In this document: piece after piece, positions 1-64,000 of the stretch
Layout of the letters: each line of letters starts with the position of its first letter
Position numbering within the stretch: position 1 is the first letter of the stretch
Origin: Raillietiella orientalis
Lineage: Eukaryota
Length of the DNA: 64,000 bases
Assembly (NCBI GenBank): GCA_036172245.1
Contig: JAYWIR010000090.1
Location: 62,001 to 126,000, forward strand
Direction: 5' to 3'
Made by a program: the position numbers and the translations under genes
Notes under the pieces: model-generated
What the model was told of the DNA's origin: nothing
Databases searched by the model: none
Seen by the model: the letters and a program-made list of their open reading frames with translations, nothing else

Positions 1-897
1 TGTGATCCCTGGATAAGCCGTTCTTGACGAACAATCCCAGGGAGTGAACGTGCGTTACCGGCAACAACCGATATTCTGCACCGGGTGCAAGCAGTTCGGC
101 CACAGGGCCGGCGCTTGCCCAACGTGTCGTTGTTTCCGCTGCGGCAAAGTAGGACATCAAGTCCGAAACTGCCCGCAGCCGGAGGTGTGCTCCTTCTGCA
201 AGAAACACGGACATGCCAAATGGAGCTGTCCGGAGTTTGCAAACTGCAGAAGGATTCGAGGTCTCTCTCCCGTGAGAGAGAGAAACACCAAGGAGGCGGA
301 ACAGCCTCAGAAGGCAGGAAGGCCGAAGAAGGTGAAAGGAGCCGTCCCGGTATCAGAAGACGGCTTCATACAGGTAGGGAGAAAGGAAAGAGGAGGATGC
401 TCGTCAAGGAGCAAGAAACCCCTCTTATACTACAAGGTGAAGAGCAAGAAGGCGAGAAGATGGAGGTAGCGCAGGAAGGCGCGGAAGAAGAAATAGCCGA
501 AGCCACTCCGGTGTCGCAGGAGGCCCTGCAATCTACGGAGGAGTTGGCATCACTGGCTAATGAAGTCCTAGAGGTGCAGAGCGGTCCCCAGCAAGAGAAA
601 ATCTTGCAGAAGATCTGCAATGCACAGGAGAAGGTCAACCAGGTTGTGAAGGTCACCGAGCGCGAAAAGCTAGAGGAACAGCTTCTCGACGTAAAGGCGA
701 ACTTCTGCGCCAAGGTCCAGATAAAGACGCTATCTCGAAAACTGATCGCGCGGGCCGAACACTCGACGGAGGAGGCGGAAGTAACCGACCTCACCGGAAC
801 AGAGAGTGATGCCGGCAGCGAGAAGCCCACTGCTTCTTTATTGTCTGGAAGAGCACGCTCTCTCAGACAGAAAAAGCTCAGGAAGGCCAAGAAATAG
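1..897 (+). pseudogene. A1 ORF1 (gag-like, 3 zinc knuckles), partial and frameshifted
   Basis: ORF 44..469 has CTGCKQFGHRAGAC, CFRCGKVGHQVRNC, CSFCKKHGHAKWSC; the acidic C-terminus continues in frame 85..897. Confidence 0.85.
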
Positions 898-910
898 GTC
901 TTCCCCTTTT

Positions 911-3900
911 ATGGCCTCTTCCCTATCGACCGCCAGGAGGCTGAACATCGCCTCCTGGAATGTAAACGGTATGGTCGACCAGGGAAAAAGAAAAAGGATT
1001 GTGCGGACCATCGCAGAACAAGACATAGTGTGCCTGCAGGAGACCCACAAGATGGGTCTCGAGATTAGTCAGCAAATGGAACGGCGATTCAACGGGCAGA
1101 TTTTCGTCAGCGAGGGAGAACGGAACACGCAGGGCGTGGCGGTCCTAAAGAAGAACAACTTGGCCCCCACTATTCTGGAAGTGTTCTGTCCCCAACCCGG
1201 ACGAATCATCGGCGTGCGACTGGCCTGGTCCGCTACTGTTCACCTCATCCTGGTGAACGTGTACGGGCCGCACAGGCTAGAACATCGTTGTGTGGAGGCG
1301 CTGCATGCAGCACTCCGTGAAAAGGTTGCTTCCAAGGACGTCGTGATTGTTGCTGGCGATCTCAACATATTGGATGAGATCACTCACTCCGATGACGCCA
1401 GAGGAAGGACGGCGTATCGGCGGTTATCCGACGAGTTCGGACTGGTGTGGCGAACTGCAAGTCACAAGCCGATCGATCACGTCCTGCACAGCACCGAACT
1501 TGGGAATCGCATCCAGGGTTTTCGAGACATTATGACCACGGTGTCCGATCACCCCCTGGTGCGGTTTTCCCTAAGAACGGAGAATCCTCGGCGGAGGCAA
1601 GGCACCAGGGCGGCGCTCATCAGCATGCCCGCCTGGTTCGAAACCCATCCCGGACATCAGGCTGTCCTGGAGACGATTCTGAAGGCAACAACAATCCGAA
1701 GAGTCGCCGACTGGGACAGCCTGAAACACAGGAGACACCTGTTTGCAAACATGCAGTTCGGAGATTGGCGCTTGAGGCAGGAGGCGTACCGGGAGCTGAA
1801 CATCCAAGATTGCTCACTCTCAAAGTACTTCGATCAGTACGAGAGTCGGTACGTCTTCAAGAACATAAAAGGGGGAGTCGGTGTGCTGGAGAAGAGAAAT
1901 CTGGCAACAGATATCTTCTGCATCCAGTACGACGGTCAAAAGCGACAGTCGTCTGAGGACATCGTGAATGCCTTTCAAAGGCATTACACGAAACACTTTA
2001 GGCGACAACATCTCTGTCGCTTTAGTCAACAGGCCTTTCTGAGCTACCTCGAGAAGAGGACCGACGATCTCCAGCGGAACAGACTGGAGGAGGAATTCTC
2101 CGAAGACGAGGTGAAGACTGCGTTTGGTCAACTACGCAAGGACGTGGCAGCGGGCCCTGACAGCGTACCCATCACTCACTAGCAGAGGTACCTGCATGCC
2201 TACCTGCGTTTGTTCCACCAGTTGACCCTCTGCATCCGCGAAGAAGGAAGACTTCCACAGTCCTTCTACGAGAGTCGGATGAGATTGTTGCCAAAAGGAG
2301 GCGACCTCACGCAGGTCACTCAATGGAGGCCAATCTCGATCCTGAACTCCGATGCCAAGTGGTTGGCGAAGATCTGGTCCAACCGCTTAGGCAAGGTCAT
2401 GTCGAGGCTCATCTCTCCGGTCCAAACGTGTGCAGTCCCTGGACGTCACATGTCGGACAATGTCAAGTGTGCCCAAGCCACCGTCGGACTCAGCCGATAC
2501 GTCGGCGAGAATCTGGCGCTGGTGTTCACTGACATGGAGAAGGTTTTCGACTCCATCGACCATGGGATGCTGCTGAAGGTTCTGGAGAAGCTAGCCCTTC
2601 CGGAACACTTCAGCAACTTCGTGAGGGTGGTACTCTTGAACCAGTACTGCCGAATCAAAATAAACGGCCAGGAGACGGCAGCAATCCGGATGGAACGGGG
2701 AGTCCGGCAGGGCGATTCGCTAAGTCCGATGCTGTTCGTCATCTACATGGAGGCGTTGTCGTCCTTTATCGAGAAGAGCGGATGACTGCAAGGCATAGCA
2801 ATCGATGGCCAGCGTCTTACCCATCTGGCATACGCTGATGATCTACTCTTCTTTATCAAGGGAGATAGAAATCAACGGGCGTTTCTGGATGTGGTAGACC
2901 TGATGGATCAAGGCCTTGGTCTAAAGATCAACGCCCAGAAAAGCCAGCTCTTGCCCGTTGGAATCCTCGATCTCTCAGCTCAAACGAGGACAGGATTCCG
3001 GACGGTGAACAAGGCCAATTACCCGGGTGTCTACATTGGCGACGTCTCCGCGTCGAAGCTACTGTGGACCGAGATCCTAGGGAAAACGGCCAAGGAAGCA
3101 GCCAAGTACACCCAAACGGACCTTGGAATGAAGCGAAAGGCCAACATATGGAACGGAGTACTCCTTTTAAAAGTTCTTTCCGGGGCGGGCTTAGCGAGGA
3201 TGAACAAGTACACCACGAGGGAGTTCGACAAGCTGCAGAGAAAAACACTGTGGGGCCACTATCACCCAAGAGTTCGACTGAAACCCCTGTGTCGTCCCAG
3301 GGAAGAAGGCGGTTCCGGGATGAAGTCGCTTGCACACTCCATAGAAATCATAGATAAGCGAAAATCCTAGACATTACCACTCACTATGATGACTGGCCGT
3401 ATGCAACGCACAGGTCCTCCGCGTTGTTGTTGAACTACTCGAAAGGCCTGATGACTGCGCTGCTAGGCTGAGCAGGCGAATGGAAAAAAATCGACCCAAG
3501 CTGGACGAGGAAGCAACGGCTGGTGCGAAAGCACAAAATTAAGATCGTGCCGAGAAGTAGGGAACTCTGGCAGGACGAGTCTATCCTGGTGATCCCTTGG
3601 ATGCTTCCTGTCCTGCCGGACACGAGAAGCTGGATCCACTAGCGGTCCAGAGTTACCCTTCAACGAATCCAGGAGTGGTAACGAGGAGGGTACCTACATC
3701 ACACTCGTATACTCAAGTATATAGAGATGATGTTAGGAAGGTTTACCCACATGACTCGCGAAGTGTGGTTCAATCACAACGACTTTGCGTGGTCCAGGGT
3801 AACCAAAACAAACCTCCGAAGACTTATTCAAGAAGAACACAGAGATGTTAGTGCCCTCCAGGAAGCCGCCGATCGCTACGGGAATGACCGGATCAACCTG

Positions 3901-4428
3901 TTAGCGATTGGCACGACGCTCTGGAGGAGTGACCTTCCGCCGGGCACCTAGGATGACCTCCTGATGTTTTATCATGGAGGAATCCAGAGTGGGTCCTGAT
4001 TGCAGCACTACACCGGAAGAAGGGAAGATCAAGACTGCACAGCATGTGCAGACATCGACACGAGACTTCACGTCTTGACGTGTCCCACGTTGGTGCATGA
4101 CTGGCTGATCCTGAAAAGGATCATCGGACTCACCACCAGGTCCGTAATGGAGATCCTCGCCGGGATGTTTCAGGGGGATGGTAATGTTCCCTGTTACAAT
4201 CCCATGGTGAGGACGACCATCGCCCTCTTCATCACCGCCATACTTGTGCGGTGGTGGAAAATGAGGAAAGCCAGAAGAGCCGCACCACCGATGGAGATCC
4301 TACAAGGGCTCCTGAAGAGGGAAATCGGCATTAGAAACTGTGGGAAAATTCAAGCCTGGACGTACCGATTCATCCTGAAGAGGATGGAAGACGACGCCCG
4401 GGACGAAACAGCAGGAAACCCACCATGA
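911..4428 (+). pseudogene. A1 ORF2 (APE endonuclease-RT-CCHC), disrupted
   Basis: Pieces 806..2182, 2210..2785, 2891..3370, 4000..4428; C-terminal CTACADIDTRLHVLTC; multiple stops. Confidence 0.9.
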
Positions 4429-4568
4429 GTGCAGAACTTGTGAGAACCCAAGGACTTCATAGTGGTAAAAAAAGTGCTAATGGTATGGATGAGATTGTAG
4501 TGTGAATGTTTTTATAGAAAAATTTTAGAAAAATAAATTTACCCCACCCCTCGTGGGACTTGGGGAAA

Positions 4569-5931
4569 ACTGCCGAGTCGGCGATGGGGCGACTTCATGC
4601 AGCGTGCTTTTGCTCGTCGCGAGGCTGCTTTTTACGGCTTTCGTAGCCTTTGCAGAGGGGTCTGCGCTGCAGTGGGGCTGTCCGGAACTCGGAAGGGACA
4701 ACGGAACGGGGCAAGAAGTCTTCTCACTGTTGCGATCTTCCTGTTTTCCTACCTTTCCCTCCAGAGTGTTACGGAGATTTCCTGGTTCCTGGCTCGGAGA
4801 GGTGCCAGCGAGTTCGGCAGAGAGGAAAGGCACGGCACGCGTCAAACCCTCGTGCCCCTTTTTAATTGGCTTCCCCGCCGTGACTTTCCCCTTTCGGGGC
4901 GTTGCGGGCGGGGATGCTTTCTTTTCATCCGCGGATCGCTCCTGGTTTTTTGCGAGTTTTTGCGAACGACGTTTGTTATTTGTCGCTGCGGCTTATCGTG
5001 CAGTGGTCTCTTGAACCCGACGAATTTCCGCTGCGGCACCTTTTTTTCTTGCAAGTACCGGGCACTTTTTGATTTTGTGCCCCGAATCTTTGCAATAGCG
5101 GCATCTTGGAGAGGGGCACTCTTTACATTGGTGCCCATCCTTGCCGCACTGCTCGCACGCGCGATTCTGGCTTATGAACCACAGGTGAACGACCGTGCCG
5201 TTCACCTGGAGCTGCTCAGGCGCAACACGCCTGTTCGCGACGGTGATCCGCACGGAGGCTTGTCCAATGTGGACAGAGGGGAAATTCTTTAGAGGATTCG
5301 GCCTCCTCCACAGAGCGTGCACGGTGGCGAACTTCGCCAGCACACTTACGACATCGCGGTCGGAGATTTCCGGTTAGATGTCGGACAATTGAACGAAAAA
5401 AGAGTCGTCCATCACGGTAGGTAGGACTTCCTTGCCATTGATGGTCAACGGCGTACGGAGAAGGCGCTGCACAAGTGCTGCGTTCTTGCACCGAATCTTC
5501 GTATATTCCATCCTGCCAGCAGGCATTATGGCAAGGAGTTCCTCCTCGCGAACGCCGATCCGGACGAGCTCATCATTGAGCTCACGACCGAATCTCCCGT
5601 TAAGGGGCCCACTGACCTTATAACGGAGTGCAGGCATGTATCCTGATGACACATATGCCTGGAACTCCGCATCACAGGGTCCTGGTCTTTGGGAGGTAAC
5701 GGCGGCGTAACTCCTTACCGGGGGCGAGGAAACCATTACGGAAGATGCGGCTACTTCAAGGGCAGCTGAAGTGCATCCAGTGGCTTGCTCCTCCACACTA
5801 TTCTGTTTACTGGCCATGTTGCACTATGCTACTTGGCAGATTGCACAGGAACACACAAGTGCGAGCGAAAACGCAGGCACAAAGTTGCCCGATCGTTGGC
5901 GCGGATAGACGCGGAAACACGTCTGCACTGT
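4569..5931 (-). mobile_element. LINE family E, copy E1: 5' UTR and 5' part of ORF1, interrupted by A1
   Basis: Starts ACAGTGCAGACGTGTTTCC; ORF1 MASKQNSVEEQ (5817) with CEQCGKDGHQCKEC/CRYCKDSGHKIKKC; homologous to 35405-36767. Confidence 0.9.
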
Positions 5932-8900
5932 ACGAGCGCAGGAGATCGAACGCATCTACGGAGGGCGGCTGTGGTATCGGTGTGGAACATCGAGAAGTTG
6001 TGGTGTCGCCTACCTGCTTCGGCCCGCCATCGAGGCCGCCGCCCGTGGAGTTCGGTTCTACGATCACGGTCGTGTCGGCCAGCTGACTCTCAGCTGGTCC
6101 GACTCGATCGACTTGATCGTTACGAACGTTTACGCCCCGAGCGGAGCAAACCTGACCAACAGGAGGGCCACGAAAGAATATTTCCTTGCCCTCCATCGCG
6201 ACTGGTTGACCGAGGCAGGCGTGCGGAATGCCCATCTGGTTGCAGGCGATTTTAACGTTCGTCTGAAACCGGATGGGCCGAATCAGAAGCGTGACCTGGT
6301 CAAGGAGGTGTGCGCGGCGGTGCACACTTGTAATTTGTTGGCCAGTGTACCAGGGATGGAGGACAACATCGATCACGTGTTCCTTGACGAGCACCTGTGC
6401 ACTCGTGTGGGCAGGCGCTGCAAGTTGCCGTGCGAGTTGTCCGACCATCGACCAATCGTGATTGAAATCCATCCGCGTGACAGGGGCCCCCCTTGTCAGC
6501 GTGGCGTTTGCCAGGGGACTGGGTGAAGATCCCGGATGCGACGGAAAATCTCCGCACGTTTATACGGAGCTTTAGGATGCAGACACTTCAGGATTGGGAC
6601 CGCTTCAAACGGTCGGTCCAGGAGTTCTGCGACCAGTTCCCTCTGCACCGCCTACCTGCGGGATTTGGGGACGGGGTACGTATCTGGAGGCTCGCCGTTA
6701 CGTTAAGACCCCGGACATCCGCAGGCTGGCGGAATACAAAGCGGGAGCCGAGAGGCAAGTTTGGCAGTCAGGATCGGCCAGCTTGCTGGACGATCAGGGC
6801 CAGGAGCATTCGGCACCCGCTCAGATCCGCGGTCTGCTGCGGCGTTTTTACTTCTCCCTGTACGCAAGAACGCCTCCCGAGCGGGATTTCTCACGAATCC
6901 TGCTTCCGGAAGGCGCTTCTGCGATCGGGGAAGAGGAGAAAAAGTCCATCGACGAGTCTTTCACGATGGGCGAGATCATCTCTGCCATCGGAAAGCTCAA
7001 GAGGCGAAAGGCTCCAGGGGAGGACGGCCTGTCCGCGGAGTTTTATCAAACTTTCGCTGCTGAGCTAACCCCCCTGGTACATCAACTCACGTTGCTGATA
7101 CGCGAGACAGGTGACGTTCCCGCCTCGTTTCGTTCGGCAAAGGTGCGGCTTCTCCCTAAGGGAGGAGATCTGAGGAGCATGAGCAACTTTCGTTCCATCA
7201 CAATAGTGAATGCGGATGCCAAGTTGATAGCTAAGGTTTGAGCTGAGCGCTTGCGACGGGTTGCAAACGCCTTCATCAGCCCGGAACAGACGTATGCTGT
7301 TCCGGGGCAAAGCATGGAGGCGAACCTGTTCCGCGCTTCCACCTGGCTAGAGCTCCAACACGAAAGGGGCTTGATGCGCACCGGGAATTCCGGTGAGTCC
7401 GTCAGTCATGCGACGGATGGTCGGATGGGGGAGGGGGCACTTGCGGTCGCTGCCGACTTGCGTAAACCATTCGACAGCGTCGACCAGAAACTCCTGCTGG
7501 AGCTTTTGGAACGCTTGGGCTTCCCGGCCTCATTATTGGCCTATCTGCGCTCTAGCTGGCGCGATGCGCAAATCAATGTTACTTTCAGCGGGCATACTGT
7601 TCACGGCGTGCCGGTGCGACATGGAATCCAACAAGGAGACAGCCTGAGCCCCTTGCTCTTCAGTACCTACTTTGAGTTGGTACTGAAAGCGTACAGGGAA
7701 ACTCTGGCGCACCTGCCGCATGAATGCGCCGGAACGCCTGCGGTTTCAGCATATGCGGACGACCTCCTGCTACTGCTCCCTATGTCCACCCCGGCTTTGG
7801 CGGTCGAGAAGTTCTTCGACCTGCTGAATCGAGGAACCGGGCTTACGGTGAACATGGCTAAGTCGTCCGTGATGCCAGTTGGTGCGGAGTGGGTATGGCA
7901 GCAGGACTGTTTCCGTTTGGGGATCCCCACGGTGAGGTACTTCAAGTACCTTGGTGTGCCGTTGGGGGACTACTCCTTTGCGGAAGCGTGGTCCGGCTGC
8001 CTTCAAAAAGTAGAGACAGCTATCGGCCCGTTCCGAGGCGGCAGGTTTTTCCTGCCTGAACGGGCCACGGTTTGGAACATGTTCGCGGCCCCCCTCCTTC
8101 GCCCCCTACTTTTTGTGTGCCCTACCCCGTATCAAATTAGGACACGGACTAGGGGCCTTATACGGAAAGCCCTCTGGGGCAACCGGAGGCCTCGCGTCCG
8201 GCTCAAAGACTTGTGCGCTCCACGCAGGGACGGTGGACTTGGTCTCCTGACGTTGGAGCGCATGGAGCGACAGCTCCAATTCAGAAAACTTGCCCTTGTG
8301 GCAAAGTTTCGGACAGCACCCTGGTGTGCACCAGCAAGACTCCTTGCTCACAGGACAACCGGCTGCTTCGGATTGACTTCAATTTTGGTAGCCAACGAAC
8401 GCAGCCTGAACCATTGTGGTTATCAGCTGCGGGATTTGGTTGCTCTGATGAGAGACAACCCTGTGATCTCCTGCATCCCAGCGGACTGGACTACCTGGCT
8501 TCAGGAGTCCGTATCCGCATGGGCGAAGATCAATGGCACCAGCGATGAGGACTTCTCCTGCCTCCGCAGAGGGAGGCACGCCGGTCAGCCACTCCAGGAG
8601 ATCGTTTCCAACCCACGGAAACTTCTGTGGGCTTCCTTCACCTTCCTTGCCCCAGTGCTGCCCTTCCTCAGGGAAGTTCGGGACAGCCACCAACAGGCAT
8701 CGGGGGAAGTGTCCTGCCTCATCGGAGGCAGGAAAAAATCACTGAAGGCGTGGACGCCGAGGGAACTAGCGGACGAGGGAACTAGTACCCGGAGTGTCCC
8801 GCCGAACGGACTTTTACGCTGGGGCGCGCTGCTCGGTATACCTCCGGAGGAGGTGAAGTGGCCCCCAGCGTCATGGGACAACGTCACCCTTCCCCTGCAG

Positions 8901-9356
8901 TGGCAGGAGACGGCGTTGCTTCTGCTCCACTGGGGACTTTTAAGCAGAGCACGCCTGTCTCGCTGGACATCGGGGAATGTGGATGCTAGTTGTGCAGAGT
9001 GCGGGGAAAGGGAGACTTTCCCCCACTTGATTCTGGAGTGTGTTGCCCTTTACGAAATGTGGGACAGACTCTCGTCGATCCTCAACATTCCGGAGAGTGA
9101 CCCAAAAAATTTATCCAGACGCCTTCTGACGCGAGACGGCTTGCCAGCCTCCGGGAGCGTAGCAGTGCTCTGCTGCATACGCGGTATCCTGGAGAAGTGG
9201 ACCGCGTCTAGGAGAGGAAGGACCAGCCGGAATGCCATCCACTGGGCAGCGATCTCCTTGGAGAAAGCGTGCCGTTGGCGCCGACTTCAAAAACATTTAC
9301 CGGCACTTGTTCGCATCCGAAATCGGATGCAAAGGCCTGCTCACGGCGCACCGTGA
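5932..9356 (+). pseudogene. F1 ORF2 (APE-RT-CCHC), frameshifted
   Basis: ORFs 6113..6526, 6594..7241, 7251..9356; frameshifts near 6490 and 6680; TGA at 7239. Confidence 0.9.
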
Positions 9357-9620
9357 TCCCCTCCCTCCCTCCCGCTCCCTGAAAACATTGCCCTCCAGAC
9401 GTTTTTCTTTTTTTGTTTTGTTTTCTGTTTATTTTCCCCGTCCCGGCGCCAGTGAAGGACTTTATCGGCCTCCGGGTCGATAAAGACAAGTGCTATTGAA
9501 CTTCAATGAACGTCTGACGTCCGAAAAAGAAATTTTTTTTTTAACAACAAAGACCTTATTACAAAATTTTGTAATGTCAGAATTTCAGTAATAAATGCTC
9601 CGGCTTACCCGGGTGAAAAA
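5932..9620 (+). mobile_element. LINE family F, copy F1: ORF2 from within the APE domain to the 3' end
   Basis: GDFN, IDH, SDH, RT ORF 7251..9356 with YADD and CAECGERETFPHLILEC; ends AATAAATGCTCCGGCTTACCCGGGTGAAAAA. Confidence 0.93.
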
Positions 9621-9798
9621 CCTGAGCTGGGCTGGAGCGTTCTTGGCCCTGATGGTCCAGCAAGCAGGCCTAGGCTAACTGCCAGGCCTGCCTCTCCGCC
9701 ACAGCCTTGAATTCTGCCAAGCGACGGACGTCGGGATGACTGGAATAACGGCGGGCCGGAAGGTATGCCCGCTCGTGCTGACTCCCCCGCCGAATCCC
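9621..9798 (-). mobile_element. Short ORF2 fragment of a host LINE, trapped between the F1 and B1 insertion sites
   Basis: Minus strand reads GFG..YLPARRYSSHPDVRRLAEFKAVAERQAWQ..CLLDHQGQERSSPAQ, the APE-RT linker seen in all relatives. Confidence 0.85.
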
Positions 9799-9919
9799 TT
9801 GGCGAGAGGACGTGTTTTTCCTTCGCTCTTCAGTGAGTAGACAGGAAGCGGTTTTCTTAGTGTGTTTTTGTGTGGAACATCGTTGGTGTCCGATGGTAGC
9901 GTTTCCTGAGGACACCACG

Positions 9920-11640
9920 ATGGATGTAGGTGTGGGGGAGGCTTGCCCACCCTCACAGCCTACAGAATCAGGGACGTCCGACCCGGAATCGCCCTCGCCG
10001 CCTAAAGCGAGGAGCTAAATCGCCATGGTGGCCGCGCCGAGCGCGGAAACCATGGCCGAGATGGCGGCCTACCAAGCACATGGGAACAAGTCCAGCTTGT
10101 TGTACCAGGTAGGCCCCTTATTTGATGGGAAAACGGCACGCGCGTTTTCGAAAGCGCTGCAAAACGCCGGAGCAAAAGAACAAGATCTTGACTGCCTGTT
10201 CGTTCTCAGCGGAGGTCAGCGAGTCGAGGTGGTGTGCAAGGAGATCACCTTGGCTCAGACTCTGATCACCAACCCGTTGAACGTCGACGGCCGAAAGATC
10301 TTGCCGGTGACGATAGACCGCTCCGTGGTGGTCCATCTCACTGGAATAACGAGCCGTATGACTCGCTCTGCGGTAGCACAAGAACTGCAGAAGTTCGGCG
10401 AGGTGCACGCGCTGTGGCCTAAGCCAACAATCTTTGAAGGCTTCAATAGCCATTTCGGAGGCCAGGCTGCAGCGCGGGTAACCGTGAGTAAGGATTGTGG
10501 GCTTCCCCACAAGCTGGAGGTCGCGCAAGAGAGCGTGGACCTCTGATACGCGGGAAAGCCCCGGTATTGCGGCTACTGCGATACCGTAGGACACCTTCGC
10601 AAGAGGTGTCCTAACATCCAATGCCACATGTGCGGGGAGAAGGGCCACGTTCGACGTGTGTGCCCAAAACGCCCCACCCCGGTTCCTCCTGCCGCGAAAA
10701 AGGCGCAGAAAAACGCACACTAAAGGTCACAAGACCTAAGGCGGACGCTGGCCGGCTGAAGCTGCCAGATCCTCAACCTCCAAAAGAAAAGACGGAGGAT
10801 AAACCTTCCCAAGAGGCGGAAGGTGATGAGGGCTGGCAACTTGTAGCAGCCAGAAAAGAGAGAAAAGCTTCTTTAAAGGAGAAGAAAGAGAAGCCGGCCG
10901 GTAAGGCAAAAAAACCCGGGCCGCGTTCGAAAACCATACGCGAGTGCACGGTGGCACTGGAACGTATCGTCGTTCCGGAAGGTGCCACCCGGGGCGACGA
11001 GCCTCCCCTCGCCGTTTCCGTAGCGCCCGAAGTTCGCGACGGCGAACCCTCTGTGCAAACAGAGGGTGATCCGCGCGACGCGCCGGTCGACACCGGAGTC
11101 GCCGCGTTCGCAAAGGCGGCGGAGGAGCTCGCGGCCACGCTGGCGGAGCGTGAGAACCCGTCACGCAAGACCGTGCGAAGGCCGGCTCCCGCGAAAAAGG
11201 CCCCCACAGGTGAGTCGGACCTGGGAGCCGGAAGTGCATCCTCCTCCTCGGAGGCACCCCCCAGCAATCCCGGACGAAAGTCCCAGAAACCCAGGAGGCG
11301 CCTCCCCTCCACCAGCGAGGAGGAGAAGCAGGAAGGTAGCGGTAGCGTGGGAATCCCGGAGGGGGAACTCCCACGCTCGGAAGCCGTCGAGCCGGCCACC
11401 CCCATGGAGAAGGGTGAGCAGGGGGGCGAAGTCCTCCCTGCAGTCGCCGAGCCTGAACAGCCCGCCCCCATGGAGGAGGGCCAACAGGTATGCGCGACCC
11501 CACCTGAGGGTGACCCGCTCGACGCGCCGTTACCCATGGAGGAGGGGGACCAGGTGCACGCAGCGCCTGACCCTCCTCCTCCACCTAGCGTCACGCCCCA
11601 ACAGGTGGCGGACGCCGCATCGCCATGTTCCCAGGAATAA
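9920..11640 (+). pseudogene. B1 ORF1 (2 zinc knuckles, low-complexity C-terminus), disrupted
   Basis: ORFs 10025..10546 and 10621..11640; TGA at 10544 and a frameshift near 10710. Confidence 0.85.
11400..11580 (+). repeat. Three degenerate coding repeats (PMEKGEQ/PMEEGQQ/PMEEGDQ, about 66-69 bp spacing) in B ORF1
   Basis: CCCATGGAG recurs at 11401, about 11467 and about 11533; similar repeats in B2 (28795-28950) and B1' (60819-60998). Confidence 0.7.
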
Positions 11641-12113
11641 CACCTGGGCTCGCCAGTCGCCGTCGGATTCGCGCCGCCTGTTGGAACGTCAACGGGCTGC
11701 GCGACGACGGTAACAGGCGAGATACGGCCGACACCCTGCGTGAGCTCGACCTGGCCCTGCTGCAGGAGATCCACGTGATCACCGCGGCAGACGCCCAGGA
11801 GATCGAGACGATCGCGGGGGGTCGGTTGTATTGGCGGTGCGGCCTCCGCAACACCTGCGTGTTCGCGTTCTTCGTAAAGCCGGCCATCGACGCTGCCGTG
11901 AAGGGCGTGCGCTTCGATGACGACGGTCGGGTCGGTCAGCTGATTCTCAGCTGGTCCGACTCGATCGAATTGATCGTCACGAATGTGTACGCCCCAACCG
12001 GTCAAAAGGATACAGCGACCGCACCAGGCTGCTGGAATCCCTGAAGCGCGACTGGCTGGCGGACACGAACGTGCGGAAGGCTCACCTGATAGCGGGAGAT
12101 TTCAATCGAGTGC

Positions 12114-12125
12114 GGACGTGTTTTT
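12114..12125 (+). promoter_or_regulatory. Conserved 5'-terminal motif (G/A)GACGTGTT(T), candidate internal promoter element (example copy)
   Basis: Within about 10 nt of the 5' junction at 5923(-), 9808, 12114, 18030, 27195, 35413, 48143, 53400, 59226, 61532; the function is inferred. Confidence 0.55.
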
Positions 12126-12185
12126 CTTCGCTCTCGTCTCCGTGCTTTCATCCGCTTCATCTTGGCGTCGTACATTTTGACGACG

Positions 12186-14108
12186 ATGTCGACCCAACTT
12201 GAAGCTACTGAAGTAGGAATAACAGCATCCGGATCTGCAATCGCGGAACCGACGGCCGCCTCCACTTCGTCTTTCTCGCCAATGGAGAGGAGTTTTGCTG
12301 ACGTTGCTGCCACAGCAGCCGTCAAAGGGAAACCACTCGACGAGTCGGAGTTGCGGGCATACCTAGCCCAAGGCTATAGACCTGCTCTCCGATATAAGGT
12401 GAGTGGTTTTCTTTCTGCGCGCGACGGGAATCAGTTCAACGATGAACTGACCCGTGTTGGCGTGCGGGAGGAAGGACCTTCTCGCCATTATGCCCGTAAA
12501 AGACATGGGCTATTTCAAGGTGCGTTGCAAAGACGCTGCACTTGTGCAACGCTTGCTGCGCACCCCGTTGTCGATCCGTGGCCAGAAGGTCTTCCCGGCC
12601 GCCATGGACGACTCATTTGTGGTGGAGATTTTCGACATCGAGTCGGAAATCTCCGATACTGATATTCGGAACGCGGTGGCGAAATTCGCCACGGTCCATG
12701 CGCTGTGGAGGGTGCGTAGCAACCTCAAGGACTTCCCGTCCATACACAGCGGAGTCGCTGGAGTCCGGCTTACAATGCCGGACCGCCGTCTGCTGCCCAC
12801 CAAACTACAGGTGAAAGACACGGTCGTTCACCTGTGGTTCGTGGGCAAAGCAAAAACGTGCAAGCAATGCGGGAAGGAGGGGCATTGTTTGGATAAATGC
12901 CCCTCTGGAAAATGCCGTTATTGCAAACTATCCGGGCACCAATTGAAAAATTGCCCGGATCTTTTGCGAAAAAAGGCAGCCGCAGAGCTCCATCCTAGAA
13001 AACAAAGCGCGGATAAAAAGAAAAAATCTGCGAAAACCTGGACACCCCACGGCAGAAATTCGGTAAAAACGCGAGGCGGAATGTCGCCCCAAAGCAGCAG
13101 GAAACCTCGCACGCGAAGCCCTGCGCGCCCCCTCTCGCGGCAGGGGATCCGCAAAAGAAAGGGTGCGGGGAATCCGGGGCAATGGTAAGTCCCCCTAGGC
13201 GCAATAGCTGTCCTAACCTAGCACGCCCGGCTCTCTCGGAGTTCGAGCAGCCGGCGGGGACGCCAATGGACAACGGCGGTAAGGACACTTCCAGTACCGT
13301 CAAATCCATTCCTTCACCTCCTGCAGTGGCTGAGAAGCCCAAATCGGGTAAGAAGGGTTGTGCCGTGTCGACTTCGAAAGTCGGCAAATAAAAATCCGCG
13401 TCGCGATCCAACACCGCGAAAGCGGAGAAAAATCTCACGCCGTCGCGATCGGAGAGCAGGCTCTCGACTGGCGCGGATGCCATGCCAACGAAGGGATTAA
13501 AAGCCCTTCCGAAGGCAGCGTCCATGACGAGCGAGTCGAAGCCATCCAAAGTGCTCCCGTCCAAAGACGCGGATGGCTTCAAAGATGGCAATGGAGCACA
13601 ATCTCTATTTACGGCGCCACGCGAAGTGAGGAACCGTAATGAAGTAAAGAAGACTTCAGCAAAGGTCCCTCGTGCAACTGCGCGTGAGCACGCTGAAAAC
13701 GCGCGAGCCGGGAAAGCAGCCGTCACCAAAAGCGATGCTCTGGTGACGGAAAACGAAAACAGGACAGCTGTCAACCCAGCAGAACCTGTCACTGCTTCGC
13801 GGAAGGCCGAAACCCGATCGAACATGCGCCGGTCGGACTCCGAAATGGATGCCGTTCCGATCACCGAGACGAGGACAACTCGTTCGAAAGCGTGTGCGCG
13901 CCGATCAAAAGTAGGCAGCCAGGCAACTGTAGCCGCGAAGCCACGCGAAGTCTCCACGAAACCCGACGGGGTTAAGCCTGGCGTGGAGGCATTACATGCA
14001 TGCAGCAAGACAGAGGACGGTGGCGACCGTCCCCTCCAGCCAGTCGTGCTGCTCGCCGTCTGCTCGCCGGATAAAGCGAGCAAAAAGCTGCCACCTTCCC
14101 ACCAGTAA
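12186..14108 (+). pseudogene. C1 ORF1 (2 zinc knuckles), frameshifted
   Basis: ORFs 12162..12662, 12454..13188 (CKQCGKEGHCLDKC, CRYCKLSGHQLKNC), 13182..13391, 13482..14108. Confidence 0.87.
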
Positions 14109-17100
14109 TGCGGGGAATCGCGTCTTCTCGTCGTCTGTCCGTAACGTGTTGGAACGTGAACGGACTGCAGAACGACGAGAAGAGGCGATTAGTAGCCAAC
14201 GCCCTGCGCCCCTTCGACCTTGCGCTGCTGCAGGAGATTCACGTAATCTCCGACGATCAGGCGGCCGAAATCGAGGAGCGCGCAGGCGGAACGCTACATT
14301 GGCGGTGCGGCGGCGCACACACGTGCGGCGTCGCGTTCCTCGTAAGAGGAAAAATGGCGGAAGCGGTGCGTAGTGTTCGTTTCGATGACAACGGACGGAT
14401 AGGCCAGCTTGTCATCAAGTGGTCCGAGTCCATCGATCTCGTCGTTACGAACGTCTACGCGCCGAGTGGCTCTCGGTACCTCGAAGAAAGAGTAGCTTTC
14501 TTTGGTGAGGTGCAGAGCCAGTGGCTCAACAACTCCGGCTTCCAAGTGGCGCACCTCGTCGCTGGGGACTTCAACGTCCGCCTGCTCTCCGACGATTGGA
14601 GCCGCCCGAGGGAGCGCGCGCTGCCCATCGAGATGTGCGCGTCCGTGCACGCCGCCAACTTGATGGTCAGCGAACCTGGAATGGAAAGATCGCTCGATCA
14701 CGTTTTCCTCGATGAAAACCTGCATTCGCGTGTGGGTAGGAGATGAAGATTGTTGACTGAGCTTTCTGACCACCACAGGTTGGAGTTTGAGATCCTTCCG
14801 CCAGGCAGGGGGCCTCCGTTGCAAAGCTGGAGGATGCAGGCGAATTGACTTAGCCAACCGGAGGCTGCGGAGCATCTACGTGGATACCTCCGGGGCTTTG
14901 CCGTTCAAGAACTTGCGGACTGGGACGATCTCAAAAGATCTGTCCGCGAGTTCTGCTGCCAATTCCCCTTGCACCGGCTTCCACGCGGTTTCGGAGAGGG
15001 CGTGGCCAACAGTAGAGACCTTCTGCAGGCCCGCACGTTTTCGAGACGCGCGGATGTCGGGCGTCTCGCAGAGTACAAGGCGAGGGCCGAGCGCCAGGTC
15101 TGGCAGTCCGGAGCAGCATGCCTGTTGGACGACAAGGGCCAGGAATGTTCGGCCCCAGCCGAAGTACGCCGCATTGTGAGACGCTACTACTTCTCGCTCT
15201 ACGGGGAATCCCCGACGGAGGATATTCTTTCTGAGATACTCCTGTCTCAGGATGCTCGTGTTGTCGGCGAGGAGGAACGCGAACGTCTCGACGAGCCCTT
15301 CACGGCGGACGAATTTTCGTCCGCCATCGCTGGGCTGAAGAGACGAAAGGCGCCAGGCGAGGATGGGCTCCCTGCAGAGTTTTATCAGCGCTTTGCAGTG
15401 GAGCTCATTCCCTTGATGCTTAAACTCGCGACGCTGATGAGTGAATCCGGGAATGTCCCTGATTCCTTCCGCTCAGCGAAGGTGCGTCTCCTGCCGAAAG
15501 GCGGAGACTTGCGCCAACTTAACAACTGGCGTCCGATCACCTTGGTGAACTCGGACGTCAAGTTGTTTTCCAAGCTGTGGGTCGCGCGGTTAGAAAGAAT
15601 CGCGGAATCTGTGGTGAGCCCGGAACAAACCTACGCGGTTCCGGGACGATCCATGGAGGCGAACATCCTGTTCGCGCGTACATGGATGCAGCTGCAGGAA
15701 GTTGTGGCGCAGCAAAGCCAGGCTGCTGCGAAAGTCACTGCCGCAGGCAAAAAGAACAGGCGCCGACGGCAGGAGGGAACGCCAGGTGCCTTGGCGGTCG
15801 CGGTCGATCTCCACAAGGCGTTCGACTGCGTAAACCAGACGCTGCTTTTGGAGCTTATGGAACGCCTTGGGTTCCCGGCGCAACTCCTGCTGTATTTGCG
15901 CGCGTGCTGGCGCCACGCGCTAACCTGCATCACTTTTAGCGGCTGCCGCGTGTATGGTATTCCCGTTCGTAGGGGCATCCGACAGGGCGACAGCTTAAGC
16001 CCGTTGCTCTTCAGCATCTTCTTTGAGTTGGTGCTAAGAGCATACAGGCTGACGCTGTCTCACTTGCCAAGCTCCTGCCCGGGAACGCCTGCCGTGGCCG
16101 CCTACGCTGCTGACCTGCTTCTTCTGCTCCCCATGTCCACCCCGGCGTCCAGTGTCGAGGATTTCTTCGACCTGATTCGTCGAGGAGCGGGCGTGAGCGT
16201 GAACAGAGAGAAGAGCGTGGTCGTTCCTGTGGGTACGTCGTGGGAGGGGCAGTCCGACTGGATCCGCCTGGGGATCACCACGGGCGGGTACTTTAAGTAC
16301 CTTGGCGTTCCGTTGGGCGCTTTCGGCGCAGCCGAAGCGTGGGCGGACTGTCTTCAGAAAGCAGAGTTGACCATCAGCCCGTTCTTTAACGGCAAGTTTA
16401 CCTTGCAGGAACGGGCGACTATTTTGAACACCTTTGTGGCCCCCCTCCTCCGTCCCCTGTTTTTTGTTTTGAACCCCCCCTATGCGGCAAAACAGCGGGC
16501 TAAGCGCCTGCTCAGGAACGCTCTCTGGGGTCCGGCGAGATCCAGGATCCGCCTTAAAGATTTGTCAGCTCCGCGTCGGGATGCTGGTTTGGGTATCCTG
16601 ACAATGGAGCGAATCGGACTGCAGGTGCAGTTCTGACTGCTGGCACTGTGTGCCCAGCTATGGACATCCCCCCTGTGTGTGCCAGCTCGCATTCTCCTGC
16701 GGAGATGCGCCGGCAGCGGAGGATTTCTCTCGCTTTTGCCGGGCACTCAATACAGGAAGCGGGGTTTCGGTTTTCCGGTGCGGCAGTTGACCGCACTTCA
16801 GGAAGCACACTCTTGGATCTCCTGCCGCCCAATGAACTTTGAAGCTTGGCGGCAGGAGTCTGTTGAATCCTGGGCGGCGTTCCAAGGAATACGCCCTGAA
16901 GATCTTCGCCCCCTACGCCAATTTTTTCCACGATCCTTGGAAGAAGTACTGCAGGACGAGGTGAAGTTTTCTACCCTGGCTGCCACGCCTCTTGCCGTAG
17001 CGCTGTCTGCCCTCAGGGCAAGAAACGACAGTTACCAACCGGCCAGGTGGGAGGTTTCCTGCACGATAGCGGGAAGAACCAAACTGCTTGGCACCTGGAA

Positions 17101-17701
17101 GACAAGTGAGTTTGCGGACGCCGCCACTCCTCGTGTTACTGCAAAGGGACTCCTCCGGTGGGCAGAAGAACTTGCTGTCACCCCCGAAGAACTTGTAGTC
17201 CCTTGACAGTGTATGGACAGTTGGCTGCTCCCCCTTGCTTGGAAACAAGCCGTGCTGCTTTTCGTTCACTGGGGTTTTCAGTGCAACGAGCGTTGGCATC
17301 GTGACTCCGGGGGACTTGCGTCTGCGAACTGCGTTCGGTGCGGATCGACGGAGTCGATTCTGCACCTACTTCTGGACTGCGGTGTCCTACAAGGACTGTG
17401 GCGTAGGCTGGCAACAGCACTATTGCATCCCGTGGACACCGCAAGAGACTTGCTGCGACGATTCTTCACGCCGAGCGGGCTTTCACTTAGCGCAAGGATT
17501 GCAACCATCGGTTGCATACGCGCGATAGTTTCCGTCTGCCAGGCGTTGGTAATCAACGGACAGCACCAAGAAGTAATCAGCAAAGCATCCTTCTACATGG
17601 GAGCATCCGCTAGATGGCCTCATCTGACAGAGGAGACAAAGAGGAATCTCGCCGCAATACACCGCCGGTTTACACACCCTCATCAGCGGCCAACCCGGTG
17701 A
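14108..17701 (+). pseudogene. C1 ORF2 (APE-RT-CCHC) with in-frame stops and YADD mutated to YAAD
   Basis: ORFs 14108..14746, 14969..16636, 16679..17206, 17213..17701 all lie in one frame; CVRCGSTESILHLLLDC. Confidence 0.92.
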
Positions 17702-18101
17702 TCATTGCCCTACCCTCCATAAACTAAATTTGTATTTTCTTTTTACACCCGCGTCCCCATAGGCTCCGGAACATTTTAGGTGCTCATCGTATAAATCCCC
17801 GTGAGTACGGAGCCTAACCAAAAACCCGTTACCCTTCCCTCCAGTTTTTGATTTTTGTTTGTTTCCCCTCATTCCCCCCACGCTGCGAGCGGTTTGTTTA
17901 CCAGGCCTGCGAGCTGGTAATTTTTCTATGTTCTCTGTCGTTCTGTTGGCTGGGGACATTGTCCCTGACCAGTTTATTATTATTAATAAACGCCCCGGCG
18001 TGACCGGCTGATAAATTTCAATCGAGTGCGGACGTGTTTTTCTTCGCTCTCGTCTCCGTGCTTTCATCCGCTTCATCTTGGCGTCGTACATTTTGACGAC
18101 G

Positions 18102-20022
18102 ATGTCGACCCAACTTGAAGCTACTGAAGTTGGAGGAACAGCATCCGGATCTGCAATCGCGAACCGACGGCCGCCTCCACTTCGTCTTTCTCGCCACTGG
18201 AGAGGAGTTTTGCTGACGTTGCTGCCACAGCAGCCGTCAAAGGGAAACCACTCGACGAGTCGGAGTTGCGGGCATACGTAGCCCAAGGCTATAGACCTGC
18301 TCTCCGTTATAAGGTAAGTGGTTTTCCTTCTGCGCGCGACGGGAATCAGTTCAACGATGAACTGACCCGTGTTGGCATGCGGGAGGAGGACCTTCTCGCC
18401 ATTATGCCCGTAAAAGACATGGGCTATTTCAAGGTGCGTTGCAAAGACGCTGCACTTGTGCAACGCTTGCTGCGCACCCCGTTGTCGATCCGTGGCCCGA
18501 AGGTCTTCCCGGCAGCCATGGACGACTCATTTGTGGCGGAGATTTTCGACATCGAGTCGGAAATCTCCGATATTGATATTCGGAACGCGTTGGCGAAATT
18601 CGCCACGGTCCATGCGCTGTGGAGGGTGCGTAGCAACCTCAAGGACTTCCCGTCCATACACAGCGGAGTCGCTGGAGTCCGGCTTACAATGCCGGACCGC
18701 CGTCTGCTGCCCACCCAACTACAGGTGAAAGACACGGTCGTTCACCTGTGGTTCGTGGGCAAAGTAAGAACGTGCGAGCAATGCGGGAAGGAGGGGCATT
18801 GTTTGGATAAATGCCCCTCTGGAAAATGCCGTTATTGCAAACTATCCGGGCACCAATTGAAAAATTGCCCGGACCTTTTGCGAAAAAAGGCAGCCGCGGA
18901 GCCCCATTTTAAAAATCAAAGCGCGGATAAAAAGAAAAAATCTGCGAAAACCCTGGAGACCCCACGGCAGAAATTCCGAAAAAACGCGAGGCGGAATGTC
19001 GCCCCAAAGCAGCAGGAAACCTCGCACGCGAAGCCCTGCGCGCCCCCTCTCGCGGCAGGGGAGCCGCAAAAGAAAGGGTGCGGGGAATCCGGGGCAATGG
19101 TAAGTCCCCCTAGGCGCAATAGCTGTCCTTCGCAAGCACGCCCGGCTCTTTCGGAGTTCGTGCAACCGGCGGGGACGTCAATGGACAACGGCGGTAAGGA
19201 CACTTCCAGTACCGTGAGATCCATTCCTTCACCTCCTGCAGTGGCTGAGAAGCCCAAATCGGGTAAGAAGAGTTGTGCAGTGTCGACTTTGAAAGTCGGC
19301 AAAAAAAAATCCGCGTCGCGATCCAACACCGCGAAAGCGGAGAAAAATCTCACGCCGTCGCAATCGGAGAGCAAGCTCTCGACTGGCGCGGATGCCATGC
19401 CAACGAAGGGATTAAAATCCCTTCCGAAGACAGCGTCCATGACGAGCGTGTCGAAGCCATCCAAAGTGCTCCCGTCCAAAGGCGCGGATGGCTTTAAAGA
19501 TGGCAATGGAGCACAATCTCCATTTACGGCGCCACGCGAAGTGAGGAACCGTAATGAAGTAAAGAAGACTTCAGCAAAGGTCCCTCGTGCAACTGCGCGT
19601 GAGCACGCTGAAAACGCGCGCGCCGGGAAAGCAGCCGTCACCAAAAGCGATGCTAGGAGACGGAAAAAGGCAACAGGACAGCTGTCAATCCAGCAGAACC
19701 TGTCACTACTTCGCGGAAGGCCGAAACCCGATCGAACATGCGCCGGTCGGACTCCGAAATGGATGCCGTTCCGATCACCGAGACGAGGACAACTCGTTCG
19801 AAAGCGTGTGCGCGCTGATCAAAAGTAGGCAGCCAGGCAACTCTAGCCGCGAAGCCACGCGAAGTCTCCACGAAACCCGACGGGGATAAGCCTGGCGTGG
19901 AGGTATTACATGCATGCAGCACGACAGAGGACGGTGGCGACCGTCCCCTCCAGCCAGTCGTGCTGCTCGCCGTCTGCTCGCCGGATAAAGCGAGCAAAAA
20001 GCCGCCACCATCCCAGCAGTAA
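18102..20022 (+). pseudogene. C2 ORF1, frameshifted
   Basis: Main ORF 18266..19828 with 2 knuckles; frameshifts near 18160 and 19655. Confidence 0.87.
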
Positions 20023-23000
20023 TGCGGGGAATCGCGTCTTCTCGTCGTCTGTCCGTAACGTGTTGGAACGTGAACGGACTGCAGAACGACGAGAAGAGGC
20101 GATGAGTAGCCAACGCCCTGCGCCATTTCGACCTCGCGCTCCTGCAGGAGATTCTCGTAATCGCCGACGAGCAGGCAGCCGAAATCGAGGAGCGCGCAGG
20201 CGGAAGGCTACATTGGCGGTGCGGCGGCGCACACACGTGCGGCGTCGCGTTCCTCGTAAGAGGAAAAATGGCGGAAGCGGTGCGTAGTGTTCGTTTCGAT
20301 GACGACGGACGGATAGGCCAGCTTGTCATCAAGTGGTCCGAGTCCATCGATCTCGTCGTTACGAACGTCTACGCGCCGAGTGGCTCTCGCTACCTCGAAG
20401 AAAGAGTAGCTTTCCTTGGTGAGGTGCAGAGCCACTGGCTCAACAACTCCGGTTTCCAAGTGGCGCACCTCGTCGCTGGGGACTTCAACGTCCGCCTGCT
20501 CTCCGACGATTGGAGCCGCCCGAGGGCGCGCGCGCTGCCCCTCGATATGTGCGCGTCCGTGCACGCTGCCAACTTGATGGTCAGCGAACCTGGAATGGAA
20601 AGATCGCTCGATCACGTTTTCCTCGATGAAAACCTGCATTCGCGTGTGGGTAGGAGAGGAAGATTGTTGACTAAGCTTTCTGACCACCACAGGTTGGAGT
20701 TTGAGATCCTTCCGCCAGGCAGGGGGCCTCCGTTGCAAAACTGGAGGATGCAGGCGGATTGGCTTAGCAAACCGGAGGCTGCGGAGCATCTACGAAGATA
20801 CCTTCGAGGCATTGCCATTCAAGAACTTGCGGACTGGGAAGATCTCAAAAGATCTGTCCGCGAGTTCTGCTGCCAATTCCCCTTGCACCGGCTTCCACGC
20901 GGTTTCGGAGAGGGCGTGGGCAACAGTAGAGACTTTCTGCAGGCCCGCACGTTTTCGAGACGCGCCGATGTCGGGCGTCTCGGAGAGAACAAGGCGAGGG
21001 CCGAGCGCCAGGTCTGGCAGTCCGGAGCAGCATGCCTGTTGGACGACAAGGGCCAGGAATGTTCAGCCCCAGCCGAAGTACGCCGCATTGTGAGACGCTA
21101 CTACTCCTCTCTGTACGCGGAATCCCCGACGGAGGATATTCTTTCTGAGATACTCCTGTCTCAGGATGCTCGTGTTGTCGGCGAGGAGGAACGCAAACGT
21201 CTCAACGAGCCCTTCACGGCGGATGAATTTTCGTCCGCAATCGCTGGGCTGAAGAGAAGAAAGGCGCCAGGTAAGGATGGGCTCCCTGCAGAGTTTTATC
21301 AGTGCTTTGCAGTGGAGCTCATTCCCTTGATGCTGAAACTCGCGACGCTGATGAGTGAATCCGGGAATGTCCCTGATTCCTTCCGCTCAGCGAAGGTGCG
21401 TCTCCTGCCGAAAGGCGGAGACTTGCGTCAACTTAACAACTGGCGTTCGATCACCTTGGTGAACTCGGACGTCAAGTTGTTTTCCAAGCTGTGGGTCGCG
21501 CGGTTAGGAAGTATCGCGGAATCTGTGGTGAGCCCGGAACAAACCTACGCGGTTCCGGGACGATCCATGGAGGCGAACATCCTTTTCGCGCGTACATGGA
21601 TGCAGCTGCAGGAAGTTGTGGCGCAGCAAAGCCAGGCTGCTGCGAAAGTCACTGCCGCAGGCAAGAAGAACAGGCGCCGACGGCAGGAGGGAACGCCAGG
21701 TGCCTTGGCGGTCGCGGTCGATCTCCACAAGGCGTTCGACTGCTTAAACCAGAAGCTGCTTTTGGAGCTTATGAAACGCCTTGGGTTCCCGGCGCAACTC
21801 CTGCTGTATTTGCGAGCGTGCTGGAGCCACGCGTCAACCTGCATTACTTTCAGCGGCTGGCGCGTGTATGGCATTCCCGTTCGTAGATGCATCCGACAGG
21901 GCGACAGCTTAAGCCCGTTGCTCTTCAGCATCTTCTTTGAGTTGGTGCTAAGTGCATACAGGCTGACGCTGTCTCACTTGCCAAGCTCCTGCCCGGGAAC
22001 GCCTGCCGTGGCCGTCTACGCTGATGACCTGCTTCTTCAGCTCCCCATGTCCACCCCGGCGTCCAGTGTCGAGGATTTCTTCGACCTGATTCGTCGGGGA
22101 GCGGGCGTGAGCGCGAACAGATAGAAGAGCGTGGTCGTTCCTGTGGGTACGTCGTGGGAGGGGCAGCCCGACTGGATCCGCCTGGGGATCCCCACGGGCG
22201 GGTACTTTAAGTACCGTGGCGTTCCGTTGGGCGCATTCGGCGCAGCCGAAGCGTGGGCGGACTGTCTTCAGAAAGCAGAGTTGGCCATCAGCCCGTTCTT
22301 TAACGGCAAGTTTACCTTGCAGGAACGGGCGACTATTTGGAACACCTTTGTGGCCCTTCTCCTCCGTTCCCTGTTTTTTGTTTTGGACCCCCCCTATGCG
22401 GCAAAACAGCGGGCTAAACGCCTGCTCAGGAACGCTCTCTGAGGTCCGGCGAGATCCAGAATCCGCCTCAAAGATTTGTTTGCTCCGCGTCGGGATGCTG
22501 GTTTAGGTATCTTAGCAATGGAGCGAATCGGACTGCAGGTGCAGTTCCGACTGCTGGCACTGTGTGCCCAGCTATGGACATCCCCCCTGTGTGTGCCAGC
22601 CCGCATTCTCCTGCGGAGATGAGCCGGCAGCGGAGGATTTCTCTCGCTTTTGCCGGGCACTCAATACAGGAAGCGGGGTTTCGGGTTTCCATTGCGGCAG
22701 TTGACCGCACTTCTGGGAGCTCACTCGTGGATCTCCTGCCGCCCAATGACTTTGAAGTTTGGCGGCAGGAGTGTGTGGAATCCTGGACGGCGTTCCAAGG
22801 AATACGCCCTGAAGATCTTCACCCCCTGCGTCAATTTTTTCCACGATCCTTGGAAGAAGTACTGCAGGACGAGGTGAAGTTTTCTACCCTGGCTGCCACG
22901 CCTCTTGCAGCAGCGCTGTCTGCCCTCAGGGCAAGAAACGACAGTGACCAACCGGCGAGCTGGGTGGTTTCCTGCACGATAGCGGGAAAAACCAAAATCC

Positions 23001-23613
23001 TTGGCGCCTGGAAGACGAGTGAGTTGGCGGACGCCGCCACTCCTCGTGTTACTGCAAAGGGACTCCTCCGGTGGGCAGAAGAACTTACTGTAACCCCCGA
23101 AGAAGTTGTAGTCCCTCCACAGTGTATTGACAGTTCGCTGCTCCCCCTTGCTTGGAAACAAGCCGTGCTGCTTTTCGTTCACTGGGGTTTTCAGTGCAAC
23201 GAGCGTTGGCATCGTGACTCCGGGGGACTTGCATCTGCGAATTGCGTTCGGTGCGGATCGCGGAGTCGATTCCGCACCTACTTCTGGACTGCGGTGTCCT
23301 ACAAGGACTGTGGCGTAGGCTGGCAACAGCACTAATGCATCCCGTGGACACCGCAAGAGACTTGCTGCGACGATTCTTCACGCCGAGCGGGCTGTCACTA
23401 AGCGCAAGGATTGCAACCATCGGTTGCATACGAGCGATAGTTTCCGTCCGCCAGGCGTTGGTAATCAACGGACAGCACCAAGAGGTAATCAGCAAAGCAT
23501 CCTTCAACATAGGAGCATCCGCTAGATGGCCTCATTTGACAGAGGAGACAAAAAGGAATCTCGCCGCAATACACCGCCGGTTTACACACCCTAAGCAGCG
23601 GCCAACGCGGTGA
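20022..23613 (+). pseudogene. C2 ORF2 (APE-RT-CCHC), disrupted
   Basis: ORFs 20268..22124 (GDFN, LDH, SDH, YADD), 22131..22442, 22562..23335, 23242..23613. Confidence 0.92.
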
Positions 23614-23896
23614 TCATTGCCCTACCCTCCATAAACTAATTTTGTATTTTCTTTTCACACCCGCGTCCCCATAGGCTCCGGAACATTTTAGGTGCTCATC
23701 GTTTAAGTCCCCGTGAGTACGGAGCCTAACCAAAAACCCTTGACCCTTCCCTCCAGTTTTTGATTTTTGTTTGTTTCCCCTCATTCCCCCCACGCTGCGA
23801 GCGGTTTGTTTACCAGGTCTGCGTGCCGGGAATTTTTCTATGTTCTCTGTCGTTCTGTTGGTTGCAGACATTGTCCCTGACCAGTTTATTATTATT

Positions 23897-23926
23897 AATA
23901 AACGCCCCGGCGTGACCGGGTGATAA
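23897..23926 (+). other. Conserved 3'-terminal AATAAA + CCCGG-N5-CCGGG hairpin (example copy)
   Basis: Present at all 11 visible 3' ends (variant form in family A; AATGAA in H). Confidence 0.8.
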
Positions 23927-24268
23927 ATTTCAATATCCGTCTGCTAACAGGTGAGCCAGAAACACAAGAAAACGCGATGAACGAGTTGTGTGCCGCCATG
24001 CGTGCGCGAAACTTGTTCGCGGGTGAGAAGGGAATGGTCCGAAGCATCGACCACGTCTTTCTCGACGCTGACCTCTGTTCACGGTCGGCCAACGGGAGAG
24101 GGTTGCGTCGACGTTGTCGGACCATTCCCGGTTAATTTTCGAGATGCGGCCTCGCGACAAGGGACCGCCATCCAGGAATTGGCGTCTGCCGGGGGACTGG
24201 ACGCGACTCTCAGGTGCGAAGGAACACCTTCGCGAATACCTGAGAGGCGTCACGCTCCGGAATCTCCA
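23927..24268 (+). mobile_element. B1 continuation (rest of the APE domain), then interrupted by D
   Basis: Resumes (D)FNIRLLTGEPETQE..IDHVFLD, homologous to B2 29493-29835. Confidence 0.9.
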
Positions 24269-27185
24269 TTGAAACCCGGTTGCGCCGGGTCGTTTATTCT
24301 CACGAATAAACCTATACAATCTGTGACTAAACCAGTAGTCCAGCCACGCCCTGGAAAGATATAGCTTGCCGGGCTACCGGTGCGCAGACCAGCGCGGTCG
24401 ACCTCGGCCGCAGAAGGGAGGGGGAACGAAACAAAAAGAAAACAAAAAATAAACAAAAATCAGGGAGGGAGCGGGAAGGGATCACAGTCTGCTGGGAGGG
24501 TCCGTCATCCTCTGGAGGATGCCGGCAAGCTGTTTCTGCTTGTGTGGTTCCAGATGGGGCCATCGCGTCGCCATCCTGAAGAAACGGGCGGCATACACGT
24601 TGGCATCCCTGTCGCTGGATCCTTTCGTCGCTTTGCTCCATGCCACGACGATCCCGCGTAGGCAGCACAGGGCTGCAAGCGACGCCGCTGGAGGCAGGGC
24701 GTCACAGACGAAGAGGGGGCGCAAAGCGTCTCTGGGGTTGCCCCTGGGGATCCCCAGGGCTGCGGCAAAGCGTTCCCACAAGGGACGGAGGGCAACACAA
24801 TCCACTAACAGGTGGGGGAGGTATTCCCTCTCCCCGCACCTGACACAATTAGGGTTGACACCCGTCCGCGTCCAGTGGTGTCGGCGGGCATTGCAAGGAA
24901 GCCCCCAATGCAACACCAGCAGTGCCGACTGTTGCCACTTCATGGGGAGGGTGCGCGAGTCCATGAGCACCGGGGGCCACTCGAGATGTCCCTCTGGAAC
25001 ATCCAGTAGCTCTCCCCAGCGCAACAGTCCATTTGAGGTGGTCCTCAAGGTCGCAGCGTTGGTGAGCTGACCCGTTCTCCAATCCCCGATCTTCTTTGCC
25101 CTGCTGGCGATCTTGAAAGTAACCTCCCATTGTGCCGCGACGTCGCTGCCCAGATGTTCCCGTAGGGTAGGCAGTACCGCAGCAAGGGAGGTTCTTTGTG
25201 CCCACGCTCTCCTTCGGGGATTCTCGATGATTTCTCGGAGCGTGCGGCGGGCATGCGGCCCGAACAGAGCTATTCTCTCGTGTTGCGGGCTCTGCTCCTG
25301 AATCATCGCCCACGTGCGGACGGTTTCCTGCAACCAGGCAGGACCGTTCGCGGGGCGTACGAGGATCCGCGCCGAGTTGTTCTTCACGAGCTTGGCCGCC
25401 CTCCGAAGTTGAAGTCCGCAGTGAAAGATGAGGCTTCGGAGTGCAAAGTAGGACGAGAGTCCCGCATTGCCGGTGGCCCGCTCGACGAGGAGACGTGCAG
25501 GGAGGCACCAAGGGGTGCACCAATTTTCTGCCATAAAGGCAACAACTCGGAACTGGAGCTGTAGCTCCAGCCGCTCCAACGTCAGGAGGCCCAGACCACC
25601 ATCCCGACGAGGAGCGCACAAGTCCGAAAGACGGACTAGGGGCCTCCCTCTGCCCCAAAGGGCGATCCTCAGGGGGTCCTTCGTCCTCTTCTTTGACTCC
25701 GCTGAGGGGGAGGAAAAAAAAAGCAAGGGGCGAAGGAGGGGGGCCGCAAACGCGTTCCACGCCACGGCCCGTTCATGCAGGAAGAACCTGCCGTCCTGGA
25801 ACGGGCCGATCGCCTCCTGAGCCTTCTGAAGGCAGCCGGACCACGCTTCCGTAGGGGAGTAATCCTCCAACGGCACACCAAGGTACTTGAAGTACCTCAC
25901 CGTGGAGATCCCCAAACGGACCCAGTCCTGCTGCCCTCCCCACGCCGCTCCGACTGGCATTACGGACGACTTCGCCCTGTTCACCGTCAGTCCTGTTCCA
26001 CGACTCAGCAGGTCGAAGAAGTCCTCGACCGCCGAGGCCGGGTTAAACATAGGCAGCAGCAGCAGAAGATCGTCCGCGTACGCTGAAACCGCACGCGTAC
26101 CGGGGCAATCGCACGGCAGGTGCGCCAGAGTCTCCCTGTACGCTCTCAGCACCAATTCGAAAAAGGCGCTAAAGAGCAGGGGGCTCAGGCTGTTTCCCTG
26201 CCGTATGCCGCGTCGCACCTGCACGGAGTACACGGTTCGCCCGCTGAAAAGAGCATTAATGAGCGCGTCGCGCCAGCTGGAGCGCAGGTAGGCCAACAAA
26301 GAGGCCGGGAAACCCGAGCGTTTTAGAAGCTCCAGCAGGAGATTCTGGTCGACGCTGTCGAATGCTTTACGCATGTCGACAGCGACCGCAAGGGCTCCCT
26401 TCCCCACCCGACCGTTCCGTCTCCCGCCAACGGACGCAGCGGAATTCCGACTGCTCAATAAGCCCCTTCCTTGTTGGAGCTCTAACCATGTGGAAGCGTG
26501 GAACAGGTTCGCCTCCATACTTCGCCCGGAAACAGCATATGTCTGTTCCGTGCTGATGAAGATGTTGACGACCCGTCCCAAGCGCTCTGCCCACGGCTTG
26601 GCTAGCAACCTGGCGTCCGCATTCACTATTGTGATGGGACGCCGGTTGTTCATGCTCCTTAGGTCTCCTCCCTTCGGGAGGAGCCGCACCTTTGCTGAAC
26701 GAAACGAGATGGGAACGTCACCTGTCTCGCGTATCAGCAAGGTGAGTTGATGTACCAGGGGCGTTAGCTCAGCCGCGAAAGTTTGATAAAACTCCGCAGG
26801 CAGGCCGTCCTCCCCTGGAGCCTTTCGCCTCTTGAGCTTTCCGATGGCCGAGATGATCTCGCCCATCGTGAAAGGCTCGTCGAGGTTTCTTTTCTCCTCC
26901 TCCCCGATCGCTGGAGCACCTTCCGGAAGCAGGAGTCGTGAGACAGCCTGCTCCGGAGGCGCCCTGGCGTACAGGAAGGAGTAAAATTTCCTCACTATCC
27001 CGCGTTTCTGAGGGGGAACCGAGTGCTCCCGGCCCTGGCCGTCCAGCAAGCTGGCCGACCCGGATTGCTAGGCTTGCCTCTCGGCTCCCGCTCGATACTC
27101 TGCTAACCTGCGCATGTCGGGGGTTCTCGCGTAACTTCGGGCCCGAAGATAGCACCTTTCGTTACGCGGCCCCTCCCCAAATCCC
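24269..27185 (-). mobile_element. LINE copy D, 3' segment (RT-CCHC, 3' UTR), antisense in B1
   Basis: 855-aa ORF 24482..27049 with DMRKAFD, YADD, CVRCGEREYLPHLLVDC; ends AATAAACGACCCGGCGCAACCGGGTTTCAA. Confidence 0.93.
24482..27049 (-). pseudogene. D ORF2 RT and C-terminal domains (longest uninterrupted frame in the window, but separated from its APE by B2)
   Basis: RT motifs intact; the upstream part lies at 34666-35404. Confidence 0.9.
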
Positions 27186-29915
27186 TTGGCGAGCGGACGT
27201 GTTTTTCCTGAGCTCCCGAGCGAGTCGACAGGAAGCGGTTTTTTCTTTGTGTGTGTTCGTGTGGAACATCGTTGGTGTCCGATGGCAGCGATGCCTGAGG
27301 ACACCACGATGGACGTAGGTGGGGGGAGGCTTGCCCACCTCCACAGCCTGCAGAATCAGGGGCGTCCTCCCCGGAATCATCCCTGGCAACGCCGAGGACG
27401 TGGAGCGCCATGGTTTCCGCGCCGAGCGCGGAAACCTTGGCAGAGCAAGCGGCCTACAGGGCCTCCGGATATAAACCATCTCTGGTTTATAAGGTAGGAC
27501 CCCTGTTTGATGGTCGCACCGCCCGGGCTTTTAATAGGGCACTGCAGGATTTCCCTGTACGCGAGGAGGATCTTGACGGCCTCTCCGTACCAGCGGGGGG
27601 CAGCGCGTGGAGGTCGTCTGCAAAGACGTAGCCTTAGCACAGCGACTCATTAACACCCCGCTGAATGTGGATGGCCGGAAGATCCTTCCGGTTTGCATGG
27701 ACCGCTCCGTAGTGGTCCATCTAACCGGCATTACGAACCGCATGACGCGATCTGCGGTGAGTAATGCACTAAGTAAGTACGGTGAGATACACACGTTGTG
27801 GCCAAAGCCTACCATTTTCGATGGCTTTAATAGCCATTTCGGAGGCCAGGCCGCTGCGCGTGTAACAGTTAATGAGGGCAGTGGCTTGCCCCACAAACTG
27901 GAGGTCGCAAAGGAATCCGTCGACCTCTGCTACGTGGGGAAACATTGCTATTTTGGATACTCCGATGCAGTAGGGCACTTGCGCAAGCGGTGCCCGAATA
28001 TCGAGTGCCACATGTGCGGAGTTAAGGGACACGTACCTCGTGTGTGCCCCAAACGCCCCACCCCGGTGCAAACTGCTGCCAAAAAGACGCAGGCCAAAAA
28101 AGGAAAAAAGGTCGAAAGACCTTCTCGGGAAACTGGCCGGCCCCAGTCGCCATCTCCTGTTCCTCCCACCCAGACGTCGGAGGAAAAACCCGCTGAAGAC
28201 GCGGGAGAGGAAGAAGGATGGAAGCTGGTAAAGGCCAGAAAAGAAAAAAAAGTTCCCCCCGTGGAACCCGCGAGAGCGAAGAGAGAAAAGAGAGCGAAAC
28301 CGAATAAACCCGGTCCGCGCTCGAAAACTCTTCGCGAGTGCACGGTGGCACTCGAACGGATTGCCGTCCCCGAGGCTGCCACCCGGGGCGACGAGCCTCC
28401 CCTCGCCGTTTCCGCCGCGCCCGAGGTTCGCGACGACGAACCCTCTGTTTGCACAGAGGGTGAGCCGCGCGAAGCGCGCGCCGAAAGCGAGGACGCGGCG
28501 TTCGCGCAGGCGGAGGAGGAGCTCGCGGCCACGCTGGCCGAGCGTGAGAACCCCTCACGCAAGGCCGTGCGAAGGCCGGCTCCGCCGAAGAAGGCCCCCG
28601 CAGGTGAGTGCGGCCTGGGGGCCGGAAGTGCATTTTCCTCGTCGGAGGTACCCCCCCGGAAGTCGGGACGCAAGTCCCAAAAGCCGAGGAGGCGCCTCCC
28701 CTCCACCAGCGAGGAGGAGAAGCAGGAAGCCGACGGCAGCGTGGGAATCCCGGAGGGGGAATCCCACGCGCGGAAGTCGTCGAGCAGGAAACCCCCATGG
28801 AGTAGGGTGAGCAGGGGGGCGAAGTCCTCCTTGAAGGCGCGGACCCTGTACAGCCCACCCGTATGGAGGAGGGCCAACAGGTAGGCGCGACCCCACCGGA
28901 GGGTGACCCGCCCGACGCGCCGTCACCGATGGAGCAGGGGGACCAGGTGCTCGAGGCACCTGTCCCTCCTGCCCCAACTAGCGTCCCGCCCCAACAAGTG
29001 GCGGACGCCGCAGAGCCGATTTCCCAGGAATAACACCTGGGCTCGCCTGTCGCCGTCGAATCCGCGTGGCCAGTTGGAACGTCAACGGGCTGCGCGACGA
29101 GGGCAACAGACGAGATACGGCCGACACCCTGCGTGAGTTCGACCAGGCCCTGCTGCAGGAGATCCACGTGATCACCTCGGCAGACGTCCAGGAGATCGAG
29201 ACAATCGCGGGGGGTCGACTGTATTGGCGATGCGGCGCCCGCAACACCTGTGGGGTCGCGTTTTTCGTGAAGCCGGCCATCGACGCTGCCGTGAAGGGCG
29301 TACTCTTCGATGACGACGGTCGGGTCGGTCAGCTCACTCTCAGCTGGTCCGACTCGATCGGATTGATCGTCACGAACGTGTACGCCCCAAGCGGGAAAGA
29401 AGGATACAGCCACCGTACCAAGTTGCTGGAGACCCTGAAGCGCGACTGGCTGGCCGATACGAACGTACGGAAGGCACACCTGATAGCTGGGGACTTTAAT
29501 CTCCGTCTGCTGTCAGGTGAGCCCGAAGCACAAGAACGCACGGCCAACAAGTTGTGCGCTGACATGCGCACGCGCAACTTGTTGGTGGACGCAGAGGGAA
29601 TGGACCGCAGCAGCGACCACTTCTTCCTGGATGTCGACCTGTGCTCGCGGGTCGGCAAACGATGAAAAGTTGCGTCGACGCTGTCGGACCATTCCAGGTT
29701 AATCGCCGAGGTATGCCCGCGCGATAAAGGACCCCAGGCCAGGGCGTGGAGGTCGCTTGAGGACTGGAAGAGGCTCTCAGGTGCGAAGGAACACCTTCGC
29801 GAATTGCTGAGAGGCGTCACCCTCCGCAGTCTCGAAGATTGGGACATTTTCAAGGCCTCGGTCCGCGAGTTCTGCGAAGAGTTCCCCCTGCACCGCCTGC
29901 CCTTCGGATTTGGGG
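27186..29915 (+). mobile_element. LINE family B, copy B2, 5' segment (ORF1, APE), antisense in D
   Basis: Starts TTGGCGAGCGGACGTGTTTTT; ORFs 27607..28884 and 29066..29665; TSD CCCCAAAT(C/T)CC at 27175-27185 and 34666-34676. Confidence 0.92.
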
Positions 29916-31731
29916 TTATCACCCGAGTACGCCCGGGGTGTTTATTAATAAACTCTACATGCGTGGTAGAAGGCCCCACCACTGCCGTAAACACAGGACC
30001 TGTCGGGACACCGGGACGCAGCCCGGCGTGGCACTCCCCGACAGCGAAAGGGGATGAGGGGAAAAACAAAGAGAAAAATAAAGAAATAAAAAAACAAAAA
30101 GAGTTTGGAGGGCAGGGTAGGGATCACTGATCGCTGTGAGGAGGGCTATCCTTCGAAGAAAGCCCTCGAGGTCTCTCCGCATATCTCCCAGCTGGGGCCA
30201 TCCGGCAGCTCTCCGCAAGAAGCCTAGGGCATACGGGATGACATCCCTCGCCTGTGGACCCACTCTTTCGTTGTTGGCGTCGCTCCATGCAGCCACGATG
30301 CCACGGACGCAGCACAAGGCTGCCCTGGCTGCGGCTGGCTGCAGTGCGTCCTTCACGAAGAGGGGCCGAAGAACGTCTCTGGGATTGCTGCCTGTAGGGA
30401 GCCCGAGGGTCGTCCCGAACCGCTTCCAAAGGGGTCGGAGGGCAGCACAATCCACAATAAGGTGGGGAAGCGAATTCCGCTCCCCGCACCTGGCACACGC
30501 AGGATCCACAGCTGCCCTCGTCCAGTGGAAGCGGCGCGCGTTGCAGGGTAGACCCCAGTGCAACAAAAGCAACGCCGACTCTTGCCACTTAAGGGGCAGG
30601 ATCCTGGATTCCTTCAGTACCGGGGGCCACTTTAGCACATCCGTAGGGATGGCGAGCAGCTCGCCCCATCTTAATAATCCTCGCGGCTGGACGCTCGGGG
30701 TCGTGGCGTCGGCCAGTTCTCCTGTTGTCCAGCCGCTCAACTTCTCGTGTCCCTCGATGCAGCAGGAGACTTGCCACCTTGGTGTCCGGCTGCTGTGAAG
30801 TGCCCTCCTCAGGAAGGGCAGCGCCGTAGCTAGGCAGGTCGTCTCTGCCCACGTGCATCTTGCTGGACTATCCAGGAGATTCCGCAGCGGGCGTAGGGGC
30901 TGCATCGGAGACGATTCCAAGTTTTGTGGCTCCTCTGGTTAACCGCTGCCCACGTTCCAATATTCTCCTCCAGCCAGGCGGGGGAGTTGGCGGGGCAGCA
31001 AACCATCCAGCTGTTCTCCTTGGCCAATGTTGCCATGCGCCCGAGCAGTAGGCCGCATCTTCGCATCTTCCAGCCACGGCTCAGAAGAAAAGACGCGAGT
31101 CCATCGCTCCGGGACTCACGGCTGGAAAGGAGGCGGGCCGAAGTGCACCAAGGGGTGCTCCACATCTTCGCTGCGATGGCGTGGGTTCGCCACCGCAGCT
31201 GCTTCTGCACGCGCTCCAGCGTCAGGAGGCCAAGACCGCCGTCCCGACGCGGAGCGCACAAGTCCTTCAGAGGGTCTCGGGAACTCCCCTTGCTTCAAAG
31301 GGCGATACGGAGGAGGTCCTTCGTCCTCTTCTTCGATTCCACGGTGGGGAGGCAAACAAAAAGCAAGGGGAGGAGGATGGGGGCCGCATAGGGGTTCCAA
31401 ACCGCGGCCCGTTCCGGCAAGTGAAACTTGCCTTCCAGGAACGGGCCGATCGCTGTCTCGACTTTTTGGAGGCAGCTGGACCACGCTTCCGCAGGTAAGT
31501 AGTCCCCCAACGGCACACCAAGGTACTTGAAGCACCTCGCCGTGGGGATCCCCAGACGTAACCAGACCTGCTGCCCTGCCCACGCCGCACCTATTGGCAC
31601 AACCGACGACTTCGCCTTGTTAACCTGCAGTCCGGTCCCGCGGCTGAGCAGATCGAAGAAGTCTCCGACCGACTTTGCCGGGGTGGACATTGGCAACAAG
31701 AGCAGAAGATCGTCGGCGTACGCTGCAACGG
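29916..31731 (-). mobile_element. 5'-truncated B-family-like copy G, antisense inside B2
   Basis: Begins just upstream of YADD; ORFs 31295..31759, 30830..31261, 29955..30920 resemble B2 ORF2; ends AATAAACACCCCGGGCGTACTCGGGTGATAA; degenerate TSD CGGATTT at 29905 and 31732. Confidence 0.9.
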
Positions 31732-34665
31732 CGGATTTTGAAAGGGGGCTGGGAACCATAGGGCCTATTTACAGACCCGTCGGTACGAGAGGACCCCCAA
31801 TGTCGGTCTCCTGGAAGAATATCGTGCCGGGGCCGAGCGCTAAGCCTGGCAATCCAGGTCGCCAGCTTGCTGGACGACCAGGGCCGGGGGTGATCGGCCC
31901 CACCTGCGATCAGGCACCTCGTGCGCCATTACTATTCCTCCCTCTACGCTAGGGCACCCATAGAGCGGGACGCATCGCGACTCCTGCTTCCGGACGGAGC
32001 CCTGGCAATAGGGGAGGAGGAGAGGATCAGCCTCGACGAGCCTTTTTCTACCGGTGAAATTCTCGCCGGTATTAAAAGGCTCAAGAGGCGTAAGGCGCCA
32101 GGGGAGGACAGCCTGCCTGCAGAATTTTTTCAATGCTTCGCGACAGAGCTGGTCCCCCTGGTGCTCCAGTTGACCGGGCTGATCCGAGACGAAGGCGACG
32201 TTCCGGCCTCGTTTCGGTCAGCCCGCGTGAGGCTCTTCCCTAAGCGAGGAGACCTGAGATCCTTAGGCAATTGGCGTCCGATGACAATTGTGAATACGGA
32301 CGCCCAGCTGGTCGCTGGACTGTGGGCTTCGCGTCTAGGACAGGTGGCAGACTTCATAATTAGACCGGAGCAGACATACGCTGTTCCCGGGCGAAGTATG
32401 GATGCCAACCTGTTCTTCGGGAGCACATGGTTCCATGTGCAGCGCTGCCTGAATGAAACTGGCGGAAAGATTGGCAACCCCTCTTTGGGGCCGCCAGCTG
32501 AACTGGGAATGGACACCCGGGCTGGGAAGGGGGCCCTAGCGATCGCGGTCGATCTCCATAAGGCGTTCGACTGCGAGGACCAGGAGCTACTGTTGGAGCT
32601 CCTGGGTCGCATGAGCTTTCCACCCTCCCTTCTCTCCTTCCTGCGCTCCTGCTGGCCCAACGGCATCGTTAACATCTGCTTTTCCAGCCAACAGGTGTAC
32701 GGCGTGCCGGTGCGGCGGGGCATACGGCAGGGTGATAGCCTCAGTCCCCTGCTCTTTAGCACCTACTTTGAGTTGGTGCTGAGAGCGTACAGGGTGACTT
32801 TGGCTGCCCTGCCCAGCTCGTTTCCCGGCACGCCCGCCGTAGCAGCATACGCCGACGACCTTCTGCTCATGTTGCCCATGTCCGTCCCAGCAGCCGCAGT
32901 CGAGGATTTCTTCGACCTGCTAAGTCGTGGGACTGGACTTCGGGTAAACAAGGAGAAGTCGTCGGTCGTACCGGTGGGTGCGACGTGGGTCGGACGGCCT
33001 GACTGGATCCGCTTGGGGATTGCCGCGGCCAGGTACCTGAAGTACCTGGGTGTCCCGTTGGGGGATTTCTGCCTCGCAGAAGCCTGGTCAGGTCGTCTCC
33101 AGAAGGTAGAGTTGGCAATCGGCCCGTTCCTGGAAGGCAAGTTCCTTCTGCCGGAACGGGCCGCGGTGTGGAACGCGTTCGCGGCTCCCATCCACCGCCC
33201 CCTGCTTTTTGTTTGCCGTGTCCCCCGTGACATTAAAAAGAGGACCAAGGACCTACTCCGCATCGCCCTCTGGGGCAGCGGGTGGCCTCGTGTGCCTCTA
33301 GATGACTCATGCGCTCCTCGCCGGAAGGCGTTCTCGGCCTCCTGACTCTGGAGCGCCTGGACATACAGCTGCGATGGCGCACCTTCGCCATCGCAGCAAA
33401 GTCATGGAGCACCCTTCTGTGCGTTCCGGCCCGACTCCTCGCCAGCCGTGTGTCCAGGACGCAAGGACTCGCGTCGTACCTTCTGTGCTCTGGCAGGAAG
33501 GTCAGAAGATGCGGCCTTCTCCTTGGGCGCATGGAAGCCCTGGTGAGAGACAACGGCTGGACGGTATGGAGCCCCACCAAATCCTCCGCCTGGCTGGAGG
33601 AATCCGTTGCGACGTGGGCGAAGCTGAACCTCCAGACTTCCCCGGACTGGAACCGCCTGCGATTCGGCCCCAACGCCCGCTCCACACTGCGGACTACTCT
33701 GGAGTGTCCCGCCAGGAGCACGTGGGAGGAGACTACCCCTCTAGCTTCGACCCTGCCCTTCCTACGAAGGGCTTTAACCAGCGGCCGCAAGCTAAAGTGG
33801 CAAGTCTCCTGCCGAATCGCAGGAAAGGAAAAGAAGATGAGCGGTTGGACCATGGGAGAACTGGCAGATGCCACGACCCCGAGTGCCCTCCCGCGTGGGC
33901 TTCGTAGATGGGGCGAGCTGCTCGACATCCCGATGGATGACCTGAAGTGGCCTTCAATATTAATCGGATCCAGGATTCTCCCCCTTAAGTGGCAAGAGTC
34001 GGCACTGCTACTGTTGCACTGGGGTCTTCCCTGCAACGCGCGCCGCTTCCACTGGACGCGGGGAAGTGTAAGGCCTGAGTGTGCCAGGTGTGGGAGCGAG
34101 AATTGCTCCCCCACCTACTTGTTGACTGTGTTGCCCTCCGACCCCTGTGGGAACGGTTCGAGACGACCCTCGGGCTCCCAATGGGCAGCGCGCCCAGAGA
34201 CGTTCTTCGGCCTTTCTTAGTGCGGGACGCCTTGCAGCCCGCCGCAGCCCTTGCAGCCCTCTGCTGCACCCGGGGCATCGTGGCGGCCTGGAGCGACATT
34301 CGCGACGAAGGAGTGGATGCCAACGCGAGGGATGTCATCCCGTATGCGGTCTGCTTCATGCGGAGAGCTGCGAGATGGCCCATCTGGGCAGCATGAAAAT
34401 GGACCTGGAGGGCATCCTGCGAAGGATGGGCCCTACTCCCAGTAGATTGTGATCCCTTTCCCTCCCTCCAAACTCTTTTTGTTTTTTTTTTCATATCTTT
34501 ATTTTTCTTTTTGTTTTGATCCCTATCCCCCTCCACTGCCGAGGAGCGCCGGGCTGCGTCCCGGCGTCTTGGCAGGTCCGGCGTTGTGTGGCCGATAGTG
34601 GGGCCTCGTACCACGTCTATGTAGAGTTGTTTTCAATAAACGCCCCAGGAGTACCCTCGTGAAAA
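31732..34665 (+). mobile_element. B2 3' segment (RT-CCHC, 3' UTR)
   Basis: Resumes at the GF codons where B2 was broken; ORFs 31921..33345 (YADD), 33309..34220, 34079..34396; ends AATAAACGCCCCAGGAGTACCCTCGTGAAAA. Confidence 0.9.
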
Positions 34666-35404
34666 CCCCAAATTCCGCAGGTAGGCGATGCAGAGGGAAC
34701 TGGTAGCAGAACTCCTGGACCGACCGCTTGAAGCGGTCCCAGTCCTGAAGTGTCTGTATCCTGAAGCCCCGAATGAACGCGCGAAGGTGTTCCGCCGCGT
34801 CGGGAAACTTCAGCCAGTCCCCTGGCAGACGCCACGCTGACGAGAAGGGGCCCCTGTCGCGCGGATGGATCTCGAGAACTAGCGGGCGATTTTCGGACAG
34901 CTCACACGGTAACTTGCGGCGCCTGTCCACGCGACGGCGAAGGTGCTCGTCAAGAAACACGTGGTCGATGCTGTCTTTTATCCAAGGTGCACTGGCCAAC
35001 AAATTACAGGTGTGCACCGCTATGCACACCTCGTTGACCAGGTCACGCTCCGGATTCTGCCCATCTGGTTTCAGGCAAACGTTGAAATCTCCTGCAACCA
35101 GATGGGCATTCCGCACGCCTCCTTTGGTCAGCCAGTCGCGCCGGAGGGCAAGGAAAAACTCTTTCCTCGCCCTCCTGTTCATCAGATCAGCGCCACTCGG
35201 TGCGTACACGTTCGTGACGATCAGATCGATCGAGTAGGACCACCTGAGAGTCAGCTGGCCGACACGACCGTGATCGTCGAACCGCACGTCCCGAGTTGCG
35301 GCCTCGACGGCTGGCCGAAGCAAGTAGGCGATACCGCAACTTTTCAGTTTTTCACACCTATACCATAGCTGCCCTCCGGAGATCCGTTCGATCTCTGGCG
35401 CTCG
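34666..35404 (-). mobile_element. D upstream segment (APE domain), interrupted by E2
   Basis: ORF 34523..35323: NVYAP, GDFN, IDH ... FPLHRLPAEFG; joins 27185 across the B2 TSD. Confidence 0.9.
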
Positions 35405-36767
35405 TACAGTGCAGACGTGTTTCCGCGTCTATCAGCGCCAACGATCGGGCAACCTTGTGCCTGCGTTTTCGCTCGCACTTGTGTGTTCCTGTGCAATCTG
35501 CCAAGTAGCATAGTGCAACATGGCCAGTAAACAGGATAGTGTGGAGGAGCAAGCCACTGGATGCACTTCAGCTGCACTTGAAGTGGCCGCATCCGCCGTA
35601 ATGGTTTCCTGGCCCCCGGTGAGGAGTTACGCCGCCGTTACCTCCCAAAGACCAGGACCCTGTGATGCGGAGTTCCAGGCATATGTGTCATCAGGATACA
35701 TGCCTGCACTCCGCTATAAGGTCAGTGGGCCTCTTAACGGGAGAATCGGTCGTGAGCTCAATGATGAGCTCGTCCGGATCGGCGTTCGCGAGAAGGAACT
35801 CCTTGCCATAATGTCTGCTGGCAGGATGGAATATACGAAGATTCGGTGCAAGAACGCAGCACTTGTGCAGCGCTTTCTCCGTACGCCGTTGACCATCAAT
35901 GGCAAGGAAGTCCTACCTACCGCGATGGACGACTCTTTTGTCGTTGAATTGTACGACATCGATCCCGAAATCTCCGACCGCGATGTCGTAAGTGTGCTGG
36001 CGAAGTTTGCCACCGTGCACGCTCTGTGGAGGAGGCCAAATCCTTTAAAGGATTTCCCCTCTGTCCACATTGGACAAGCCTTTGCGCGGATCACCGTCAC
36101 GAACAGGCGTGTTGTGCCTGAGCAGCTGCAGTTGAACGGCACGGTCGTTCACCTGTGGTTCATAAGCCAGACTCGTGGGTGCGAGCAGTGCAAAAGAGAT
36201 GGGCATCAAATTAAAGAGTGCCCCTCTCCAAGATGCCGCTATTGCAAAGATTCGGGGCACAAAATCAAAAAGTGACCGGTACTTGCAAGAAAAAAAGGGG
36301 CCGCAGCGGAAATTCGTCGGGTCCAAGAGACCACTGCACGAAAAGCCGCAGCAGAAATAAAAAACGTCGTACGCAAAAACTCGGAAAAAACAACGAGGGA
36401 TCCGCGGTTGAAAAGAAAGCATCCCCACCCGCAACGTCCCGAAAGGAGGAAGTCACTGCGGGGAAGCCAATTAAAAAGTGGCGCGAGGGTTTGACGCGTG
36501 CCGTGCCCTCCCTCGCTGCCGAACTCGCAGGCACCTCGCCGAACCGGGAACCAGGAAATCTCCGTAACACCCTGGAGGGAAAGAAAGGAAAACAGGAAGA
36601 TCGCAACAGTGCGAAGACTTCTTGCCCCGTTCCGTTGTCCCTTCCGAGTTCCGGACAGCCCCACTGCAGCGCAGGCCCTTCTGCAAAGGCTACGAAAGCC
36701 TTAAAAAGCAGCGTCGCGACGAGGAAAAGCACGCTGCATGCAGTCGGCTCATCGCCGACTCGGCAGG
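35405..36767 (+). mobile_element. LINE family E, copy E2, 5' segment, antisense in D
   Basis: ACAGTGCAGACGTGTTTCC start; ORF1 35520..36275 with 2 knuckles. Confidence 0.92.
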
Positions 36768-36906
36768 TTTCCCCAAGTCCCACAAGGGGTAGGATAAATT
36801 TATTTTTCGAAAATTTTTCTACAAAAGCATTCACACTACAGTCTCATTCTTACAATTGGCACTGTCTTTACCACTCTGAAGTCCATGGGTTCACAAGTTC
36901 TGCACT

Positions 36907-39900
36907 AATGGTGGGTTTCCTTCTGTTTGGTCCCGGGCGTCGTCTTCTACCCTCTTCAGGATGAATCGGTATGTCCAGGCTTGGCTTTTCCCACAGTTTC
37001 TAATGCCGATTTCCCTCTTCAGGAGCCCTTATAGGATCTCCATCGGTGGTGCGACTCTTCTGGCTTTCCTCATTTTCCACCACCGCGCAAGTATGGCGGT
37101 GATGAAGAGGGCGATGGTCGTCCTCACCATGGGATTGTAACAAAGAACATCACCATCTCCCTGGAACATCCCGGCGAGGATCTCCATTAAGGGCCTGGTG
37201 GTGAGTCCGATGATCCATTTCAGGATCAGCCAGTCATGCAGCAATGTGGGACACGTAAAGACGTGAAGTCTCGTGTCGTTGTCTCCACATGCTGTGCAGT
37301 CTCGATCTTCCCGTCTTCCGGTGTAGTGCTGCAATCGGGACCCACTCTGGATTCCTCCATGATATAACATCTGGAGGTCCTCCCGGGTGCCCGGCGGAAG
37401 GTCACTCCTCCAGAGCGTCGTGCCAATCGCTAGCAGGTTGATCCGGTCACTCCCGCAGCGATCGGCGGCTTCCTGGAAGGGACTGATGTCACGGTCTTCT
37501 TCCCGAATTAATCTTCAGAGGTTTGTTTTGAATACCCTGGACCACGCAAAGTCATTGTGGTTGATCCAGACCTCGCGGGTGATGTGGGTAAAACTTGATA
37601 ACATCATCTCTATATACCTAAGTATACGAGTGTGATGTAGGTACCCTCCTCGTTTCCACTCCTGGATTCGTTGAAGGGTAACTCTGGACCGCTTGTGGAA
37701 CCAGTTTCTCGTGACAGGGAGCATCCAAGGAATCACCAGGATGGACTCGTCCTGCCAGAGTTCCCTACTTCTCGGCACGATCTTAATTTTGTGCTTTCGC
37801 ACCAGCCGTTGCTTCCTCGTCCAGGTTGGGTCGATGTTTTTCCATTCGCCTGCTCAGCCTAGCAGCGCAGTCATCAGGCCTTTCGAGTAGTTCAACGACA
37901 ACGCGGAGGACCTGTGCGTTGCATACGGCCAGTCATCATAGTGAGTGGTAATGTCTAGGATTTTTGCTTATCTATGATTTCTATGGAGTGTGCAAGCGAC
38001 TTCATCCCGGAACCGCCTTCTTCCCTGGGACGACACAGGGGTTTCAGTCTTACTCTTGGACGATAGTGGCCCCAGAGTGTTTTTCTTTGCAGCTTGTCGA
38101 ACTCCCTCGTGGTGTACTTGTTCATCTTCGCAAAGCCCGCCCCGGAAAGAACTTTTAAAAGGAGTACTCCGTTCCATATGTTGGCCTTTCGCTTCATTCC
38201 AAGGTCCGTTCGGGTGTACTTGGCTGCTTCCTTGGCCGTTTTCCCTAGGATCTCGGTCCACAGTAGCTTCGACGCGGAGACGTCGCCAATGTAGACACCC
38301 GGGTAATTGGCCTTGTTCACCGTCCGGAATCCTGTCCTCGTTTGAGCTGAGAGATCGAGGATTCCAACGGGCAAGAGCTGGCTTTTCTGGGCGTTGATCT
38401 CTAGACCAAGGCCTTGATCCATCAGGTCTACCACATCCAGAAACGCCCGTTGATTTCTATCTCCCTTGATAAAGAAGAGTAGATCATCAGCGTATGCCAG
38501 ATGGGTAAGACGCTGGCCATCGATTGCTATGCCTTGGAGTCATCCGCTCTTCTCGATAATGGACGACAACGCCTCCATGTAGATGACGAACAGCATCGGA
38601 CTTAGCGAATCGCCCTGCCGGACTCCCCGTTCCATCCGGATTGCTGCCGTCTTCTGGCCGTTTATTTTGATTCGGCAGTACTGGTTCTAGAGCACCACCC
38701 TCACGAAGTTGCTGAAGTGTTCCGGAAGGGCTAGCTTCTCCAGAACCTTCAGCAGCATCCCATGGTCGATGGAGTCGAAAGCCTTCTCCATGTCAGTGAA
38801 CACCAGCACCAGATTCTCGCCGACGTATCGGCTGAGTCCGACGGTGGCCTGGGCACACTTGACATTGTCCGACATGTGACGTCCAGGAACTGCACACGTT
38901 TGGACCGGAGAGATGAGCTTCGACATGACCCTGCCTAAGCGGTTGGACCAGATCTTCGCCAACCACTTGGCATCGGAGTTCAGGATTGCGATTGGCCTTT
39001 ATTGAGCGATCTGGGTTGGGTCGCCTCCTTTCGGCAACAATCTCATCCTCCTCTCGTAGAAGGATTCAGGTAGTCTGCCTTCTTCACGGATGCAGAGGGT
39101 TAACTGGTGGAACAAGGGCATGTAGGCATACAGGTACCGACGATAGTGCGTGATGGGTACACTGTCAGGGTCCTCCGCCACATCCTGCGCAGTTTTTCAG
39201 AAGCAGTCTTGACCTCGTCTTCGGAGAATTCCTTCTCCAGTCAGTTCCGCTGGATGTCGTCGGTCCTCTTCTCGAGGTAGCTCAGAAAGGCCTGTTGACT
39301 AAAGCGACAGAGATGTTGTCGCCTAAAGTGTTTCGTGTAATGCCTTTGAAAGGCATTCACGATGTCCTCAGACGACTGTCGCTTTTGACCGTCGTACTGG
39401 ATGCAGAAGATATCTGTTGCCAGATTTCTCTTCTCCAGCACACCGACTTCCCCTTTTATGTTCTTGAAGACGTACCGACTCTCGTACTGATCGAAGTACT
39501 TTGAGAGTGAGCGGTCTTGGATGTTTAGCTCCCGGTACGCCTCCTGCCTCAAGCGCCTATCCTCGAATTGCATATTTGCAAACAGGAGTATCCTGTGTTT
39601 CAAGCTGTACCAGTCGGTGACTCTTCTGATTTTTGTGGTTCTCAGAATCGTCTCCAGGACCTCCTGATGTCCAGGATGTGTCTCGAACCAGGAGGACATG
39701 CTGATAAGCGCCGCCCTGGTGCCTTGCCTCCGCCAAGGATTCTCCGTTCTTAGGGAAAACCGCACCAGGGGGTGATCGGATACCGTGGTCATAATGTCTC
39801 GAAAACCCTGAATGCGATTCCCAAGTTCGGTGCTGTGCAGGACGTGATCGATCGGCTTGTGACTTGCAGTTCGCCACACCAGTCCGAACTCGTCGGATAA

Positions 39901-40413
39901 CCGCCGATACGCCGTCCTTCCTCTGGCGTCTTGTGAGTGAGTGATCTCATCCAATATGTTGAGATCGCCAGCAACAATCACGACGTCCTTGGGGGCAAAC
40001 TTTTTAAGGAGTGCTCCATGCAGCGCCTCCACACAACGATGTTTCAGGCTGTGCGGCCCGTACACGTTCAGCAGGATGAGGTGAACAGTAGCGGACCAGG
40101 CCAATCGCACGCCGATGATTCGTCCGGGTTGGGGACAGAACACTTCCAGAATACTGGGGGCCAAGTTGTTCTTCTTAAGGACCGCCACGCCCTGCATGTT
40201 CCGTTCTCTCTCGCTGACGAACATCTGCCCGTTGAATCGCCGTTTTATTTGCTGACTAATCTCTAGACCCATCTTGTGGGTCTCCTGCAAACACACTATG
40301 TCTTGTTGTGCGATGGTCCGCACAATCCTTTTTCTTTTTCCCTGGTCGACCATACCGTTTACATTCCAGGAGGCGATGTTCAGCCTCCTGGCGGTCGATA
40401 GGGAAGGGGCCAT
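36907..40413 (-). pseudogene. A2 ORF2 (APE-RT-CCHC), disrupted
   Basis: ORFs 39241..40518, 38687..38962, 37955..38434, 37515..37802, 37029..37370. Confidence 0.9.
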
Positions 40414-40426
40414 AAAAGGGAAAGAC

Positions 40427-42265
40427 CTATTTCTTGGCCTTCCTGAGCTTTGTCTGTCTGAGAGAGCGTGCTCTTCCAGACAATGAAGAAGCAGCGGGCT
40501 TCTCGCTGCCGGCGTCACTCTCTGTTCCGGTGAGGTCGGTTACTTCCGCCTCCTCCGTCGAGTGTTCGGCCTGCGCGATCAGTTTTCGAAATAACGTCTC
40601 TATCTCTAACTTGGCGTAGAAGTGCGCCTTTACGTCGAGAAGCTGTTTCTCTAGCTTCTCGCGCTCGGTGACCTCCACAACCTGGTTGACCTTCTCCTGT
40701 GCATTGCAGATCTTCTGCAAGATTTTCTCTTGCTGATGACCGCTTTGCACCTCTAGGACTTCATTAGCCAGTGATGCCAGCTCCTCCGTAGATTGCAGTG
40801 CCTCCTGGGACACCGAAGTGGCTCCGGCTATTTCTTCTTCCGCGCCTTCCTGCGCTTTTTCCATCTTCTCGCCTTCTTGCTCTTCACCTTCCTGGATAAG
40901 AGGGGTTTCTTGCTCCTTGACGAGCATCCTCCTCTTTCCTTTCTTCTTTACCTGTATGAAGCCGTCTTTCTATACCAGGACGGCTTCTTCCACCTTGTTC
41001 GGCCTTCCTGCCTTCTGAGGCTGTTCCGCCTCCTTGGTGTTTCTCTCTCTCACGGGAGAGAGACCTCGAATCCTTCTGCAGTTTGCAAACTCCGGACAGC
41101 TCCATTTGGCATGTCCGTGTTTCTTGCAGAAGGAGCACACCTCCGGCTGCGGGCAGTTTCGGACTTGATGTCCTACTTTTCCGCAGCGGAAACAACGACA
41201 CGTTGGGCAAGCGTTGGCCCTGTGGCCGAACTGCTTGCACCCGGTGCAGAATATCGGCTGTAGCCGGTAACGCGCTTTCACTCCCTGGGATTGTTTGTCA
41301 AGAACGGCTAATCCAGGGATCACAGCTCCCTCTTTCATCTTTATTTTGGCGATTAAGTCGCCAGAAAATATATTTGCAGAGAAGTTCTGGAATTCAAGGT
41401 CCAGAACTTCCCCATACTGGTCCGAAAAGTACCACACCGTTAGTTGCGGTGTGAGGATTTAGATGCCTTTCAGAAAGACGGTTGTGTATGGCATTTCGCC
41501 AATACCACAAACCATCCTCCCTTGTATATTGATCCCCTTCTGGATCAAACGCTCTCTAATATTTTTACAGTCTGTGAAGACTGTGAACCCTTTATTTGCC
41601 GGTATGATCGCCTGTATGCTATCAAAATTGATATCCGTTTTATCGAGGGACAGATACACCTCCCTGATATTATTAAATTTGATCAGCCCTGTCTTGAAAA
41701 TGATGGGCTTCATATTCGGCCCTAATTCCGCGATTTGCGGATCCACCTTTTGGACTTTGCCGCATAGCGGCTTCCCGAATTTTCTTGGTGGGTGGACACT
41801 CGCTTGTCCAGCCGCCACCGACGCATAGGACAAGGGCTGCGCCGCCGCAGCCGAACAAGATGGCGTCTCGCCCTGCACCGCGTGGACGCCCGCGGGTCCT
41901 GCCTGGGACGCCGCCGCCGCGAGCGCAACCCTCGACGTCGCCACCGCTGCTGCCGCGGGCGGCACCCTCGGCATCGCCGCCGCAGGCGCGACCTTCCCCA
42001 CCGCGGACACGATCCTCGGCGTCGCCGCCGCGGGTAAGAACTCCGCCGTCTTCACCGCGGGCACGACCCTTGGCATCGCCGTCGCCGGCGCAGCAAAGCC
42101 CGCCGCGGGCGCGATCCTCGGCATGCCTGCCACCGCCTCGCCGTTGCCGCACGTTACCTCCATGGCTTCGTTGAGGGATGACGGTCTCTCCATTCCTCCT
42201 CTAGGTGCCTGCATCCTAGAAGCTGGTCTTGATGCACGGGGCCACTGCAGGTCTTTCGTTGCCAT
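40427..42265 (-). pseudogene. A2 ORF1 (Ala-rich N-terminus, 3 zinc knuckles), frameshifted
   Basis: MATKDLQWP at 42265 within ORF 41459..43120; knuckles in 40970..41437; C-terminus in 40427..40927. Confidence 0.85.
41900..42140 (-). repeat. Degenerate GC-rich coding repeat (M/T)PR(I/V)xPAA, about 5 units, in A ORF1
   Basis: MPRIAPAA, MPRVVPAV, TPRIVSAV, MPRVPPAA, TSRVALAA. Confidence 0.7.
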
Positions 42266-42380
42266 CTCCTTGGCGCTTCTTTTGTTGTTTCGTCGGGAAA
42301 CCTCCCCTCTCCGGGCACACACTAGCACAATTAACTGATTAAGTTGTCGTGCGCACAATACTTTGAGCCGCGAAGCAAGT

Positions 42381-43863
42381 TCACCGACTCGGCAGGAGAG
42401 TAGCAATCTCCCGACCGTCAAGAAGGTGACTCCGTTGCCGCCTTTCAAAAGATTAGCGAAAGCAACGCCCCTAGAGAACGTAGCGAAAATCCCGGAGGTT
42501 TCCGCAACTACTGTCGCGGAAGGCTCCGAAAATCGTGAAGGCGAATGGAAGGTTGTGGAGGGGAGGAAAGAAAAATCTCCAAAAAAAGCTTCGCAACATC
42601 CTTCCCTAAGCTCTTCCAAAGGAAAAAGCAGTTGCGCCAATACGAAAACACTCGCGGCTTGTGCCATTTCCCAGGAAAAAGCCAGCGCCTTCAACGCGTG
42701 CAAGTCCGCTTCTGTGACCGCCGAAAAGACCATTCCGGTGTAATCGGACGGATGCAAGCGCACGTCGATCGTGCGAGCATCAGACTCCGAAAAGGAGTCC
42801 GATAGCGCCGCTGAACGACGCGTTACTCGCGCGGGAGCGAGCGCCCGCAGGTCTGAAGTTCTGAGGCGTGACACACTCGCCCCGGAACATCGAGTGCTCA
42901 CCACGGAGCCCACAGGTTCTGCACCCAGGGAGGAGCACTCTATTACGTGCAGCACAGTTGAGGCCGGTGGCGACTGCGCCCTCCAGCCCGTCGTGCTACT
43001 TACTGCCCGCTCGCCGGGTGAGGCGAACACCACGGCCTCGCTTTCCCAGCCGTGATGAGGGCAATCGCGTGTTCTCGTCGTGTTGCCGTAACGTCTTGGA
43101 ACGTCAACGGGCTCCAACACGAGGAGAAGAGGCGACTAGTGGCTGACGCTCTGCGCGCCTTCGACTTGACGCTCCTGCAGGAGATTCACAGCATCTCTGG
43201 AGAGCAGGCTGCCGAAATCGAACGGCGCGCAGGCGGAACGCTACTTTATAGGTACGGCGCTGCACGTACGTGCGGCGTCGCTTTCCTCGTGCGAGGAACT
43301 TTGGCGGGAGCGGTGCGCAGCGTTCGTTTCGACACGGAAGGCCGAGTGGGACAGCTTGTACTCAAGTGGTCCGACTCGACCGACCTTGTCGTAACCAACG
43401 TGTACGCGCCGAGCGGTGCTGGACGATGGGCCGAAAGGGTTGAGTTCTTCGGTACCGTTCAGAGCCAGTGGCTCACTCGTTCTCACCCTACTGTGGCGCA
43501 TCTCATTGCGGGGGACTTTTACGTCCAGCTGCTGACCGGGAATAGCTCCAACAAAAGGGAAAAGTTGCTAGCGGAAGAGATGTGCGCTACCGTGCACGCG
43601 TGCAACTTGTTCGCTAGCGACCCTGTTATGGCAGCAACGCCGGACAACGTATACCTTGATGAGCACTTGCTCTTTCGAGTGGGTCGGAGAGGTCCCGTGC
43701 CGTCTGTGCTTTCAGACCACAACAGGCTCGAGTTCGAGTTGCTCCCGCCAGGCAAGGGGCCTCCAAACTGTTTTTGGAGGATGCTGGCAGACTGGCTATG
43801 CCATCCGTAGGTGGTCGAGCATCTTCGTCAGTACCTCCTCGGCTTTGTTATAAGTGAGCTCGA
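42381..43863 (+). mobile_element. E2 continuation (ORF1 C-terminus, ORF2 APE), interrupted by H
   Basis: TGATG overlap at 43053-43057; APE ORF 43052..43810 (WNVNG, LQE, NVYAP, SDH). Confidence 0.92.
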
Positions 43864-46800
43864 TTTTCACCCGGTTGCGCCGGGGCGTTCATTCGTTGGA
43901 ATAAAACAAACGTTGGTGGCTGACCAGGTGATGCGGCCACGCACTGGTATACAAAATTAAGCCTGCCGGGTCACCGGTTGGTATTCCGGCACGGTCCATC
44001 GCGATAGCAGAGGGGCCAAGGACAAAACAAAAAGAAAACAAAAAAAAAGAAATATATGAAATTAAGATCTGGGAAGCACGGGAAGGGATCACAGTCTGCT
44101 GTCTGGCCGTTACATCCTTTGCAGGATGCCGTCAAGCTGTTTTTGGATTTTTGAATCCAGATGGGTCCATCCTGTCGCCGTCCGCATAAATTCGGCTGCG
44201 CACTGGACGGCACCCTTATCGCGAGGTCCTCCCGTTGCTTTGCTCCATGCAGCGACGATCCTGCGAAAGCAGCAGAGAGCTTCTAACGCGGCCGAGGGCC
44301 GAAGGGCGTCGCAAACGAAGAGGGATCTGATTGCGTCTCTGGGGTTGCCACAGGGGTTACCGATTGCCGCGGCGAAAAGGTTCCAAAGGGGCCGAAGAGC
44401 CACACAATCTAAAAGGAGGTGAGTGAGGGACTCCCGTTCTCCACACCTCGCACAATTAGGGCTCACCGCTCCCTAGGTCCAAAGGTGTTGGCGGGCGTTG
44501 CAGGGGAATCCCCAATGCAGCAACAATAGCGCCGACTCCTGCCATTTTAAGGGGAGGATGGAGGTGTTCATCAGCACCGGGGGCCACTTAAATTGTTCCC
44601 GCGGAACATTAAGCAGCTCGCCCCAGCGCAAAAGTCCAATAGGGGTGGTAGTCCGGGCCGCGGTATCGCAGAGAATTCCCGTTTTCCATTCCCCGATCTT
44701 TTTCTCCGTACCGGAGATTTTGATGTAAACATCCCATTTCGCAGCATTGTTGCTGTTCAAATGTTCCGCGAGCGGAAACAGCATTGCAGCGAGGGGAGTT
44801 TTTTTTGCCCACGCTCGTTTTTGGGGGTTCTCCAGGACCCCCCGGAGCGTCAGGCGGTCATTACGGGCGAAGAATTGTTTCTGCCCTCCTTGGGTGCGTT
44901 GCTGGTTGCTCCTTGCCCACGTCTGAACCGTTTCCTGCAGCCATGTAGGTCCGTTAACGGGGAGACAGCAGAGCCATCCCGCGTTCTTCCTCATCAGGTC
45001 AGTCACTCTCTGCAGCTGCAACCCGCAGTGACCGACTTGGCGGCGACGACTGAACGCAAGGAAGGATGACAGTCCCACCTTGCCTGTAGCCTGCTCGACA
45101 AGGAGACGTGCGAAATCGCACCAACTGCTGATCCAATACTTCGCCACTAGGGCGAGTAGTCGAAACTGGAGCTGGAGCTCCAGCCGCTTCAGCGTTAGGA
45201 GGCCGAGACGGCCGTCCTGACGCGGAGCGCTCAAGTCCTCAAGCCGGACTCGGGCCTTCCCATTACCCTACAGGGCAATCCTTAGGAGGTCCTTCGTCCG
45301 CTTTTCAGTCTCTATGGTGGGGGGACACACAAAAAGCAGGGAACGGAGAAGGGGCGCCGCGGATGCGTTCCACACCGCGGCCCGTTCCGGCAGGAAAAAC
45401 CTGCGGCCTTGGAACGGGCCGATCGCCGTCTCTACCTTTTGAAGGCAGCTGGACCACGCATCCAAAGGGAGATAATCACCCATCGGTAAATCTAGGTACT
45501 TGAAGTACCGTACCGTGGGGATCCCCAAACGGACCCAGTCCGGCTGCCCTGCCCACGCCGCACCGATTCGCATGACGGACGACTTCGCCCTGTTCACCTC
45601 AAGCCCGGTTCCCCGACTTAGCAGGTCGAAGAACTCCTCGACCGCCGATGCCGGGGTGGACATAGTTAGCAGCAGCAGTAGGTCGTCCGCATATGCTGAC
45701 ACCGCAAGCGTACCGGGATAGTCGCGCGGCAGGTGCTCAAGAGTTTCCCTGTACGCTCTCAGTACCAACTCGAAGTAGGTATTGAAGAGCAAGGGACTCA
45801 GTCTGTCTCCCTGCCGTATGCCGCGTCGCACCGGTACGCCGTGCACGGTGTGTCCACTGAAAAAGATCTGGATGAGCGCGTCGCGCCAGCAGGATCGCAG
45901 GTAGGTCAGCAAAGAGACCGGGAAGCCCAAGCGTTCCAGGAGCTCCAGGAGGAGCCTCTGGTCGACACAGTCGAATGCTTTATGCAAATCGACTGCCACT
46001 GCGATGGCTCCCTCCCCCCCCAACCATCCCGTTTTCTAGCGGCGCACATTCCGGAAGTCCGGTTGCCCATCCTGACTTTTTCCTGTGGGAGCGCGAAAAA
46101 CGTGCTGGCGAGGAACAGGTTGGCATCCATGCTCCTCCCGGGAACAGCATGTGTCTGCTCCGGGCTAATAAAGCTTTCCGCTAACCACCCCAGGCATTCA
46201 GCCCACAATTTCGCCAGCAACTTGGCGTCCGCGTTTATCACGGTAATCGGCCGCCAGTTGCTCATGCTCCGAAGGTCTCCTTTCTTAGGGAGGAGACGCA
46301 CCTTTGCCGAACGAAACGAGGCGGGGACGTCGCCCGTTTCGCGGATCAGCAAGGTGAGTTTCTTCACCAGAGGAGTAAGCTCTGCCGCGAAATATTGAAA
46401 AAATTCCGCTGGCAGGCCGTCCTCCTCTGGAGCCTTCCGCCTCTTGAGCTTTCCGATGGCCGAGATGATCTCGCCCATCGCGAAAGGCTCGTCGAGGGTC
46501 TTTCTATCTTCCTCTCCGAACGCCGAAGCGCCTTCCGGAAGAAGAAGTCGCGAGACATCCCGTTCCGGTTTAGCGCGCGCGTACAGGGAGGAATAGAATT
46601 TTTTTAATAAGCCTTTTACCTGGGCGGGGGCCGAGTGCTCCGAACCCTGGTCGTCCAGTAAGCTGGTCGACCCGGATTGCCACGCCTGCCTCTCGGCTCG
46701 CGCACGGTATTTGGCTAGCCTGCGTACGTCTGGTGTTGGCGCGTAACATCGAGATTGTAAATACCATCTCTCGTTACGCACGCTTTCACCAAACCCGGCA

Positions 46801-48138
46801 GGCAGGAGGTTCATAGGGAACTCGTCGCAAAATTTCCGGACCGAGCGCTTGAAGCGGTTCCAGCCCTGAAGCGTCTGCAAGCTGAAACCTCGTATGAATC
46901 CGCGGAGATGCTCCGCGGCTTCCGGAAGTTTCAGTCAGTCCCCCGGTAGGCGCCACGCAAATGACGGTGGACCCCTATCGCGTGGGCGCACCTCGAGTAC
47001 GATCCGGTCATGGTCCGACAGTTCCGACGGCAACTTGCCGAGCCTGCCCACGCGTGAGCATAGGTGCTGGTCAAGAAACACGTGATCTATGCTGTCGGCC
47101 AGTTCCGGATCTCCCGCGAACAAGTTGCGCGTGTGCATCTCTGCGCACAGTTCGTTCACGCGGTCCCGAAGTGTGTCGGACGCACCTGACAGCAGGCGCA
47201 GGTTAAAGTCACCTGCGATTAGGTGGCGCTTTGCGCAATCTTGCTTCGTCCAGATATTCGCGCCTCAGGGTAAGGAAGAAATCTCTCCTTGCCTTTGCCC
47301 TTAGCGCGTCGCTGCCGCTTGGGGCGTACACGTTGGTAATGACCAGATCGATGGAGTCGGACCACCTGATGGTCAACTGCCCGACGCGACCGGCACTATC
47401 GAACCGTACGCCCTTTGCCGCAGCCTCGACAGCTGGACGAAGCAGGAACGCGACACTGCAAGATTTAACGGTGCCGCAACGCCACAGCAGCCGTCCACCC
47501 GAGATACGCTTGATCACCGTTGCTTGATCTGCGGAGATCACGTGGATCTCTTGCAGCAGCACCAGGTCGAACGATGCCATGGTGGAGGCCACGTCTCGTC
47601 TCTTGCCGTCGTCGCTTAGCCCGTTGACGTTCCAACAGGCAATTCGCAGACGGCGGCAAGAGGCGATTCTCGGCATTAAGGCTGGGAACGTGGCGTTGCA
47701 GCACCTGTCAACGGACAGGTGGGAGAAACGAGTAAGGGGACCGCGGCTATCTCAGGCACTTGAAGCACCTGGAGCACAGACTCTACCCTTTCCCTCCCTC
47801 CGGGGTCGTAGCGTGAGGTTACTTCTCGAGGAGAGTCCCCGGAGTTCCCCACTTTATTGGCACGCTCGCTTCCCTCAACTATCACTCCCTTTTCCACGGA
47901 CGGGATAATTTTGCGGGTAGCCTTCTTCGTGAGATTGGCCTTCTGACGGGAGGCCGCGATGCCGCAGGCTGTGTTTTCCGCCTCTGCGTCAGAGTTCGGA
48001 ATCTCCGACTTCTTGATCGAGGTCGGACGCCTTAAGGCCTTTTTCGCGAATTTAAGGGGACCCTGCAAGGACGCAGCGAGCTCCTCCGCTGCTCGCTCAA
48101 AGGCGACGTCGTGGGGAATGCGCTCGACGACAACGGCC
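43864..48138 (-). mobile_element. LINE copy H (end of ORF1, all of ORF2, 3' UTR), antisense in E2; interrupted in ORF1 by I
   Basis: ORF2 starts 47676 (TAATG); pieces 47209..47676, 45906..46880, 45268..46023 (YADD), 44473..45234, 44110..44466; ends AATGAACGCCCCGGCGCAACCGGGTGAAAA. Confidence 0.92.
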
Positions 48139-51100
48139 GCACGGACGTGTTCTGTGTTGCTCCTCGAGCGTAATTGCTTTCCGTCTTTTTGTGTGTGGTG
48201 TGCTCAAGTGCGTCCACTGGGATGTCCACGGAGCCCCTGCAGCAAAAGATGGATGTGGAGGCTGCTTCTGGCAGTGGAGACTGTACTCCAGATGTCCGGT
48301 CCGCCTCTGATTCTTGTGTCTCGCCACCCCCGAGAAGCTTTGCCGCCGTCGTCAAGGCGGCGGCAGCCAACGGAGCACCGCCCGACGAAGCGGAGCTGCA
48401 GACATATGCAACCCATGGCTACAAGCCTGCGCTCTGCTATCCGGTGAGTGCTGCGATCTCCGACGGGGTCGGAGAAAACCTTTGGGATGAGCTCTTGCGC
48501 GTCGGGTCCAACAGGACGACCTGCTGGCCGTCATGCCGGTTAACGCGCTCGGACAATGGGAGGTTCACTGCAAAGAGGCATACCTCTTCCAGCGCCTTCT
48601 CCGCACCCCGCTAAATATCCGCGGGAAGGAGGTCGTCCCGTTGGCAACGGACCAGTCGTTCGTGGTCCGATTATCCGCCGTCTAGGTGAACACGCCCGAT
48701 CGCGTGCTCGTCGCTGCACTAAGTGCATTCGCCACGGTGCACGCGCTGTGGAGAGCAGACAATCCGATCAAAAGGATTGCATCTCTCTACAGCGGACTTG
48801 CCATGGCGCGTGTCACAATGGCGGATAGGAGGTAAATGCCTCCGCACTTGCAGGTGGGCGATGCGATCGTCCACCTTAAATTTGCCGGTCAGCGACCGGC
48901 TAGCGGCATTTGCGGTGCAGAGGGCCACCGTCCGTGGACGTGCCCTTCACGCAACTGCCGCTATTGTAAACAGCTCGGTCACTCCATCAAAGAGTGCGCC
49001 GAGCTGAAGAGAAAGCGGCAGGCGAAAAGCCGCCAACAATCGACCCCGTCCGCGCCGAAAAGATCCCCCGTTGTGCCACGGGAGAAATCGAGCGCGAAGG
49101 GCGGGGCATCTTCGAGTGGCGGTCCCGCAAAAAAGGGCGCGCTTGCTTCAGGGAAGCCACCATCCCAGACAGCCGCGCAGACGGGAAAAATGCCACGACG
49201 CCCTGGGGGCAAATCGCCCCCTTTGAAACAGCCTAAGAGTGCGGGCACGCACTCAATCAAGGCTGCTGAACCGACCGCGTCCGCTTGCGCGTCCAGCGGA
49301 GCACACGGGGAACCGTGCGCGCGTACCCTCAGAGCTGCCTCTGAACGGCAGTCTCCTCCTACGGCGGTGGAGATCACGTCTTCCACGCCGAAGTCACGAG
49401 CAGCGAAGGCTGCAATAGCGCCTTGCGGGACGACGGCAATGACCGCCGTTTCGCCCGCATCGGCTAAGGAGCAGGTGCAATGCGTAACGGGGACGGAGCC
49501 GTCTCCCGTCGCGAGCGCGAAACGTGAGCCGGCATCTCCGGCCAAACAATTGAGGGAGGCATCGGCCTCCCTGGAAAGCGTCCCCGACACGGGCTGAACT
49601 CGCGTCTCCAGGACGCCCACAAAGGGGAAGAAGAAGGTTGACCCTTCAATATTCCCCATCCTTAAGGTGGGTGGGAGGCAAAAGAGAAGAACGCCGAAGA
49701 AGGTGCGTACCCAGGTATGCACTACGGCTGCGTGCTCTGTCTTTGTCGCTACGCGGGAGAGGGCGGCTGCGGAAGCCGAAGCGCCGGAAGCTGCGTTGGC
49801 GACCAAGACGACCCCCGCGCGGGCAGGGCAAGCCTCCACCTGCCGAAACAAAAAGAGACTCTCAAAACGCCAGTCTCGCGCTAGGCACTCGGACTCCGAG
49901 GTGATGTCCGAGTGCAAACAAATAGAGCGCGCATCCCGGGGTACGCCGGTAGCGCACCGGGCTAAAGTATCAAAGCACGAGCCTGTTGCCGAAGGCGGTC
50001 CTGTCTCCTGCACGGAGACCGAGGCGATGATCCTTGGCTCCCAGGACTCAGCTGGGCGCGATGTGGCGGCTAACGCGAGCGATTCCGCTTCCCAATCCGC
50101 TGTCCTACCAGGTGACTCGTCGCCGGACGGGGCGAGAAGCACGCCGTCATGTCCGCAGCAGTGATGCGTGGACTCGCGTCCGTTCGTCGCTTCAGCGTGG
50201 CCTGTTGGAATGTCAACGGGCTACGTGATGCTCACAAAAGGCAGACGGTAGCCAACGTTTTGCGCGCGTTCGATCTGGTGCTGCTGCAGGAGATACATAG
50301 CATCTCCGAACGGCAGGCACTGGATCTGGAAGAGCGCGCGGGCGGGACGCTACACTGGCGGCAAGGCTCCGCGCACACGTGCGGAGTCGCGTTCCTCGTC
50401 CGAGGCAGGGTGGCGGAGGCGGTGCGGAACGTTTCTTTCGACGAGGAAGGTCGTGTGGGCCAACTTGTCCTCAAGTGGTCCGAATCGATCGACCTGGTCG
50501 TTACGAACACCTACGCGCCCAGCGGCGGCCGGCATTACGCCCAGCGACTTGCATTCCTGGGTGGCCTGCGCAGCCGCTGGCTTGCTGACTCCGGCCCTAA
50601 CGTGGCGCACCTCCTTGCAGGAGACTTCAACGTCCACCTGCTAACAGCGGAGAGATGCCGCTTGAGGGAGAAGCAACTGGTGAGCAAGGTATGCGCGTCC
50701 GTCCGCGTGCAAAACTTGCTTCCTGGTGAGCCCGGGTTGGAAAGATCGCCGGACCATGCGTTCCTCGATGAACACCTGCTCTCACGAGTAGGTCGGAGAG
50801 GGCGTTTGCTGTCCGCGATTTCGGATTATCCGAGACTGGAGTTCGAGCTTCTCCCGCCTGGCAAAGGGCGTCCGATGAATGTCTGGATGGTACCGGCCGA
50901 CTGGCTTAGCAATTCGGAGGCGGCGGAGCATCTTCGCCAACACCTCCGGGGCTTCGCCATCCGTTAACTCGAGGACTGGGACGATCTGAAAAGATCGGTC
51001 CGCGAGTTCTGCTGCCGGTTCCCCTTGCACCTGCTTCCCCGCGGCTTCGGGGAGGGTGTCGCGAACAGCAGATCCTATCTGCAGGCGCGTACCTTCTTTC

Positions 51101-51220
51101 GATGCCCGGACGTCCGGTGTCTGGCGGAGTACAAGGCCAGGGCCGAGCGCCAGGTTCGGCAGTCTGGAGCGGCTTGTCTGCTCGATGACGCTGGCCAGGA
51201 ATGCTCGGCTGCAGCCGAAG
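48139..51220 (+). mobile_element. LINE family I (5' UTR, ORF1, APE), antisense in H ORF1; interrupted by J
   Basis: GGACGTGTT at 48143; degenerate ORF1 about 48222..50164 with CRYCKQLGHSIKEC; TGATG 50162-50166; APE ORF 50149..50967. Confidence 0.9.
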
Positions 51221-53390
51221 TTTGTCACCCTGATATGCCGGGGCATTTATTATTCTAATTTTTTACAAAAATCAGATAATAAAGTCTTTAAAAAGATGTT
51301 TTCTGTGGGGAAACACTGGGTTCTCCCACCTTGCTCGACGTGTCGGTTGCTGGTGCAAAGACCGGTTAGGTCCATTCCCGAGGCGCAAGGGAAGGGAAAA
51401 CTAGAACGAAAACAAACAAACAGAAAGATAACGGGGAGGGAAACAGTTGTATGGGGAGAGGAAGGGGGCAGGGAAGGGATCACTGGGCGCCTGGTTCGGT
51501 CCTCCGCATCCTGTTGAGGATGCAGTCGAATTCGGTTTTTATTGTGGAAGGTAGACGCCACCTTGTCGCCGTCTCTAAAGAGATCGTCGTCCAGTGGATG
51601 GCGTCCCTGCATCTTGGGCCTCTTCTTCTGGCGTGCCACCTTTGCACAATGACGCGCAAGCAGCAGAGAACTGCTAGAGACGCAGCAAGGCGCAGGCCGT
51701 CACGCAGAAAGAGGCGACGGTAAATTTCCTTAGGGTCGCCTACTGGAAGATGGAGGATTGGGGCGATTTGACTCCAGAGTCCATCCAGGGCGACACACTC
51801 GAGGGTGAGATGCAAGAAGGTTTCTCTTTCTCCGCACTCGACACAGCGGCCATCAACATTCCCCAGTGTCTAGTGAGACAGGCGTGCTCTGCTTAACAGT
51901 CCCCAGTGCAGAAATAGGAACGCCGTCTCCTGCCACTTCAACGGTAGTGTGCCGCAATCCCAACACTCTGGGGGCCACTTTACCTCCTCCGGAGGTATCG
52001 CGAGCCGCACTCCCCAGCGCCCAAGTCCGTGAGGAGGGACGCTCGGGATGGCAGCGTCCGCGAGCTCCCGAGTCGTCCACGCCTTTAAAGGTTTTTTCCT
52101 GCCTCGGAAGAGGCAGGACACTTCCCACGATGCCCGCTCGTTGCTGCGCCGAGTGTTTTTTAGAAAGAACAGAACGGGGGCAAGGGGGCTGAAAGAAGCC
52201 CACAGAAACTTCCGGGGCGTGTTGATAATATCCTGCAGCGGCTGTCGAGCGTACGGTTCTCGTCGTAGGCAGTTGTATTCCGCCTCGCTCGTGCCGTTGA
52301 TCCTAGCCCACGCGGAAGCTGACTCCTGAAGCCAGGCAGTGCAGTTCGCGAGGAGGCAGGAGATCCAGGTATTCTCCCTCATCAGGGCGACCATCTGGCG
52401 CCAATCGGGGCCACAGTTAGAGAGGCTGAGCTGGTAGGCCACGAAGATCGAGGACAATCCTTCGCAGCCGGTCGCTCTTCTGGCGAGGAGCCGTGCGGGA
52501 TCGCACAATGGCGTCATCTATAAGCTAGCCGCAAGGGATAACTTCCGAAGTGTTGTCTGTAGTTGGATGCGCTCCAACGTAAGGAGGCCCAAGCCACCAT
52601 CCCTGCGTGGAGCGAACAAGTCTTTCAATCGGACACGCGACCTCGCTGTGCCCCAAAGGGCAGTCCTCAATAGGGTTTTGGGTCCGTCTCTGTATGATGA
52701 AAGGGGCGGGGCAAACAAAAAGTAAGGGGCGAAGGAGGGGGGCCGCGAACGCGTTCCACACCGCGGAGCGCTCCTGGAAGTAAAACTTGCCGTTCCGAAA
52801 CGGGCCGATCGCCAGCTCCACCTTTTGGAGACGGTCGGACCAGGCTTCTGCAACGCAGAAGTCCCCCAACATAACGCCAAGTTACTTGAAGCACCTGCCC
52901 GTGGGGATCCCCAAGCGGATCCAGTCCGGCCGTCCGGCCCACGCCGTATTGTTTAAAAGTAGTGGTGATGTTGGAACGATGGAAGATTTCTCTCTGTTCA
53001 CCTCGAGGCCCGTCCCGCGGCGCAGCAACTCAAAGAAATCTTCGAGCGCCGACGCCGGGATGGACCCGGGGAGCAGGAGCAGAAGGTCGTCGGCGTAGGC
53101 CGACACGGCAGGCGTGCCGGAACACGAGCTTGGCAGGGTTGCTAGACTCTCCCTGTAAGCCCTCAGCACCAGCTCGAAGTAGATGCTGAAGAGCATGGGG
53201 CTCAGACTGTCACCCTGCCTTATGCCACGCCGAACCGCCACGCCGTACACGTGCCGGCCGCTGAAAGAGATGTTTATTAGAGCGAAGCGCCAGCAGGAGC
53301 GCAGGTAAGCCCGGAAGACGGCCGGGAATCCCAAGCGTTCCAGGAGCTCCAGAAGGAGTTCCTGGTCGACGCAATCGAACGCTTTACGTC
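51221..53390 (-). mobile_element. LINE copy J, 3' segment (from RT motif KAFD to the 3' end), antisense in I
   Basis: ORFs 52882..53334 (YADD), 51870..52517, 51480..51815 resemble the F C-terminus; ends AATAAATGCCCCGGCATATCAGGGTGACAAA. Confidence 0.9.
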
Positions 53391-53482
53391 GGCTAGAGCG
53401 GACGTGTTTCCTCGGTGCTACTCGTGCCGGGAACCGTCCCTAGGTGTAGGCTTCGTGTGTGGTGGTGGTCGATCAGGCTGCA

Positions 53483-55201
53483 ATGCCTGACGCGACCACC
53501 AGTACGTGTCAGGGGGCGGTGGCAACGTCGCCTCCTGAAGAAATGGAGTGCCAGGTGGCGGCGGCAACGTCGCCTCTAGAGAAGGTGGAGTGCCAGAGGG
53601 CGGCGGCAACGTCGCCTTCAGTGGCGAAGGAGGTGGGGGCGTCCGCCCCCACAAGACCGGTCCCCGCTGCAGCGCGGGCGTGGAGCGCCGTCGTGTCGGC
53701 GCCATCGCCTGCAGCCGCGGCGGAATTATCTGCCTATGTGGAAGAGGGGTATAACCCATCACTATTCTACAAGGTAGGAAATTTGTATTCTGCTGAGAGT
53801 GCGCGCGCCTTTTCGAAGGGAATGCGCGCTCTCGATGTTAAAGAGGAGGAGCTCTGCGCTATGACCATTCGTAGCGGGTGTCAGTACGTTGAGGTCATCT
53901 GCAAACATGCAGAGCTGGCCCAACGACTGCTTAAAACCCCCGTGGTAATGGGGACACGCAGGCTCCTTCCCGTTACGGCGGACCACAGTATAATGGTCCA
54001 CCTTTTAGGAGTTACCGCGCGGATGCGGAAAGAACAGTTACGCGCCGCGTTGGGAAAAGAAGGCACGGTCCATGCAGTATAGACCAAGCCTAGTCCTTTC
54101 GAGGACTATACCACAGTTCAGTGCGGCCTCACGGCTGCCCGTGTAACCGTTCGGGAGGGCTCTACCCTTCTCCACAAACTGGTGGTCGGCGGAGAAAGCG
54201 TCGACCTCTGGTACGTGAGGAAGCCCAAATACTGTGGCTTCTGCAACACGTCGGGACACCTCAAAAGGAGGTGCCCCAACGTACGGTGCCTGGTATGCGG
54301 GACAATGGGCCACACGAAGGTAGTGTGTCCACAATCCGCTGTGCGTGTGGTTTCCGCGAGGAACCTAAAAAAACGCGCGCGGCTGCTACAGAAAAAACTG
54401 GCGGCGAAGGCTGCCGCTCAAGCTGTGCCACCCACTCCCGTGGTCCAGGCCTCAGCCGACACCCCGACAACGAATGCCGAAAAGATTGACAAAAGCGGTC
54501 AGGTGTTGGAATGGCAAGAAGTCACAGCGAAAAAGAAAAAAAATTCGAAGAAAAAACGACGAATCGAAAAAAAGCTCGCCTACCAAAATAGAAAACAGCA
54601 GGTTAGCGAGACTTTAAAAGAATGCAGCGTCGTCGTGGAATGCGTCCCCGCAGAACGCCGCAAGGTAGAAATCGCTGCTACCGACGAGCAACCCACTGTT
54701 GAAAATGTCAACAGCGTGGGGAGCGAACCGGCGGAAGCGTCCGTCATCGAGACCGTGATCGATGACGCCGCTTTCGAGCGTGCGGCGGAGGAGCTGGCTG
54801 CATCGCTGCAGCCAGACCCCTCCAAGGCTGGCAAAAAGGCAGTGAGGCGTCCGGCCTCCACCGAAGAGTCGGTAACTTCCGACCCCGAAGCGCAGGCCGG
54901 AAACCAAGTTTCCATCTCCGCGGCACCCCGCCGGAAGGCTGGAAGGAAGTCCAGCAAACCCCGGAAAGCCCCTCTCCAGGTCCAAGGCGTGGAGATCACT
55001 TCCGACTGCGAGGGTGCCATGAGCGTGGGAGAATCCCGGGAATCGTCACCCGAGAGACCACCACGCACTGACACGGAGGAGATGGAGGGGGTTGAAGCCG
55101 GAAAGGTACCCAAGGTGCCTGAGGAGGCTGAAACCCTAATGGTCATCTCACCCGCCTCTTCGGAGGCGGGTTCCCCCACACCGTCATCTTCCCGGCAGTA
55201 A
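53483..55201 (+). pseudogene. F2 ORF1 (2 zinc knuckles), single in-frame TAG at 54080
   Basis: ORFs 53459..54082 and 54182..55201 are in the same frame; CGFCNTSGHLKRRC, CLVCGTMGHTKVVC. Confidence 0.88.
53506..53631 (+). repeat. 42-bp x3 coding tandem repeat in F ORF1
   Basis: CQGAVATSPPEEME / CQVAAATSPLEKVE / CQRAAATSPSVAKE; core GGCAACGTCGCCT. Confidence 0.85.
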
Positions 55202-58200
55202 TGCCGGGAATCTCCTCCCGCCGTCGTCTGCGCATCGCCGTTTGGAACGTGAACGGCATGACAGACGCCGACAGGAGACGAGACATGGCCGCCATTCTAG
55301 GATCGTTTGACCTTGTGCTGCTGCAGGAGATCCATGTGATTTCTGCAGAACAAGCGCAGGAGATCGAACGCATCTACGGAGGGCGGCTGTGGTATTGGTG
55401 TGGAACATCGAGAAGTTGTGGTGTCGCCTACCTGCTTCGGCCCGCCATCGAGGCCGCCGCCCGTGGAGTTCGGTTCTACGATCACGGTCGTGTCGGCCAG
55501 CTGACTCTCAGCTGGTCCGACTCGATCGACTTGATCGTTACGAACGTTTACGCCCCGAGCGGAGCAAACCTGACCAACAGGAGGGCCACGAAAGAATATT
55601 TCCTTGCCCTCCATCGCGACTGGTTGACCGAGGCAGGCGTGCGGAATGCCCATCTGGTTGCAGGCGATTTTAACGTTCGTCTGAAACCGGATGGGCCGAA
55701 TCAGAAGCGTGACCTGGTCAAGGAGGTGTGCGCGGCGGTGCACACTTGTAATTTGTTGGCCAGTGTACCAGGGATGGAGGACAACATCGATCACGTGTTC
55801 CTTGACGAGCACCTGTGCACTCGTGTGGGCAGGCGCTGCAAGTTGCCGTGCGAGTTGTCCGACCATCGACCAATCGTGATTGAAATCCATCCGCGTGACA
55901 GGGGCCCCCCTTGTCAGCGTGGCGTTTGCCAGGGGACTGGGTGAAGATCCCGGATGCGACGGAAAATCTCCGCACGTTTATACGGAGCTTTAGGATGCAG
56001 ACACTTCAGGATTGGGACCGCTTCAAACGGTCGGTCCAGGAGTTCTGCGACCAGTTCCCTCTGCACCGCCTACCTGCGGGATTTGGGGACGGGGTACGTA
56101 TCTGGAGGCTCGCCGTTACGTTAAGACCCCGGACATCCGCAGGCTGGCGGAATACAAAGCGGGAGCCGAGAGGCAAGTTTGGCAGTCAGGATCGGCCAGC
56201 TTGCTGGACGATCAGGGCCAGGAGCATTCGGCACCCGCTCAGATCCGCGGTCTGCTGCGGCGTTTTTACTTCTCCCTGTACGCAAGAACGCCTCCCGAGC
56301 GGGATTTCTCACGAATCCTGCTTCCGGAAGGCGCTTCTGCGATCGGGGAAGAGGAGAAAAAGTCCATCGACGAGTCTTTCACGATGGGCGAGATCATCTC
56401 TGCCATCGGAAAGCTCAAGAGGCGAAAGGCTCCAGGGGAGGACGGCCTGTCCGCGGAGTTTTATCAAACTTTCGCTGCTGAGCTAACCCCCCTGGTACAT
56501 CAACTCACGTTGCTGATACGCGAGACAGGTGACGTTCCCGCCTCGTTTCGTTCGGCAAAGGTGCGGCTTCTCCCTAAGGGAGGAGATCTGAGGAGCATGA
56601 GCAACTTTCGTTCCATCACAATAGTGAATGCGGATGCCAAGTTGATAGCTAAGGTTTGAGCTGAGCGCTTGCGACGGGTTGCAAACGCCTTCATCAGCCC
56701 GGAACAGACGTATGCTGTTCCGGGGCAAAGCATGGAGGCGAACCTGTTCCGCGCTTCCACCTGGCTAGAGCTCCAACACGAAAGGGGCTTGATGCGCACC
56801 GGGAATTCCGGTGAGTCCGTCAGTCATGCGACGGATGTTCGGATGGGGGAGGGGGCACTTGCGGTCGCTGCCGACTTGCGTAAACCATTCGACAGCGTCG
56901 ACCAGAAACTCCTGCTGGAGCTTTTGGAACGCTTGGGCTTCCCGGCCTCATTATTGGCCTATCTGCGCTCTAGCTGGCGCGATGCGCAAATCAATGTTAC
57001 TTTCAGCGGGCATACTGTTCACGGCGTGCCGGTGCGACATGGAATCCAACAAGGAGACAGCCTGAGCCCCTTGCTCTTCAGTACCTACTTTGAGTTGGTA
57101 CTGAAAGCGTACAGGGAAACTCTGGCGCACCTGCCGCATGAATGCGCCGGAACGCCTGCGGTTTCAGCATATGCGGACGACCTCCTGCTACTGCTCCCTA
57201 TGTCCACCCCGGCTTTGGCGGTCGAGAAGTTCTTCGACCTGCTGAATCGAGGAACCGGGCTTACGGTGAACATGGCTAAGTCGTCCGTGATGCCAGTTGG
57301 TGCGGAGTGGGTATGGCAGCAGGACTGTTTCCGTTTGGGGATCCCCACGGTGAGGTACTTCAAGTACCTTGGTGTGCCGTTGGGGGACTACTCCTTTGCG
57401 GAAGCGTGGTCCGGCTGCCTTCAAAAAGTAGAGACAGCTATCGGCCCGTTCCGAGGCGGCAGGTTTTTCCTGCCTGAACGGGCCACGGTTTGGAACATGT
57501 TCGCGGCCCCCCTCCTTCGCCCCCTACTTTTTGTGTGCCCTACCCCGTATCAAATTAGGACACGGACTAGGGGCCTTATACGGAAAGCCCTCTGGGGCAA
57601 CCGGAGGCCTCGCGTCCGGCTCAAAGACTTGTGCGCTCCACGCAGGGACGGTGGACTTGGTCTCCTGACGTTGGAGCGCATGGAGCGACAGCTCCAATTC
57701 AGAAAACTTGCCCTTGTGGCAAAGTTTCGGACAGCACCCTGGTGTGCACCAGCAAGACTCCTTGCTCACAGGACAACCGGCTGCTTCGGATTGACTTCAA
57801 TTTTGGTAGCCAACGAACGCAGCCTGAACCATTGTGGTTATCAGCTGCGGGATTTGGTTGCTCTGATGAGAGACAACCCTGTGATCTCCTGCATCCCAGC
57901 GGACTGGACTACCTGGCTTCAGGAGTCCGTATCCGCATGGGCGAAGATCAATGGCACCAGCGATGAGGACTTCTCCTGCCTCCGCAGAGGGAGGCACGCC
58001 GGTCAGCCACTCCAGGAGATCGTTTCCAACCCACGGAAACTTCTGTGGGCTTCCTTCACCTTCCTTGCCCCAGTGCTGCCCTTCCTCAGGGAAGTTCGGG
58101 ACAGCCACCAACAGGCATCGTGGGAAGTGTCCTGCCTCATCGGAGGCAGGAAAAAATCACTGAAGGCGTGGACGCCGAGGGAACTAGCGGACGAGGGAAC

Positions 58201-58774
58201 TAGTACCCGGAGTGTCCCGCCGAACGGACTTTTACGCTGGGGCGCGCTGCTCGGTATACCTCCGGAGGAGGTGAAGTGGCCCCCAGCGTCATGGGACAAC
58301 GTCACCCTTCCCCTGCAGTGGCAGGAGACGGCGTTGCTTCTGCTCCACTGGGGACTTTTAAGCAGAGCACGCCTGTCTCGCTGGACATCGGGGAATGTGG
58401 ATGCTAGTTGTGCAGAGTGCGGGGAAAGGGAGACTTTCCCCCACTTGATTCTGGAGTGTGTTGCCCTTTACGAAATGTGGGACAGACTCTCGTCGATCCT
58501 CAACATTCCGGAGAGTGACCCAAAAAATTTATCCAGACGCCTTCTGACGCGAGACGGCTTGCCAGCCTCCGGGAGCGTAGCAGTGCTCTGCTGCATACGC
58601 GGTATCCTGGAGAAGTGGACCGCGTCTAGGAGAGGAAGGACCAGCCGGAATGCCATCCACTGGGCAGCGATCTCCTTGGAGAAAGCGTGCCGTTGGCGCC
58701 GACTTCAAAAACATTTACCGGCACTTGTTCGCATCCGAAATCGGATGCAAAGGCCTGCTCACGGCGCACCGTGA
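55201..58774 (+). pseudogene. F2 ORF2 (APE-RT-CCHC), same lesions as F1
   Basis: ORFs 55201..55944, 56012..56659, 56669..58774. Confidence 0.92.
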
Positions 58775-59038
58775 TCCCCTCCCTCCCTCCCGCTCCCTGA
58801 AAACATTGCCCTCCAGACGTTTTTCTTTTTTTGTTTTGTTTTCTGTTTATTTTCCCCGTCCCGGCGCCAGTGAAGGACTTTATCGGCCTCCGGGTCGATA
58901 AAGACAAGTGCTATTGAACTTCAATGAACGTCTGACGTCCGAAAAAGAAATTTTTTTTTTAACAACAAAGACCTTATTACAAAATTTTGTAATGTCAGAA
59001 TTTCAGTAATAAATGCTCCGGCTTACCCGGGTGAAAAA

Positions 59039-59216
59039 CCTGAGCTGGGCTGGAGCGTTCTTGGCCCTGATGGTCCAGCAAGCAGGCCTAGGCTAACTGC
59101 CAGGCCTGCCTCTCCGCCACAGCCTTGAATTCTGCCAAGCGACGGACGTCGGGATGACTGGAATAACGGCGGGCCGGAAGGTATGCCCGCTCGTGCTGAC
59201 TCCCCCGCCGAATCCC
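59039..59216 (-). mobile_element. Host ORF2 fragment (duplicate of 9621-9798; possibly the upstream continuation of J)
   Basis: Matches 9621-9798 at offset 49,418. Confidence 0.85.
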
Positions 59217-61524
59217 TTGGCGAGAGGACGTGTTTTTCCTTCGCTCTTCAGTGAGTAGACAGGAAGCGGTTTTCTTAGTGTGTTTTTGTGTGGAACATCG
59301 TTGGTGTCCGATGGTAGCGTTTCCTGAGGACACCACGATGGATGTAGGTGTGGGGGAGGCTTGCCCACCCTCACAGCCTACAGAATCAGGGACGTCCGAC
59401 CCGGAATCGCCCTCGCCGCCTAAAGCGAGGAGCTAAATCGCCATGGTGGCCGCGCCGAGCGCGGAAACCATGGCCGAGATGGCGGCCTACCAAGCACATG
59501 GGAACAAGTCCAGCTTGTTGTACCAGGTAGGCCCCTTATTTGATGGGAAAACGGCACGCGCGTTTTCGAAAGCGCTGCAAAACGCCGGAGCAAAAGAACA
59601 AGATCTTGACTGCCTGTTCGTTCTCAGCGGAGGTCAGCGAGTCGAGGTGGTGTGCAAGGAGATCACCTTGGCTCAGACTCTGATCACCAACCCGTTGAAC
59701 GTCGACGGCCGAAAGATCTTGCCGGTGACGATAGACCGCTCCGTGGTGGTCCATCTCACTGGAATAACGAGCCGTATGACTCGCTCTGCGGTAGCACAAG
59801 AACTGCAGAAGTTCGGCGAGGTGCACGCGCTGTGGCCTAAGCCAACAATCTTTGAAGGCTTCAATAGCCATTTCGGAGGCCAGGCTGCAGCGCGGGTAAC
59901 CGTGAGTAAGGATTGTGGGCTTCCCCACAAGCTGGAGGTCGCGCAAGAGAGCGTGGACCTCTGATACGCGGGAAAGCCCCGGTATTGCGGCTACTGCGAT
60001 ACCGTAGGACACCTTCGCAAGAGGTGTCCTAACATCCAATGCCACATGTGCGGGGAGAAGGGCCACGTTCGACGTGTGTGCCCAAAACGCCCCACCCCGG
60101 TTCCTCCTGCCGCGAAAAAGGCGCAGAAAAACGCACACTAAAGGTCACAAGACCTAAGGCGGACGCTGGCCGGCTGAAGCTGCCAGATCCTCAACCTCCA
60201 AAAGAAAAGACGGAGGATAAACCTTCCCAAGAGGCGGAAGGTGATGAGGGCTGGCAACTTGTAGCAGCCAGAAAAGAGAGAAAAGCTTCTTTAAAGGAGA
60301 AGAAAGAGAAGCCGGCCGGTAAGGCAAAAAAACCCGGGCCGCGTTCGAAAACCATACGCGAGTGCACGGTGGCACTGGAACGTATCGTCGTTCCGGAAGG
60401 TGCCACCCGGGGCGACGAGCCTCCCCTCGCCGTTTCCGTAGCGCCCGAAGTTCGCGACGGCGAACCCTCTGTGCAAACAGAGGGTGATCCGCGCGACGCG
60501 CCGGTCGACACCGGAGTCGCCGCGTTCGCAAAGGCGGCGGAGGAGCTCGCGGCCACGCTGGCGGAGCGTGAGAACCCGTCACGCAAGACCGTGCGAAGGC
60601 CGGCTCCCGCGAAAAAGGCCCCCACAGGTGAGTCGGACCTGGGAGCCGGAAGTGCATCCTCCTCCTCGGAGGCACCCCCCAGGAAGTCGGGACGCAAGTC
60701 CCAGAAACCCAGGAGGCGCCTCCCCTCCACCAGCGAGGAGGAGAAGCAGGAAGCTAGCGGTAGCGTGGGAATCCCGGAGGGGGAACTCCCACGCTCGGAA
60801 GCCGTCGAGCCGGCCACCCCCATGGAGAAGGGTGAGCAGGGGGGCGAAGTCCTCCCTGCAGTCGCCGAGCCTGAACAGCCCGCCCCCATGGAGGAGGGCC
60901 AACAGGTATGCGCGACCCCACCTGAGGGTGACCCGCTCGACGCGCCGTTACCCATGGAGGAGGGGGACCAGGTGCACGCAGCGCCTGACCCTCCTCCTCC
61001 ACCTAGCGTCACGCCCCAACAGGTGGCGGACGCCGCATCGCCATGTTCCCAGGAATAACACCTGGGCTCGCCAGTCGCCGTCGGATTCGCGCCGCCTGTT
61101 GGAACGTCAACGGGCTGCGCGACGACGGTAACAGGCGAGATACGGCCGACACCCTGCGTGAGCTCGACCTGGCCCTGCTGCAGGAGATCCACGTGATCAC
61201 CGCGGCAGACGCCCAGGAGATCGAGACGATCGCGGGGGGTCGGTTGTATTGGCGGTGCGGCCTCCGCAACACCTGCGTGTTCGCGTTCTTCGTAAAGCCG
61301 GCCATCGACGCTGCCGTGAAGGGCGTGCGCTTCGATGACGACGGTCGGGTCGGTCAGCTGATTCTCAGCTGGTCCGACTCGATCGAATTGATCGTCACGA
61401 ATGTGTACGCCCCAACCGGTCAAAAGGATACAGCGACCGCACCAGGCTGCTGGAATCCCTGAAGCGCGACTGGCTGGCGGACACGAACGTGCGGAAGGCT
61501 CACCTGATAGCGGGAGATTTCAAT
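59217..61524 (+). mobile_element. B1' (duplicate of the B1 5' segment)
   Basis: ORFs 59443..59964, 60039..61058, 61043..61462 equal B1 ORFs +49,418, with the same stop and frameshift. Confidence 0.93.
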
Positions 61525-64000
61525 CGCGTGCGGACGTGTTTTTCTTCGCTCTCGTCTCCGTGCTTTCATCCGCTTCATCTTGGCGTCGTACATTTTGACG
61601 ACGATGTCGACCCAACTTGAAGCTACTGAAGTAGGAATAACAGCATCCGGATCTGCAATCGCGGAACCGACGGCCGCCTCCACTTCGTCTTTCTCGCCAA
61701 TGGAGAGGAGTTTTGCTGACGTTGCTGCCACAGCAGCCGTCAAAGGGAAACCACTCGACGAGTCGGAGTTGCGGGCATACCTAGCCCAAGGCTATAGACC
61801 TGCTCTCCGATATAAGGTGAGTGGTTTTCTTTCTGCGCGCGACGGGAATCAGTTCAACGATGAACTGACCCGTGTTGGCGTGCGGGAGGAAGGACCTTCT
61901 CGCCATTATGCCCGTAAAAGACATGGGCTATTTCAAGGTGCGTTGCAAAGACGCTGCACTTGTGCAACGCTTGCTGCGCACCCCGTTGTCGATCCGTGGC
62001 CAGAAGGTCTTCCCGGCCGCCATGGACGACTCATTTGTGGTGGAGATTTTCGACATCGAGTCGGAAATCTCCGATACTGATATTCGGAACGCGTTGGCGA
62101 ACTTCGCCACGGTCCATGCGCTGTGGAGGGTGCGTAGCAACCTCAAGGACTTCCCGTCCATACACAGCGGAGTCGCTGGAGTCCGGCTTACAATGCCGGA
62201 CCGCCGTCTGCTGCCCACCAAACTACAGGTGAAAGACACGGTCGTTCACCTGTGGTTCGTGGGCAAAGCAAAAACGTGCAAGCAATGCGGGAAGGAGGGG
62301 CATTGTTTGGATAAATGCCCCTCTGGAAAATGCCGTTATTGCAAACTATCCGGGCACCAATTGAAAAATTGCCCGGATCTTTTGCGAAAAAAGGCAGCCG
62401 CAGAGCTCCATCCTAGAAAACAAAGCGCGGATAAAAAGAAAAAATCTGCGAAAAACCTGGACACCCCACGGCAGAAATTCGGTAAAAACGCGAGGCGGAA
62501 TGTCGCCCCAAAGCAGCAGGAAACCTCGCACGCGAAGCCCTGCGCGCCCCCTCTCGCGGCAGGGGAGCCGCAAAAGAAAGGGTGCGGGGAATCCGGGGCA
62601 ATGGTAAGTCCCCCTAGGCGCAATAGCTGTCCTTCGCAAGCACGCCCGGCTCTTTCGGAGTTCGTGCAACCGGCGGGGACGTCAATGGACAACGGCGGTA
62701 AGGACACTTCCAGTACCGTGAGATCCATTCCTTCACCTCCTGCAGTGGCTGAGAAGCCCAAATCGAGTAAGAAGGGTTGTGCAGTGTCGACTTCGAAAGT
62801 CGGCAAAAAAAAATCCGCGTCGCGATCCAACACCGCGAAAGTGGAGAAAAATCTCACGCCGTCGCAATCGGAGAGCAAGCTCTCGACTGGCGCGGATGCC
62901 ATGCCTACGAAGGGATTAAAATCCCTTCCGAAGGCAGCGTCCATGACGAGCGTGTCGAAGCCATCCAAAGTGCTCCCGTCCAAAGACGCGGATGGCTTCA
63001 AAGATGGTAATGGAGCACAATCTCCATTTACGGCGCCACGCGAAGTGAGGAACCGTAATGAAGTAAAGAAGACTTCAGCAAAGGTCCCTCGTGCAACTGC
63101 GCGTGAGCACGCTGAAAACGCGCGCGCCGGGAAAGCAGCCGTCACCAAAAGCGATGCTCTGGAGACGGAAAAAGGCAACAGGACAGCTGTCAATCCAGCA
63201 GAACCTGTCACTACTTCGCGGAAGGCCGAAACCCGATCGAACATGCGCCGGTCGGACTCCGAAATGGATGCCGTTCCGATCACCGAGACGAGGACAACTC
63301 GTTCGAAAGCGTGTGCGCGCCGATCAAAAGTAGGCAGCCAGGCAACTCTAGCCGCGAAGCCACGCGAAGTCTCCACGAAACCCGACGGGGATAAGCCTGG
63401 CGTGGAGGTATTACATGCATGCAGCACGACAGAGGACGGTGGCGACCGTCCCCTCCAGCCAGTCGTGCTGCTCGCCGTCTGCTCGCCGGATAAAGCGAGC
63501 AAAAAGCTGCCACCTTCCCACCAGTAATGCGGGGAATCGCGTCTTCTCGTCGTCTGTCCGTAACGTGTTGGAACGTGAACGGACTGCAGAACGACGAGAA
63601 GAGGCGATTAGTAGCCAACGCCCTGCGCCCCTTAGACCTTGCGCTGCTGCAGGAGATTCACGTAATCTCCGACGATCAGGCGGCCGAAATCGAGGAGCGC
63701 GCAGGCGGAACGCTACATTGGCGGTGCGGCGGCGCACACACGTGCGGCGTCGCGTTCCTCGTAAGAGGAAAAATGGCGGAAGCGGTGCGTAGTGTTCGTT
63801 TCGATGACAACGGACGGATAGGCCAGCTTGTCATCAAGTGGTCCGAGTCCATCGATCTCGTCGTTACGAAAGTCTACGCGCCGAGTGGCTCTCGCTACCT
63901 CGAAGAAAGAGTAGCTTTCTTTGGTGAGGTGCAGAGCCAGTGGCTCAACAACTCCGGCTTCCAAGTGGCGCACCTCGTCGCTGGGGACTTCAACGTCCGC
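61525..64000 (+). mobile_element. LINE family C, copy C3 (5' part; runs off the window)
   Basis: Follows ATTTCAAT; ORF1 61872..63527 (551 aa open); TAATG 63525-63529; APE to GDFN. Confidence 0.93.

Follow-up and report, generated by a model that had tools for sequence, protein, structure and literature searches.

LINEs nested in one another at recurrent exact nucleotides in a 64-kb window

Nested and target-specific LINEs described before

The closest known systems to the locus analysed here are Zepp/ZeppL nesting, the target-specific LINEs of the APE type, and ingi/RIME in RHS genes. Zepp, from Coccomyxa/'Chlorella' C-169, and ZeppL-1, from Chlamydomonas and its relatives, are presented in the cited passages as L1-type elements which insert in their own copies and build gene-free nested clusters of one or two families per species; the same passages propose a centromeric type of clustering, once per chromosome, and describe neither a fixed nucleotide address nor an orientation rule (PMC8226300, PMC3446292). 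The window, meaning the whole 64-kb stretch of DNA that was analysed, resembles these clusters in that insertion in existing copies has built a nest: 13 of 13 insertion events lie in LINEs, as the first-pass annotation had claimed for all insertions, and one insert, G, lies in an element with its own 3' module. Going by the descriptions, what sets it apart from Zepp and ZeppL is that at least seven lineages take part, that five exact addresses recur, and that hits are reciprocal and insertion is antisense.

The window can also be compared with the Tx1 clade, whose Tx1L inserts in the DNA transposon Tx1D, and with the R1 clade (R1, TRAS, SART). As here, the elements of these clades combine APE with RT and have a multicopy target, which they enter at a single exact nucleotide. 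LINEs are called target-specific when independent copies lie at the same nucleotide of independent targets, and five addresses in the window were hit in this manner, two or three times each. Targets in the two clades are rRNA, snRNA and tRNA genes, microsatellites, telomeric repeats and a DNA transposon, whereas the targets here are coding sequences of sibling LINEs; by description, a further difference is that several lineages here share out one gene and hit each other reciprocally. For target-specific APE LINEs in general, the cited passage names 'transposons' among the known targets (PMC4640811).

For ingi/RIME, the cited passage describes a LINE and its SINE at one fixed site in the coding region of the RHS multicopy gene, which gives rise to many pseudogenes (PMC7563717). 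The window resembles this in having fixed insertion sites within protein-coding sequence that exists in many copies, but on that account ingi/RIME is one retroelement lineage which targets a host gene family, while the window has many lineages which target the LINEs' own ORFs. Cnl1 of Cryptococcus, as its source puts it in the part cited, is a non-LTR element that forms subtelomeric arrays of its own copies (10.1101/2021.08.11.455996). The piling of non-LTR elements in LINE copies is shared with the window; in contrast, that part presents Cnl1 as a single family with a G+C-rich preference that inserts also in genes, with target duplications that are often absent or 1-12 bp, and describes no fixed codon address. 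The repeated landings at the same few exact spots in the window suggest that LINEs use each other's genes as landing sites, and such a reciprocal partition of LINE ORFs among multiple lineages is apparently without earlier description in the literature searched.

Elements of the window and their layout

The window consists only of related APE+RT LINEs nested in one another. Each of its bases was placed in some LINE segment, giving 23 segments, and 13 separable insertion events were counted after discounting a segmental copy of 8.7 kb (99.4%) and a tandem pair. When the 38 ORFs of the window were scanned with Pfam (E<=0.01), Exo_endo_phos was found in 10 and RVT_1 in 10, with both together in a single frame at 20106-22124. 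In ORF2 the reverse transcriptase is preceded by an apurinic-like endonuclease at the N terminus, the order that marks an APE-type non-LTR retrotransposon of the broadly defined L1 kind. The top solved-structure match of the RT was human LINE-1 ORF2p (E 1.8e-36, query 17-368 on residues 403-739); R2 and R2-like chains matched more weakly (E 2.6e-14 to 2.9e-9), and the closest named database relatives were plant L1-like proteins with at most 29% identity. Below the Pfam cut-offs of 27.5 and 20.8 bits, respectively, zf-RVT was seen in four of nine C-terminal fragments (D, F, G, C1) at 15-23 bits and zf-CCHC in two ORF1 pieces at 17.8-19.3 bits. There are at least seven related APE-type lineages: A; C, E and I, which form one clade; and B/K/G, D/H and F/J, which form another.

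The window opens with A1 (1..4569, + strand), a divergent LINE with APE and RT whose 5' part lies outside; it is 94.3% identical to a second copy, A2, and its 3' end (AATAAA, hairpin, GGGGAAAA) adjoins the ORF1 of E1 in antisense. E1 (4570..5938, - strand) holds the 5' UTR and part of ORF1 of an E element, and its full-length 5' end (motif GCAGACGTGTTTCC) at 5938 adjoins F at ORF2 codon ~20. F (5939..9620, +) runs from that codon, where E1 breaks its 5' side, to a 3' end (AATAAA, hairpin, GAAAAA) that adjoins Z at codon ~325. Z (9621..9798, -) is what survives of an old host LINE between the cuts made by F and by B1, and covers ORF2 codons ~325 to ~265. Part 1 of B1 (9799..12106, +) comprises the 5' end (TTGGCGAGAGGACGTGTTTTTC), ORF1, and ORF2 to GDFN at codon ~128, where the full-length C1 (12107..18022, +) lies in sense orientation. 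A second full-length C, C2 (18023..23934, +), follows in tandem, and each of the two terminates in the 8-nt duplication ATTTCAAT. The first-pass layout had not counted the two as a pair; they are the second large duplication of the window (12099-18022 against 18015-23934, 96%), which may have arisen by tandem duplication of the DNA or by a further insertion at the site that the 8-bp duplication had restored. Part 2 of B1 (23935..24268, +), ORF2 codons ~129-241, ends in ...AATCTCCA^, the insertion point of D.

D (24269..27185, -) is the element D/Y from its 3' end to ORF2 codon ~265, and its 861-aa frame at 24482-27067 is the longest open one in the window. Antisense within it at address 265 is B2 (27186..29915, +), the front part of the element B2/K with its 5' end, its ORF1 and the ORF2 codons up to ~268, and antisense within B2/K at the same address is G (29916..31731, -), 5'-truncated and running from the RT motif YADD to its 3' end. 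The rest of B2, called K (31732..34665, +), restarts with CGGATTTTGAAAGGGGG, a diverged target duplication, and continues to the 3' end; the rest of D, called Y (34666..35398, -), covers ORF2 codons ~268 to ~20 and is 84.4% identical to F. B2 and K, which had been taken for separate elements, are a single element split by G, and the layout of D and Y likewise had to be revised, to a single element split by B2/K.

E2 begins at its full-length 5' end (part 1, 35399..36766, +) and carries ORF1 to the A address (..CCGACTCGGCAG^), where A2 (36767..42381, -), a complete A element of 5,615 nt, lies antisense between target duplications. The remaining ORF1 and ORF2 codons 1-241 of E2 (part 2, 42382..43863, +) end in ...GAGCTCGA^, the insertion point of H (43864..48138, -), which occupies address 241 of E2 in antisense and holds its 3' end, its entire ORF2 and part of ORF1. 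The ORF1 of H is cut by I (48139..51220, +), which retains ORF1, ORF2 as far as codon ~325, and the 5' end (GCACGGACGTGTTC, placed to within +/-3 nt); J (51221..53392, -), which reaches from the RT motif KAFD (codon ~537) to its 3' end, is antisense in I at address 325.

The last segments are F' (53393..59038, +), a full-length F copy of about 5.6 kb in which address ~20 is empty at 55358/55359, and the segmental copies Z' (59039..59216, -), B1' (59217..61524, +, of B1 part 1) and C' (61525..64000, +, of C1 at 99.4%), the last of which leaves the window. The block F-Z-B1-C (5939-14581) is repeated at 55359-64000 with 99.4% identity, the reported alignment spanning 5922-14581 against 55342-64000 with the copies 49.4 kb apart, and its junctions were therefore counted once. 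The 5' end of F' adjoins the RT motif of J (about codon 537), not codon ~325; if J and Z' were one host, about 640 nt of host would be absent there.

Near-identical nested repeats are difficult to assemble, and the window includes a 99.4% duplicate at a distance of 49.4 kb, which raises the question of whether collapsed or mis-joined repeats produced false junctions. This is hardly credible, since the junctions show the full grammar of retrotransposition (3' tails with an intact hairpin, 5' ends that are conserved, and 8-14 nt of duplicated target), and they recur between elements too different, at only 75-81% identity, for assemblers to mix up.

Shared addresses and the independence of the hits

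Eleven of the 13 events fall on five recurrent exact addresses, each used two or three times. A inserted twice at ..CCGACTCGGCAG^ in the ORF1 of E. The other four are in ORF2: codon ~20, with E inserted twice (hosts F and Y); codon ~241, with D and H; codon ~265, with B1, B2/K and G; and codon ~325, with F and J. Two more addresses have one event each, GDFN at codon ~128 (C, junction GATTTCAAT^) and a site in the ORF1 of H (I). All copies of the N-terminal part of ORF2 were aligned as nucleotides, and their junction columns were compared. The junctions coincide at site ~20 in F and Y, where the E junctions have 4 nt of microhomology (AGCG); at ~241 in W (...CTCGA^) and B1 (...CTCCA^); at ~265 in Z and D for the 5' junctions, the 3' junctions lying after GGATTTGGGG^ in B2 and after GAATTTGGGG^ in Y; and at ~325 in Z (GCTCAGG^) and I (GCCGAAG^).

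These same-column junctions at ~20, ~241, ~265 and ~325 bear out the first-pass claim that diverged inserts hit the same nucleotide of diverged hosts. Five of the seven junction coordinates given with that claim were exact (9799, B1 5' end; 24269, D 3' end; 43864, H 3' end; 9620, F 3' end; 51221, J 3' end), and two were off by 6-7 nt: the 5' ends of E, placed at 5931 and 35405, were found at 5938/5939 and 35398/35399. The idea that conserved motifs serve as targets stood for GDFN, at the 90th percentile of nucleotide conservation, but not for the other four ORF2 addresses, at the 43rd-60th, and no sequence motif common to the five recurrent addresses was found when they were compared within the window. 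Chance is excluded as the cause of the sharing: when 13 events were placed at random on 5,600 nt in 2 orientations, with sharing taken as within +/-3 nt, at most 6 of 13 shared an address in 200,000 placements, against 11 of 13 observed.

Twelve of 13 inserts are antisense to their host (6 of 7 when counted per address, which is not significant alone), which places the priming nick on the host sense strand. Some inserts are 5'-truncated; the others are full length and share a conserved 5' end (..GGACGTGTTT..). Their 3' ends have AATAAA followed by a G+C hairpin and a final 4-6 A-rich bases. Long poly(A) is absent from them, in contrast to Zepp, which reportedly has poly(A) tails. Target duplications are 8-14 bp overall: 12-14 nt for A2, 11 nt with 1 mismatch for B2/K, 8 nt for C, and about 11 nt, diverged, for G. 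Targeting is reciprocal, with B2/K in D/Y while D/Y is in B1, and with E2 in D/Y while H is in E2. G and its host B2/K have the same 3' module, so nesting within one lineage is present here too.

Instead of site specificity, the shared junctions could reflect a handful of ancient composite insertions, copied by segmental or tandem duplication and later diverged by drift, a multiplication that the first-pass annotation had itself set against its reading. Large duplications are indeed present (99.4% and 96%), the ORF1 of C2/C1 evolves neutrally (dN/dS 0.94), and in the two A/E composites the A parts (94.3% identical) and E parts (93.9%) are nearly equally diverged. Multiplication of one ancestral junction holds, however, only for the F-Z-B1-C block. 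Paired hosts are far more diverged than their inserts (hosts 56-84% identical, thus differing by 16-44%, against 6-26% for inserts): identity drops from 94% to 84.4% precisely at the E junction, and at the B junctions Z and D are 63% identical while B1 and B2 are 81%. B2/K and A2 have target duplications of their own, and the E address is empty in F', which is 99.4% identical to F.

All pairs that define addresses have dN/dS of 0.17-0.47, against 0.94 and 0.96 in neutral controls from the same window. Alignment-based values were 0.24 [0.14-0.37] for F/Y, 0.26-0.29 for B2/B1, 0.35 [0.25-0.50] for A1/A2 ORF2 and 0.47 [0.26-0.98] for E2/E1 ORF1; HSP-based values were 0.31 for the C-terminal part of D/H, 0.24 for F/J and 0.25 for G/K. 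The pairs therefore diverged as working elements, before insertion broke the host ORF2, and the hits are independent rather than copies of one old junction. A single old junction for the cross-lineage pairs is ruled out by purifying selection, the identity step at the E junction and the empty F' site; for these pairs the composite account is already refuted, and for the cluster as a whole it is very unlikely.

Another account would have the elements aimed at a chromosome region, such as centromeric or heterochromatic chromatin, with the repeated sites as hot spots of a shared loose nick preference. The whole window is LINE sequence, and the cited passages place Zepp and ZeppL clusters once per chromosome (PMC3446292, PMC8226300). 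Junctions at two further positions also fit: in contigs of the related run X1, two records have an H-like hairpin 3' end joined antisense at non-address host positions, one at 61247 (about ORF2 codon 36, in a B-like APE) and one at 54636 (in an F-like ORF1), so that there are either more addresses than those counted here or a specificity less strict than it seems from the window. The account is nevertheless improbable, because the 13 events of the window pair each address with one 3' module and each module with one address, hosts that differ by 16-44% have their junctions at exactly the same nucleotide, and the five addresses lack a common motif.

The 3' module and the choice of address

The best explanation, drawn from this single 64-kb window, is that the cluster was probably built wholly by target-primed reverse transcription by at least seven APE-type lineages, each at one exact nucleotide in LINE ORFs, with a module-borne address and with persistence through mutual targets. 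Each lineage would insert at one exact nucleotide within an ORF of another lineage or its own, and the ORF2 protein would read the address with a part that is carried with the 3' module. Lineages may then persist because new copies supply fresh targets to the others and host genes are left unhit. The first-pass proposal of several lineages, each with its own exact site in the coding sequence of relatives, was supported in every in-window test run, and so was its remark that each insertion disrupts a relative, the inserts being inside relatives' ORFs.

The 3' module comprises the 3'UTR and, after the RT, the C-terminal third of ORF2, which has a zf-RVT-like motif. That the address goes with this module and not with APE/RT, a link that is new here, is suggested by three pairs and a single natural swap. 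F and D are sisters in APE/RT, but F has its module and address in common with J, and D with H. The 3' module tree has (F,J) 100, (D,H) 100 and (K,G) 100, while the RT tree has ((F,D) 97-98, H) 100 and the APE tree ((F',Y) 100, H) 85; the 3' module and APE/RT partitions each reject the topology of the other (AU p 6e-5 and 2e-14). The 861-aa frame of D stays open across the module breakpoint. With RTs that are 77-91% identical, F and D nevertheless use different addresses, so 'family' must be set by the 3' module.

Complementarity between 3'UTR and target was not found (local scores of 6-11 in all 91 pairs, cognate pairs no higher), which points to read-out by protein and not RNA. The C-terminal part of the protein is a tentative candidate for the address selector. 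It is also conceivable, if rather unlikely, that mutual site-specific targeting is real but the APE endonuclease sets the address, the module match being an accident of the small sample. The cited passages on R1Bm, TRAS1 and SART1 (PMC1919474, PMC2868851) give this as the established mechanism of APE-type target-specific LINEs, and of the 244 APE residues compared between F and Y, 58 (24%) differ, in part as clusters in two loops. However, D/Y and H use one address although their APE is only 56% identical in protein, whereas F and D/Y, at 76% APE identity (186/244 residues) and with F' and Y grouped in the APE tree at 100% support, use separate addresses.

Nest layout and insertion addresses

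Every base of the window, whose G+C content is 53-63%, was assigned to one of 23 LINE segments, using two long frames as rulers for ORF2 and one as a ruler for ORF1, and no non-LINE DNA was found within the 64 kb. The first-pass annotation had claimed that every insertion lies inside another LINE, and this was borne out: the window is LINE DNA throughout. Among 38 long ORFs compared with Pfam, 10 matched the APE endonuclease family and 10 the reverse transcriptase (RT) family, and both domains lie in a single frame at 20106-22124. The longest frame (861 aa, 24482-27067, minus strand) belongs to element D. Its closest solved structure is human LINE-1 ORF2p (E 1.8e-36), followed by R2 and R2-like chains (E 2.6e-14 to 2.9e-9).

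Compared with itself, the window matches at 1-6670 and 41324-34666 (inverted, 93%), at 5922-14581 and 55342-64000 (99.4%, the second copy running past the window end) and at 12099-18022 and 18015-23934 (tandem, 96%), with many more internal matches at 71-82%. The left part of the nest reads A1(+), E1(-), F(+), Z(-), B1(+), the pair C1 and C2, B1(+) again, D(-), B2(+), G(-), K(+) and Y(-). The right part reads E2(+), A2(-), E2(+) again, H(-), I(+), J(-) and then the segmental copies F'(+), Z'(-), B1'(+) and C'(+). B2 and K are one element split in two by G. D and Y are likewise one element, split by B2/K, since both are closest to F (82% and 84%) and a duplication is present in their flanks. 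E2 is interrupted by A2 and, further on, by H. The block F-Z-B1-C is repeated 49,420 nt downstream at 99.4% identity, so its junctions were counted once, which leaves 13 separable insertion events. This 8.7-kb block (F, Z, B1 and the start of C) may belong to a much larger tandem or segmental unit; the E/A pair stands at the left border of only one of its copies.

Addresses, meaning the exact insertion nucleotides in a relative's ORF, were read from all ORF2 N-terminal copies, aligned as nucleotides, in which the junctions share columns. A is inserted in E1 and in E2 after ..CCGACTCGGCAG of E ORF1, the same in both E copies. E is inserted at ORF2 codon ~20 of F and of D/Y, where the junctions at the E 5' ends read AGCG then CAGGAGATCGAAC in F and AGCG then CCAGAGATCGAAC in Y. 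At codon ~241, E2 ends in ..GAGCTCGA where H is inserted, and B1 ends in ..AATCTCCA where D/Y is inserted. Three events use codon ~265: B1 into Z, B2/K into D/Y, and G into B2/K. The host sequence there is ..GGATTTGGGG in B2 (at G) and ..GAATTTGGGG in Y (at the K 3' end), and the 5' ends of B1 and B2 fall in the same alignment column, in Z and D respectively. At codon ~325, F follows ..GCTCAGG in Z and J follows ..GCCGAAG in I. The remaining two events are C into B1, after GATTTCAAT at the GDFN motif (codon ~128), and I inside ORF1 of H.

Five recurrent addresses account for 11 of the 13 events, which within the window supports the claim that each family uses its own exact site in its relatives. 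Under random placement (200,000 trials, 5,600 nt x 2 orientations), at most 6 of 13 events shared an address to within +/-3 nt, and at least four did so in 165 trials. Twelve of the 13 inserts are antisense to their host, with C alone in sense; counted by address this becomes 6/7, which is not significant on its own. Hits are reciprocal: D/Y, itself inserted in B1, received B2/K, and E2, inserted in D/Y, received H. G in B2/K is a hit inside a single lineage. The addresses had also been described as conserved motifs. This holds for GDFN, at the 90th percentile of nucleotide conservation, and not for the others, at the 43rd-60th. Because most addresses are not especially conserved, each lineage may be able to target only part of the other lineages.

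Independent hits and copied junctions

Once its ORF2 is interrupted a host copy is dead, so host pairs that diverged under purifying selection must have diverged before they were hit. We estimated dN/dS for close pairs from codon counts on nucleotide alignments, and for distant pairs only from codons paired by tblastn HSPs, a pairing that misleads when sequences are close or frameshifted (B1/B2 1.12; C1/C2 ORF1 pN 0.29). Alignment counts gave 0.24 (0.14-0.37) for F/Y, 0.26 (ORF1) and 0.29 (APE) for B2/B1, 0.35 (0.25-0.50) for A1/A2 ORF2 and 0.47 (0.26-0.98) for E2/E1 ORF1. Comparisons expected to be neutral gave 0.94 (C2/C1 ORF1) and 0.96 (C2/C' ORF1). The HSP-based values were 0.27 for B2/Y, 0.17 for B1/E2, 0.31 for the C-terminal part of D/H, 0.24 for F/J and 0.25 for G/K. 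In three short host pairs synonymous sites are saturated (pS 0.75-0.93, pN 0.24-0.35).

The two loci at the E junction are 94.3% identical in A (4298/4559), 93.9% in E (1276/1359) and 84.4% in the host (624/739), and the step in identity coincides with the border. F' matches F at 99.4% identity; it continues uninterrupted across codon ~20 and represents the empty site. The test of shared junctions, set in advance, weighed these hits against a single junction multiplied by duplication, the scenario named at first pass as refuting. Given the purifying dN/dS, the step at the E border and the empty site in F', that scenario holds only for the 99.4% block, and the other hits are independent. For the two A copies, a composite of E already carrying A could have moved as a unit, and the equal divergence of the A and E parts agrees with such a move; the selection signal in A1/A2 ORF2 speaks against it and favours, as the more likely history, that A was inserted twice, each time at the same nucleotide of E.

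Two full-length C copies stand head to tail at 12107-23934, both ending in ATTTCAAT. Their ORF1 comparison is neutral, and their ORF2 gives 0.60 (0.42-0.89). They may have arisen by tandem duplication at the DNA level (unequal crossing-over), or by a second hit on the site regenerated by the 8-nt duplication.

Element termini and the possible carrier of the address

Full-length copies of every lineage except A start with ..GGACGTGTTT.., a possible internal promoter or second-strand signal. The motif is followed by T/C-rich bases at 9799-9825, 12107-12130, 27186-27210, 48139-48160, 53393-53415 and 5915-5938 (minus), and is common to clades only ~57-70% identical in ORF2. All 3' ends carry AATAAA ~20 nt upstream of the end, a short G+C hairpin and 4-6 A-rich bases in place of a long poly(A), and the tails are similar across lineages. 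Given the polyadenylation signals usual in algae, the AATAAA speaks against a chlorophyte as host. Full lengths are ~5.6-5.9 kb (F' 5,646 nt, A2 5,615 nt, C1 5,916 nt). Where an insert is complete and both its flanks lie in the window, target duplications measure 12-14 nt for A2, 11 nt with one mismatch for B2/K, and 8 nt for C. G is 5'-truncated at the RT YADD motif and is followed by a diverged copy of a ~11-nt duplication.

A1 (1-4569) and A2 (36767-42381) belong to a far more distant LINE clade, with 22-35% protein identity to the other lineages. Their 5' end differs from that of the others, the hairpin ahead of the tail is longer and G-rich, and they still keep their own address in E ORF1. 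All clade-II lineages share a pyrimidine-rich stretch of ~60 nt with T runs immediately after the stop codon, in the conserved context GTGATCCC (for example at 9380-9430, 24400-24470, 30040-30100, 34460-34520 and 44030-44090), and the remaining 3'UTR differs between modules.

Termini, orientation, duplications, recurrence and the independence of the hits can be read directly in the window, and we propose the following steps to go with them. ORF2p would recognise its own address on a relative's ORF and nick the host sense strand, or, in the case of C, the antisense strand. The cDNA would be primed at the border of the 3'UTR and the short A tail, presumably without base-pairing to the target, since the tails do not complement the primer ends (..GGGG, ..TCGA, ..CAGG). 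The second strand would be cut 8-14 nt upstream, and copying would either run on to the conserved 5' end, for a full-length element, or stop early, as for G and J.

Sliding identity and trees reveal that the elements are mosaics. In the 3' module (the C-terminal third of ORF2 plus the 3'UTR) the pairs (F,J), (D,H) and (K,G) are all recovered with 100% support, which is the grouping by address. The RT tree instead joins F with D (97-98%) and these with H (100%), leaving J and K outside, and the APE tree joins F' with Y, the front of D (100%), with H next. The conflict is significant both ways: the module topology is rejected on RT data (delta lnL 72, AU p 6e-5) and the RT topology on module data (delta lnL 170, AU p 2e-14). 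The change-over lies ~1,350-1,650 nt past codon 263, shortly beyond the stretch aligned to L1 ORF2p residues 403-739, a position that we take from domain maps to be near the thumb/wrist boundary of ORF2p. The 861-aa frame of D is open across it, so the mosaic was a working element. A zf-RVT-like motif was seen in the module in 4 of 9 fragments, below the Pfam cut-off.

No complementarity between 3'UTR and target above background was found in any of the 91 combinations (scores 6-11), and RNA-guided targeting was rejected as far as this test reaches. Because the module tree matches the grouping by address, no cognate complementarity was found and the tails are alike, we infer from three pairs and one natural swap that the address is read by protein and may be chosen by the C-terminal module. 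The endonuclease may instead be the selector, as 58 of 244 APE residues are unlike between F and Y. An address that travels with the 3' module is a new and testable lead from one 64-kb window. The wider reading is a closed LINE network, in which exact codons of the elements' own and each other's ORFs would be the sole landing sites, an exchangeable C-terminal ORF2/3'UTR module would set the site, and a natural module swap between the F/D and J lineages would have shifted the target of an APE-RT core, not otherwise altered, from codon ~241 to ~325. We regard it as tentative and short of probable.

Known systems and related sequences

Nested LINE clusters and target-specific non-LTR elements are both known kinds, and the window is a variant of these. 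Zepp and Zepp-like L1 clusters in green algae target existing copies, with one or two families per species according to passages of the source papers (PMC8226300, PMC3446292, 10.1101/2022.06.16.496473, PMC11005252); as summarised in later papers, they are described without the fixed address, orientation rule or multi-lineage partition, unlike the window. Passages elsewhere list 'transposons' among the targets of target-specific APE LINEs (PMC4640811), describe ingi/RIME as inserting at a single position in the coding sequence of RHS family genes (PMC7563717) and describe Cnl1 in arrays of itself (10.1101/2021.08.11.455996). The observation of LINE families inserted in each other's coding sequence is confirmed, and its interpretation is supported within the window; the chief weakness is that a single 64-kb stretch supplies all the evidence. 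Our search of the full-text literature, with Repbase reports and the original Zepp papers outside its scope, turned up no account of several LINE lineages that partition one another's ORFs into exact addresses; an earlier description may nevertheless exist.

If the closed-network reading is true, it would be the first APE-type LINE system with modular target choice separable from the endonuclease, and a case of transposons persisting by preying on each other and not on the host genome. Each copy acts as parasite and landing pad at once, and each insertion disables a competitor, which should give the system its own rise-and-fall dynamics. The window illustrates one route by which many transposon lineages coexist in one genome without hitting genes, and mutual targeting may account for the building of LINE-only chromosome regions such as Zepp-type clusters. 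Target-specific LINEs are natural models for programmable, homology-independent gene insertion, and to our knowledge target reading by APE-type elements is understood for only a few (R1, TRAS, SART). The window offers several close relatives with different exact targets and one natural chimera, so the site-choosing part of ORF2p can be tested directly by domain swaps.

Relatives were also sought elsewhere. A broader protein search returned 19 matches at no more than 30% identity, and a nearer one returned 33, of which one is close (P0020, 66%, on a 2,870-nt contig). In metagenomes, a scan with the RT alignment matched 600 stretches by pattern and confirmed none; a scan with the 3'-end DNA motif found 33 loci, none of which encodes anything like the window's 203 ORFs, and these were set aside as chance matches.

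Some observations fit less well. The 5' end of F' adjoins the RT motif KAFD of J (~codon 537; 53382-53406), while its 3' end adjoins Z' at codon ~325. J and Z' may be a single host that lost ~640 nt when F' was inserted, though their identity is unproven; otherwise two hosts lie side by side. Z is an outlier lineage like J (57-67% to all others).

A search of sequencing runs led to X1, a run with contigs of a related organism or strain, at 12% of sampled words. Of 396 contig records compared, 14 reached at least 99% likeness, and most joints are switches between homologous copies; window parts lacking cover were not counted as evidence. X1 contigs cover all 30 bins of 43864-63863, mostly at 85-95% likeness, and the guild therefore extends beyond this assembly. 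At least two X1 records join a hairpin 3' end antisense to the non-address positions 54636 and 61247. Likeness of 85% is too low to tell which lineage the hairpin belongs to, and these joints may reflect further lineages with further addresses or a looser specificity. One X1 contig with ..AATCTCCAGGACTGGGAC.. resembles an unfilled B1-type codon ~241 site, a hint from a single record (n=1).

Follow-up and report, generated by a model that had tools for sequence, protein, structure and literature searches.

The window, the whole 64-kb stretch of DNA that was analysed, is a LINE-derived nest from end to end, and we parsed 13 host–insert pairs in it. One of these comprises two tandem copies of a LINE family, C, within a host LINE, H. 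The 5′ part of H (9799..12106, + strand) contains a conserved 5′ start (TTGGCGAGAGGACGTGTTTTTC), ORF1 and the N-terminal part of the endonuclease up to its GDFN motif, and is decayed, with at least one frameshift near position 12000. It is followed by C1 (12107..18014, + strand; 5,908 bp) and C2 (18023..23926, + strand; 5,904 bp). Host H then continues (23927..24268, + strand) with the C-terminal part of the endonuclease (..SIDHVFL..) and is cut off at 24268, where the 3′ end of another element, D1, adjoins it in antisense orientation.

The 8-mer ATTTCAAT occurs at each boundary of this arrangement. Copy 1 (12099..12106, + strand) represents the last 8 bases of the GAT-TTC-AAT codons in H; copy 2 (18015..18022, + strand) separates the 3′ end of C1 (..CCGGCTGATAA) from the 5′ end of C2 (CGAGTGCGGACG..); and copy 3 (23927..23934, + strand) precedes ATC CGT CTG (IRL) of H. 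The surrounding letters are ...GCGGGAG ATTTCAAT CGAGTGCGG... at 12099, ...GGCTGATAA ATTTCAAT CGAGTGCGG... at 18015 and ...GGGTGATAA ATTTCAAT ATCCGTCTG... at 23927. Counting both strands, the whole window has 6 matches to the 8-mer: four on the + strand (12099, 18015, 23927 and 61517) and two on the − strand (6461 and 55879). This total compares with 1.28 expected and was reached in 0 of 100 shuffles.

A preliminary description of this DNA had interpreted the three 8-mers around two C copies as an 8-bp target-site duplication (TSD) produced by insertion into the catalytic motif of H. The analysis bore this out: both C copies are full-length with identical, precise ends, and the duplication is placed exactly within the GAT-TTC-AAT codons. 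Excising C1 and C2 rebuilds the host frame, as had been proposed, to give AHLIAGDFN|IRLL. More specifically, the frame reads KAHLIAGDFN to 12106 and resumes as IRLLTGEPE... at 23935; with the insertion in place, it meets a stop inside C. The joined frame aligned without a gap at the junction to that of H2, an uninterrupted paralogue (AHLIAGDFNLRLLSGEPE, 29489-) whose intact motif, GGGGACTTTAAT (29489..29500, + strand), differs from that of H at 3 of 12 bases. The GDFN of H2 aligns with residues 144-147 of the human L1 endonuclease, its Asp corresponding to D145, which is reported to be required for catalysis (PMC8565326). The claim that the target encodes a catalytic residue was thus confirmed.

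Family C belongs to the L1-like non-LTR retrotransposons and encodes an APE-type endonuclease. The ORF1 frame of C2 (18128-19828) had no match in Pfam; direct reading of its translation revealed two CX2CX4HX4C knuckles. We take this CCHC-knuckle ORF1 to be of the plant/Tx1 type. The predicted ORF2 product contains an endonuclease (Exo_endo_phos, 20106-20687) and a reverse transcriptase (RVT_1, 21408-22037). PF03372 was matched in C2 (E 4.8e-08, 33.5 bits; cut-off 24.5) and in H2, and PF00078 (reverse transcriptase) scored above the cut-off in C2, D1 and D2. PF13966 (zf-RVT) remained below its cut-off of 27.5 bits in D1 (19.7 bits) and D2 (23.4 bits), and the C-terminal frame of C2 had no match to it. 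The family has a conserved 5′ start (..GTGCGGACGTGTTTTTC; end sequence CGAGTGCGGACGTG..) and a 3′ end (..CCGGNTGATAA) that consists of AATAAAC, a GC-rich palindrome and TGATAA, without poly(A). Besides C1, C2 and a third copy, C3, described below, no further C ends were detected in the window.

Block 12099-18022 matches block 18015-23934 at 96.0% of 5,925 aligned columns. C1 and C2 themselves are 3.9% apart: 230 substitutions and 6 one-base indels, distributed along their entire length, separate them. The ORF2 of C1 is a single frame with several in-frame stops, and that of C2 is broken by a single in-frame stop and two 1-bp deletions. Both are dead copies, and their relative age order is not derivable from decay. 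In an atlas of proteins, the reverse transcriptase was nearest to a cluster named Transposon TX1 149 kDa protein (0.97), which serves as a lead only. Protein searches returned one close relative, P0014 (66% identity); all others had at most 29% identity, the best named being a plant L1. A metagenome scan with the endonuclease–reverse transcriptase of C yielded only two loci, both distant (37-40% identity).

We compared the target motif among the 14 endonuclease copies of the window. The nonamer GATTTCAAT is present only in H and its duplicate, and only these two are occupied. The 12 unhit copies have eight other versions of the nine bases, of which six are synonymous GAY-TTY-AAY and two are altered motifs (GDLN in X, GDFY in K2). 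None of the 12 contains ATTTCAAT, each being at least one base off in the 8-mer; natural variants of the motif include GACTTCAAC, GACTTTAAT, GATTTCAAC and GATTTTAAC. The proposal that such a target is hard to lose by mutation was therefore overstated. Within the window, the restriction of GATTTCAAT to the two hit copies nonetheless fits a site-specific C. Self-avoidance, which the preliminary description had also raised, stood in part. The corresponding motif of C itself, GGGGACTTCAAC (at 14564, 20478 and 63983), differs from the target 8-mer at 2 bases; as a general rule, self-avoidance fails, since an H-like element, E, is inserted in H2 of its own lineage (77% nucleotide identity).

The other lineages of the nest provide a context for this insertion. 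Four lineage groups other than C are each inserted repeatedly, two to three times independently, at the same homologous site in different hosts, the sites being ORF2 codons ~24, ~241, ~268 and ~325. All 12 sibling junction pairs are antisense, leaving C as the sole sense-oriented inserter among the parsed pairs, as originally stated. At codon ~241, the 3′ part of D1 (24269..27185, − strand; an 861-aa open frame) has its 3′ end against H after ..AATCTCCA, and the 3′ end of D3 (43864, − strand) adjoins K2 after ..GAGCTCGA, at the homologous codon. D1 and D3 are 75.7% alike, and their hosts, H and K2, belong to opposite endonuclease clades (100/98 support). At codon ~325, the 3′ end of D2 (5934..9619, + strand) adjoins an antisense fragment, T (9620-9798), after the codons for PAQV, and the 3′ end of T2 (51223, − strand) adjoins C″ after AAEV; both junctions follow PA(E/Q)V.

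Two further sites were likewise hit more than once. H2, whose 5′ part occupies 27186..29915 (+ strand), is inserted into D1 in antisense orientation at CCCCAAAT, which reads GGATTTGGGG ('GFG') on the other strand and recurs directly after the 3′ end of H2 at 34665. E (29916 to about 31732, antisense), which is 5′ truncated, cuts H2 at H2's own GGATTTGGGG. The GGATTTGGGG site is therefore a shared junction of H in T, H2 in D1 and E in H2. Similarly, K is inserted antisense in D2 at 5933|5934, the junction being the 5′ end of K, and K2 in D1 at the same site (35400|35401); this site, AGCGCAGGAGAT, is uninterrupted in D2′ (55353-55364). The two K insertions represent separate events because the K copies are 94.2% alike and their hosts only 84.3%. 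Together, these recurrent fixed junctions in different hosts demonstrate that the sibling lineages of the nest are site-specific. At least six such lineages coexist in it, each with its own fixed site.

Target duplications are 8 bp for C, about 12 bp for K and about 11 bp for H2. None of the eight 3′ ends read across the nest has an (A)n tail; they end in a conserved GC-rich palindrome followed by TGATAA, TGAAAA or TTTCAA. A consensus fold of these eight ends gave a weak 5-pair stem (−3.3 kcal/mol) in an alignment with at least two of the eight rows misplaced. Inspection by eye revealed no evident pairing of the 3′ tails with target flanks as a source of specificity, and a search of Rfam for families such as a 5′ self-cleaving ribozyme returned no match. 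In a tree of endonuclease N-terminal parts, D1 grouped with D2 with weak support (85/84), although the target and 3′ end of D1 match those of D3.

A second locus within the window carries a segmental duplicate of the C insertion. H′ (59217..61524, + strand) duplicates H and terminates in ATTTCAAT (61517-61524); C3 (61525..64000, + strand), the counterpart of C1, follows it and is interrupted by the end of the window. Segments 5934-12106 and 55353-61524 differ by 9 bases and one gap in 6,173 columns (99.85% identity). The fourth + strand 8-mer is accordingly not an independent hit, and the caveat entered in the preliminary description, that only one host site is seen, holds: the window contains a single independent C target. 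C3 is a mosaic, C2-like within alignment columns 1042-1902 and C1-like elsewhere. C1 and C3 differ at 39 of 2,476 bases as compared to 9 of 6,173 in the flanks, 10-fold more. Recombination therefore acts on C copies, which makes it feasible that the tandem originated by exchange.

Public sequencing runs provided additional junction evidence. A 151-base contig from run X1, of depth 2 and with 16 differences in 149 bases, runs from a C-like 3′ end through ATTTCAAT into 51 bases of H-like sequence. This differing contig implies that diverged copies of the same C–H junction exist, and it could be an old duplicate instead of a separate hit. All four X1 contigs that cover position 23935 have C instead of A at that base. 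The C|C junction is spanned by none of the 9 X1 pieces listed out of 64, and runs X2 and X3 contained 0 and 1 matching pieces, respectively. A loose end after 23928 was considered as a C copy at an unrelated site and rejected: it matches an antisense D-family endonuclease (55336-55358) and fits the 3′ junction of a C-like lineage, K, at K's own fixed site.

We consider the most probable account, held with moderate confidence, to be that C inserted site-specifically into H by target-primed reverse transcription, and that the tandem arose by re-use of the regenerated site. C entered H in the sense orientation by conventional target priming. By this mechanism, its endonuclease would nick the strand complementary to the H coding strand immediately left of ATTTCAAT (GGGAG|ATTTCAAT|ATCC). 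The coding strand would be nicked 8 bases further right, the stagger giving rise to the 8-bp duplication. With the 8-mer rebuilt at both ends of C, a second C, about 4% divergent, could then land in a rebuilt site, and such re-insertion would yield the exact TSD-C-TSD-C-TSD array. Changes at the DNA level then followed: segmental duplication generated the second locus, and the C copies were patched by gene conversion.

Comparison with the sibling lineages suggests that the choice of site by C is likely sequence-specific. Counting against this specificity are the single independent C target in the window and the flank divergence of only 0.15% at the second locus. The two − strand 8-mers at 6461 and 55879, in the context GGATGG-ATTTCAAT-CACGAT, are unoccupied, which indicates that the 8-mer alone is insufficient or that occupancy is incomplete.

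The principal alternative is that C inserted by chance and without specificity into a LINE-rich region, that replication slippage, unequal sister-chromatid exchange between the 8-bp repeats or another duplication produced the tandem, and that segmental duplication spread it. We regard this as unlikely, while giving it real weight. The window has that single independent target and is wholly LINE-derived, so any insertion strikes a LINE, and the GDFN position was recognised after the fact. The conversion mosaics of C1, C2 and C3 reflect active homology-driven exchange, and the ZeppL arrays of Chlamydomonas are reported to grow and shrink by unequal exchange (PMC9977147). However, non-specific insertion would make C the exception among the testable lineages of the nest, every other one of which has fixed sites, and X1 contains diverged copies of the same junction. 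The tandem is base-exact, and 8 bases are a very poor substrate to begin unequal crossover. As such a repeat offers almost no homology, a regenerated target would explain the tandem directly, and re-use of the regenerated site is favoured over unequal exchange.

Two further explanations concern the tandem itself. Non-LTR reverse transcriptases are known to jump end to end between templates. A dimer could have arisen in one retrotransposition if the enzyme, having copied one C RNA up to its 5′ end, continued at the 3′ end of another C RNA that included read-through ATTTCAAT, in which case the middle 8-mer would be RNA-borne rather than a TSD. The identity of the middle 8-mer and the full length and precise ends of both copies are compatible with this scenario. 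We nevertheless consider it improbable: the 3.9% difference between C1 and C2 requires two donor RNAs or long later decay, no sign of read-through transcripts came up, the sequencing runs listed including none of RNA, and non-templated bases, the usual mark of such jumps, are absent at the C|C junction. An assembly artefact is less probable still. Repeats of about 6 kb inside a repeat nest are difficult to assemble, and the C|C junction is unbridged among the listed X1 pieces, but the tandem is not an assembly duplication inasmuch as the 230 substitutions and 6 indels separate C1 from C2 along their full length. Moreover, both outer junctions and the host frame fit exactly.

Site-specific LINEs are known to target rDNA, telomeres, small RNA genes, microsatellites and one DNA transposon. 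In the present nest, the base-precise recurrence of junctions points to recognition of defined ORF sequences between related LINE lineages, and suggests that sibling LINEs use one another's DNA as landing sites. A broader and more tentative proposal, which we rate slightly below an even chance, is that the nest is a 'LINE reef': sibling L1/Tx1-like lineages with diversified nicking specificities would each home to a different fixed site among codons ~24, ~126 (GDFN), ~241, ~268 and ~325 of fellow LINE ORF2s, with each insertion supplying new targets. C would be the sense-strand GDFN variant that grows arrays via the regenerated site, and the process would offer a mechanism at base level for the assembly of Zepp-type nested clusters, possibly centromeres. 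If confirmed genome-wide, these relationships would account for the way in which LINE-only clusters start and expand away from genes. They would also provide a natural set of close APE endonucleases with different specificities from which to learn what sets LINE target choice, and an instance of competition between transposons in which each insertion kills its target copy.

Tx1L is a LINE whose fixed insertion sequence lies in another transposon, Tx1D. No description of LINE lineages with fixed sites in each other's ORFs came up in the literature search; one may exist nonetheless. Tx1 is described as a target-specific branch within the L1 clade (PMC3747384), and the nest elements resemble this group in being L1-like, in encoding an APE endonuclease and, for the sibling lineages of C, in inserting at specific targets. 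They differ in that their target is the coding sequence of a sibling LINE, not a DNA transposon, RNA gene or microsatellite. In Zepp of Chlorella and Coccomyxa and ZeppL of Chlamydomonas, dense clusters likewise consist of LINEs nested in LINEs (PMC8226300, PMC3446292); both are likewise GC-rich relative to their genomes (Zepp 61% GC), and ZeppL arrays are afterwards reshaped by unequal exchange (PMC9977147). By contrast, Zepp and L1-1_CR have (A)n 3′ ends (PMC3747384, Table 3), which the nest elements lack. In the literature examined, neither a molecular rule for nested Zepp clusters nor a base-precise target within the LINE's own ORFs was reported, and the likeness to Zepp is one of architecture.

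The preliminary description had likened the insertion to the logic of homing elements. Homing endonuclease genes, inteins and mobile introns do share with C a conserved catalytic-site sequence as landing place. The analogy otherwise failed: C is not removed by splicing and its insertion destroys the host ORF, the site is regenerated on both sides instead of lost, and the mechanism is nick-primed reverse transcription, not double-strand-break repair. The rDNA- or telomere-specific LINEs, among them R1/R2, R1Bm, SART1 and TRAS, like the nest lineages use base-precise sites in conserved multicopy sequence, and in R1Bm the specificity is reported to reside at least partly in the APE endonuclease (PMC1919474). 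These elements also share target duplications of fixed length and 3′ ends that lack poly(A) and are recognised by the reverse transcriptase. Their target is a host gene array, whereas that of the nest lineages is a selfish element. Compared with the 'safe haven' of R1/R2, the haven in the nest is itself mobile and evolving, and several specificities occur within one nest.

The octamer ATTTCAAT occurs six times in the window, against an expected 1.28, and none of 100 shuffles reached this count. Four occurrences are at + strand positions 12099, 18015, 23927 and 61517, and the other two at − strand positions 6461 and 55879. Read directly, the first three + strand copies bracket two family C LINEs, C1 (12107-18014) and C2 (18023-23926), within a host LINE, H. 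At 12099, the octamer follows ..GCGGGAG of H and precedes CGAGTGCGG of C1; at 18015, it joins ..CCGGCTGATAA of C1 to CGAGTGCGG of C2; at 23927, it joins ..CCGGGTGATAA of C2 to ATCCGTCTG of H. The H frame runs ..KAHLIAGDFN to 12106 and continues as IRLLTGEPE.. from 23935, and across this junction it aligns gap-free with H2, an uninterrupted paralogue, reading AHLIAGDFNLRLLSGEPE. In a self-comparison, 12099-18022 and 18015-23934 were 96.0% identical over 5,925 columns. Between C1 (5,908 bp) and C2 (5,904 bp), there are 230 substitutions and six 1-bp indels, distributed over the whole length; we therefore rejected duplication of a single C copy in the assembly. Overall, the junctions, the self-comparison and the H2 alignment fully bear out the preliminary description of a three-fold octamer bracketing tandem C copies in the GDFN codons: C is inserted, with target duplication, in the catalytic motif of H.

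The assignment of the GDFN Asp as catalytic was also correct, because GDFN of the H2 endonuclease, which matches human L1 endonuclease chains, corresponds to residues 144-147 (counted from the alignment), and PMC8565326 describes D145 as essential for catalysis. By contrast, the proposal that this target is hard to lose by mutation did not hold. When the 14 endonuclease copies from the window were aligned at this Asp, GATTTCAAT was present only in H and its segmental duplicate, H′, the only two copies hit by C. The 12 unhit copies read GACTTCAAC (three copies of C, and C″), GACTTTAAT (H2), GATTTTAAC (two copies of D2), GATTTCAAC (D1), GACTTTAAC (D3), GACTTTTAC (K2) and GATCTCAAC (two copies of X), illustrating easy loss through synonymous change. 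This pattern fits what sequence-specific recognition would predict. The − strand octamers (6461-6468 and 55879-55886), antisense within D2 and its duplicate counterpart D2′ in the context GGATGG..CACGAT, carry no C insert, so either more than the octamer is recognized or occupancy is incomplete.

The fourth + strand octamer, at 61517, heads a third family C copy, C3 (61525-64000, cut by the window end). Because the flanks of C1 and C3, 5934-12106 and 55353-61524, differ by only nine mismatches and one gap in 6,173 columns (99.85% identity), the C3 locus is a recent DNA-level duplicate of the C1 locus. No further C ends were found in the window, which thus contains one independent C target. The duplicate segments, 5934-14581 and 55353-64000, lie 49.4 kb apart. 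The left edge of the first is masked by an insertion of LINEs K and X that is absent from the second. The second lies formally within an insertion chain that begins in H, the host in the first, and DNA-level duplication therefore shapes the nest besides retrotransposition.

A comparison of C1 with C3 gives 39 differences in 2,476 bases, as against 9 in 6,173 for their flanks. In an alignment of 12107-14582, 18023-20498 and 61525-64000, C3 is C1-like outside columns 1042-1902; inside them, 31 sites agree with C2, eight agree with C1 and four are unique to C3. Because these differences form a mosaic, they indicate that gene conversion has acted between C copies since the segmental duplication. 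They also hint at a C2-like neighbour of C3 beyond the window.

The exact array of octamer and C in alternation is what re-insertion of C into its regenerated site predicts, and eight bases are a poor substrate on which to start an unequal crossover. Re-use of the site, one of two origins suggested in the preliminary description, is for these reasons the one that we favour, at about an even chance. The other, unequal crossover, or another exchange-type origin, may also apply: the C1/C2/C3 mosaic keeps it feasible, and PMC9977147 describes Chlamydomonas ZeppL arrays as altering through unequal exchange. A third, minor candidate is a dimer made in one step, by a template jump from one read-through RNA to another. 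The state of decay does not tell which copy is older: several in-frame stops interrupt C1, and C2 carries a single stop plus two 1-bp deletions.

Public DNA run X1, examined as Logan contigs, contains 44% of sampled C2 words; findings from it cover nine among 64 pieces and seven among 45 loose ends, so absences carry no weight. Among these pieces, a 3,755-base contig comprises 21 bases of H (..GCGGGAG) followed by C, corresponding to the 5′ H-C junction, and all four contigs covering base 23935 have C instead of A. A 151-base contig of depth 2 comprises 90 bases of the C 3′ end, the octamer and 51 H-like bases, with 16 differences in 149. It is a diverged copy of the C 3′ junction, in an H-type host reading CTC (Leu, as in H2). 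Among the loose ends covered, one contig departs from a C-like 3′ end after 23928. The departing sequence matches antisense D-family endonuclease at 55336-55358 (22/23 bases), the exact point at which K, a C-like lineage, interrupts D elements in the window. We accordingly read this contig as the 3′ junction of K, with a duplication of 12 bp, AGCGCAGGAGAT, and rejected an unrelated C insertion site.

Mapping of the window proteins back onto the window, together with exact junction strings, revealed the 64 kb to be a Russian-doll nest in which four sites are repeatedly hit besides that of C. At codon ∼241, L(Q/E/D)/DW (slash, junction), the antisense 3′ end of D1 lies in H after ..AATCTCCA (24268/24269) and that of D3 lies in K2 after ..GAGCTCGA (43863/43864); the homologous, unhit place in H2 reads ..AGTCTCGA/AGATTGG. 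These are separate, recent events, because K-type and H-type endonucleases belong to opposing clades (support 100/98) and D1 retains an 861-aa open frame. At the GFG site, GGATTTGGGG, H2 is inserted in D1, with a 5′ flank ending in CCCCAAATCCC (27175-27185) and CCCCAAATTCC after its 3′ end (34666-). The antisense 3′ end of LINE E lies at H2's own GGATTTGGGG (29915/29916), and H, with its 5′ end, abuts T, an antisense fragment, at these codons as well. At codon ∼325, PA(E/Q)V/, the 3′ end of D2 joins T (9619/9620) and that of T2 joins C″ (51222/51223). Finally, at codon ∼24, AGCGCAGGAGAT, K cuts D2 (5933/5934) and K2 cuts D1 (35400/35401); the K copies are 94.2% identical, their D hosts only 84.3%. 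The earlier observation that C is the sole sense-oriented inserter was upheld: the 12 other host-insert pairs are all antisense, some judged from a single junction and adjacency. Self-avoidance as a general rule was not, as E sits in H2, to which it is 77% alike.

Several arrangements in the nest accompany these sites. K carries the distant LINE X, antisense and at the same place, in two different D hosts (1-5933 and, inverted, 35401-41330): either K and X moved as a unit or X has its own fixed site in K ORF1. The 5′ side of D2′ meets T2 at RT codon ∼542, whereas its 3′ side meets T at codon ∼325 (53385-53399; 59038-59216), so ∼650 bp of host are missing, through either target deletion or later loss. 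The open frame of D1 (RT and C-terminal part, 24482-27067, − strand) persists though H2 and K2 split D1 further upstream; D1 is one of the youngest-looking pieces in the window. An endonuclease N-terminal tree places D1 with D2 (85/84), yet D1 and D3 have a common target and 3′ palindrome (GGCGCAACCGGG); the elements may be recombinant, or specificity determinants may reside elsewhere than in the 125 N-terminal residues of the endonuclease.

Family C encodes two CX2CX4HX4C knuckles in ORF1 and Exo_endo_phos and RVT_1 domains in ORF2, and H and every other large window frame share this type. A core common to all lineages, G.GACGTGTT, lies a few bases inside the 5′ junction in 9/9 aligned 5′ ends (12107, 18023, 61525, 9799, 27186, 53399, 5933 on the − strand, 35401 and ∼48160); it could act as an internal promoter or initiator, or mark the 5′ end for recognition. 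The 3′ ends comprise AATAAA(C/T), a GC-rich palindrome and TGATAA, TGAAAA or TTTCAA, and none of the window lineages has poly(A) there. A database search yielded few protein relatives, one at 66% identity and the remainder at ≤29%, the named ones being plant L1. The nearest Atlas cluster name, Transposon TX1 149 kDa protein (0.97), is a lead to kinship rather than a test of it. CpG observed/expected was 1.0, and no Rfam family matched.

The anatomy of C in H is that of target-primed reverse transcription. As positioned from the junctions, the first nick would fall at the left edge of the octamer, in the complement of the C sense strand, and would prime cDNA synthesis from the C 3′ end, ..TGATAA; a second nick in the other strand, eight bases rightward, would yield the 8-bp duplication. 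Across the five sites, the sequences nicked have no motif in common and no 3′ tail-flank pairing was seen, for which reason we would attribute specificity to proteins, most simply diverged endonucleases, as shown for R1Bm (PMC1919474). Based on the sibling lineages and the diverged second junction, C is somewhat more probably sequence-specific for this site than otherwise.

More interesting than C alone is the wider pattern, a guild of LINE lineages landing at fixed sites in one another. Nothing in the literature searched describes LINE lineages whose fixed, lineage-specific sites fall within the ORFs of one another; priority may still belong to the original work on Zepp. The window resembles Zepp clusters in its nesting of LINEs, but Zepp and L1-1_CR have (A)n tails (PMC3747384, Table 3) and the window elements do not. 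The homing logic suggested earlier holds solely in the choice of a conserved catalytic motif: here, the insertion destroys the host ORF and the site, instead of being lost, is regenerated. Site-specific behaviour of LINEs is known, and the guild pattern is a new form of it. Target-specific insertion is alike in the Tx1 group of the L1 clade (PMC3747384), and R1-type elements work similarly, but the target in the window is the ORF of a sibling LINE.

Follow-up and report, generated by a model that had tools for sequence, protein, structure and literature searches.

Two non-LTR retrotransposons, D and H, interrupt two different host elements at the same codon position, and the question is how both come to insert there. 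The window, i.e. the whole stretch of 64,000 nucleotides analysed here (C90:62001-126000, from a genome of 210 Mb in 491 contigs), is filled end to end by ~5.5 kb non-LTR retrotransposons with an ORF1 and an APE-RT ORF2 (Table 1). The host B1 ends with ...CGG AAT CTC CA at 24268 and is followed from 24269 by the reverse complement of the D 3' end; E2 ends with ...AGT GAG CTC GA at 43863, and the reverse complement of the H 3' end starts at 43864. Both breaks fall after base 2 of the codon preceding Asp-Trp (the DW site) in the APE-RT linker, as an earlier note on this DNA had read them. That note also held that the two hosts share little sequence beyond GGC-N15-CTC-(C/G)A and that recognition must be highly degenerate or rely on something other than a simple DNA motif.

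Table 1. Elements, junctions and homologous empty sites in the window; positions are those of the window, and the caret marks the insertion point.
Feature	Position	Strand	Remarks
B1, rest of B-type (Bc) host LINE, APE end to linker	23927..24268	+	94-95% to Bc reference
D target-site duplication, upstream copy, 17 bp (16-17)	24252..24268	+	putative nick after 24268
D 3' terminus: two stem-loops around AATAAA, fixed end GGGTTTCAA, no poly(A) run	24269..24310	-	
D, 3' part (RT, C-terminal zinc-binding region, 3' UTR)	24269..27184	-	93-98% to full-length D
B2 (Ba family), antisense in D at 'HRLPxxFG' site, 11-bp duplication, carries F	27190..34666	+	
F, 5'-truncated B-type element at homologous 'GFG' site of B2	29917..31733	-	
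5' part of D's host sequence past B2	34667..35415	-	linker D-like (92%), APE part A-like (78-84%)
E2 host LINE (ORF1, APE, linker to H junction), interrupted by G	35416..43863	+	
G, distant LINE family, antisense in E2 ORF1, duplication ~16 bp	36766..42380	-	
H target-site duplication, upstream copy, 5 bp (5-6)	43859..43863	+	putative nick after 43863
H element (end of ORF1, APE, RT, 3' UTR; fixed end GGGTGAAAA)	43864..48170	-	
Empty homologous site in E1, CTT GC^GGACTGGGAC	14887..14958	+	second copy at 20830
Empty homologous site in E3, CTC GA^GGACTGGGAC	50943..51014	+	E3 = family hit by H elsewhere
Empty homologous site in A, CTT CA^GGATTGGGAC	55979..56050	+	second copy at 6590

The window belongs to a nest that extends from ~56 to 152 kb of C90, has 54-62% GC and is flanked by AT-rich DNA and a 278-bp satellite array. 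This 95-kb nest (58% GC) directly adjoins the satellite on one flank, the other flank having 30-44% GC. The array lies beyond the window (C90:152732-225500), spans at least 70 kb and comprises ~250 copies with an 83% match. The location is possibly centromeric. In this contig-level assembly, element matches were also found at several places on contig C26. Within the window, positions 5922-14581 and 55342-64000 form a direct duplicate of 8.7 kb (99.4%, 49.4 kb apart), due to either a recent duplication or an assembly effect. In addition, G nested in E2, itself nested in an A-like APE, is seen twice, in inverted orientation (1-5921 and 35416-41324), with 93-94% identity for G and E2 and only 84% for the host, and these are probably parallel insertions; in the left E2 copy (C90:59461) the H site is empty. 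The segment at 34667-35415 was rejected as plain D on account of its A-like APE part and is a mosaic, since its linker is D-like; template switching or later recombination could have produced it.

To see whether insertions scatter around the shared position, which the earlier note had named as the refuting result, we searched for further loci with the element ends alone as queries, without host sequence, and examined 30 loci per family from 40 scored places. No scatter was seen, and the shared position is not due to chance. For D, 25 loci were at the shared base in B hosts, three were tandem at a regenerated site, one was elsewhere and one was at a contig end. The H loci comprised 27 at the site in E hosts, of which one was shifted by one base, and three tandem ones. 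A census of 727 kb of merged loci, 94% covered by these LINEs, yielded 177 3' ends. The 39 ends assigned to D were reduced to 33 by removing three of a D-like family (76-78%) and three spurious 29-base hits; 25 of these were at the site in B-type hosts, six were tandem, one was elsewhere and one was at a contig end. Among 31 H ends, 28 were at the site in three E-type host subfamilies (one base-offset) and three were tandem. These counts come from a biased sample, as loci were fetched by likeness to the window copies, and old or divergent copies are under-sampled. The sole off-site D 3' end (L025, C38:33651) abuts GC-rich sequence to which none of the nest references matches, and a single H 5' end is at an unrelated place. 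Among ten short stretches chosen by a distance guess, one contained a D 5' end; none was found for L019, which has a divergent B host.

The side of the target displaced by the insertion accounts for the shared position. The claim of little shared sequence holds for the visible flanks, where 29 of 60 bases agree, but not for the displaced side. At D 5' junctions (n=36), the host resumes with GGACTGGGAC (at most three mismatches) in 28 cases, six being tandem and two other; at H 5' junctions (n=33), it does so in 29, with two tandem and two other, one of the latter an offset tandem. The rebuilt sites read ...CGGAATCTCCA^GGACTGGGACCTTTTTAAGGAATCGGTCCGCG for D and ...GAGCTCGA^GGACTGGGACGATCTGAAAAGATCGGTCCGCG for H, and the two consensus sequences agree at 6/10 bases upstream and at 10/10 and 33/40 downstream. 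Thus, the shared position is explained by a plain motif, CTCNN^GGACTGGGAC, which is present in both hosts and well conserved once both flanks are joined; the data give no support to a need for highly degenerate recognition or for recognition with no simple motif. The GGC-N15 part of the proposed motif is present at both window junctions but was rejected as part of the target, with ACC found in 9/27 H sites. GGC at -23 reflects codon conservation rather than recognition, as it is found in 20/25 D sites and only 13/27 H sites.

Target-site duplications bracket all 20 full-length copies, which were selected because both ends had been found; several duplications contain mismatches, and LTRs are absent. 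The duplications are 17 bp (16-17) in D and 5 bp (5-6) in H, and the sixth base of the H duplication belongs to the element in E3 hosts.

The two families do not share hosts. We searched the whole genome with exact patterns consisting of each host motif followed by either element end. At the B site, 39/39 filled exact junctions (a count that includes tandem junctions) carried D and none carried H; at the E site, 16/16 carried H and none carried D. No own-lineage (D/H/A) site was filled by D or H ends in genome-wide patterns with one mismatch allowed, and exact empty copies numbered 98 for own-lineage sites against 80 for B sites. The Fisher p-values, 3e-14 for the partition and 3e-12 for occupancy, treat the copies as independent, which they are not fully. 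In the window, the DW sites of B2 (29835), of the mosaic segment (34746) and of H (46867) are all empty. A point against the explanation preferred below is that the D copy of the window, despite its A-like APE, is located at a D site. With D found in B hosts only and H in E hosts only, the core motif alone is insufficient to explain host choice, and to that extent the suggestion of something beyond a simple motif stands.

The unused own-lineage site retains GGACTGGGAC unchanged but has CTT in place of CTC. C at -3 is present in 47/52 used sites and in 1/53 unused ones (49 own-lineage, 4 E1), a count from which we left out four diverged empty sites (67-79%) carrying CTC, eight empty B/E2/E3 sites and the offset H junction. 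As these sites represent a few host lineages and not 105 independent events, the contrast is a correlation. The E1 site may be empty merely through E1 being younger than H.

Tandem copies arise solely at the regenerated host site. In 4/4 tandem D pairs compared over the same region, the distance from the family majority is 1.6-2.2% for the 5' copy and 3.1-4.3% for the 3' copy, with the caveat that the majority includes these four 5' copies among 11 and that two pairs share a junction mutation; the remaining two tandem D 3' copies are 3.2 and 5.0% from it. This suggests that the side retaining both the duplication and GGACTGGGAC is reused by new D copies, the younger copy being there in all four pairs. 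For H, one of three tandem pairs speaks for reuse of this side and two weakly against.

The enzymes that would recognise this target are closely related. The APE domains of D and H are 82% identical, compared with 63-65% for D and A or Bc and 51-52% for D and E; along the full length, D and H are 60-84% identical. Sequence comparison places D and H as sister APE-RT LINE families, and with endonucleases this similar, a shared inherited specificity is the simple reading. The third codon positions hold 87/137 base differences between the two APEs, and D and H are two lineages that diverged while active, not as one decayed insertion.

PF03372 (APE) scored above the cut-off in the scanned B, E and G frames and PF00078 (reverse transcriptase) was found in the window's D (E 4e-18), while PF00098 (E2 ORF1) and PF13966 (D, A) were below curated cut-offs, with their motifs (CCHC knuckles in ORF1 and the C-terminal zinc-binding region of ORF2) visible in the translations. 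The best PDB match of the predicted D APE structure (pLDDT 77.6, pTM 0.81), by both structure and sequence, was the human L1 endonuclease (1vyb, 8sp7; TM 0.68, E 1.6e-13), and the fold and catalytic motifs are common to both. However, the aspartate spacing from GDFN to IDH is 39-43 residues in 14 measurable rows versus 54-63 in 13 outside homologues. In the alignment with L1, the missing stretch (~19 residues) maps over a segment including the bB6-bB5 hairpin, and the D model has a short helix instead of the hairpin (local pLDDT 62-83). D and H endonucleases are thus predicted to do without the L1-type target-reading hairpin. According to the available text of PMC1950540, this hairpin probes DNA downstream of the nick in L1, and its deletion lowers activity and alters specificity; a beta-hairpin is described as common among LINE endonucleases in excerpts of PMC1919474. 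The hairpin is also missing in the distant family G (window 39655-40389, minus strand, and 935-1669, plus strand), with a spacing of 39 and an APE 27-28% identical to that of D.

We consider it likely that the ORF2 protein recognises CTCNN^GGACTGGGAC together with host-specific neighbours, nicks the sense strand and primes reverse transcription there, which would yield antisense insertions. The common ancestor of D and H would have passed on one target, the stretch that codes for Leu-x-Asp-Trp-Asp in the ORF2 linker of related LINEs. The ORF2 protein would nick the host sense strand within the motif, and reverse transcription would be primed from the nicked host 3' end, so that the new copy comes to lie antisense to its host; target-primed reverse transcription of this kind is established LINE biology. 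The duplication would result from a second cut, made at a distance of 17 bp in D and of 5 bp in H, and the second cuts of the sisters would differ by 12 bp, about one helical turn. Divergence at bases beside the core would have led D to B-type and H to E-type sites, and the own lineage would escape through A-C-(A/G)-CTT where targets carry (A/G)-A-N-CTC. Against reading by the protein stands the loss of the hairpin that probes downstream DNA in L1, while the shared motif lies downstream.

This loss is one argument for a different, rather unlikely division of labour, in which a loosely specific protein makes the nick, and precision and host choice come from read-through element RNA pairing with the nicked primer strand, as in R1Bm. 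It would fit with the fixed 9-base terminus, which follows two stem-loops and has no poly(A) variation at all 33 D and 31 H ends, and with each family keeping to hosts that share at least the first eight bases of its 3' flank; R1Bm and SART1Bm provide a precedent in the available text of PMC7265360. However, H copies move freely among three host subfamilies ~30% apart, and both copies of the duplication have the host's own base (T or A) at the first flank position. Moreover, pairing with the upstream flank needs no downstream motif, yet the tandem D copies appear to reuse that side.

It is less likely still that there is no real motif and that the position is set by DNA shape, by chromatin or by an R-loop that element RNA forms with the paralogous host gene. 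The low identity of the visible flanks would agree with this, and an R-loop with the host template strand would leave the sense strand exposed and so lead to antisense insertion. DNA flexibility is read by the L1 endonuclease (available text of PMC1950540), and with 94% LINE DNA in the fetched flanks some regional targeting is possible. On the other hand, the ten bases on the hidden side at which the two consensus sequences fully agree are a motif, and RNA homology predicts mostly own-copy insertions, of which there are none against 98 empty sites. E1 and A, which insert in sense and in both orientations, respectively, also speak against this reading.

The copies at the site indicate independent insertions by several comparisons. 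INDEPENDENCE: copies in more distant hosts are not themselves more distant from each other, with a Mantel rho of -0.39 in D (25 loci) and of 0.10 in H (26 loci; p 0.17). These sets exclude loci that are tandem, off-site or interrupted, and some of the large values stem from misalignment where further elements are nested. H copies are not grouped by host subfamily (14 changes in 30 rows versus a shuffled mean of 15.9), and the D tree is mostly star-like. Among 11 D copies, we found no CpG-biased decay (CG 0.9%, CHG 1.1%, CHH 1.4%). Identity by descent, i.e. one old insertion copied along with its host by duplication or gene conversion, has near-identical pairs such as C209/C33 (0.1% apart), an E1 ~340 bp upstream in 9/25 D-in-B loci and the 99.4% duplicate of the window in its favour, but it is very improbable and, being contradicted by tree discordance, accounts for a few pairs only: D copies that differ by 1-3% from their majority are found in B subfamilies 20-25% apart, H copies, most of them 5-12% apart, occupy hosts ~30% apart, the nine E1-adjacent D copies form no clade, empty sites occur in the same host families, and single duplications separate tandem copies.

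Other families of the nest have targets of their own. In 21/30 cases, Ba-type 3' ends lie antisense in D/A-type hosts at 'GFG' codons, ~85 bp downstream of the DW site (window 27190-34666; loci L188-L217); as D inserts into B, the two families target each other. E1 inserts into B in sense orientation at the catalytic 'GDFN' codons with an 8-bp duplication, a copy of which starts B1; this holds for 12/12 ends from the census loci, one of them tandem. The E1 of the window (12100-23934) is tandem, and its sense insertion is an exception to antisense nesting. E2 insertion at 'LQEI' was seen in 4/6 matches. J-like elements lie antisense at 'SAPAEV' codons of E2/E3 hosts in 11/13 matches, with one tandem and one spurious; they were observed at window 51227-53388 and ten other loci. 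The further D-like family (76-78% at the 3' end) is antisense at the RT 'HKAFD' codons at 3/3 ends (C103:129911, C32:261331, C54:14735).

By contrast with J, the target of family A is relaxed, its 32 ends being at many sites with a short AACC motif and in both orientations, which rules out that A and J share one specific site. Flanks of 22/32 A ends were mapped to nest elements (window 5922-9618, 53395-59038; loci L158-L187). Family A is nearest D in the linker and early RT (80-88%), with a different APE (65% of amino acids).

Taken together, these LINEs may form a guild in a sequence-level arms race, a reading that we offer tentatively. Hairpin-less endonucleases would read their targets by another surface, domain or RNA and be aimed at rival ORF2 codons, with synonymous changes providing self-protection. 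D and H would represent a recent split of one target into two host-specific ones, with a shift of the second cut by roughly one helical turn (17 versus 5 bp).

Among 33 matches in the protein search, there was no named Tx1 reference; the nearest was one unnamed protein at 66%, the others having 21-29%. A metagenome scan with the 66% relative gave seven loci, none of them close (best segments 22-35%; one 28-residue segment 61%). A trait of the Tx1 clade, sequence-specific insertion into a multicopy target, is present in D and H. The available text of PMC4494074 describes Tx1-clade LINEs in other transposons, namely Tx1L in Tx1D (Xenopus), Tx1-Mar in Mariner-N4_AMi, Tx1-8_Crp and Tx1-4_AMi in LTR elements, and Tx1-9_AMi in Harbinger. 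Like these, D and H are APE-RT LINEs with a fixed site inside another transposon and a target duplication, and their tandem re-insertion around one duplication resembles that of SINEU-3 in the same source. Unlike the Tx1 elements described there, which target DNA transposons and LTR elements, D and H target ORF2 codons of paralogous LINEs. A further difference is that D and B target each other, that the sisters split hosts and that own copies are spared. In the literature searched (titles and abstract openings, with partial coverage), we found no description of mutual LINE-into-LINE targeting of ORF2.

Zepp and ZeppL of green algae are likewise L1-type LINEs that cluster by insertion into existing copies (excerpts of PMC8226300). 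Zepp targets existing Zepp copies, whereas D and H insert into other families, at a single base, and leave the homologous site of their own lineage alone (0 filled, 98 empty), so that their choice of target is not Zepp-like. The nest described here adjoins a long satellite array, and D/H targeting offers a mechanism for satellite-adjacent LINE nests. As far as the available text of the centromere atlas preprint (10.64898/2026.09.17.752431) goes, it reports nested LTR centromeres and duplicated LINEs and not this arrangement.

D and H are similar to R1Bm and SART1Bm in being APE elements with a short cleavage consensus and precise junctions (excerpts of PMC1919474, PMC7265360), and in those two elements RNA-target pairing aids precision (PMC7265360, in part). 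R1-clade targets, however, are rDNA or telomere repeats, and the R1Bm endonuclease retains the beta-hairpin that D and H lack (same excerpts of PMC1919474 and PMC7265360). Human L1 uses T-tract junctions throughout the genome and has a variable poly(A), according to the available part of PMC1950540, whereas D and H have one site and fixed ends; their bB6-bB5 hairpin segment is ~19 residues shorter than that of L1. The question that D and H raise is the sharper because the hairpin thought to steer L1 specificity is absent. Their endonucleases, 82% identical, with a common nick site, split hosts and a 12-bp difference in duplication, make a natural mutagenesis pair that bears on how APE endonucleases encode sequence specificity and on what sets second-strand cleavage. 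They are possibly also compact site-specific insertion enzymes with a target of 15-25 bp. In the known examples of site-specific LINEs for which other transposons serve as safe landing places, as given in the available text of the sources above, the targets are DNA transposons, LTR elements, RNA genes or copies of the element itself; what D and H add is the host partition, self-avoidance, the shift in duplication length and the missing hairpin, all directly testable.

What the first reader, a model, noticed from the sequence alone, without database searches (positions are those of the whole stretch)
27175..34676. B-family site (GFG codons) used three times, including self-insertion
B2 sits in D with an 11-bp TSD CCCCAAAT(C/T)CC. 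The B-like copy G sits antisense in B2 at the same codons, and both 3' junctions abut host ATTTGGGG. B1 starts at the equivalent GGATTCGGCG of a third host. Hosts and inserts are visibly diverged, so this is the strongest local case of true site specificity. It also shows that a family attacks its own kind.
Basis: seen in the sequence. Interest (0 to 1): 0.8.

Follow-up and report, generated by a model that had tools for sequence, protein, structure and literature searches.

The report
Retrotransposons that insert into each other
This stretch is a pile of LINE retrotransposons nested inside one another, and each lineage has hit the same exact spot in the coding sequence of other LINE copies, which may explain how such self-targeting clusters build up.

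Summary
The 64-kb window consists of nested non-LTR retrotransposons (LINEs) with ORF1, an APE endonuclease (EN) and a reverse transcriptase (RT).

**The B family:**
- B2 (27186-34665, +) lies antisense in element D, flanked by an 11-bp duplication.
- G (29916-31734, -) is B2's sister in the tree (100% support, 76.5% identity). It lies antisense in B2 at the same column of the host alignment.
- B1's 5' end abuts the same column in a third host.
- The hosts are far more diverged (60-68%) than the inserts (76-80%), so these are separate events.

**Three more lineages behave the same way**, each at its own base-exact site in other copies' ORF2:
- D and M1 insert antisense, 27 codons upstream of the B site.
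- A/Z and M2 insert antisense, 57 codons downstream of it.
- E1 and E2 insert in the sense direction at the GDFN codons of EN.

All 8 testable 3' junctions, out of 9 in the window, follow this rule.

D is a mosaic. Its EN and RT core group with Z, and its 3' third groups with M1. It uses M1's site, which hints that EN alone does not set the site.

The behaviour resembles Zepp-like nested LINE clusters. Membership of that family was not tested, and no genome was available for a census.

The parts
27175..27185 (.). Left copy of B2's target-site duplication, CCCCAAATCCC. Read in D's sense it is GGGATTTGGGG.
   Evidence: alignment columns 801-811
27186..29915 (+). B2, 5' part. It holds the 5' terminus TTGGCGAGCGGACGTGTTT, ORF1 (27577-28884, weak CCHC knuckle) and EN (28982-29665, continuing to the G-F-G codons).
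   Evidence: Pfam PF03372 E 1.2e-9; CCHC below cut-off; 80% identical to B1
29906..29915 (+). B2's own GGATTTGGGG target (codons G-F-G). It abuts G's 3' end.
29916..31734 (-). G, a 5'-truncated B-family copy lying antisense in B2. It covers the ORF2 C-terminal part and the 3' UTR and ends ...AATAAACACCCCGGGCGTACTCGGGTGATAA.
   Evidence: 76% identical to B2 32834-34744; sister of B2 with 100% support; a contig in run X1 skips 29911-31742, showing a B-like copy without G
31735..34665 (+). B2, 3' part. It starts with a degenerate duplication copy (GG)ATTTTGAA, then RT (31894-33345), the C-terminal domain and a 3' UTR ending ...AATAAACGCCCCAGGAGTACCCTCGTGAAAA.
   Evidence: Pfam PF00078 E 7e-18
34666..34676 (.). 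Right copy of B2's target-site duplication, CCCCAAATTCC.
34666..35404 (-). Host D, upstream part: EN, 5'-truncated near EN residue 22.
   Evidence: tblastn; 84% identical to Z's EN
24269..27185 (-). Host D, downstream part: linker, RT, C-terminal domain and 3' end ...CCGGGTTTCAA. D's 3' end lies antisense in B1 at site 2.
   Evidence: 861-aa ORF with PF00078; junction views; column 731
9620..9798 (-). H3, a 179-bp host fragment running from site 3 (GGGATTCGGCG) to site 4. B1's 5' end sits on one side of it and A's 3' end on the other.
9799..12106 (+). B1, 5' part (B family), cut at the GDFN codons by the E1/E2 insertions.
   Evidence: 80.4% identical to B2; junction view
12107..23926 (+). E1 (about 12107-18014) and E2 (about 18023-23926). 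These are full-length E-family copies in tandem, in the sense direction in B1, with ATTTCAAT before, between and after them.
   Evidence: 96% identical to each other; junction views
23927..24268 (+). B1 continued, from the ATTTCAAT duplication copy to ...GAATCTCCA, where D's 3' end begins.
   Evidence: contigs in X1 bridge this point in B-like copies that lack D
43139..43863 (+). K1, an EN fragment of an E-like host, ending ...GAGCTCGA at site 2.
43864..48137 (-). M1, a D-family copy whose 3' end (...CCGGGTGAAAA) lies antisense in K1 at site 2.
   Evidence: sister of D with 100% support; column 731
48139..51221 (+). K2, an E-like host with ORF1 and EN, ending ...GCCGAAGT at site 4.
51222..53403 (-). 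M2, an A-family copy, 5'-truncated, whose 3' end (...AGGGTGACAA) lies antisense in K2 at site 4.
   Evidence: groups with A/Z at 100% support; column 980
53404..59037 (+). Z, a full-length A-family copy. Its 3' end (...CCGGGTGAAAA) abuts H3' at site 4. A (5922-9619) is its 99.4% duplicate.
6660..6670 (+). An unoccupied site 3 (GGGATTTGGGG) in A. The same site in Z is at 56078-56088.

Best explanation
The window is a nested cluster of APE-type non-LTR retrotransposons with L1-like domains. Each element has ORF1 with a weak CCHC knuckle, and an ORF2 with EN, RT and a cysteine-rich C-terminal domain. Every full-length copy starts with ..GCGGACGTGTTT. Every copy ends with AATAAA, a short G+C hairpin and TGA(A/T)AA, with no long poly(A).

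The elements most likely integrate by target-primed reverse transcription at lineage-specific, base-exact sites inside the ORF2 coding sequence of other LINE copies, their own family included.

For the B family, the host's sense strand is nicked right after GG(A/G)(A/T)TT(T/C)GG(G/C)G. These are the G-F-G codons at the end of EN. Complementary DNA is then primed from that 3' OH, so the insert ends up antisense. A second nick 10-11 bp away gives the duplication.

Three other lineages do the same at three other sites in the same 600-bp EN-to-linker stretch. Repeated use of these sites, which lie in protein-coding codons of the target copies, builds the Russian-doll structure: M2/H3 contains B1, B1 contains D, D contains B2, and B2 contains G.

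**Shown:** the junctions, the duplications, the shared alignment columns, the match between family and site, and the independence of the events.

**Inferred:** the nick positions, target-primed reverse transcription itself, and what reads the site.
For: **Domains.** PF03372 and PF00078 are found in the ORFs.

**Site 3 (B family).** The two 3' junctions are both at column 811, and the two 5' junctions both start at column 801. B2 has an 11-bp duplication.

**Family tree on the 3' third** (9 sequences, 2037 columns). B2 and G are separated from the other seven sequences with 100% support, and the groups (D,M1), ((A,Z),M2) and (E1,E2) each have 100%.

**The other sites.**
- D and M1 both end at column 731.
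- A/Z and M2 both end at column 980.
- E1 and E2 both lie at the GDFN codons, with ATTTCAAT on each side.

**Count.** The window holds 9 distinct 3' junctions, counting segmental duplicates once. Eight belong to a lineage with two events, and all 8 share column and orientation with their sister. The ninth, from family X, has no sister to compare.

**Independence.** Hosts are more diverged than inserts:

| Site | Host pair identity | Insert pair identity |
|---|---|---|
| 3 | 60-68% | 76.5% |
| 2 | 52.5% | 72.3% |
| 4 | 58.1% | 68.2% |

**Chance.** On my own arithmetic, one exact coincidence of position and strand in a 5.7-kb element has odds of about 1 in 11,400. Four such coincidences give about 6e-17.

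**Copies without the inserts.** Contigs of run X1 show B-like copies lacking G and lacking D, and a D-like copy lacking B2.
Against: - There are only two or three events per lineage, all from one window. No genome-wide census was possible.
- The E1/E2 pair shares one host, so unequal exchange could also have made that tandem.
- Duplications could be checked only for B2 (11 bp), for E (8-9 bp) and, in degenerate form, for G. The 5' junctions of D, M1, M2 and Z do not return to the same host.
- The region has clearly undergone segmental duplication and recombination, which blurs some histories.
- Target sequences at sites 2 and 4 are only 6-7 of 10 bases alike between the two hosts. A simple sequence-reading nuclease may therefore not be the whole story.
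- The X1 joint that skips B2 has only 28 letters on its shorter side. It probably comes from the uninterrupted paralogue A/Z rather than from an empty allele.
Confidence: 0.8

Rival explanations
1. The site is not read by the endonuclease. It is set by the element's 3' module, that is the ORF2 C-terminal domain together with its matching 3' UTR hairpin. Alternatively, copies with a given 3' end are mobilised in trans by the protein of the lineage that owns that 3' end. This refines the best explanation and does not replace it.
For: D is a mosaic.
- Its EN and RT core are sister to Z, with 79-90% nt identity and tree support of 100% and 99%.
- Its 3' third is sister to M1 at 65-74% identity, with 100% support.
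- Informative sites switch from D=Z to D=M1 between columns 1800 and 2250. No D=M1 patch occurs within EN.

D sits at M1's site (site 2), while Z, which has the similar EN, sits at site 4.

The hairpin loops differ by lineage, and D and M1 share the loop CGCAA.
Against: - This rests on a single mosaic copy.
- D's 5' part could have been converted by a Z-like copy after D had inserted. DNA-level exchange is evident in this region: A switches from D-like flank to Z-like sequence at the very edge of homology.
- D's and Z's EN are only 77-81% identical in protein. That leaves room for a change in EN specificity.
Confidence: 0.35
2. Homing is guided by RNA. Transcripts run on into the flanking host sequence, which is the antisense of another LINE. 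That tail pairs with the same region of a new LINE copy and sets the priming point. The site would then be inherited with the location of the master copy and not with any protein.
For: - The position is exact even where the target sequence is only moderately conserved.
- The site follows the 3' end of the element in the D mosaic.
- G's 3'-side duplication copy reads CCCCAAATCC, like the flanks of B2, while its 5'-side copy differs at 3 of 10 bases.
Against: - AATAAA lies about 25 nt before every 3' end. Transcripts should therefore end at the element's end (inference).
- No lineage-specific identity or complementarity was found between the last 450 nt of any element and its own target. Matches were 6-10 nt everywhere, on and off the diagonal.
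- No RNA data were available.
Confidence: 0.12
3. The repeated junctions are copies of one ancestral composite, spread by segmental duplication or gene conversion, or they are assembly artefacts. On this view they are not repeated insertions.
For: The window does contain large duplications: 5922-14581 matches 55342-64000 at 99.4%, 1-6670 matches 41324-34666 at 93%, and 12099-18022 matches 18015-23934 at 96%. The B1 copy at 59217 is such a duplicate.
Against: - G lies inside B2, which lies inside D, so those two events cannot be copies of each other.
- Host pairs belong to different families and are 8-20 points more diverged than the insert pairs.
- Duplications, 5' truncation and exact 3' ends are marks of retrotransposition.
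Confidence: 0.04

Closest known systems
Zepp (Coccomyxa subellipsoidea C-169) and ZeppL-1_cRei (Chlamydomonas)
   Same: Both are L1-type LINEs found almost only in clusters of nested copies. [quoted passage not shown] Zepp is G+C-rich at 61%. The 2-kb windows here range from 53% to 63%.
   Different: - Zepp and L1-1_CR are listed as ending in (A)n (Table 1 of PMC3472496). The elements here end in TGA(A/T)AA after a hairpin.
- Chlamydomonas is reported to have a single ZeppL family. Here at least four diverged lineages coexist, each with its own site.
- No passage I read gives base-exact sites. The original Zepp paper could not be opened.
Site-specific APE-type LINEs such as R1, TRAS and SART
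   Same: They insert at one exact position and in one orientation in a conserved multicopy target. They also show stringent 3' UTR recognition (abstracts; passage on SART1).
   Different: Those elements target rDNA or telomeric repeats, and their EN domain is reported to carry the specificity (abstract of PMC1919474). Here the target is the coding sequence of LINEs themselves, and one mosaic copy hints that EN does not decide the site.
Tx1-group LINEs that insert into other transposons
   Same: A LINE whose fixed target is another mobile element. This is recalled from memory, not from any call.
   Different: As recalled, the target there is an unrelated DNA transposon. Here the targets are homologous LINEs, including the element's own family.

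Membership tests
APE-type non-LTR retrotransposon (LINE) | ORF2 with an N-terminal apurinic-type endonuclease followed by a reverse transcriptase | tested here: met
   PF03372 and PF00078 both pass their cut-offs, for example together in the ORF at 20106-22124, and in B2 at E 1.2e-9 and 7e-18.
APE-type non-LTR retrotransposon (LINE) | No terminal repeats, variable 5' truncation, an exact 3' end and target-site duplications | tested here: met
   G, M2 and D are 5'-truncated. Duplications are 11 bp for B2 and 8-9 bp for E. The 3' termini are conserved.
L1 clade | Cysteine-rich C-terminal domain (zf-RVT type) and ORF1 with a CCHC knuckle | tested here: inconclusive
   PF13966 scores 15-23 bits against a cut-off of 27.5. 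zf-CCHC scores 12-14 bits against a cut-off of 20.8.
L1 clade | Groups with L1 elements in an RT phylogeny | not tested
   Only a search ranking is available. The best named hits are plant LINE-1 proteins at 23-28% identity. No tree with reference clades was built.
Zepp / ZeppL | Occurs as clusters of copies nested in one another | tested here: met
   Every stretch that I mapped in the 64-kb window is LINE-derived. Nesting is five levels deep: M2/H3, B1, D, B2, G.
Zepp / ZeppL | Phylogenetic grouping with Zepp among green-algal L1 elements | not tested
The organism is unknown.
Zepp / ZeppL | Poly(A) 3' repeat | tested here: not met
   The 8 ends read TGAAAA, TGATAA, TTTCAA or TGACAA, with at most 4-5 A. 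Zepp is listed under (A)n in PMC3472496.
Zepp / ZeppL | One cluster per chromosome, at the centromere | not testable with these tools
   No genome is held for this window.
Sequence-specific LINE | Independent insertions at the same base and in the same orientation | tested here: met
   Of the 9 distinct 3' junctions in the window, 8 belong to a lineage with two events, and all 8 share column and strand with their sister copy.
Sequence-specific LINE | Specificity carried by the endonuclease domain | not testable with these tools
   Only indirect evidence exists, and it points the other way. Mosaic D has a Z-type EN but uses M1's site.

The most novel reading that the evidence does not exclude
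A guild of at least four LINE lineages divides up distinct, base-exact sites within a 600-bp stretch of each other's ORF2. These are the codons GDFN, L-E/D-W, G-F-G and a linker site. The choice of site is carried by the swappable 3' module (C-terminal domain plus 3' UTR) and not by the endonuclease. This would give a concrete mechanism for how Zepp-like, possibly centromeric, nested LINE clusters seed and grow. It would also be a second route to target specificity in APE-type LINEs.
Probability: 0.3. Interest if true: 0.8.

Novelty: new variant of a known kind. Interest (0 to 1): 0.65.

Why it matters
Nested LINE clusters of the Zepp type mark the presumed centromeres of several green algae. 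The papers I could read say only that new copies 'target existing copies'. These junctions suggest how that could work: a few exact sites in protein-coding codons of the LINE's own ORF2, each used by its own lineage.

This makes the targeting testable, both by a junction census and by cleavage or retrotransposition assays with swapped modules. It also shows retrotransposons disabling their relatives and themselves while staying out of host genes. The mosaic element D offers a natural experiment on which part of an APE-type LINE reads the target.

Tried and rejected
- **Whole genome.** None is held, so no genome-wide junction logo could be made.
- **Metagenome scans, two in all.** A scan with an alignment of six C-terminal domains (A1) matched 93 stretches, and none was related. 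A scan with P0001 gave 7 loci (L001-L007) at 22-61% identity over short segments. None is a relative of use, and P0001's own contig was not found.
- **Protein searches.** The first gave 33 hits and the second 13. The only close hit is P0001 at 66%, which is unnamed. All other hits are 21-29% identical. The organism is therefore not identified, and 'green alga' stays a guess based on plant-type L1 hits and Zepp-like behaviour.
- **Public sequencing runs.** One DNA run (X1) holds 9% of the sampled words. When its contigs were laid, 693 mapped, and 442 of those are under 90% alike. Most joints and 496 loose ends were not shown, so other B-family flanks could not be read. No RNA run was found, so nothing can be said about expression.
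- **Internal guide.** I looked for identity or complementarity between each element's last 450 nt and the four targets. The result was 6-10 nt everywhere with no lineage pattern, so this idea was rejected.
- **3' hairpin.** Five pairs are predicted and none covaries, so the structure is unproven.
- **Papers.** The two original Zepp papers (PMC1169995, PMC169880) are not held. I therefore cannot say whether exact Zepp sites were already reported there. Supplements of the papers cited were not opened.
- **D at the GFG site of B1.** I first suspected this. It is wrong: D lies 80 nt upstream, at its own site.
Full report
**What the window is.** The window runs at 53-63% G+C per 2-kb window. Every part that I mapped is LINE-derived. 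Stop-to-stop ORFs read under the standard code carry Exo_endo_phos (PF03372) and RVT_1 (PF00078) domains above Pfam's cut-offs. They also carry zf-RVT and CCHC knuckles, but only below the cut-offs. A full element runs about 5.7 kb and reads, in order: 5' terminus ..GCGGACGTGTTT, ORF1, ORF2 (EN, linker, RT, cysteine-rich C-terminal domain), then a 3' UTR ending in AATAAA, a short G+C hairpin and TGA(A/T)AA. The hairpin has five predicted pairs and none covaries. The closest named proteins are plant LINE-1 proteins at 23-28% identity. The only close hit is an unnamed 619-aa protein at 66%. No genome is held for this window, and the organism is unknown.

**The observation.** B2 occupies 27186-34665 on the plus strand, between CCCCAAATCCC (27175-27185) and CCCCAAATTCC (34666-34676). 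Its host D lies on the minus strand. D's EN is at 34666-35404, and its linker, RT and 3' end are at 24269-27185. Inside B2, the segment 29916-31734 is a 5'-truncated copy (G) on the minus strand. G's 3' end abuts B2's GGATTTGGGG.

blastn aligns host EN plus insert 3' end colinearly in both cases: 29306-31734 against 35281-32834 at 73%. It does the same for the host sequence beyond the insert: 31733-33370 against 27184-25557. In an alignment of 15 host pieces, the last host base before the insert is column 811 in both D and B2. The downstream duplication copy starts at column 801 in both D and H3, the 179-bp host fragment in front of B1. The motif GGRWTTYGGSG occurs six times against 1.07 expected, always at this one ORF2 site.

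G's second duplication copy is degenerate, with 3 of 10 bases different. The second B1 copy (59217-61524) is part of a 99.4% segmental duplication.

**Independence and family.** G is nested in B2, and B2 is nested in D, so these are two separate events. In a maximum-likelihood tree of the 3' third of nine copies, B2 and G are separated from the other seven sequences with 100% support, at 76.5% identity. B1 is 80% identical to B2 over 2.3 kb. The hosts are much further apart: D against B2 60-68%, D against H3 63.7%, and B2 against H3 60.2%. One composite copied around would show equal divergence in host and insert, and this does not.

Contigs of one public DNA run include a B-like copy that reads straight through the site, as GGATTCGGCGAGGGGGC, without G. 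They also include two B-like copies that read through the place where D sits in B1. A further joint skips B2 together with one duplication copy. It has only 28 letters on one side and probably reflects the uninterrupted paralogue A/Z.

**The wider pattern.** Mapping the rest of the window shows the same behaviour in three more lineages.

| Site | Host sequence at the nick | Alignment column | Orientation | Insertions |
|---|---|---|---|---|
| 1 | GA(T/C)TT(T/C)AAT (GDFN codons of EN) | 383-390 | sense | E1 and E2 in B1, with ATTTCAAT before, between and after them |
| 2 | CTC(C/G)A^ | 731 | antisense | D in B1; M1 in K1 |
| 3 | GG(A/G)(A/T)TT(T/C)GG(G/C)G^ (G-F-G codons) | 811 | antisense | B2 in D; G in B2; B1 (5' junction only) in H3 |
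| 4 | ..CAGGT^ / ..GAAGT^ | 980 | antisense | A/Z in H3; M2 in K2 |

The tree groups match the sites exactly. B2 and G are set apart from the rest, and (D,M1), ((A,Z),M2) and (E1,E2) each have 100% support. For sites 2 and 4 the two hosts belong to different lineages and are 52.5% and 58.1% alike, while the inserts are 72.3% and 68.2% alike.

Counting duplicates once, the window has nine 3' junctions. Eight can be tested against a sister copy, and all eight agree in column and strand. The ninth belongs to the distant family X and has no sister to compare. On my own arithmetic, an exact match of position and strand within a 5.7-kb element has odds of about 1 in 11,400 per pair.

**How it most likely works.** I read this as target-primed reverse transcription at lineage-specific sites. 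For the B family, the host's sense strand is nicked after GGATTTGGGG. The 3' OH then primes copying of the element RNA from its exact 3' end, so the insert lies antisense. A second nick 10-11 bp away produces the duplication. The junctions and duplications are shown directly. The nicks and the priming are inferred from what is established for APE-type LINEs.

The four targets lie in protein-coding codons of ORF2. If those codons are kept intact in active copies, which I infer and did not test, every copy offers the same target. Insertion there harms no host gene but disables the target copy.

**What reads the site.** This is open. Element D is a mosaic:
- Over EN and the RT core it is 79-90% identical to Z and is Z's sister, with support of 100% and 99%.
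- Over the last 1.6 kb it is M1's sister at 65-74% identity, with 100% support.
- Informative sites switch between columns 1800 and 2250, and no M1-like patch occurs in EN.

D uses M1's site and not Z's. This fits a determinant in the C-terminal domain or 3' UTR, or mobilisation in trans by an M1-type protein. It also fits conversion of D's 5' part after D had inserted, and exchange at the DNA level is evident in this region. In addition, the two EN domains are only 77-81% identical in protein.

A guide inside the 3' UTR is unlikely. A read-through RNA tail is possible, but the AATAAA about 25 nt before each 3' end argues against it.

**Comparison with what is known.** The behaviour matches Zepp and ZeppL, described as nested clusters formed by insertion into existing copies and taken to be centromeric. 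I read passages of PMC3446292, PMC8226300, the version 6 genome preprint, the CENH3 preprint and PMC11005252. None of those passages gives exact sites or several lineages with separate sites. The original Zepp papers could not be opened, and no supplements were read, so priority cannot be settled here. Zepp is listed as ending in poly(A), and these elements do not. Relatedness to Zepp was not tested. I therefore file this as working like Zepp and like site-specific LINEs such as R1 and SART (abstracts). I rate it a new variant of a known kind.

**Verdict.** The finding is stronger than stated because the same rule applies to four lineages, and the mosaic D adds a lead on mechanism. The limits are one window, two or three events per lineage, an unknown organism and no census.

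Noticed in passing
24269-27185 and 34666-35404 (element D), compared with Z at 55285-59037 and M1 at 43864-47592: D is a mosaic. Its EN and RT core are Z-like at 79-90% identity. Its C-terminal third and 3' UTR are M1-like at 65-74%. The switch lies within the RT region.
   Followed up: yes
5922-14581 against 55342-64000; 1-6670 against 41324-34666 (inverted); 12099-18022 against 18015-23934: These are large segmental duplications at 99.4%, 93% and 96% identity. Copy A switches from D-like flank to Z-like sequence within the first few bases of homology, at about 5922-5935.
   Followed up: partly
about 48133-48141 (M1|K2), 53403/53404 (M2|Z) and about 35405-35411 (D|F'): At three places the full-length 5' start (..GC(A/G)GACGTGTT) of a plus-strand element directly abuts the truncated 5' end of a minus-strand element. 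These may be 5' junctions of further nested insertions whose 3' junctions lie outside the window.
   Followed up: partly
9620-9798 (and 59038-59216) together with 51222-53403: H3 and M2 lie on the same strand on either side of Z. H3 is closest to the A-family copy Z (68%), and M2 groups with the A family. They may be one element from which about 640 bp was lost when Z went in.
   Followed up: partly
29906-29915 against 31733-31742: The two duplication copies flanking G differ at 3 of 10 bases (GGATTTGGGG against GGATTTTGAA). An uninterrupted B-like copy in run X1 reads GGATTCGGCG there. This is unexplained. Possible causes are mutation, filler at the 5' junction, or a templated 3' flank.
   Followed up: partly
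785-3331 (+) and 37994-40530 (-): A much more distant LINE family, X, is present (26-35% protein identity to the others, with EN and RT). Its 3' side abuts an antisense ORF1 fragment (F at 4381-5823, F' at 35431-36964). The exact end of X was not defined.
   Followed up: no
9806, 12112, 18028, 27193, 35411, 53398, 59224 and 61530 (plus strand); 5916 (minus strand): The motif G(C/A)(G/A)GACGTGTT is conserved 5-10 nt inside the 5' end of every full-length copy across lineages. It is possibly tied to the transcription start.
   Followed up: no

Follow-up and report, generated by a model that had tools for sequence, protein, structure and literature searches.

The window, i.e. the whole 64,000-nt stretch of DNA that was analysed, comes from Raillietiella orientalis (assembly GCA_036172245.1; genome size 210 Mb) and corresponds to positions 62,001-126,000, forward strand, of contig JAYWIR010000090.1 (contig C90). 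It contains nested APE-type non-LTR retrotransposons, of which the ORF1 carries two CCHC knuckles and the ORF2 an endonuclease (EN; PF03372), a reverse transcriptase (RT; PF00078) and a zf-RVT zinc motif (PF13966). This is an L1-type layout, and no RNase H is present. The lineages were named by letter: A, B, C, E, F (F1/F2), G, H and J. The element under study, an F copy, exhibits the following features.

53375..53388, + strand: 5' target-site copy, antisense to the KAFD codons of a sister RT; the host element lies on the - strand, from 53388 downwards
53389..55201, + strand: 5' leader, with the shared GGACGTGTTT motif at 53400, and ORF1 (53483-55201) with CCHC knuckles
55201..55890, + strand: F1 EN domain of ORF2, APE-type (PF03372), with 8/8 catalytic/structural residues
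55555..55662, + strand: lengthened P118-to-GDFN segment, 35 aa, equivalent of the L1 alphaB1-betaB3/N118 loop and candidate target-reading surface
55675..55785, + strand: F1 spacer from GDFN to IDH, 37 aa, without the D-R/K loop motif, the DxWR connector and T192/F193
55756..55785, + strand: putative remnant loop of 10 residues (L185-N194, with a Pro-Gly turn) at the betaB6-betaB5 position, coil in the model
55891..58774, + strand: remaining ORF2 (RT PF00078, zf-RVT) with frameshifts and a stop, chimeric
59008..59040, + strand: 3' end of the J-lineage type, without poly(A), made up of AATAAA, a GC-rich stem-loop and a short run of A; the CCTG flank next to it is also J-type

The ORF1 presents one internal stop, and its stop codon overlaps the ORF2 ATG in TAATG (55199-55203), which suggests termination-reinitiation for ORF2. 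The 5' ends of the elements have GGACGTGTTT in common, about 11 bases inside. The junction seen at 53375-53388 recurs in intact F elements, with a target-site duplication (TSD) of 13-15 bp. The window F copy itself is chimeric, being F1-like (94-98% to locus L031) up to ~57400 and J-like (94-98% to L084) from ~57600; the crossover at 57400-57600 corresponds to the end of the RT domain, and further chimeras were seen at C101 159535 and L078. Intact ORF2 frames of 1,215-1,217 aa are found elsewhere in the genome (L031, L032), where the F1 EN has at least 150 matches with 66-100% identity (best 150 of 3,990 candidates scored). A repeat of 8.66 kb with 99.4% identity (5922-14581 versus 55342-64000) indicates a recent segmental or assembly duplication.

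The F1 EN matches PF03372 with an E value of 7e-14. The catalytic residues known from L1 (N14, E43, Y115, D145, N147, D205, D229, H230) are all found in the window copy, as N15, E42, Y116, D155, N157, D196, D220 and H221. On the + strand, GDFN (55663-55674, D145/N147 of L1) and IDH (55786-55794, D205 of L1) are separated by 37 residues. The human L1-EN (PDB 1vyb) presents 56 residues in this spacer, the YTFF...YSK hairpin included, in agreement with the value of about 56 aa given in the first-pass annotation. The latter had also reported spacers of 35, 37 and 39 aa for A, F and C, without a T-(F/W/Y) strand before DH, and the same values were obtained here for the other copies of the window.

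1367..1471, + strand: family A spacer, 35 aa (motif at 1355)
39853..39957, - strand: second family A spacer, 35 aa (motif at 39969)
6257..6367, + strand: duplicate F1 spacer, 37 aa, inside the 99.4% repeat 5922-14581
34970..35080, - strand: F2 spacer, 37 aa
14576..14692, + strand: family C spacer, 39 aa (motif at 14564; element 12107-18015)
20490..20606, + strand: second family C spacer, 39 aa (motif at 20478; tandem copy, same site)
29501..29611, + strand: family B spacer, 37 aa
43523..43639, + strand: family H spacer, 39 aa (motifs decayed, coordinates approximate)
47091..47201, - strand: family E spacer, 37 aa
50632..50748, + strand: family G spacer, 39 aa

The complete spacer copies of the window measure 35-39 aa in 11/11 cases, and T-(F/W/Y) precedes DH in 0/11. 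Among genome loci L001-L148, collected mostly with short-form EN queries, 78/78 parseable EN segments are of 35, 37 or 39 aa (28/35/15), and one additional genome copy has a 36-aa spacer. With a long-spacer query, no full-length long-spacer EN was found in the 140 genome places scored, which is a lower bound; in these places the query aligned almost solely up to GDFN. The comparison with outside ENs used the best 150 hits, of which 92 are complete and parseable. Their spacer is 55-70 aa in 90/92, with 51 and 41 aa in the remaining two; DxWR is present in 87/92, and T or S occupies the T192 column in 92/92. Relatives retrieved by their RT (120, of which 54 parseable; best identity 32%) exhibit spacers of 53-80 aa in 51/54, and the three shorter ones (48, 44 and 30 aa) all have a T-aromatic pair before DH. 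In these three (P0166, P0217 and P0239, respectively) the hairpin is retained as well; in P0239 little of the connector is left, with still 14 residues at the hairpin position.

The short GD(F/L)N-to-DH spacer is confirmed as a real trait of these ENs. Decay or an assembly slip as its cause was ruled out by the 78/78 copies and the kept active sites, and ordinary length variation by the 55-70 aa of 90/92 relatives. A public contig covers 55625-55835 ungapped, from a sequencing run that is possibly not independent of the assembly. An outside fragment of 106 aa, P0001, shares 47% identity with the F enzyme (E 2.8e-39) and stops before the spacer; from this match, the short-EN clade may be represented in a second data set. 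An EN-only query, a weak search, gave no match among longer proteins.

The structure of the short EN was predicted from an 80-sequence alignment, with a pLDDT of 90.7 and a pTM of 0.90 (the single-sequence fold reached only pLDDT 38). The model adopts the four-layer EEP fold and has L1-EN as its top structural match (Foldseek TM 0.79; 1vyb, E 4.7e-16), on which it aligns with Z 25.3 and rmsd 2.6 over 213 residues, compared to Z 20.1 for TRAS1 and 19.7 for R1Bm; a feature-based lookup in the ESM Atlas returned generic EEP clusters. Residues 167-177 are predicted as a helix and 181-183 as a short strand; 184-195 are coil, and the DH strand follows at 196-201. No beta-ladder is seen in the model at the hairpin position, in a region with pLDDT ~90. 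Since the remnant is coil in the model, it would not mimic the connector helix. In the model alignment, 208 of residues 9-229 align to the wild-type L1-EN, LTx and LR1 structures alike, and the eleven unaligned residues are accounted for by insertions elsewhere, so that nearly the whole remnant would superpose on L1. The position of the loop is thus deduced from aligned-residue counts of a model together with its secondary structure.

The distance from the helix-capping Leu to the Ile before D205 is 24-31 residues in 90/92 relatives and 9-10 in the short-EN clade. In a single-gap profile test, the remnant was placed best on the hairpin-tip/return side in 15/15 lineages, with 0-1 residue on the connector side (best k = 1 in 12/15). 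As every profile placement scores below zero, this register is a preference and not a match; the HMMER placement agrees with it and sets S-x-P against L1 S195-P197. By alignment, the missing length falls mostly on the 14-residue DxWR connector and not on the loop tip, and the T192/aromatic anchor is found in 0/14 non-A lineages. The shortest common size of a natural hairpin is 10 aa (25/92 relatives), to which the remnant of 9-10 aa is close. The hairpin-side register, together with this size, indicates a stub and not a clean loss in the F-, B- and C-type ENs; according to the model, an unanchored loop of 8-10 residues would be left, equal to or slightly below that hairpin size. In three A sublineages the remnant reads W-x-[TS]-A-x-x-K-P, with T/S present without an aromatic next to it and of uncertain equivalence to T192. 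In neither register could such a remnant accommodate a protruding hairpin, and family A appears, from its sequence, to be nearest to true hairpin loss.

The first-pass annotation had proposed that the betaB6-betaB5 loop was lost. This stands for the T192/aromatic anchor and for the beta-ladder of the model, and has to be corrected for the remainder, since it is mostly the connector that was deleted and 9-10 residues remain. The predicted structure, set against L1, TRAS1 and R1Bm, shows no beta-ladder at the hairpin position, and by alignment the deletion is mainly in the connector and not in the loop itself.

The eight catalytic residues are retained in 86-94 of the 94 stop-free, near full-length EN copies. 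The dN/dS ratio between F1 and F2 is 0.26 (0.111/0.419), and dN is lower than dS in all 22 lineage pairs with an identity of at least 60%, with ratios of 0.20-0.42 in 21 of them and 0.91 in one close pair. The kept catalytic residues, the purifying selection and the TSDs suggest that the short EN nicks DNA. In the RT tree (407 columns, one sequence dropped, J left out, long branches, few named references and no outgroup), eight short-EN lineages are monophyletic with a support of 1.0 against 41 outside RTs. The family A RT falls inside this clade, yet is only ~32% like the F RT; the best RT hits are L1/Tx1-like, with an identity of at most 32%. From this tree, the short EN probably derives from one ancestral deletion.

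The 3' ends of most lineages present AATAAA, a GC stem-loop and up to 5 A, without poly(A). Those at 59008-59040, 17988-18015 and 4535-4565 are alike, the last 3-5 bases being lineage-specific. The flanks after the 3' ends start mostly with C or T, and the poly(A) tail and TTTT/AA target of mammalian L1 are absent. A scan for 3' ends yielded 119 ends, 100 of them distinct. In the F lineage, 14/16 distinct ends are antisense at the RT KAFD codons (12 by blastx, 2 by eye), and the other two are at a similar TCG word in different places; the site-specificity that had been ascribed to these elements is thereby upheld. In two contigs chosen irrespective of F ends, 4/5 F ends were at the KAFD site. 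The first four target bases differ in 3/14 KAFD junctions, and nine collinear elements join an F-type EN to KAFD-site end types. The F hosts belong to at least seven lineages, 47-68% alike, and the F2 ends are 84-100% alike. Because the hosts are dissimilar, the F2 ends near-identical, and F1 and F2 present in the same host lineages, the F insertions are separate events. Hitch-hiking by duplication behind the shared sites was ruled out by the dissimilar hosts, for the F lineage only.

The TSDs are of 13-15 bp in F (3 elements, 1-2 mismatches) and of 12, 16 and 8 bp in three other lineages. The two TSD copies of the F elements L032, L034 and C101 41086 differ at 1-2 of 14 bases. The 5' TSD copy of F2 is nearly constant, for which decay, flank exchange or RNA-leader templating are options. 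In lineage C, 5/5 ends hit a sister EN at its GDFN codons, and two further lineages have their own recurrent site (6/7 and 5/5 ends). The family C copies at 12099-23934 and 61517 lie in these catalytic codons with an 8-bp TSD, and include two tandem copies. Recurrent sites in sister ORF1/ORF2, mostly antisense, were seen for at least eight lineages (examples at window 24270, 43865, 51223, 29917, 34664 and 59040, and in loci L005-L112); two lineage pairs have a common site, at ORF2 codons ~263 and ~346.

The J lineage is loose, with 28 ends at 14 sites, 25 of them starting CC, and its spacer, in the single intact copy (L084), is also of 37 aa. The refuting case named in the first-pass annotation, the same deletion in non-specific relatives, is partly found within the clade, where the loose J lineage has the same spacer length. 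The deletion as the cause of strict specificity was ruled out by this lineage; with a short EN in strict and loose lineages alike, the deletion is a clade trait. The window chimera, which joins an F-type 5' to a J-type 3' junction, fits recombination after insertion and is thus uninformative on specificity. A C101 F-EN copy with a foreign 3' end, considered as a specificity test, was rejected for the same problem.

Compared with the human LINE-1 ORF2p EN (PDB 1VYB, 7N8S, 8SP5), these ENs are alike in fold, in the eight catalytic residues and in producing TSDs, and the ORF2 order EN-RT-cysteine-rich is the same. They differ by 19 fewer residues between N147 and I204, by the absence of the DIYR connector, T192 and F193, and by an N118 segment 9 residues longer, with an identity of ~20%. 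Unlike human LINE-1, the elements described here have no poly(A) and their targets are not T-tract/A junctions. As it works like an L1-type targeting EN but lacks one feature of the family, T192, the short EN can be considered a variant. In PMC1950540, deletion of the L1 loop (L3G) led to 0% retrotransposition and 10% nicking, an R1Bm-sized graft to 2% and 6%, respectively, and T192V was unstable. In both the short EN and the engineered L3G/LR1 (PDB 2V0S) the protruding loop is short or absent, and the family A sequence [TS]-A-x-x-K-P-I-D seems to resemble the T192-GGG-K-I-D of the engineered loops. Connector and T192 are both retained in L3G and LR1, which have almost no activity, whereas the natural form lost the connector too and is apparently under selection.

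The R1Bm and TRAS1 ENs (PDB 2EI9, 1WDU) are likewise site-specific APE LINE nucleases, with the fold match given above, but these members of the R1 clade retain an anchored beta-hairpin; the specificity of R1Bm is partly via Y98. The beta-hairpin is probably common to LINE ENs, as stated in PMC1919474, and is described as a shared feature of every solved LINE EN. In plant RTE ENs the same loop is naturally shorter, with an altered insertion signature, though by 2 residues only and with the anchor kept (PMC6007223). No natural LINE EN without this segment was found in the literature searched, a limited set of main texts. In targeting behaviour the elements are comparable to the Tx1 group, both being APE-type, L1-like and homing into other transposons: Tx1L in Tx1D, Tx1-Mar in Mariner-N4, and Tx1-8_Crp and Tx1-4_AMi in LTR elements (PMC4494074). 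The Tx1-like trait, sequence-specific insertion into a repeated target, is present here in F (14/16) and C (5/5) and loose in J, the targets being coding motifs of sister non-LTR elements. Unlike the short EN, Tx1L presents a hairpin of 11 residues (PMC1950540). That elements home into other transposons is already known from the Tx1 group.

We propose that, in a single clade of L1-like elements specific to this genome, one ancestral deletion took ~16 residues between the helix-capping Leu (L1 L177) and Ile204, comprising the DxWR connector and the hairpin base with T192 and the aromatic, plus a few residues near the D-R/K loop. A variable loop of 9-10 residues would be left at the hairpin position, in the model no longer an anchored beta-hairpin. 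The EN would keep nicking DNA for target-primed reverse transcription, and each lineage would prefer its own short, mostly GC-rich site in a sister element and not the L1 T-tract/A junction, a preference demonstrated for F and C and loose for J. The opposite wall of the DNA cleft, formed by the lengthened N118-side loop and a helix and variable among lineages, would most likely read the target, perhaps assisted by RNA-primer pairing.

The P118-to-GDFN segment varies in sequence among lineages and is 33-35 aa long in F/B/C/G/H/J, compared to 24-33 aa in 71 relatives and 26 aa in L1. In L1, N118 on this opposite loop touches the major groove, with P197/H198 in the minor groove (PMC8565326), and mutation of R1Bm Y98, at the N118 position, shifts the cleavage site/specificity, according to PMC1919474. 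The N118-side loop, being longer and lineage-variable and having an R1Bm equivalent that shifts cleavage, is therefore the first candidate. RNA tail length influences precise insertion of SART1, according to PMC7265360. Evidence against reading by this loop comes from family A, in which the segment is of normal length (28 aa), and from J, which is loose despite its 33 aa. On balance, we favour the reading that the active short EN recognises its target mainly via the lengthened N118-side loop, possibly with RNA priming too. That these are hairpin- and T192-free sequence-specific APE nucleases, retargeted in each lineage via a major-groove N118-side loop, is a tentative extension that we would not yet expect to hold. 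From the L3G and T192V defects in L1, activity of the short EN would need compensation, and none was seen here. Intact copies carry the EN, RT, C-terminal domain and 3' end as one linked set, so that their contributions are not separable.

An alternative, which we consider unlikely, is that only the connector was deleted and that the 10-residue remnant folds on DNA as an R1Bm-sized minor-groove hairpin that sets the specificity. The remnant is as long as the T192-K203 span in the shortest hairpins commonly seen (25/92) and in the LR1 graft, and both the HMMER placement on S195-P197 and the equal alignment of 208 residues to wild-type, LTx and LR1 structures are compatible with it. The outside relative P0239 moreover has a T and a hairpin without a connector, but with 14 residues there instead of 9-10. 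Against such a hairpin stand the T/S-aromatic anchor, absent in 14/14 non-A lineages when T/S occurs in 92/92 relatives, the L177-I178 strand, which takes at least one remnant residue (best k = 1 in 12/15), and the model, without a beta-ladder at pLDDT ~90. In addition, C and G have nearly the same remnant and different junction sites, and an R1Bm-sized loop was judged too short for the groove in L1 (PMC1950540).

Less probable still is a weakly specific nickase for which the RT/C-terminal domain picks the site, or the RNA 3' end does so by reading a few bases through into the old target and pairing with the nicked primer. AATAAA ~30 bases before the junction and no poly(A) would allow a transcript that ends in bases derived from the target; just before the junction, the final 3-5 bases are lineage-specific, and L1 integration is stricter than nicking, for which RNA-DNA pairing has been proposed (PMC1950540). 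The 3' stem-loop is, however, nearly identical across lineages, and an RNA hairpin common to them cannot alone distinguish their targets; the target starts with bases that differ between hosts (3/14 KAFD junctions), and EN swaps between TRAS1 and SART1 moved the target (cited in PMC1919474). No natural chimera with independent transposition that separates EN from the C-terminal domain was found among the copies examined. A catalytically crippled EN, with spread via recombination, segmental duplication or an EN in trans, would fit the L3G and T192V phenotypes in L1 and the chimeric and duplicated copies of the window, but is highly improbable in view of the retained active sites under purifying selection, of near-identical elements at one codon in unrelated hosts with TSDs, and of the 140 scored places without a full-length long-spacer EN (a lower bound).

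The hairpin in its usual form seems dispensable in another background, as a whole clade lost anchor and connector, was selected and diversified. The short ENs, 60-85% alike and with different sites, form a natural set of sibling enzymes for testing target choice by APE LINEs and bear on site-specific integration tools. If retargeting by the N118-side loop were true, they would constitute a ready panel of nickases with targets of 8-16 bp and a new recognition mode for LINE ENs.

Two observations concern other parts of the genome. At L179 (G000:C71:89900-98200), copies of an A sublineage are arrayed head to tail, with an ORF1 of its own kind after the 3' end of one copy. The 18S rRNA, which looks animal and probably arthropod-like, is represented by many truncated fragments besides a single full-length gene (contigs C8, C19-C23, C30 and C1).
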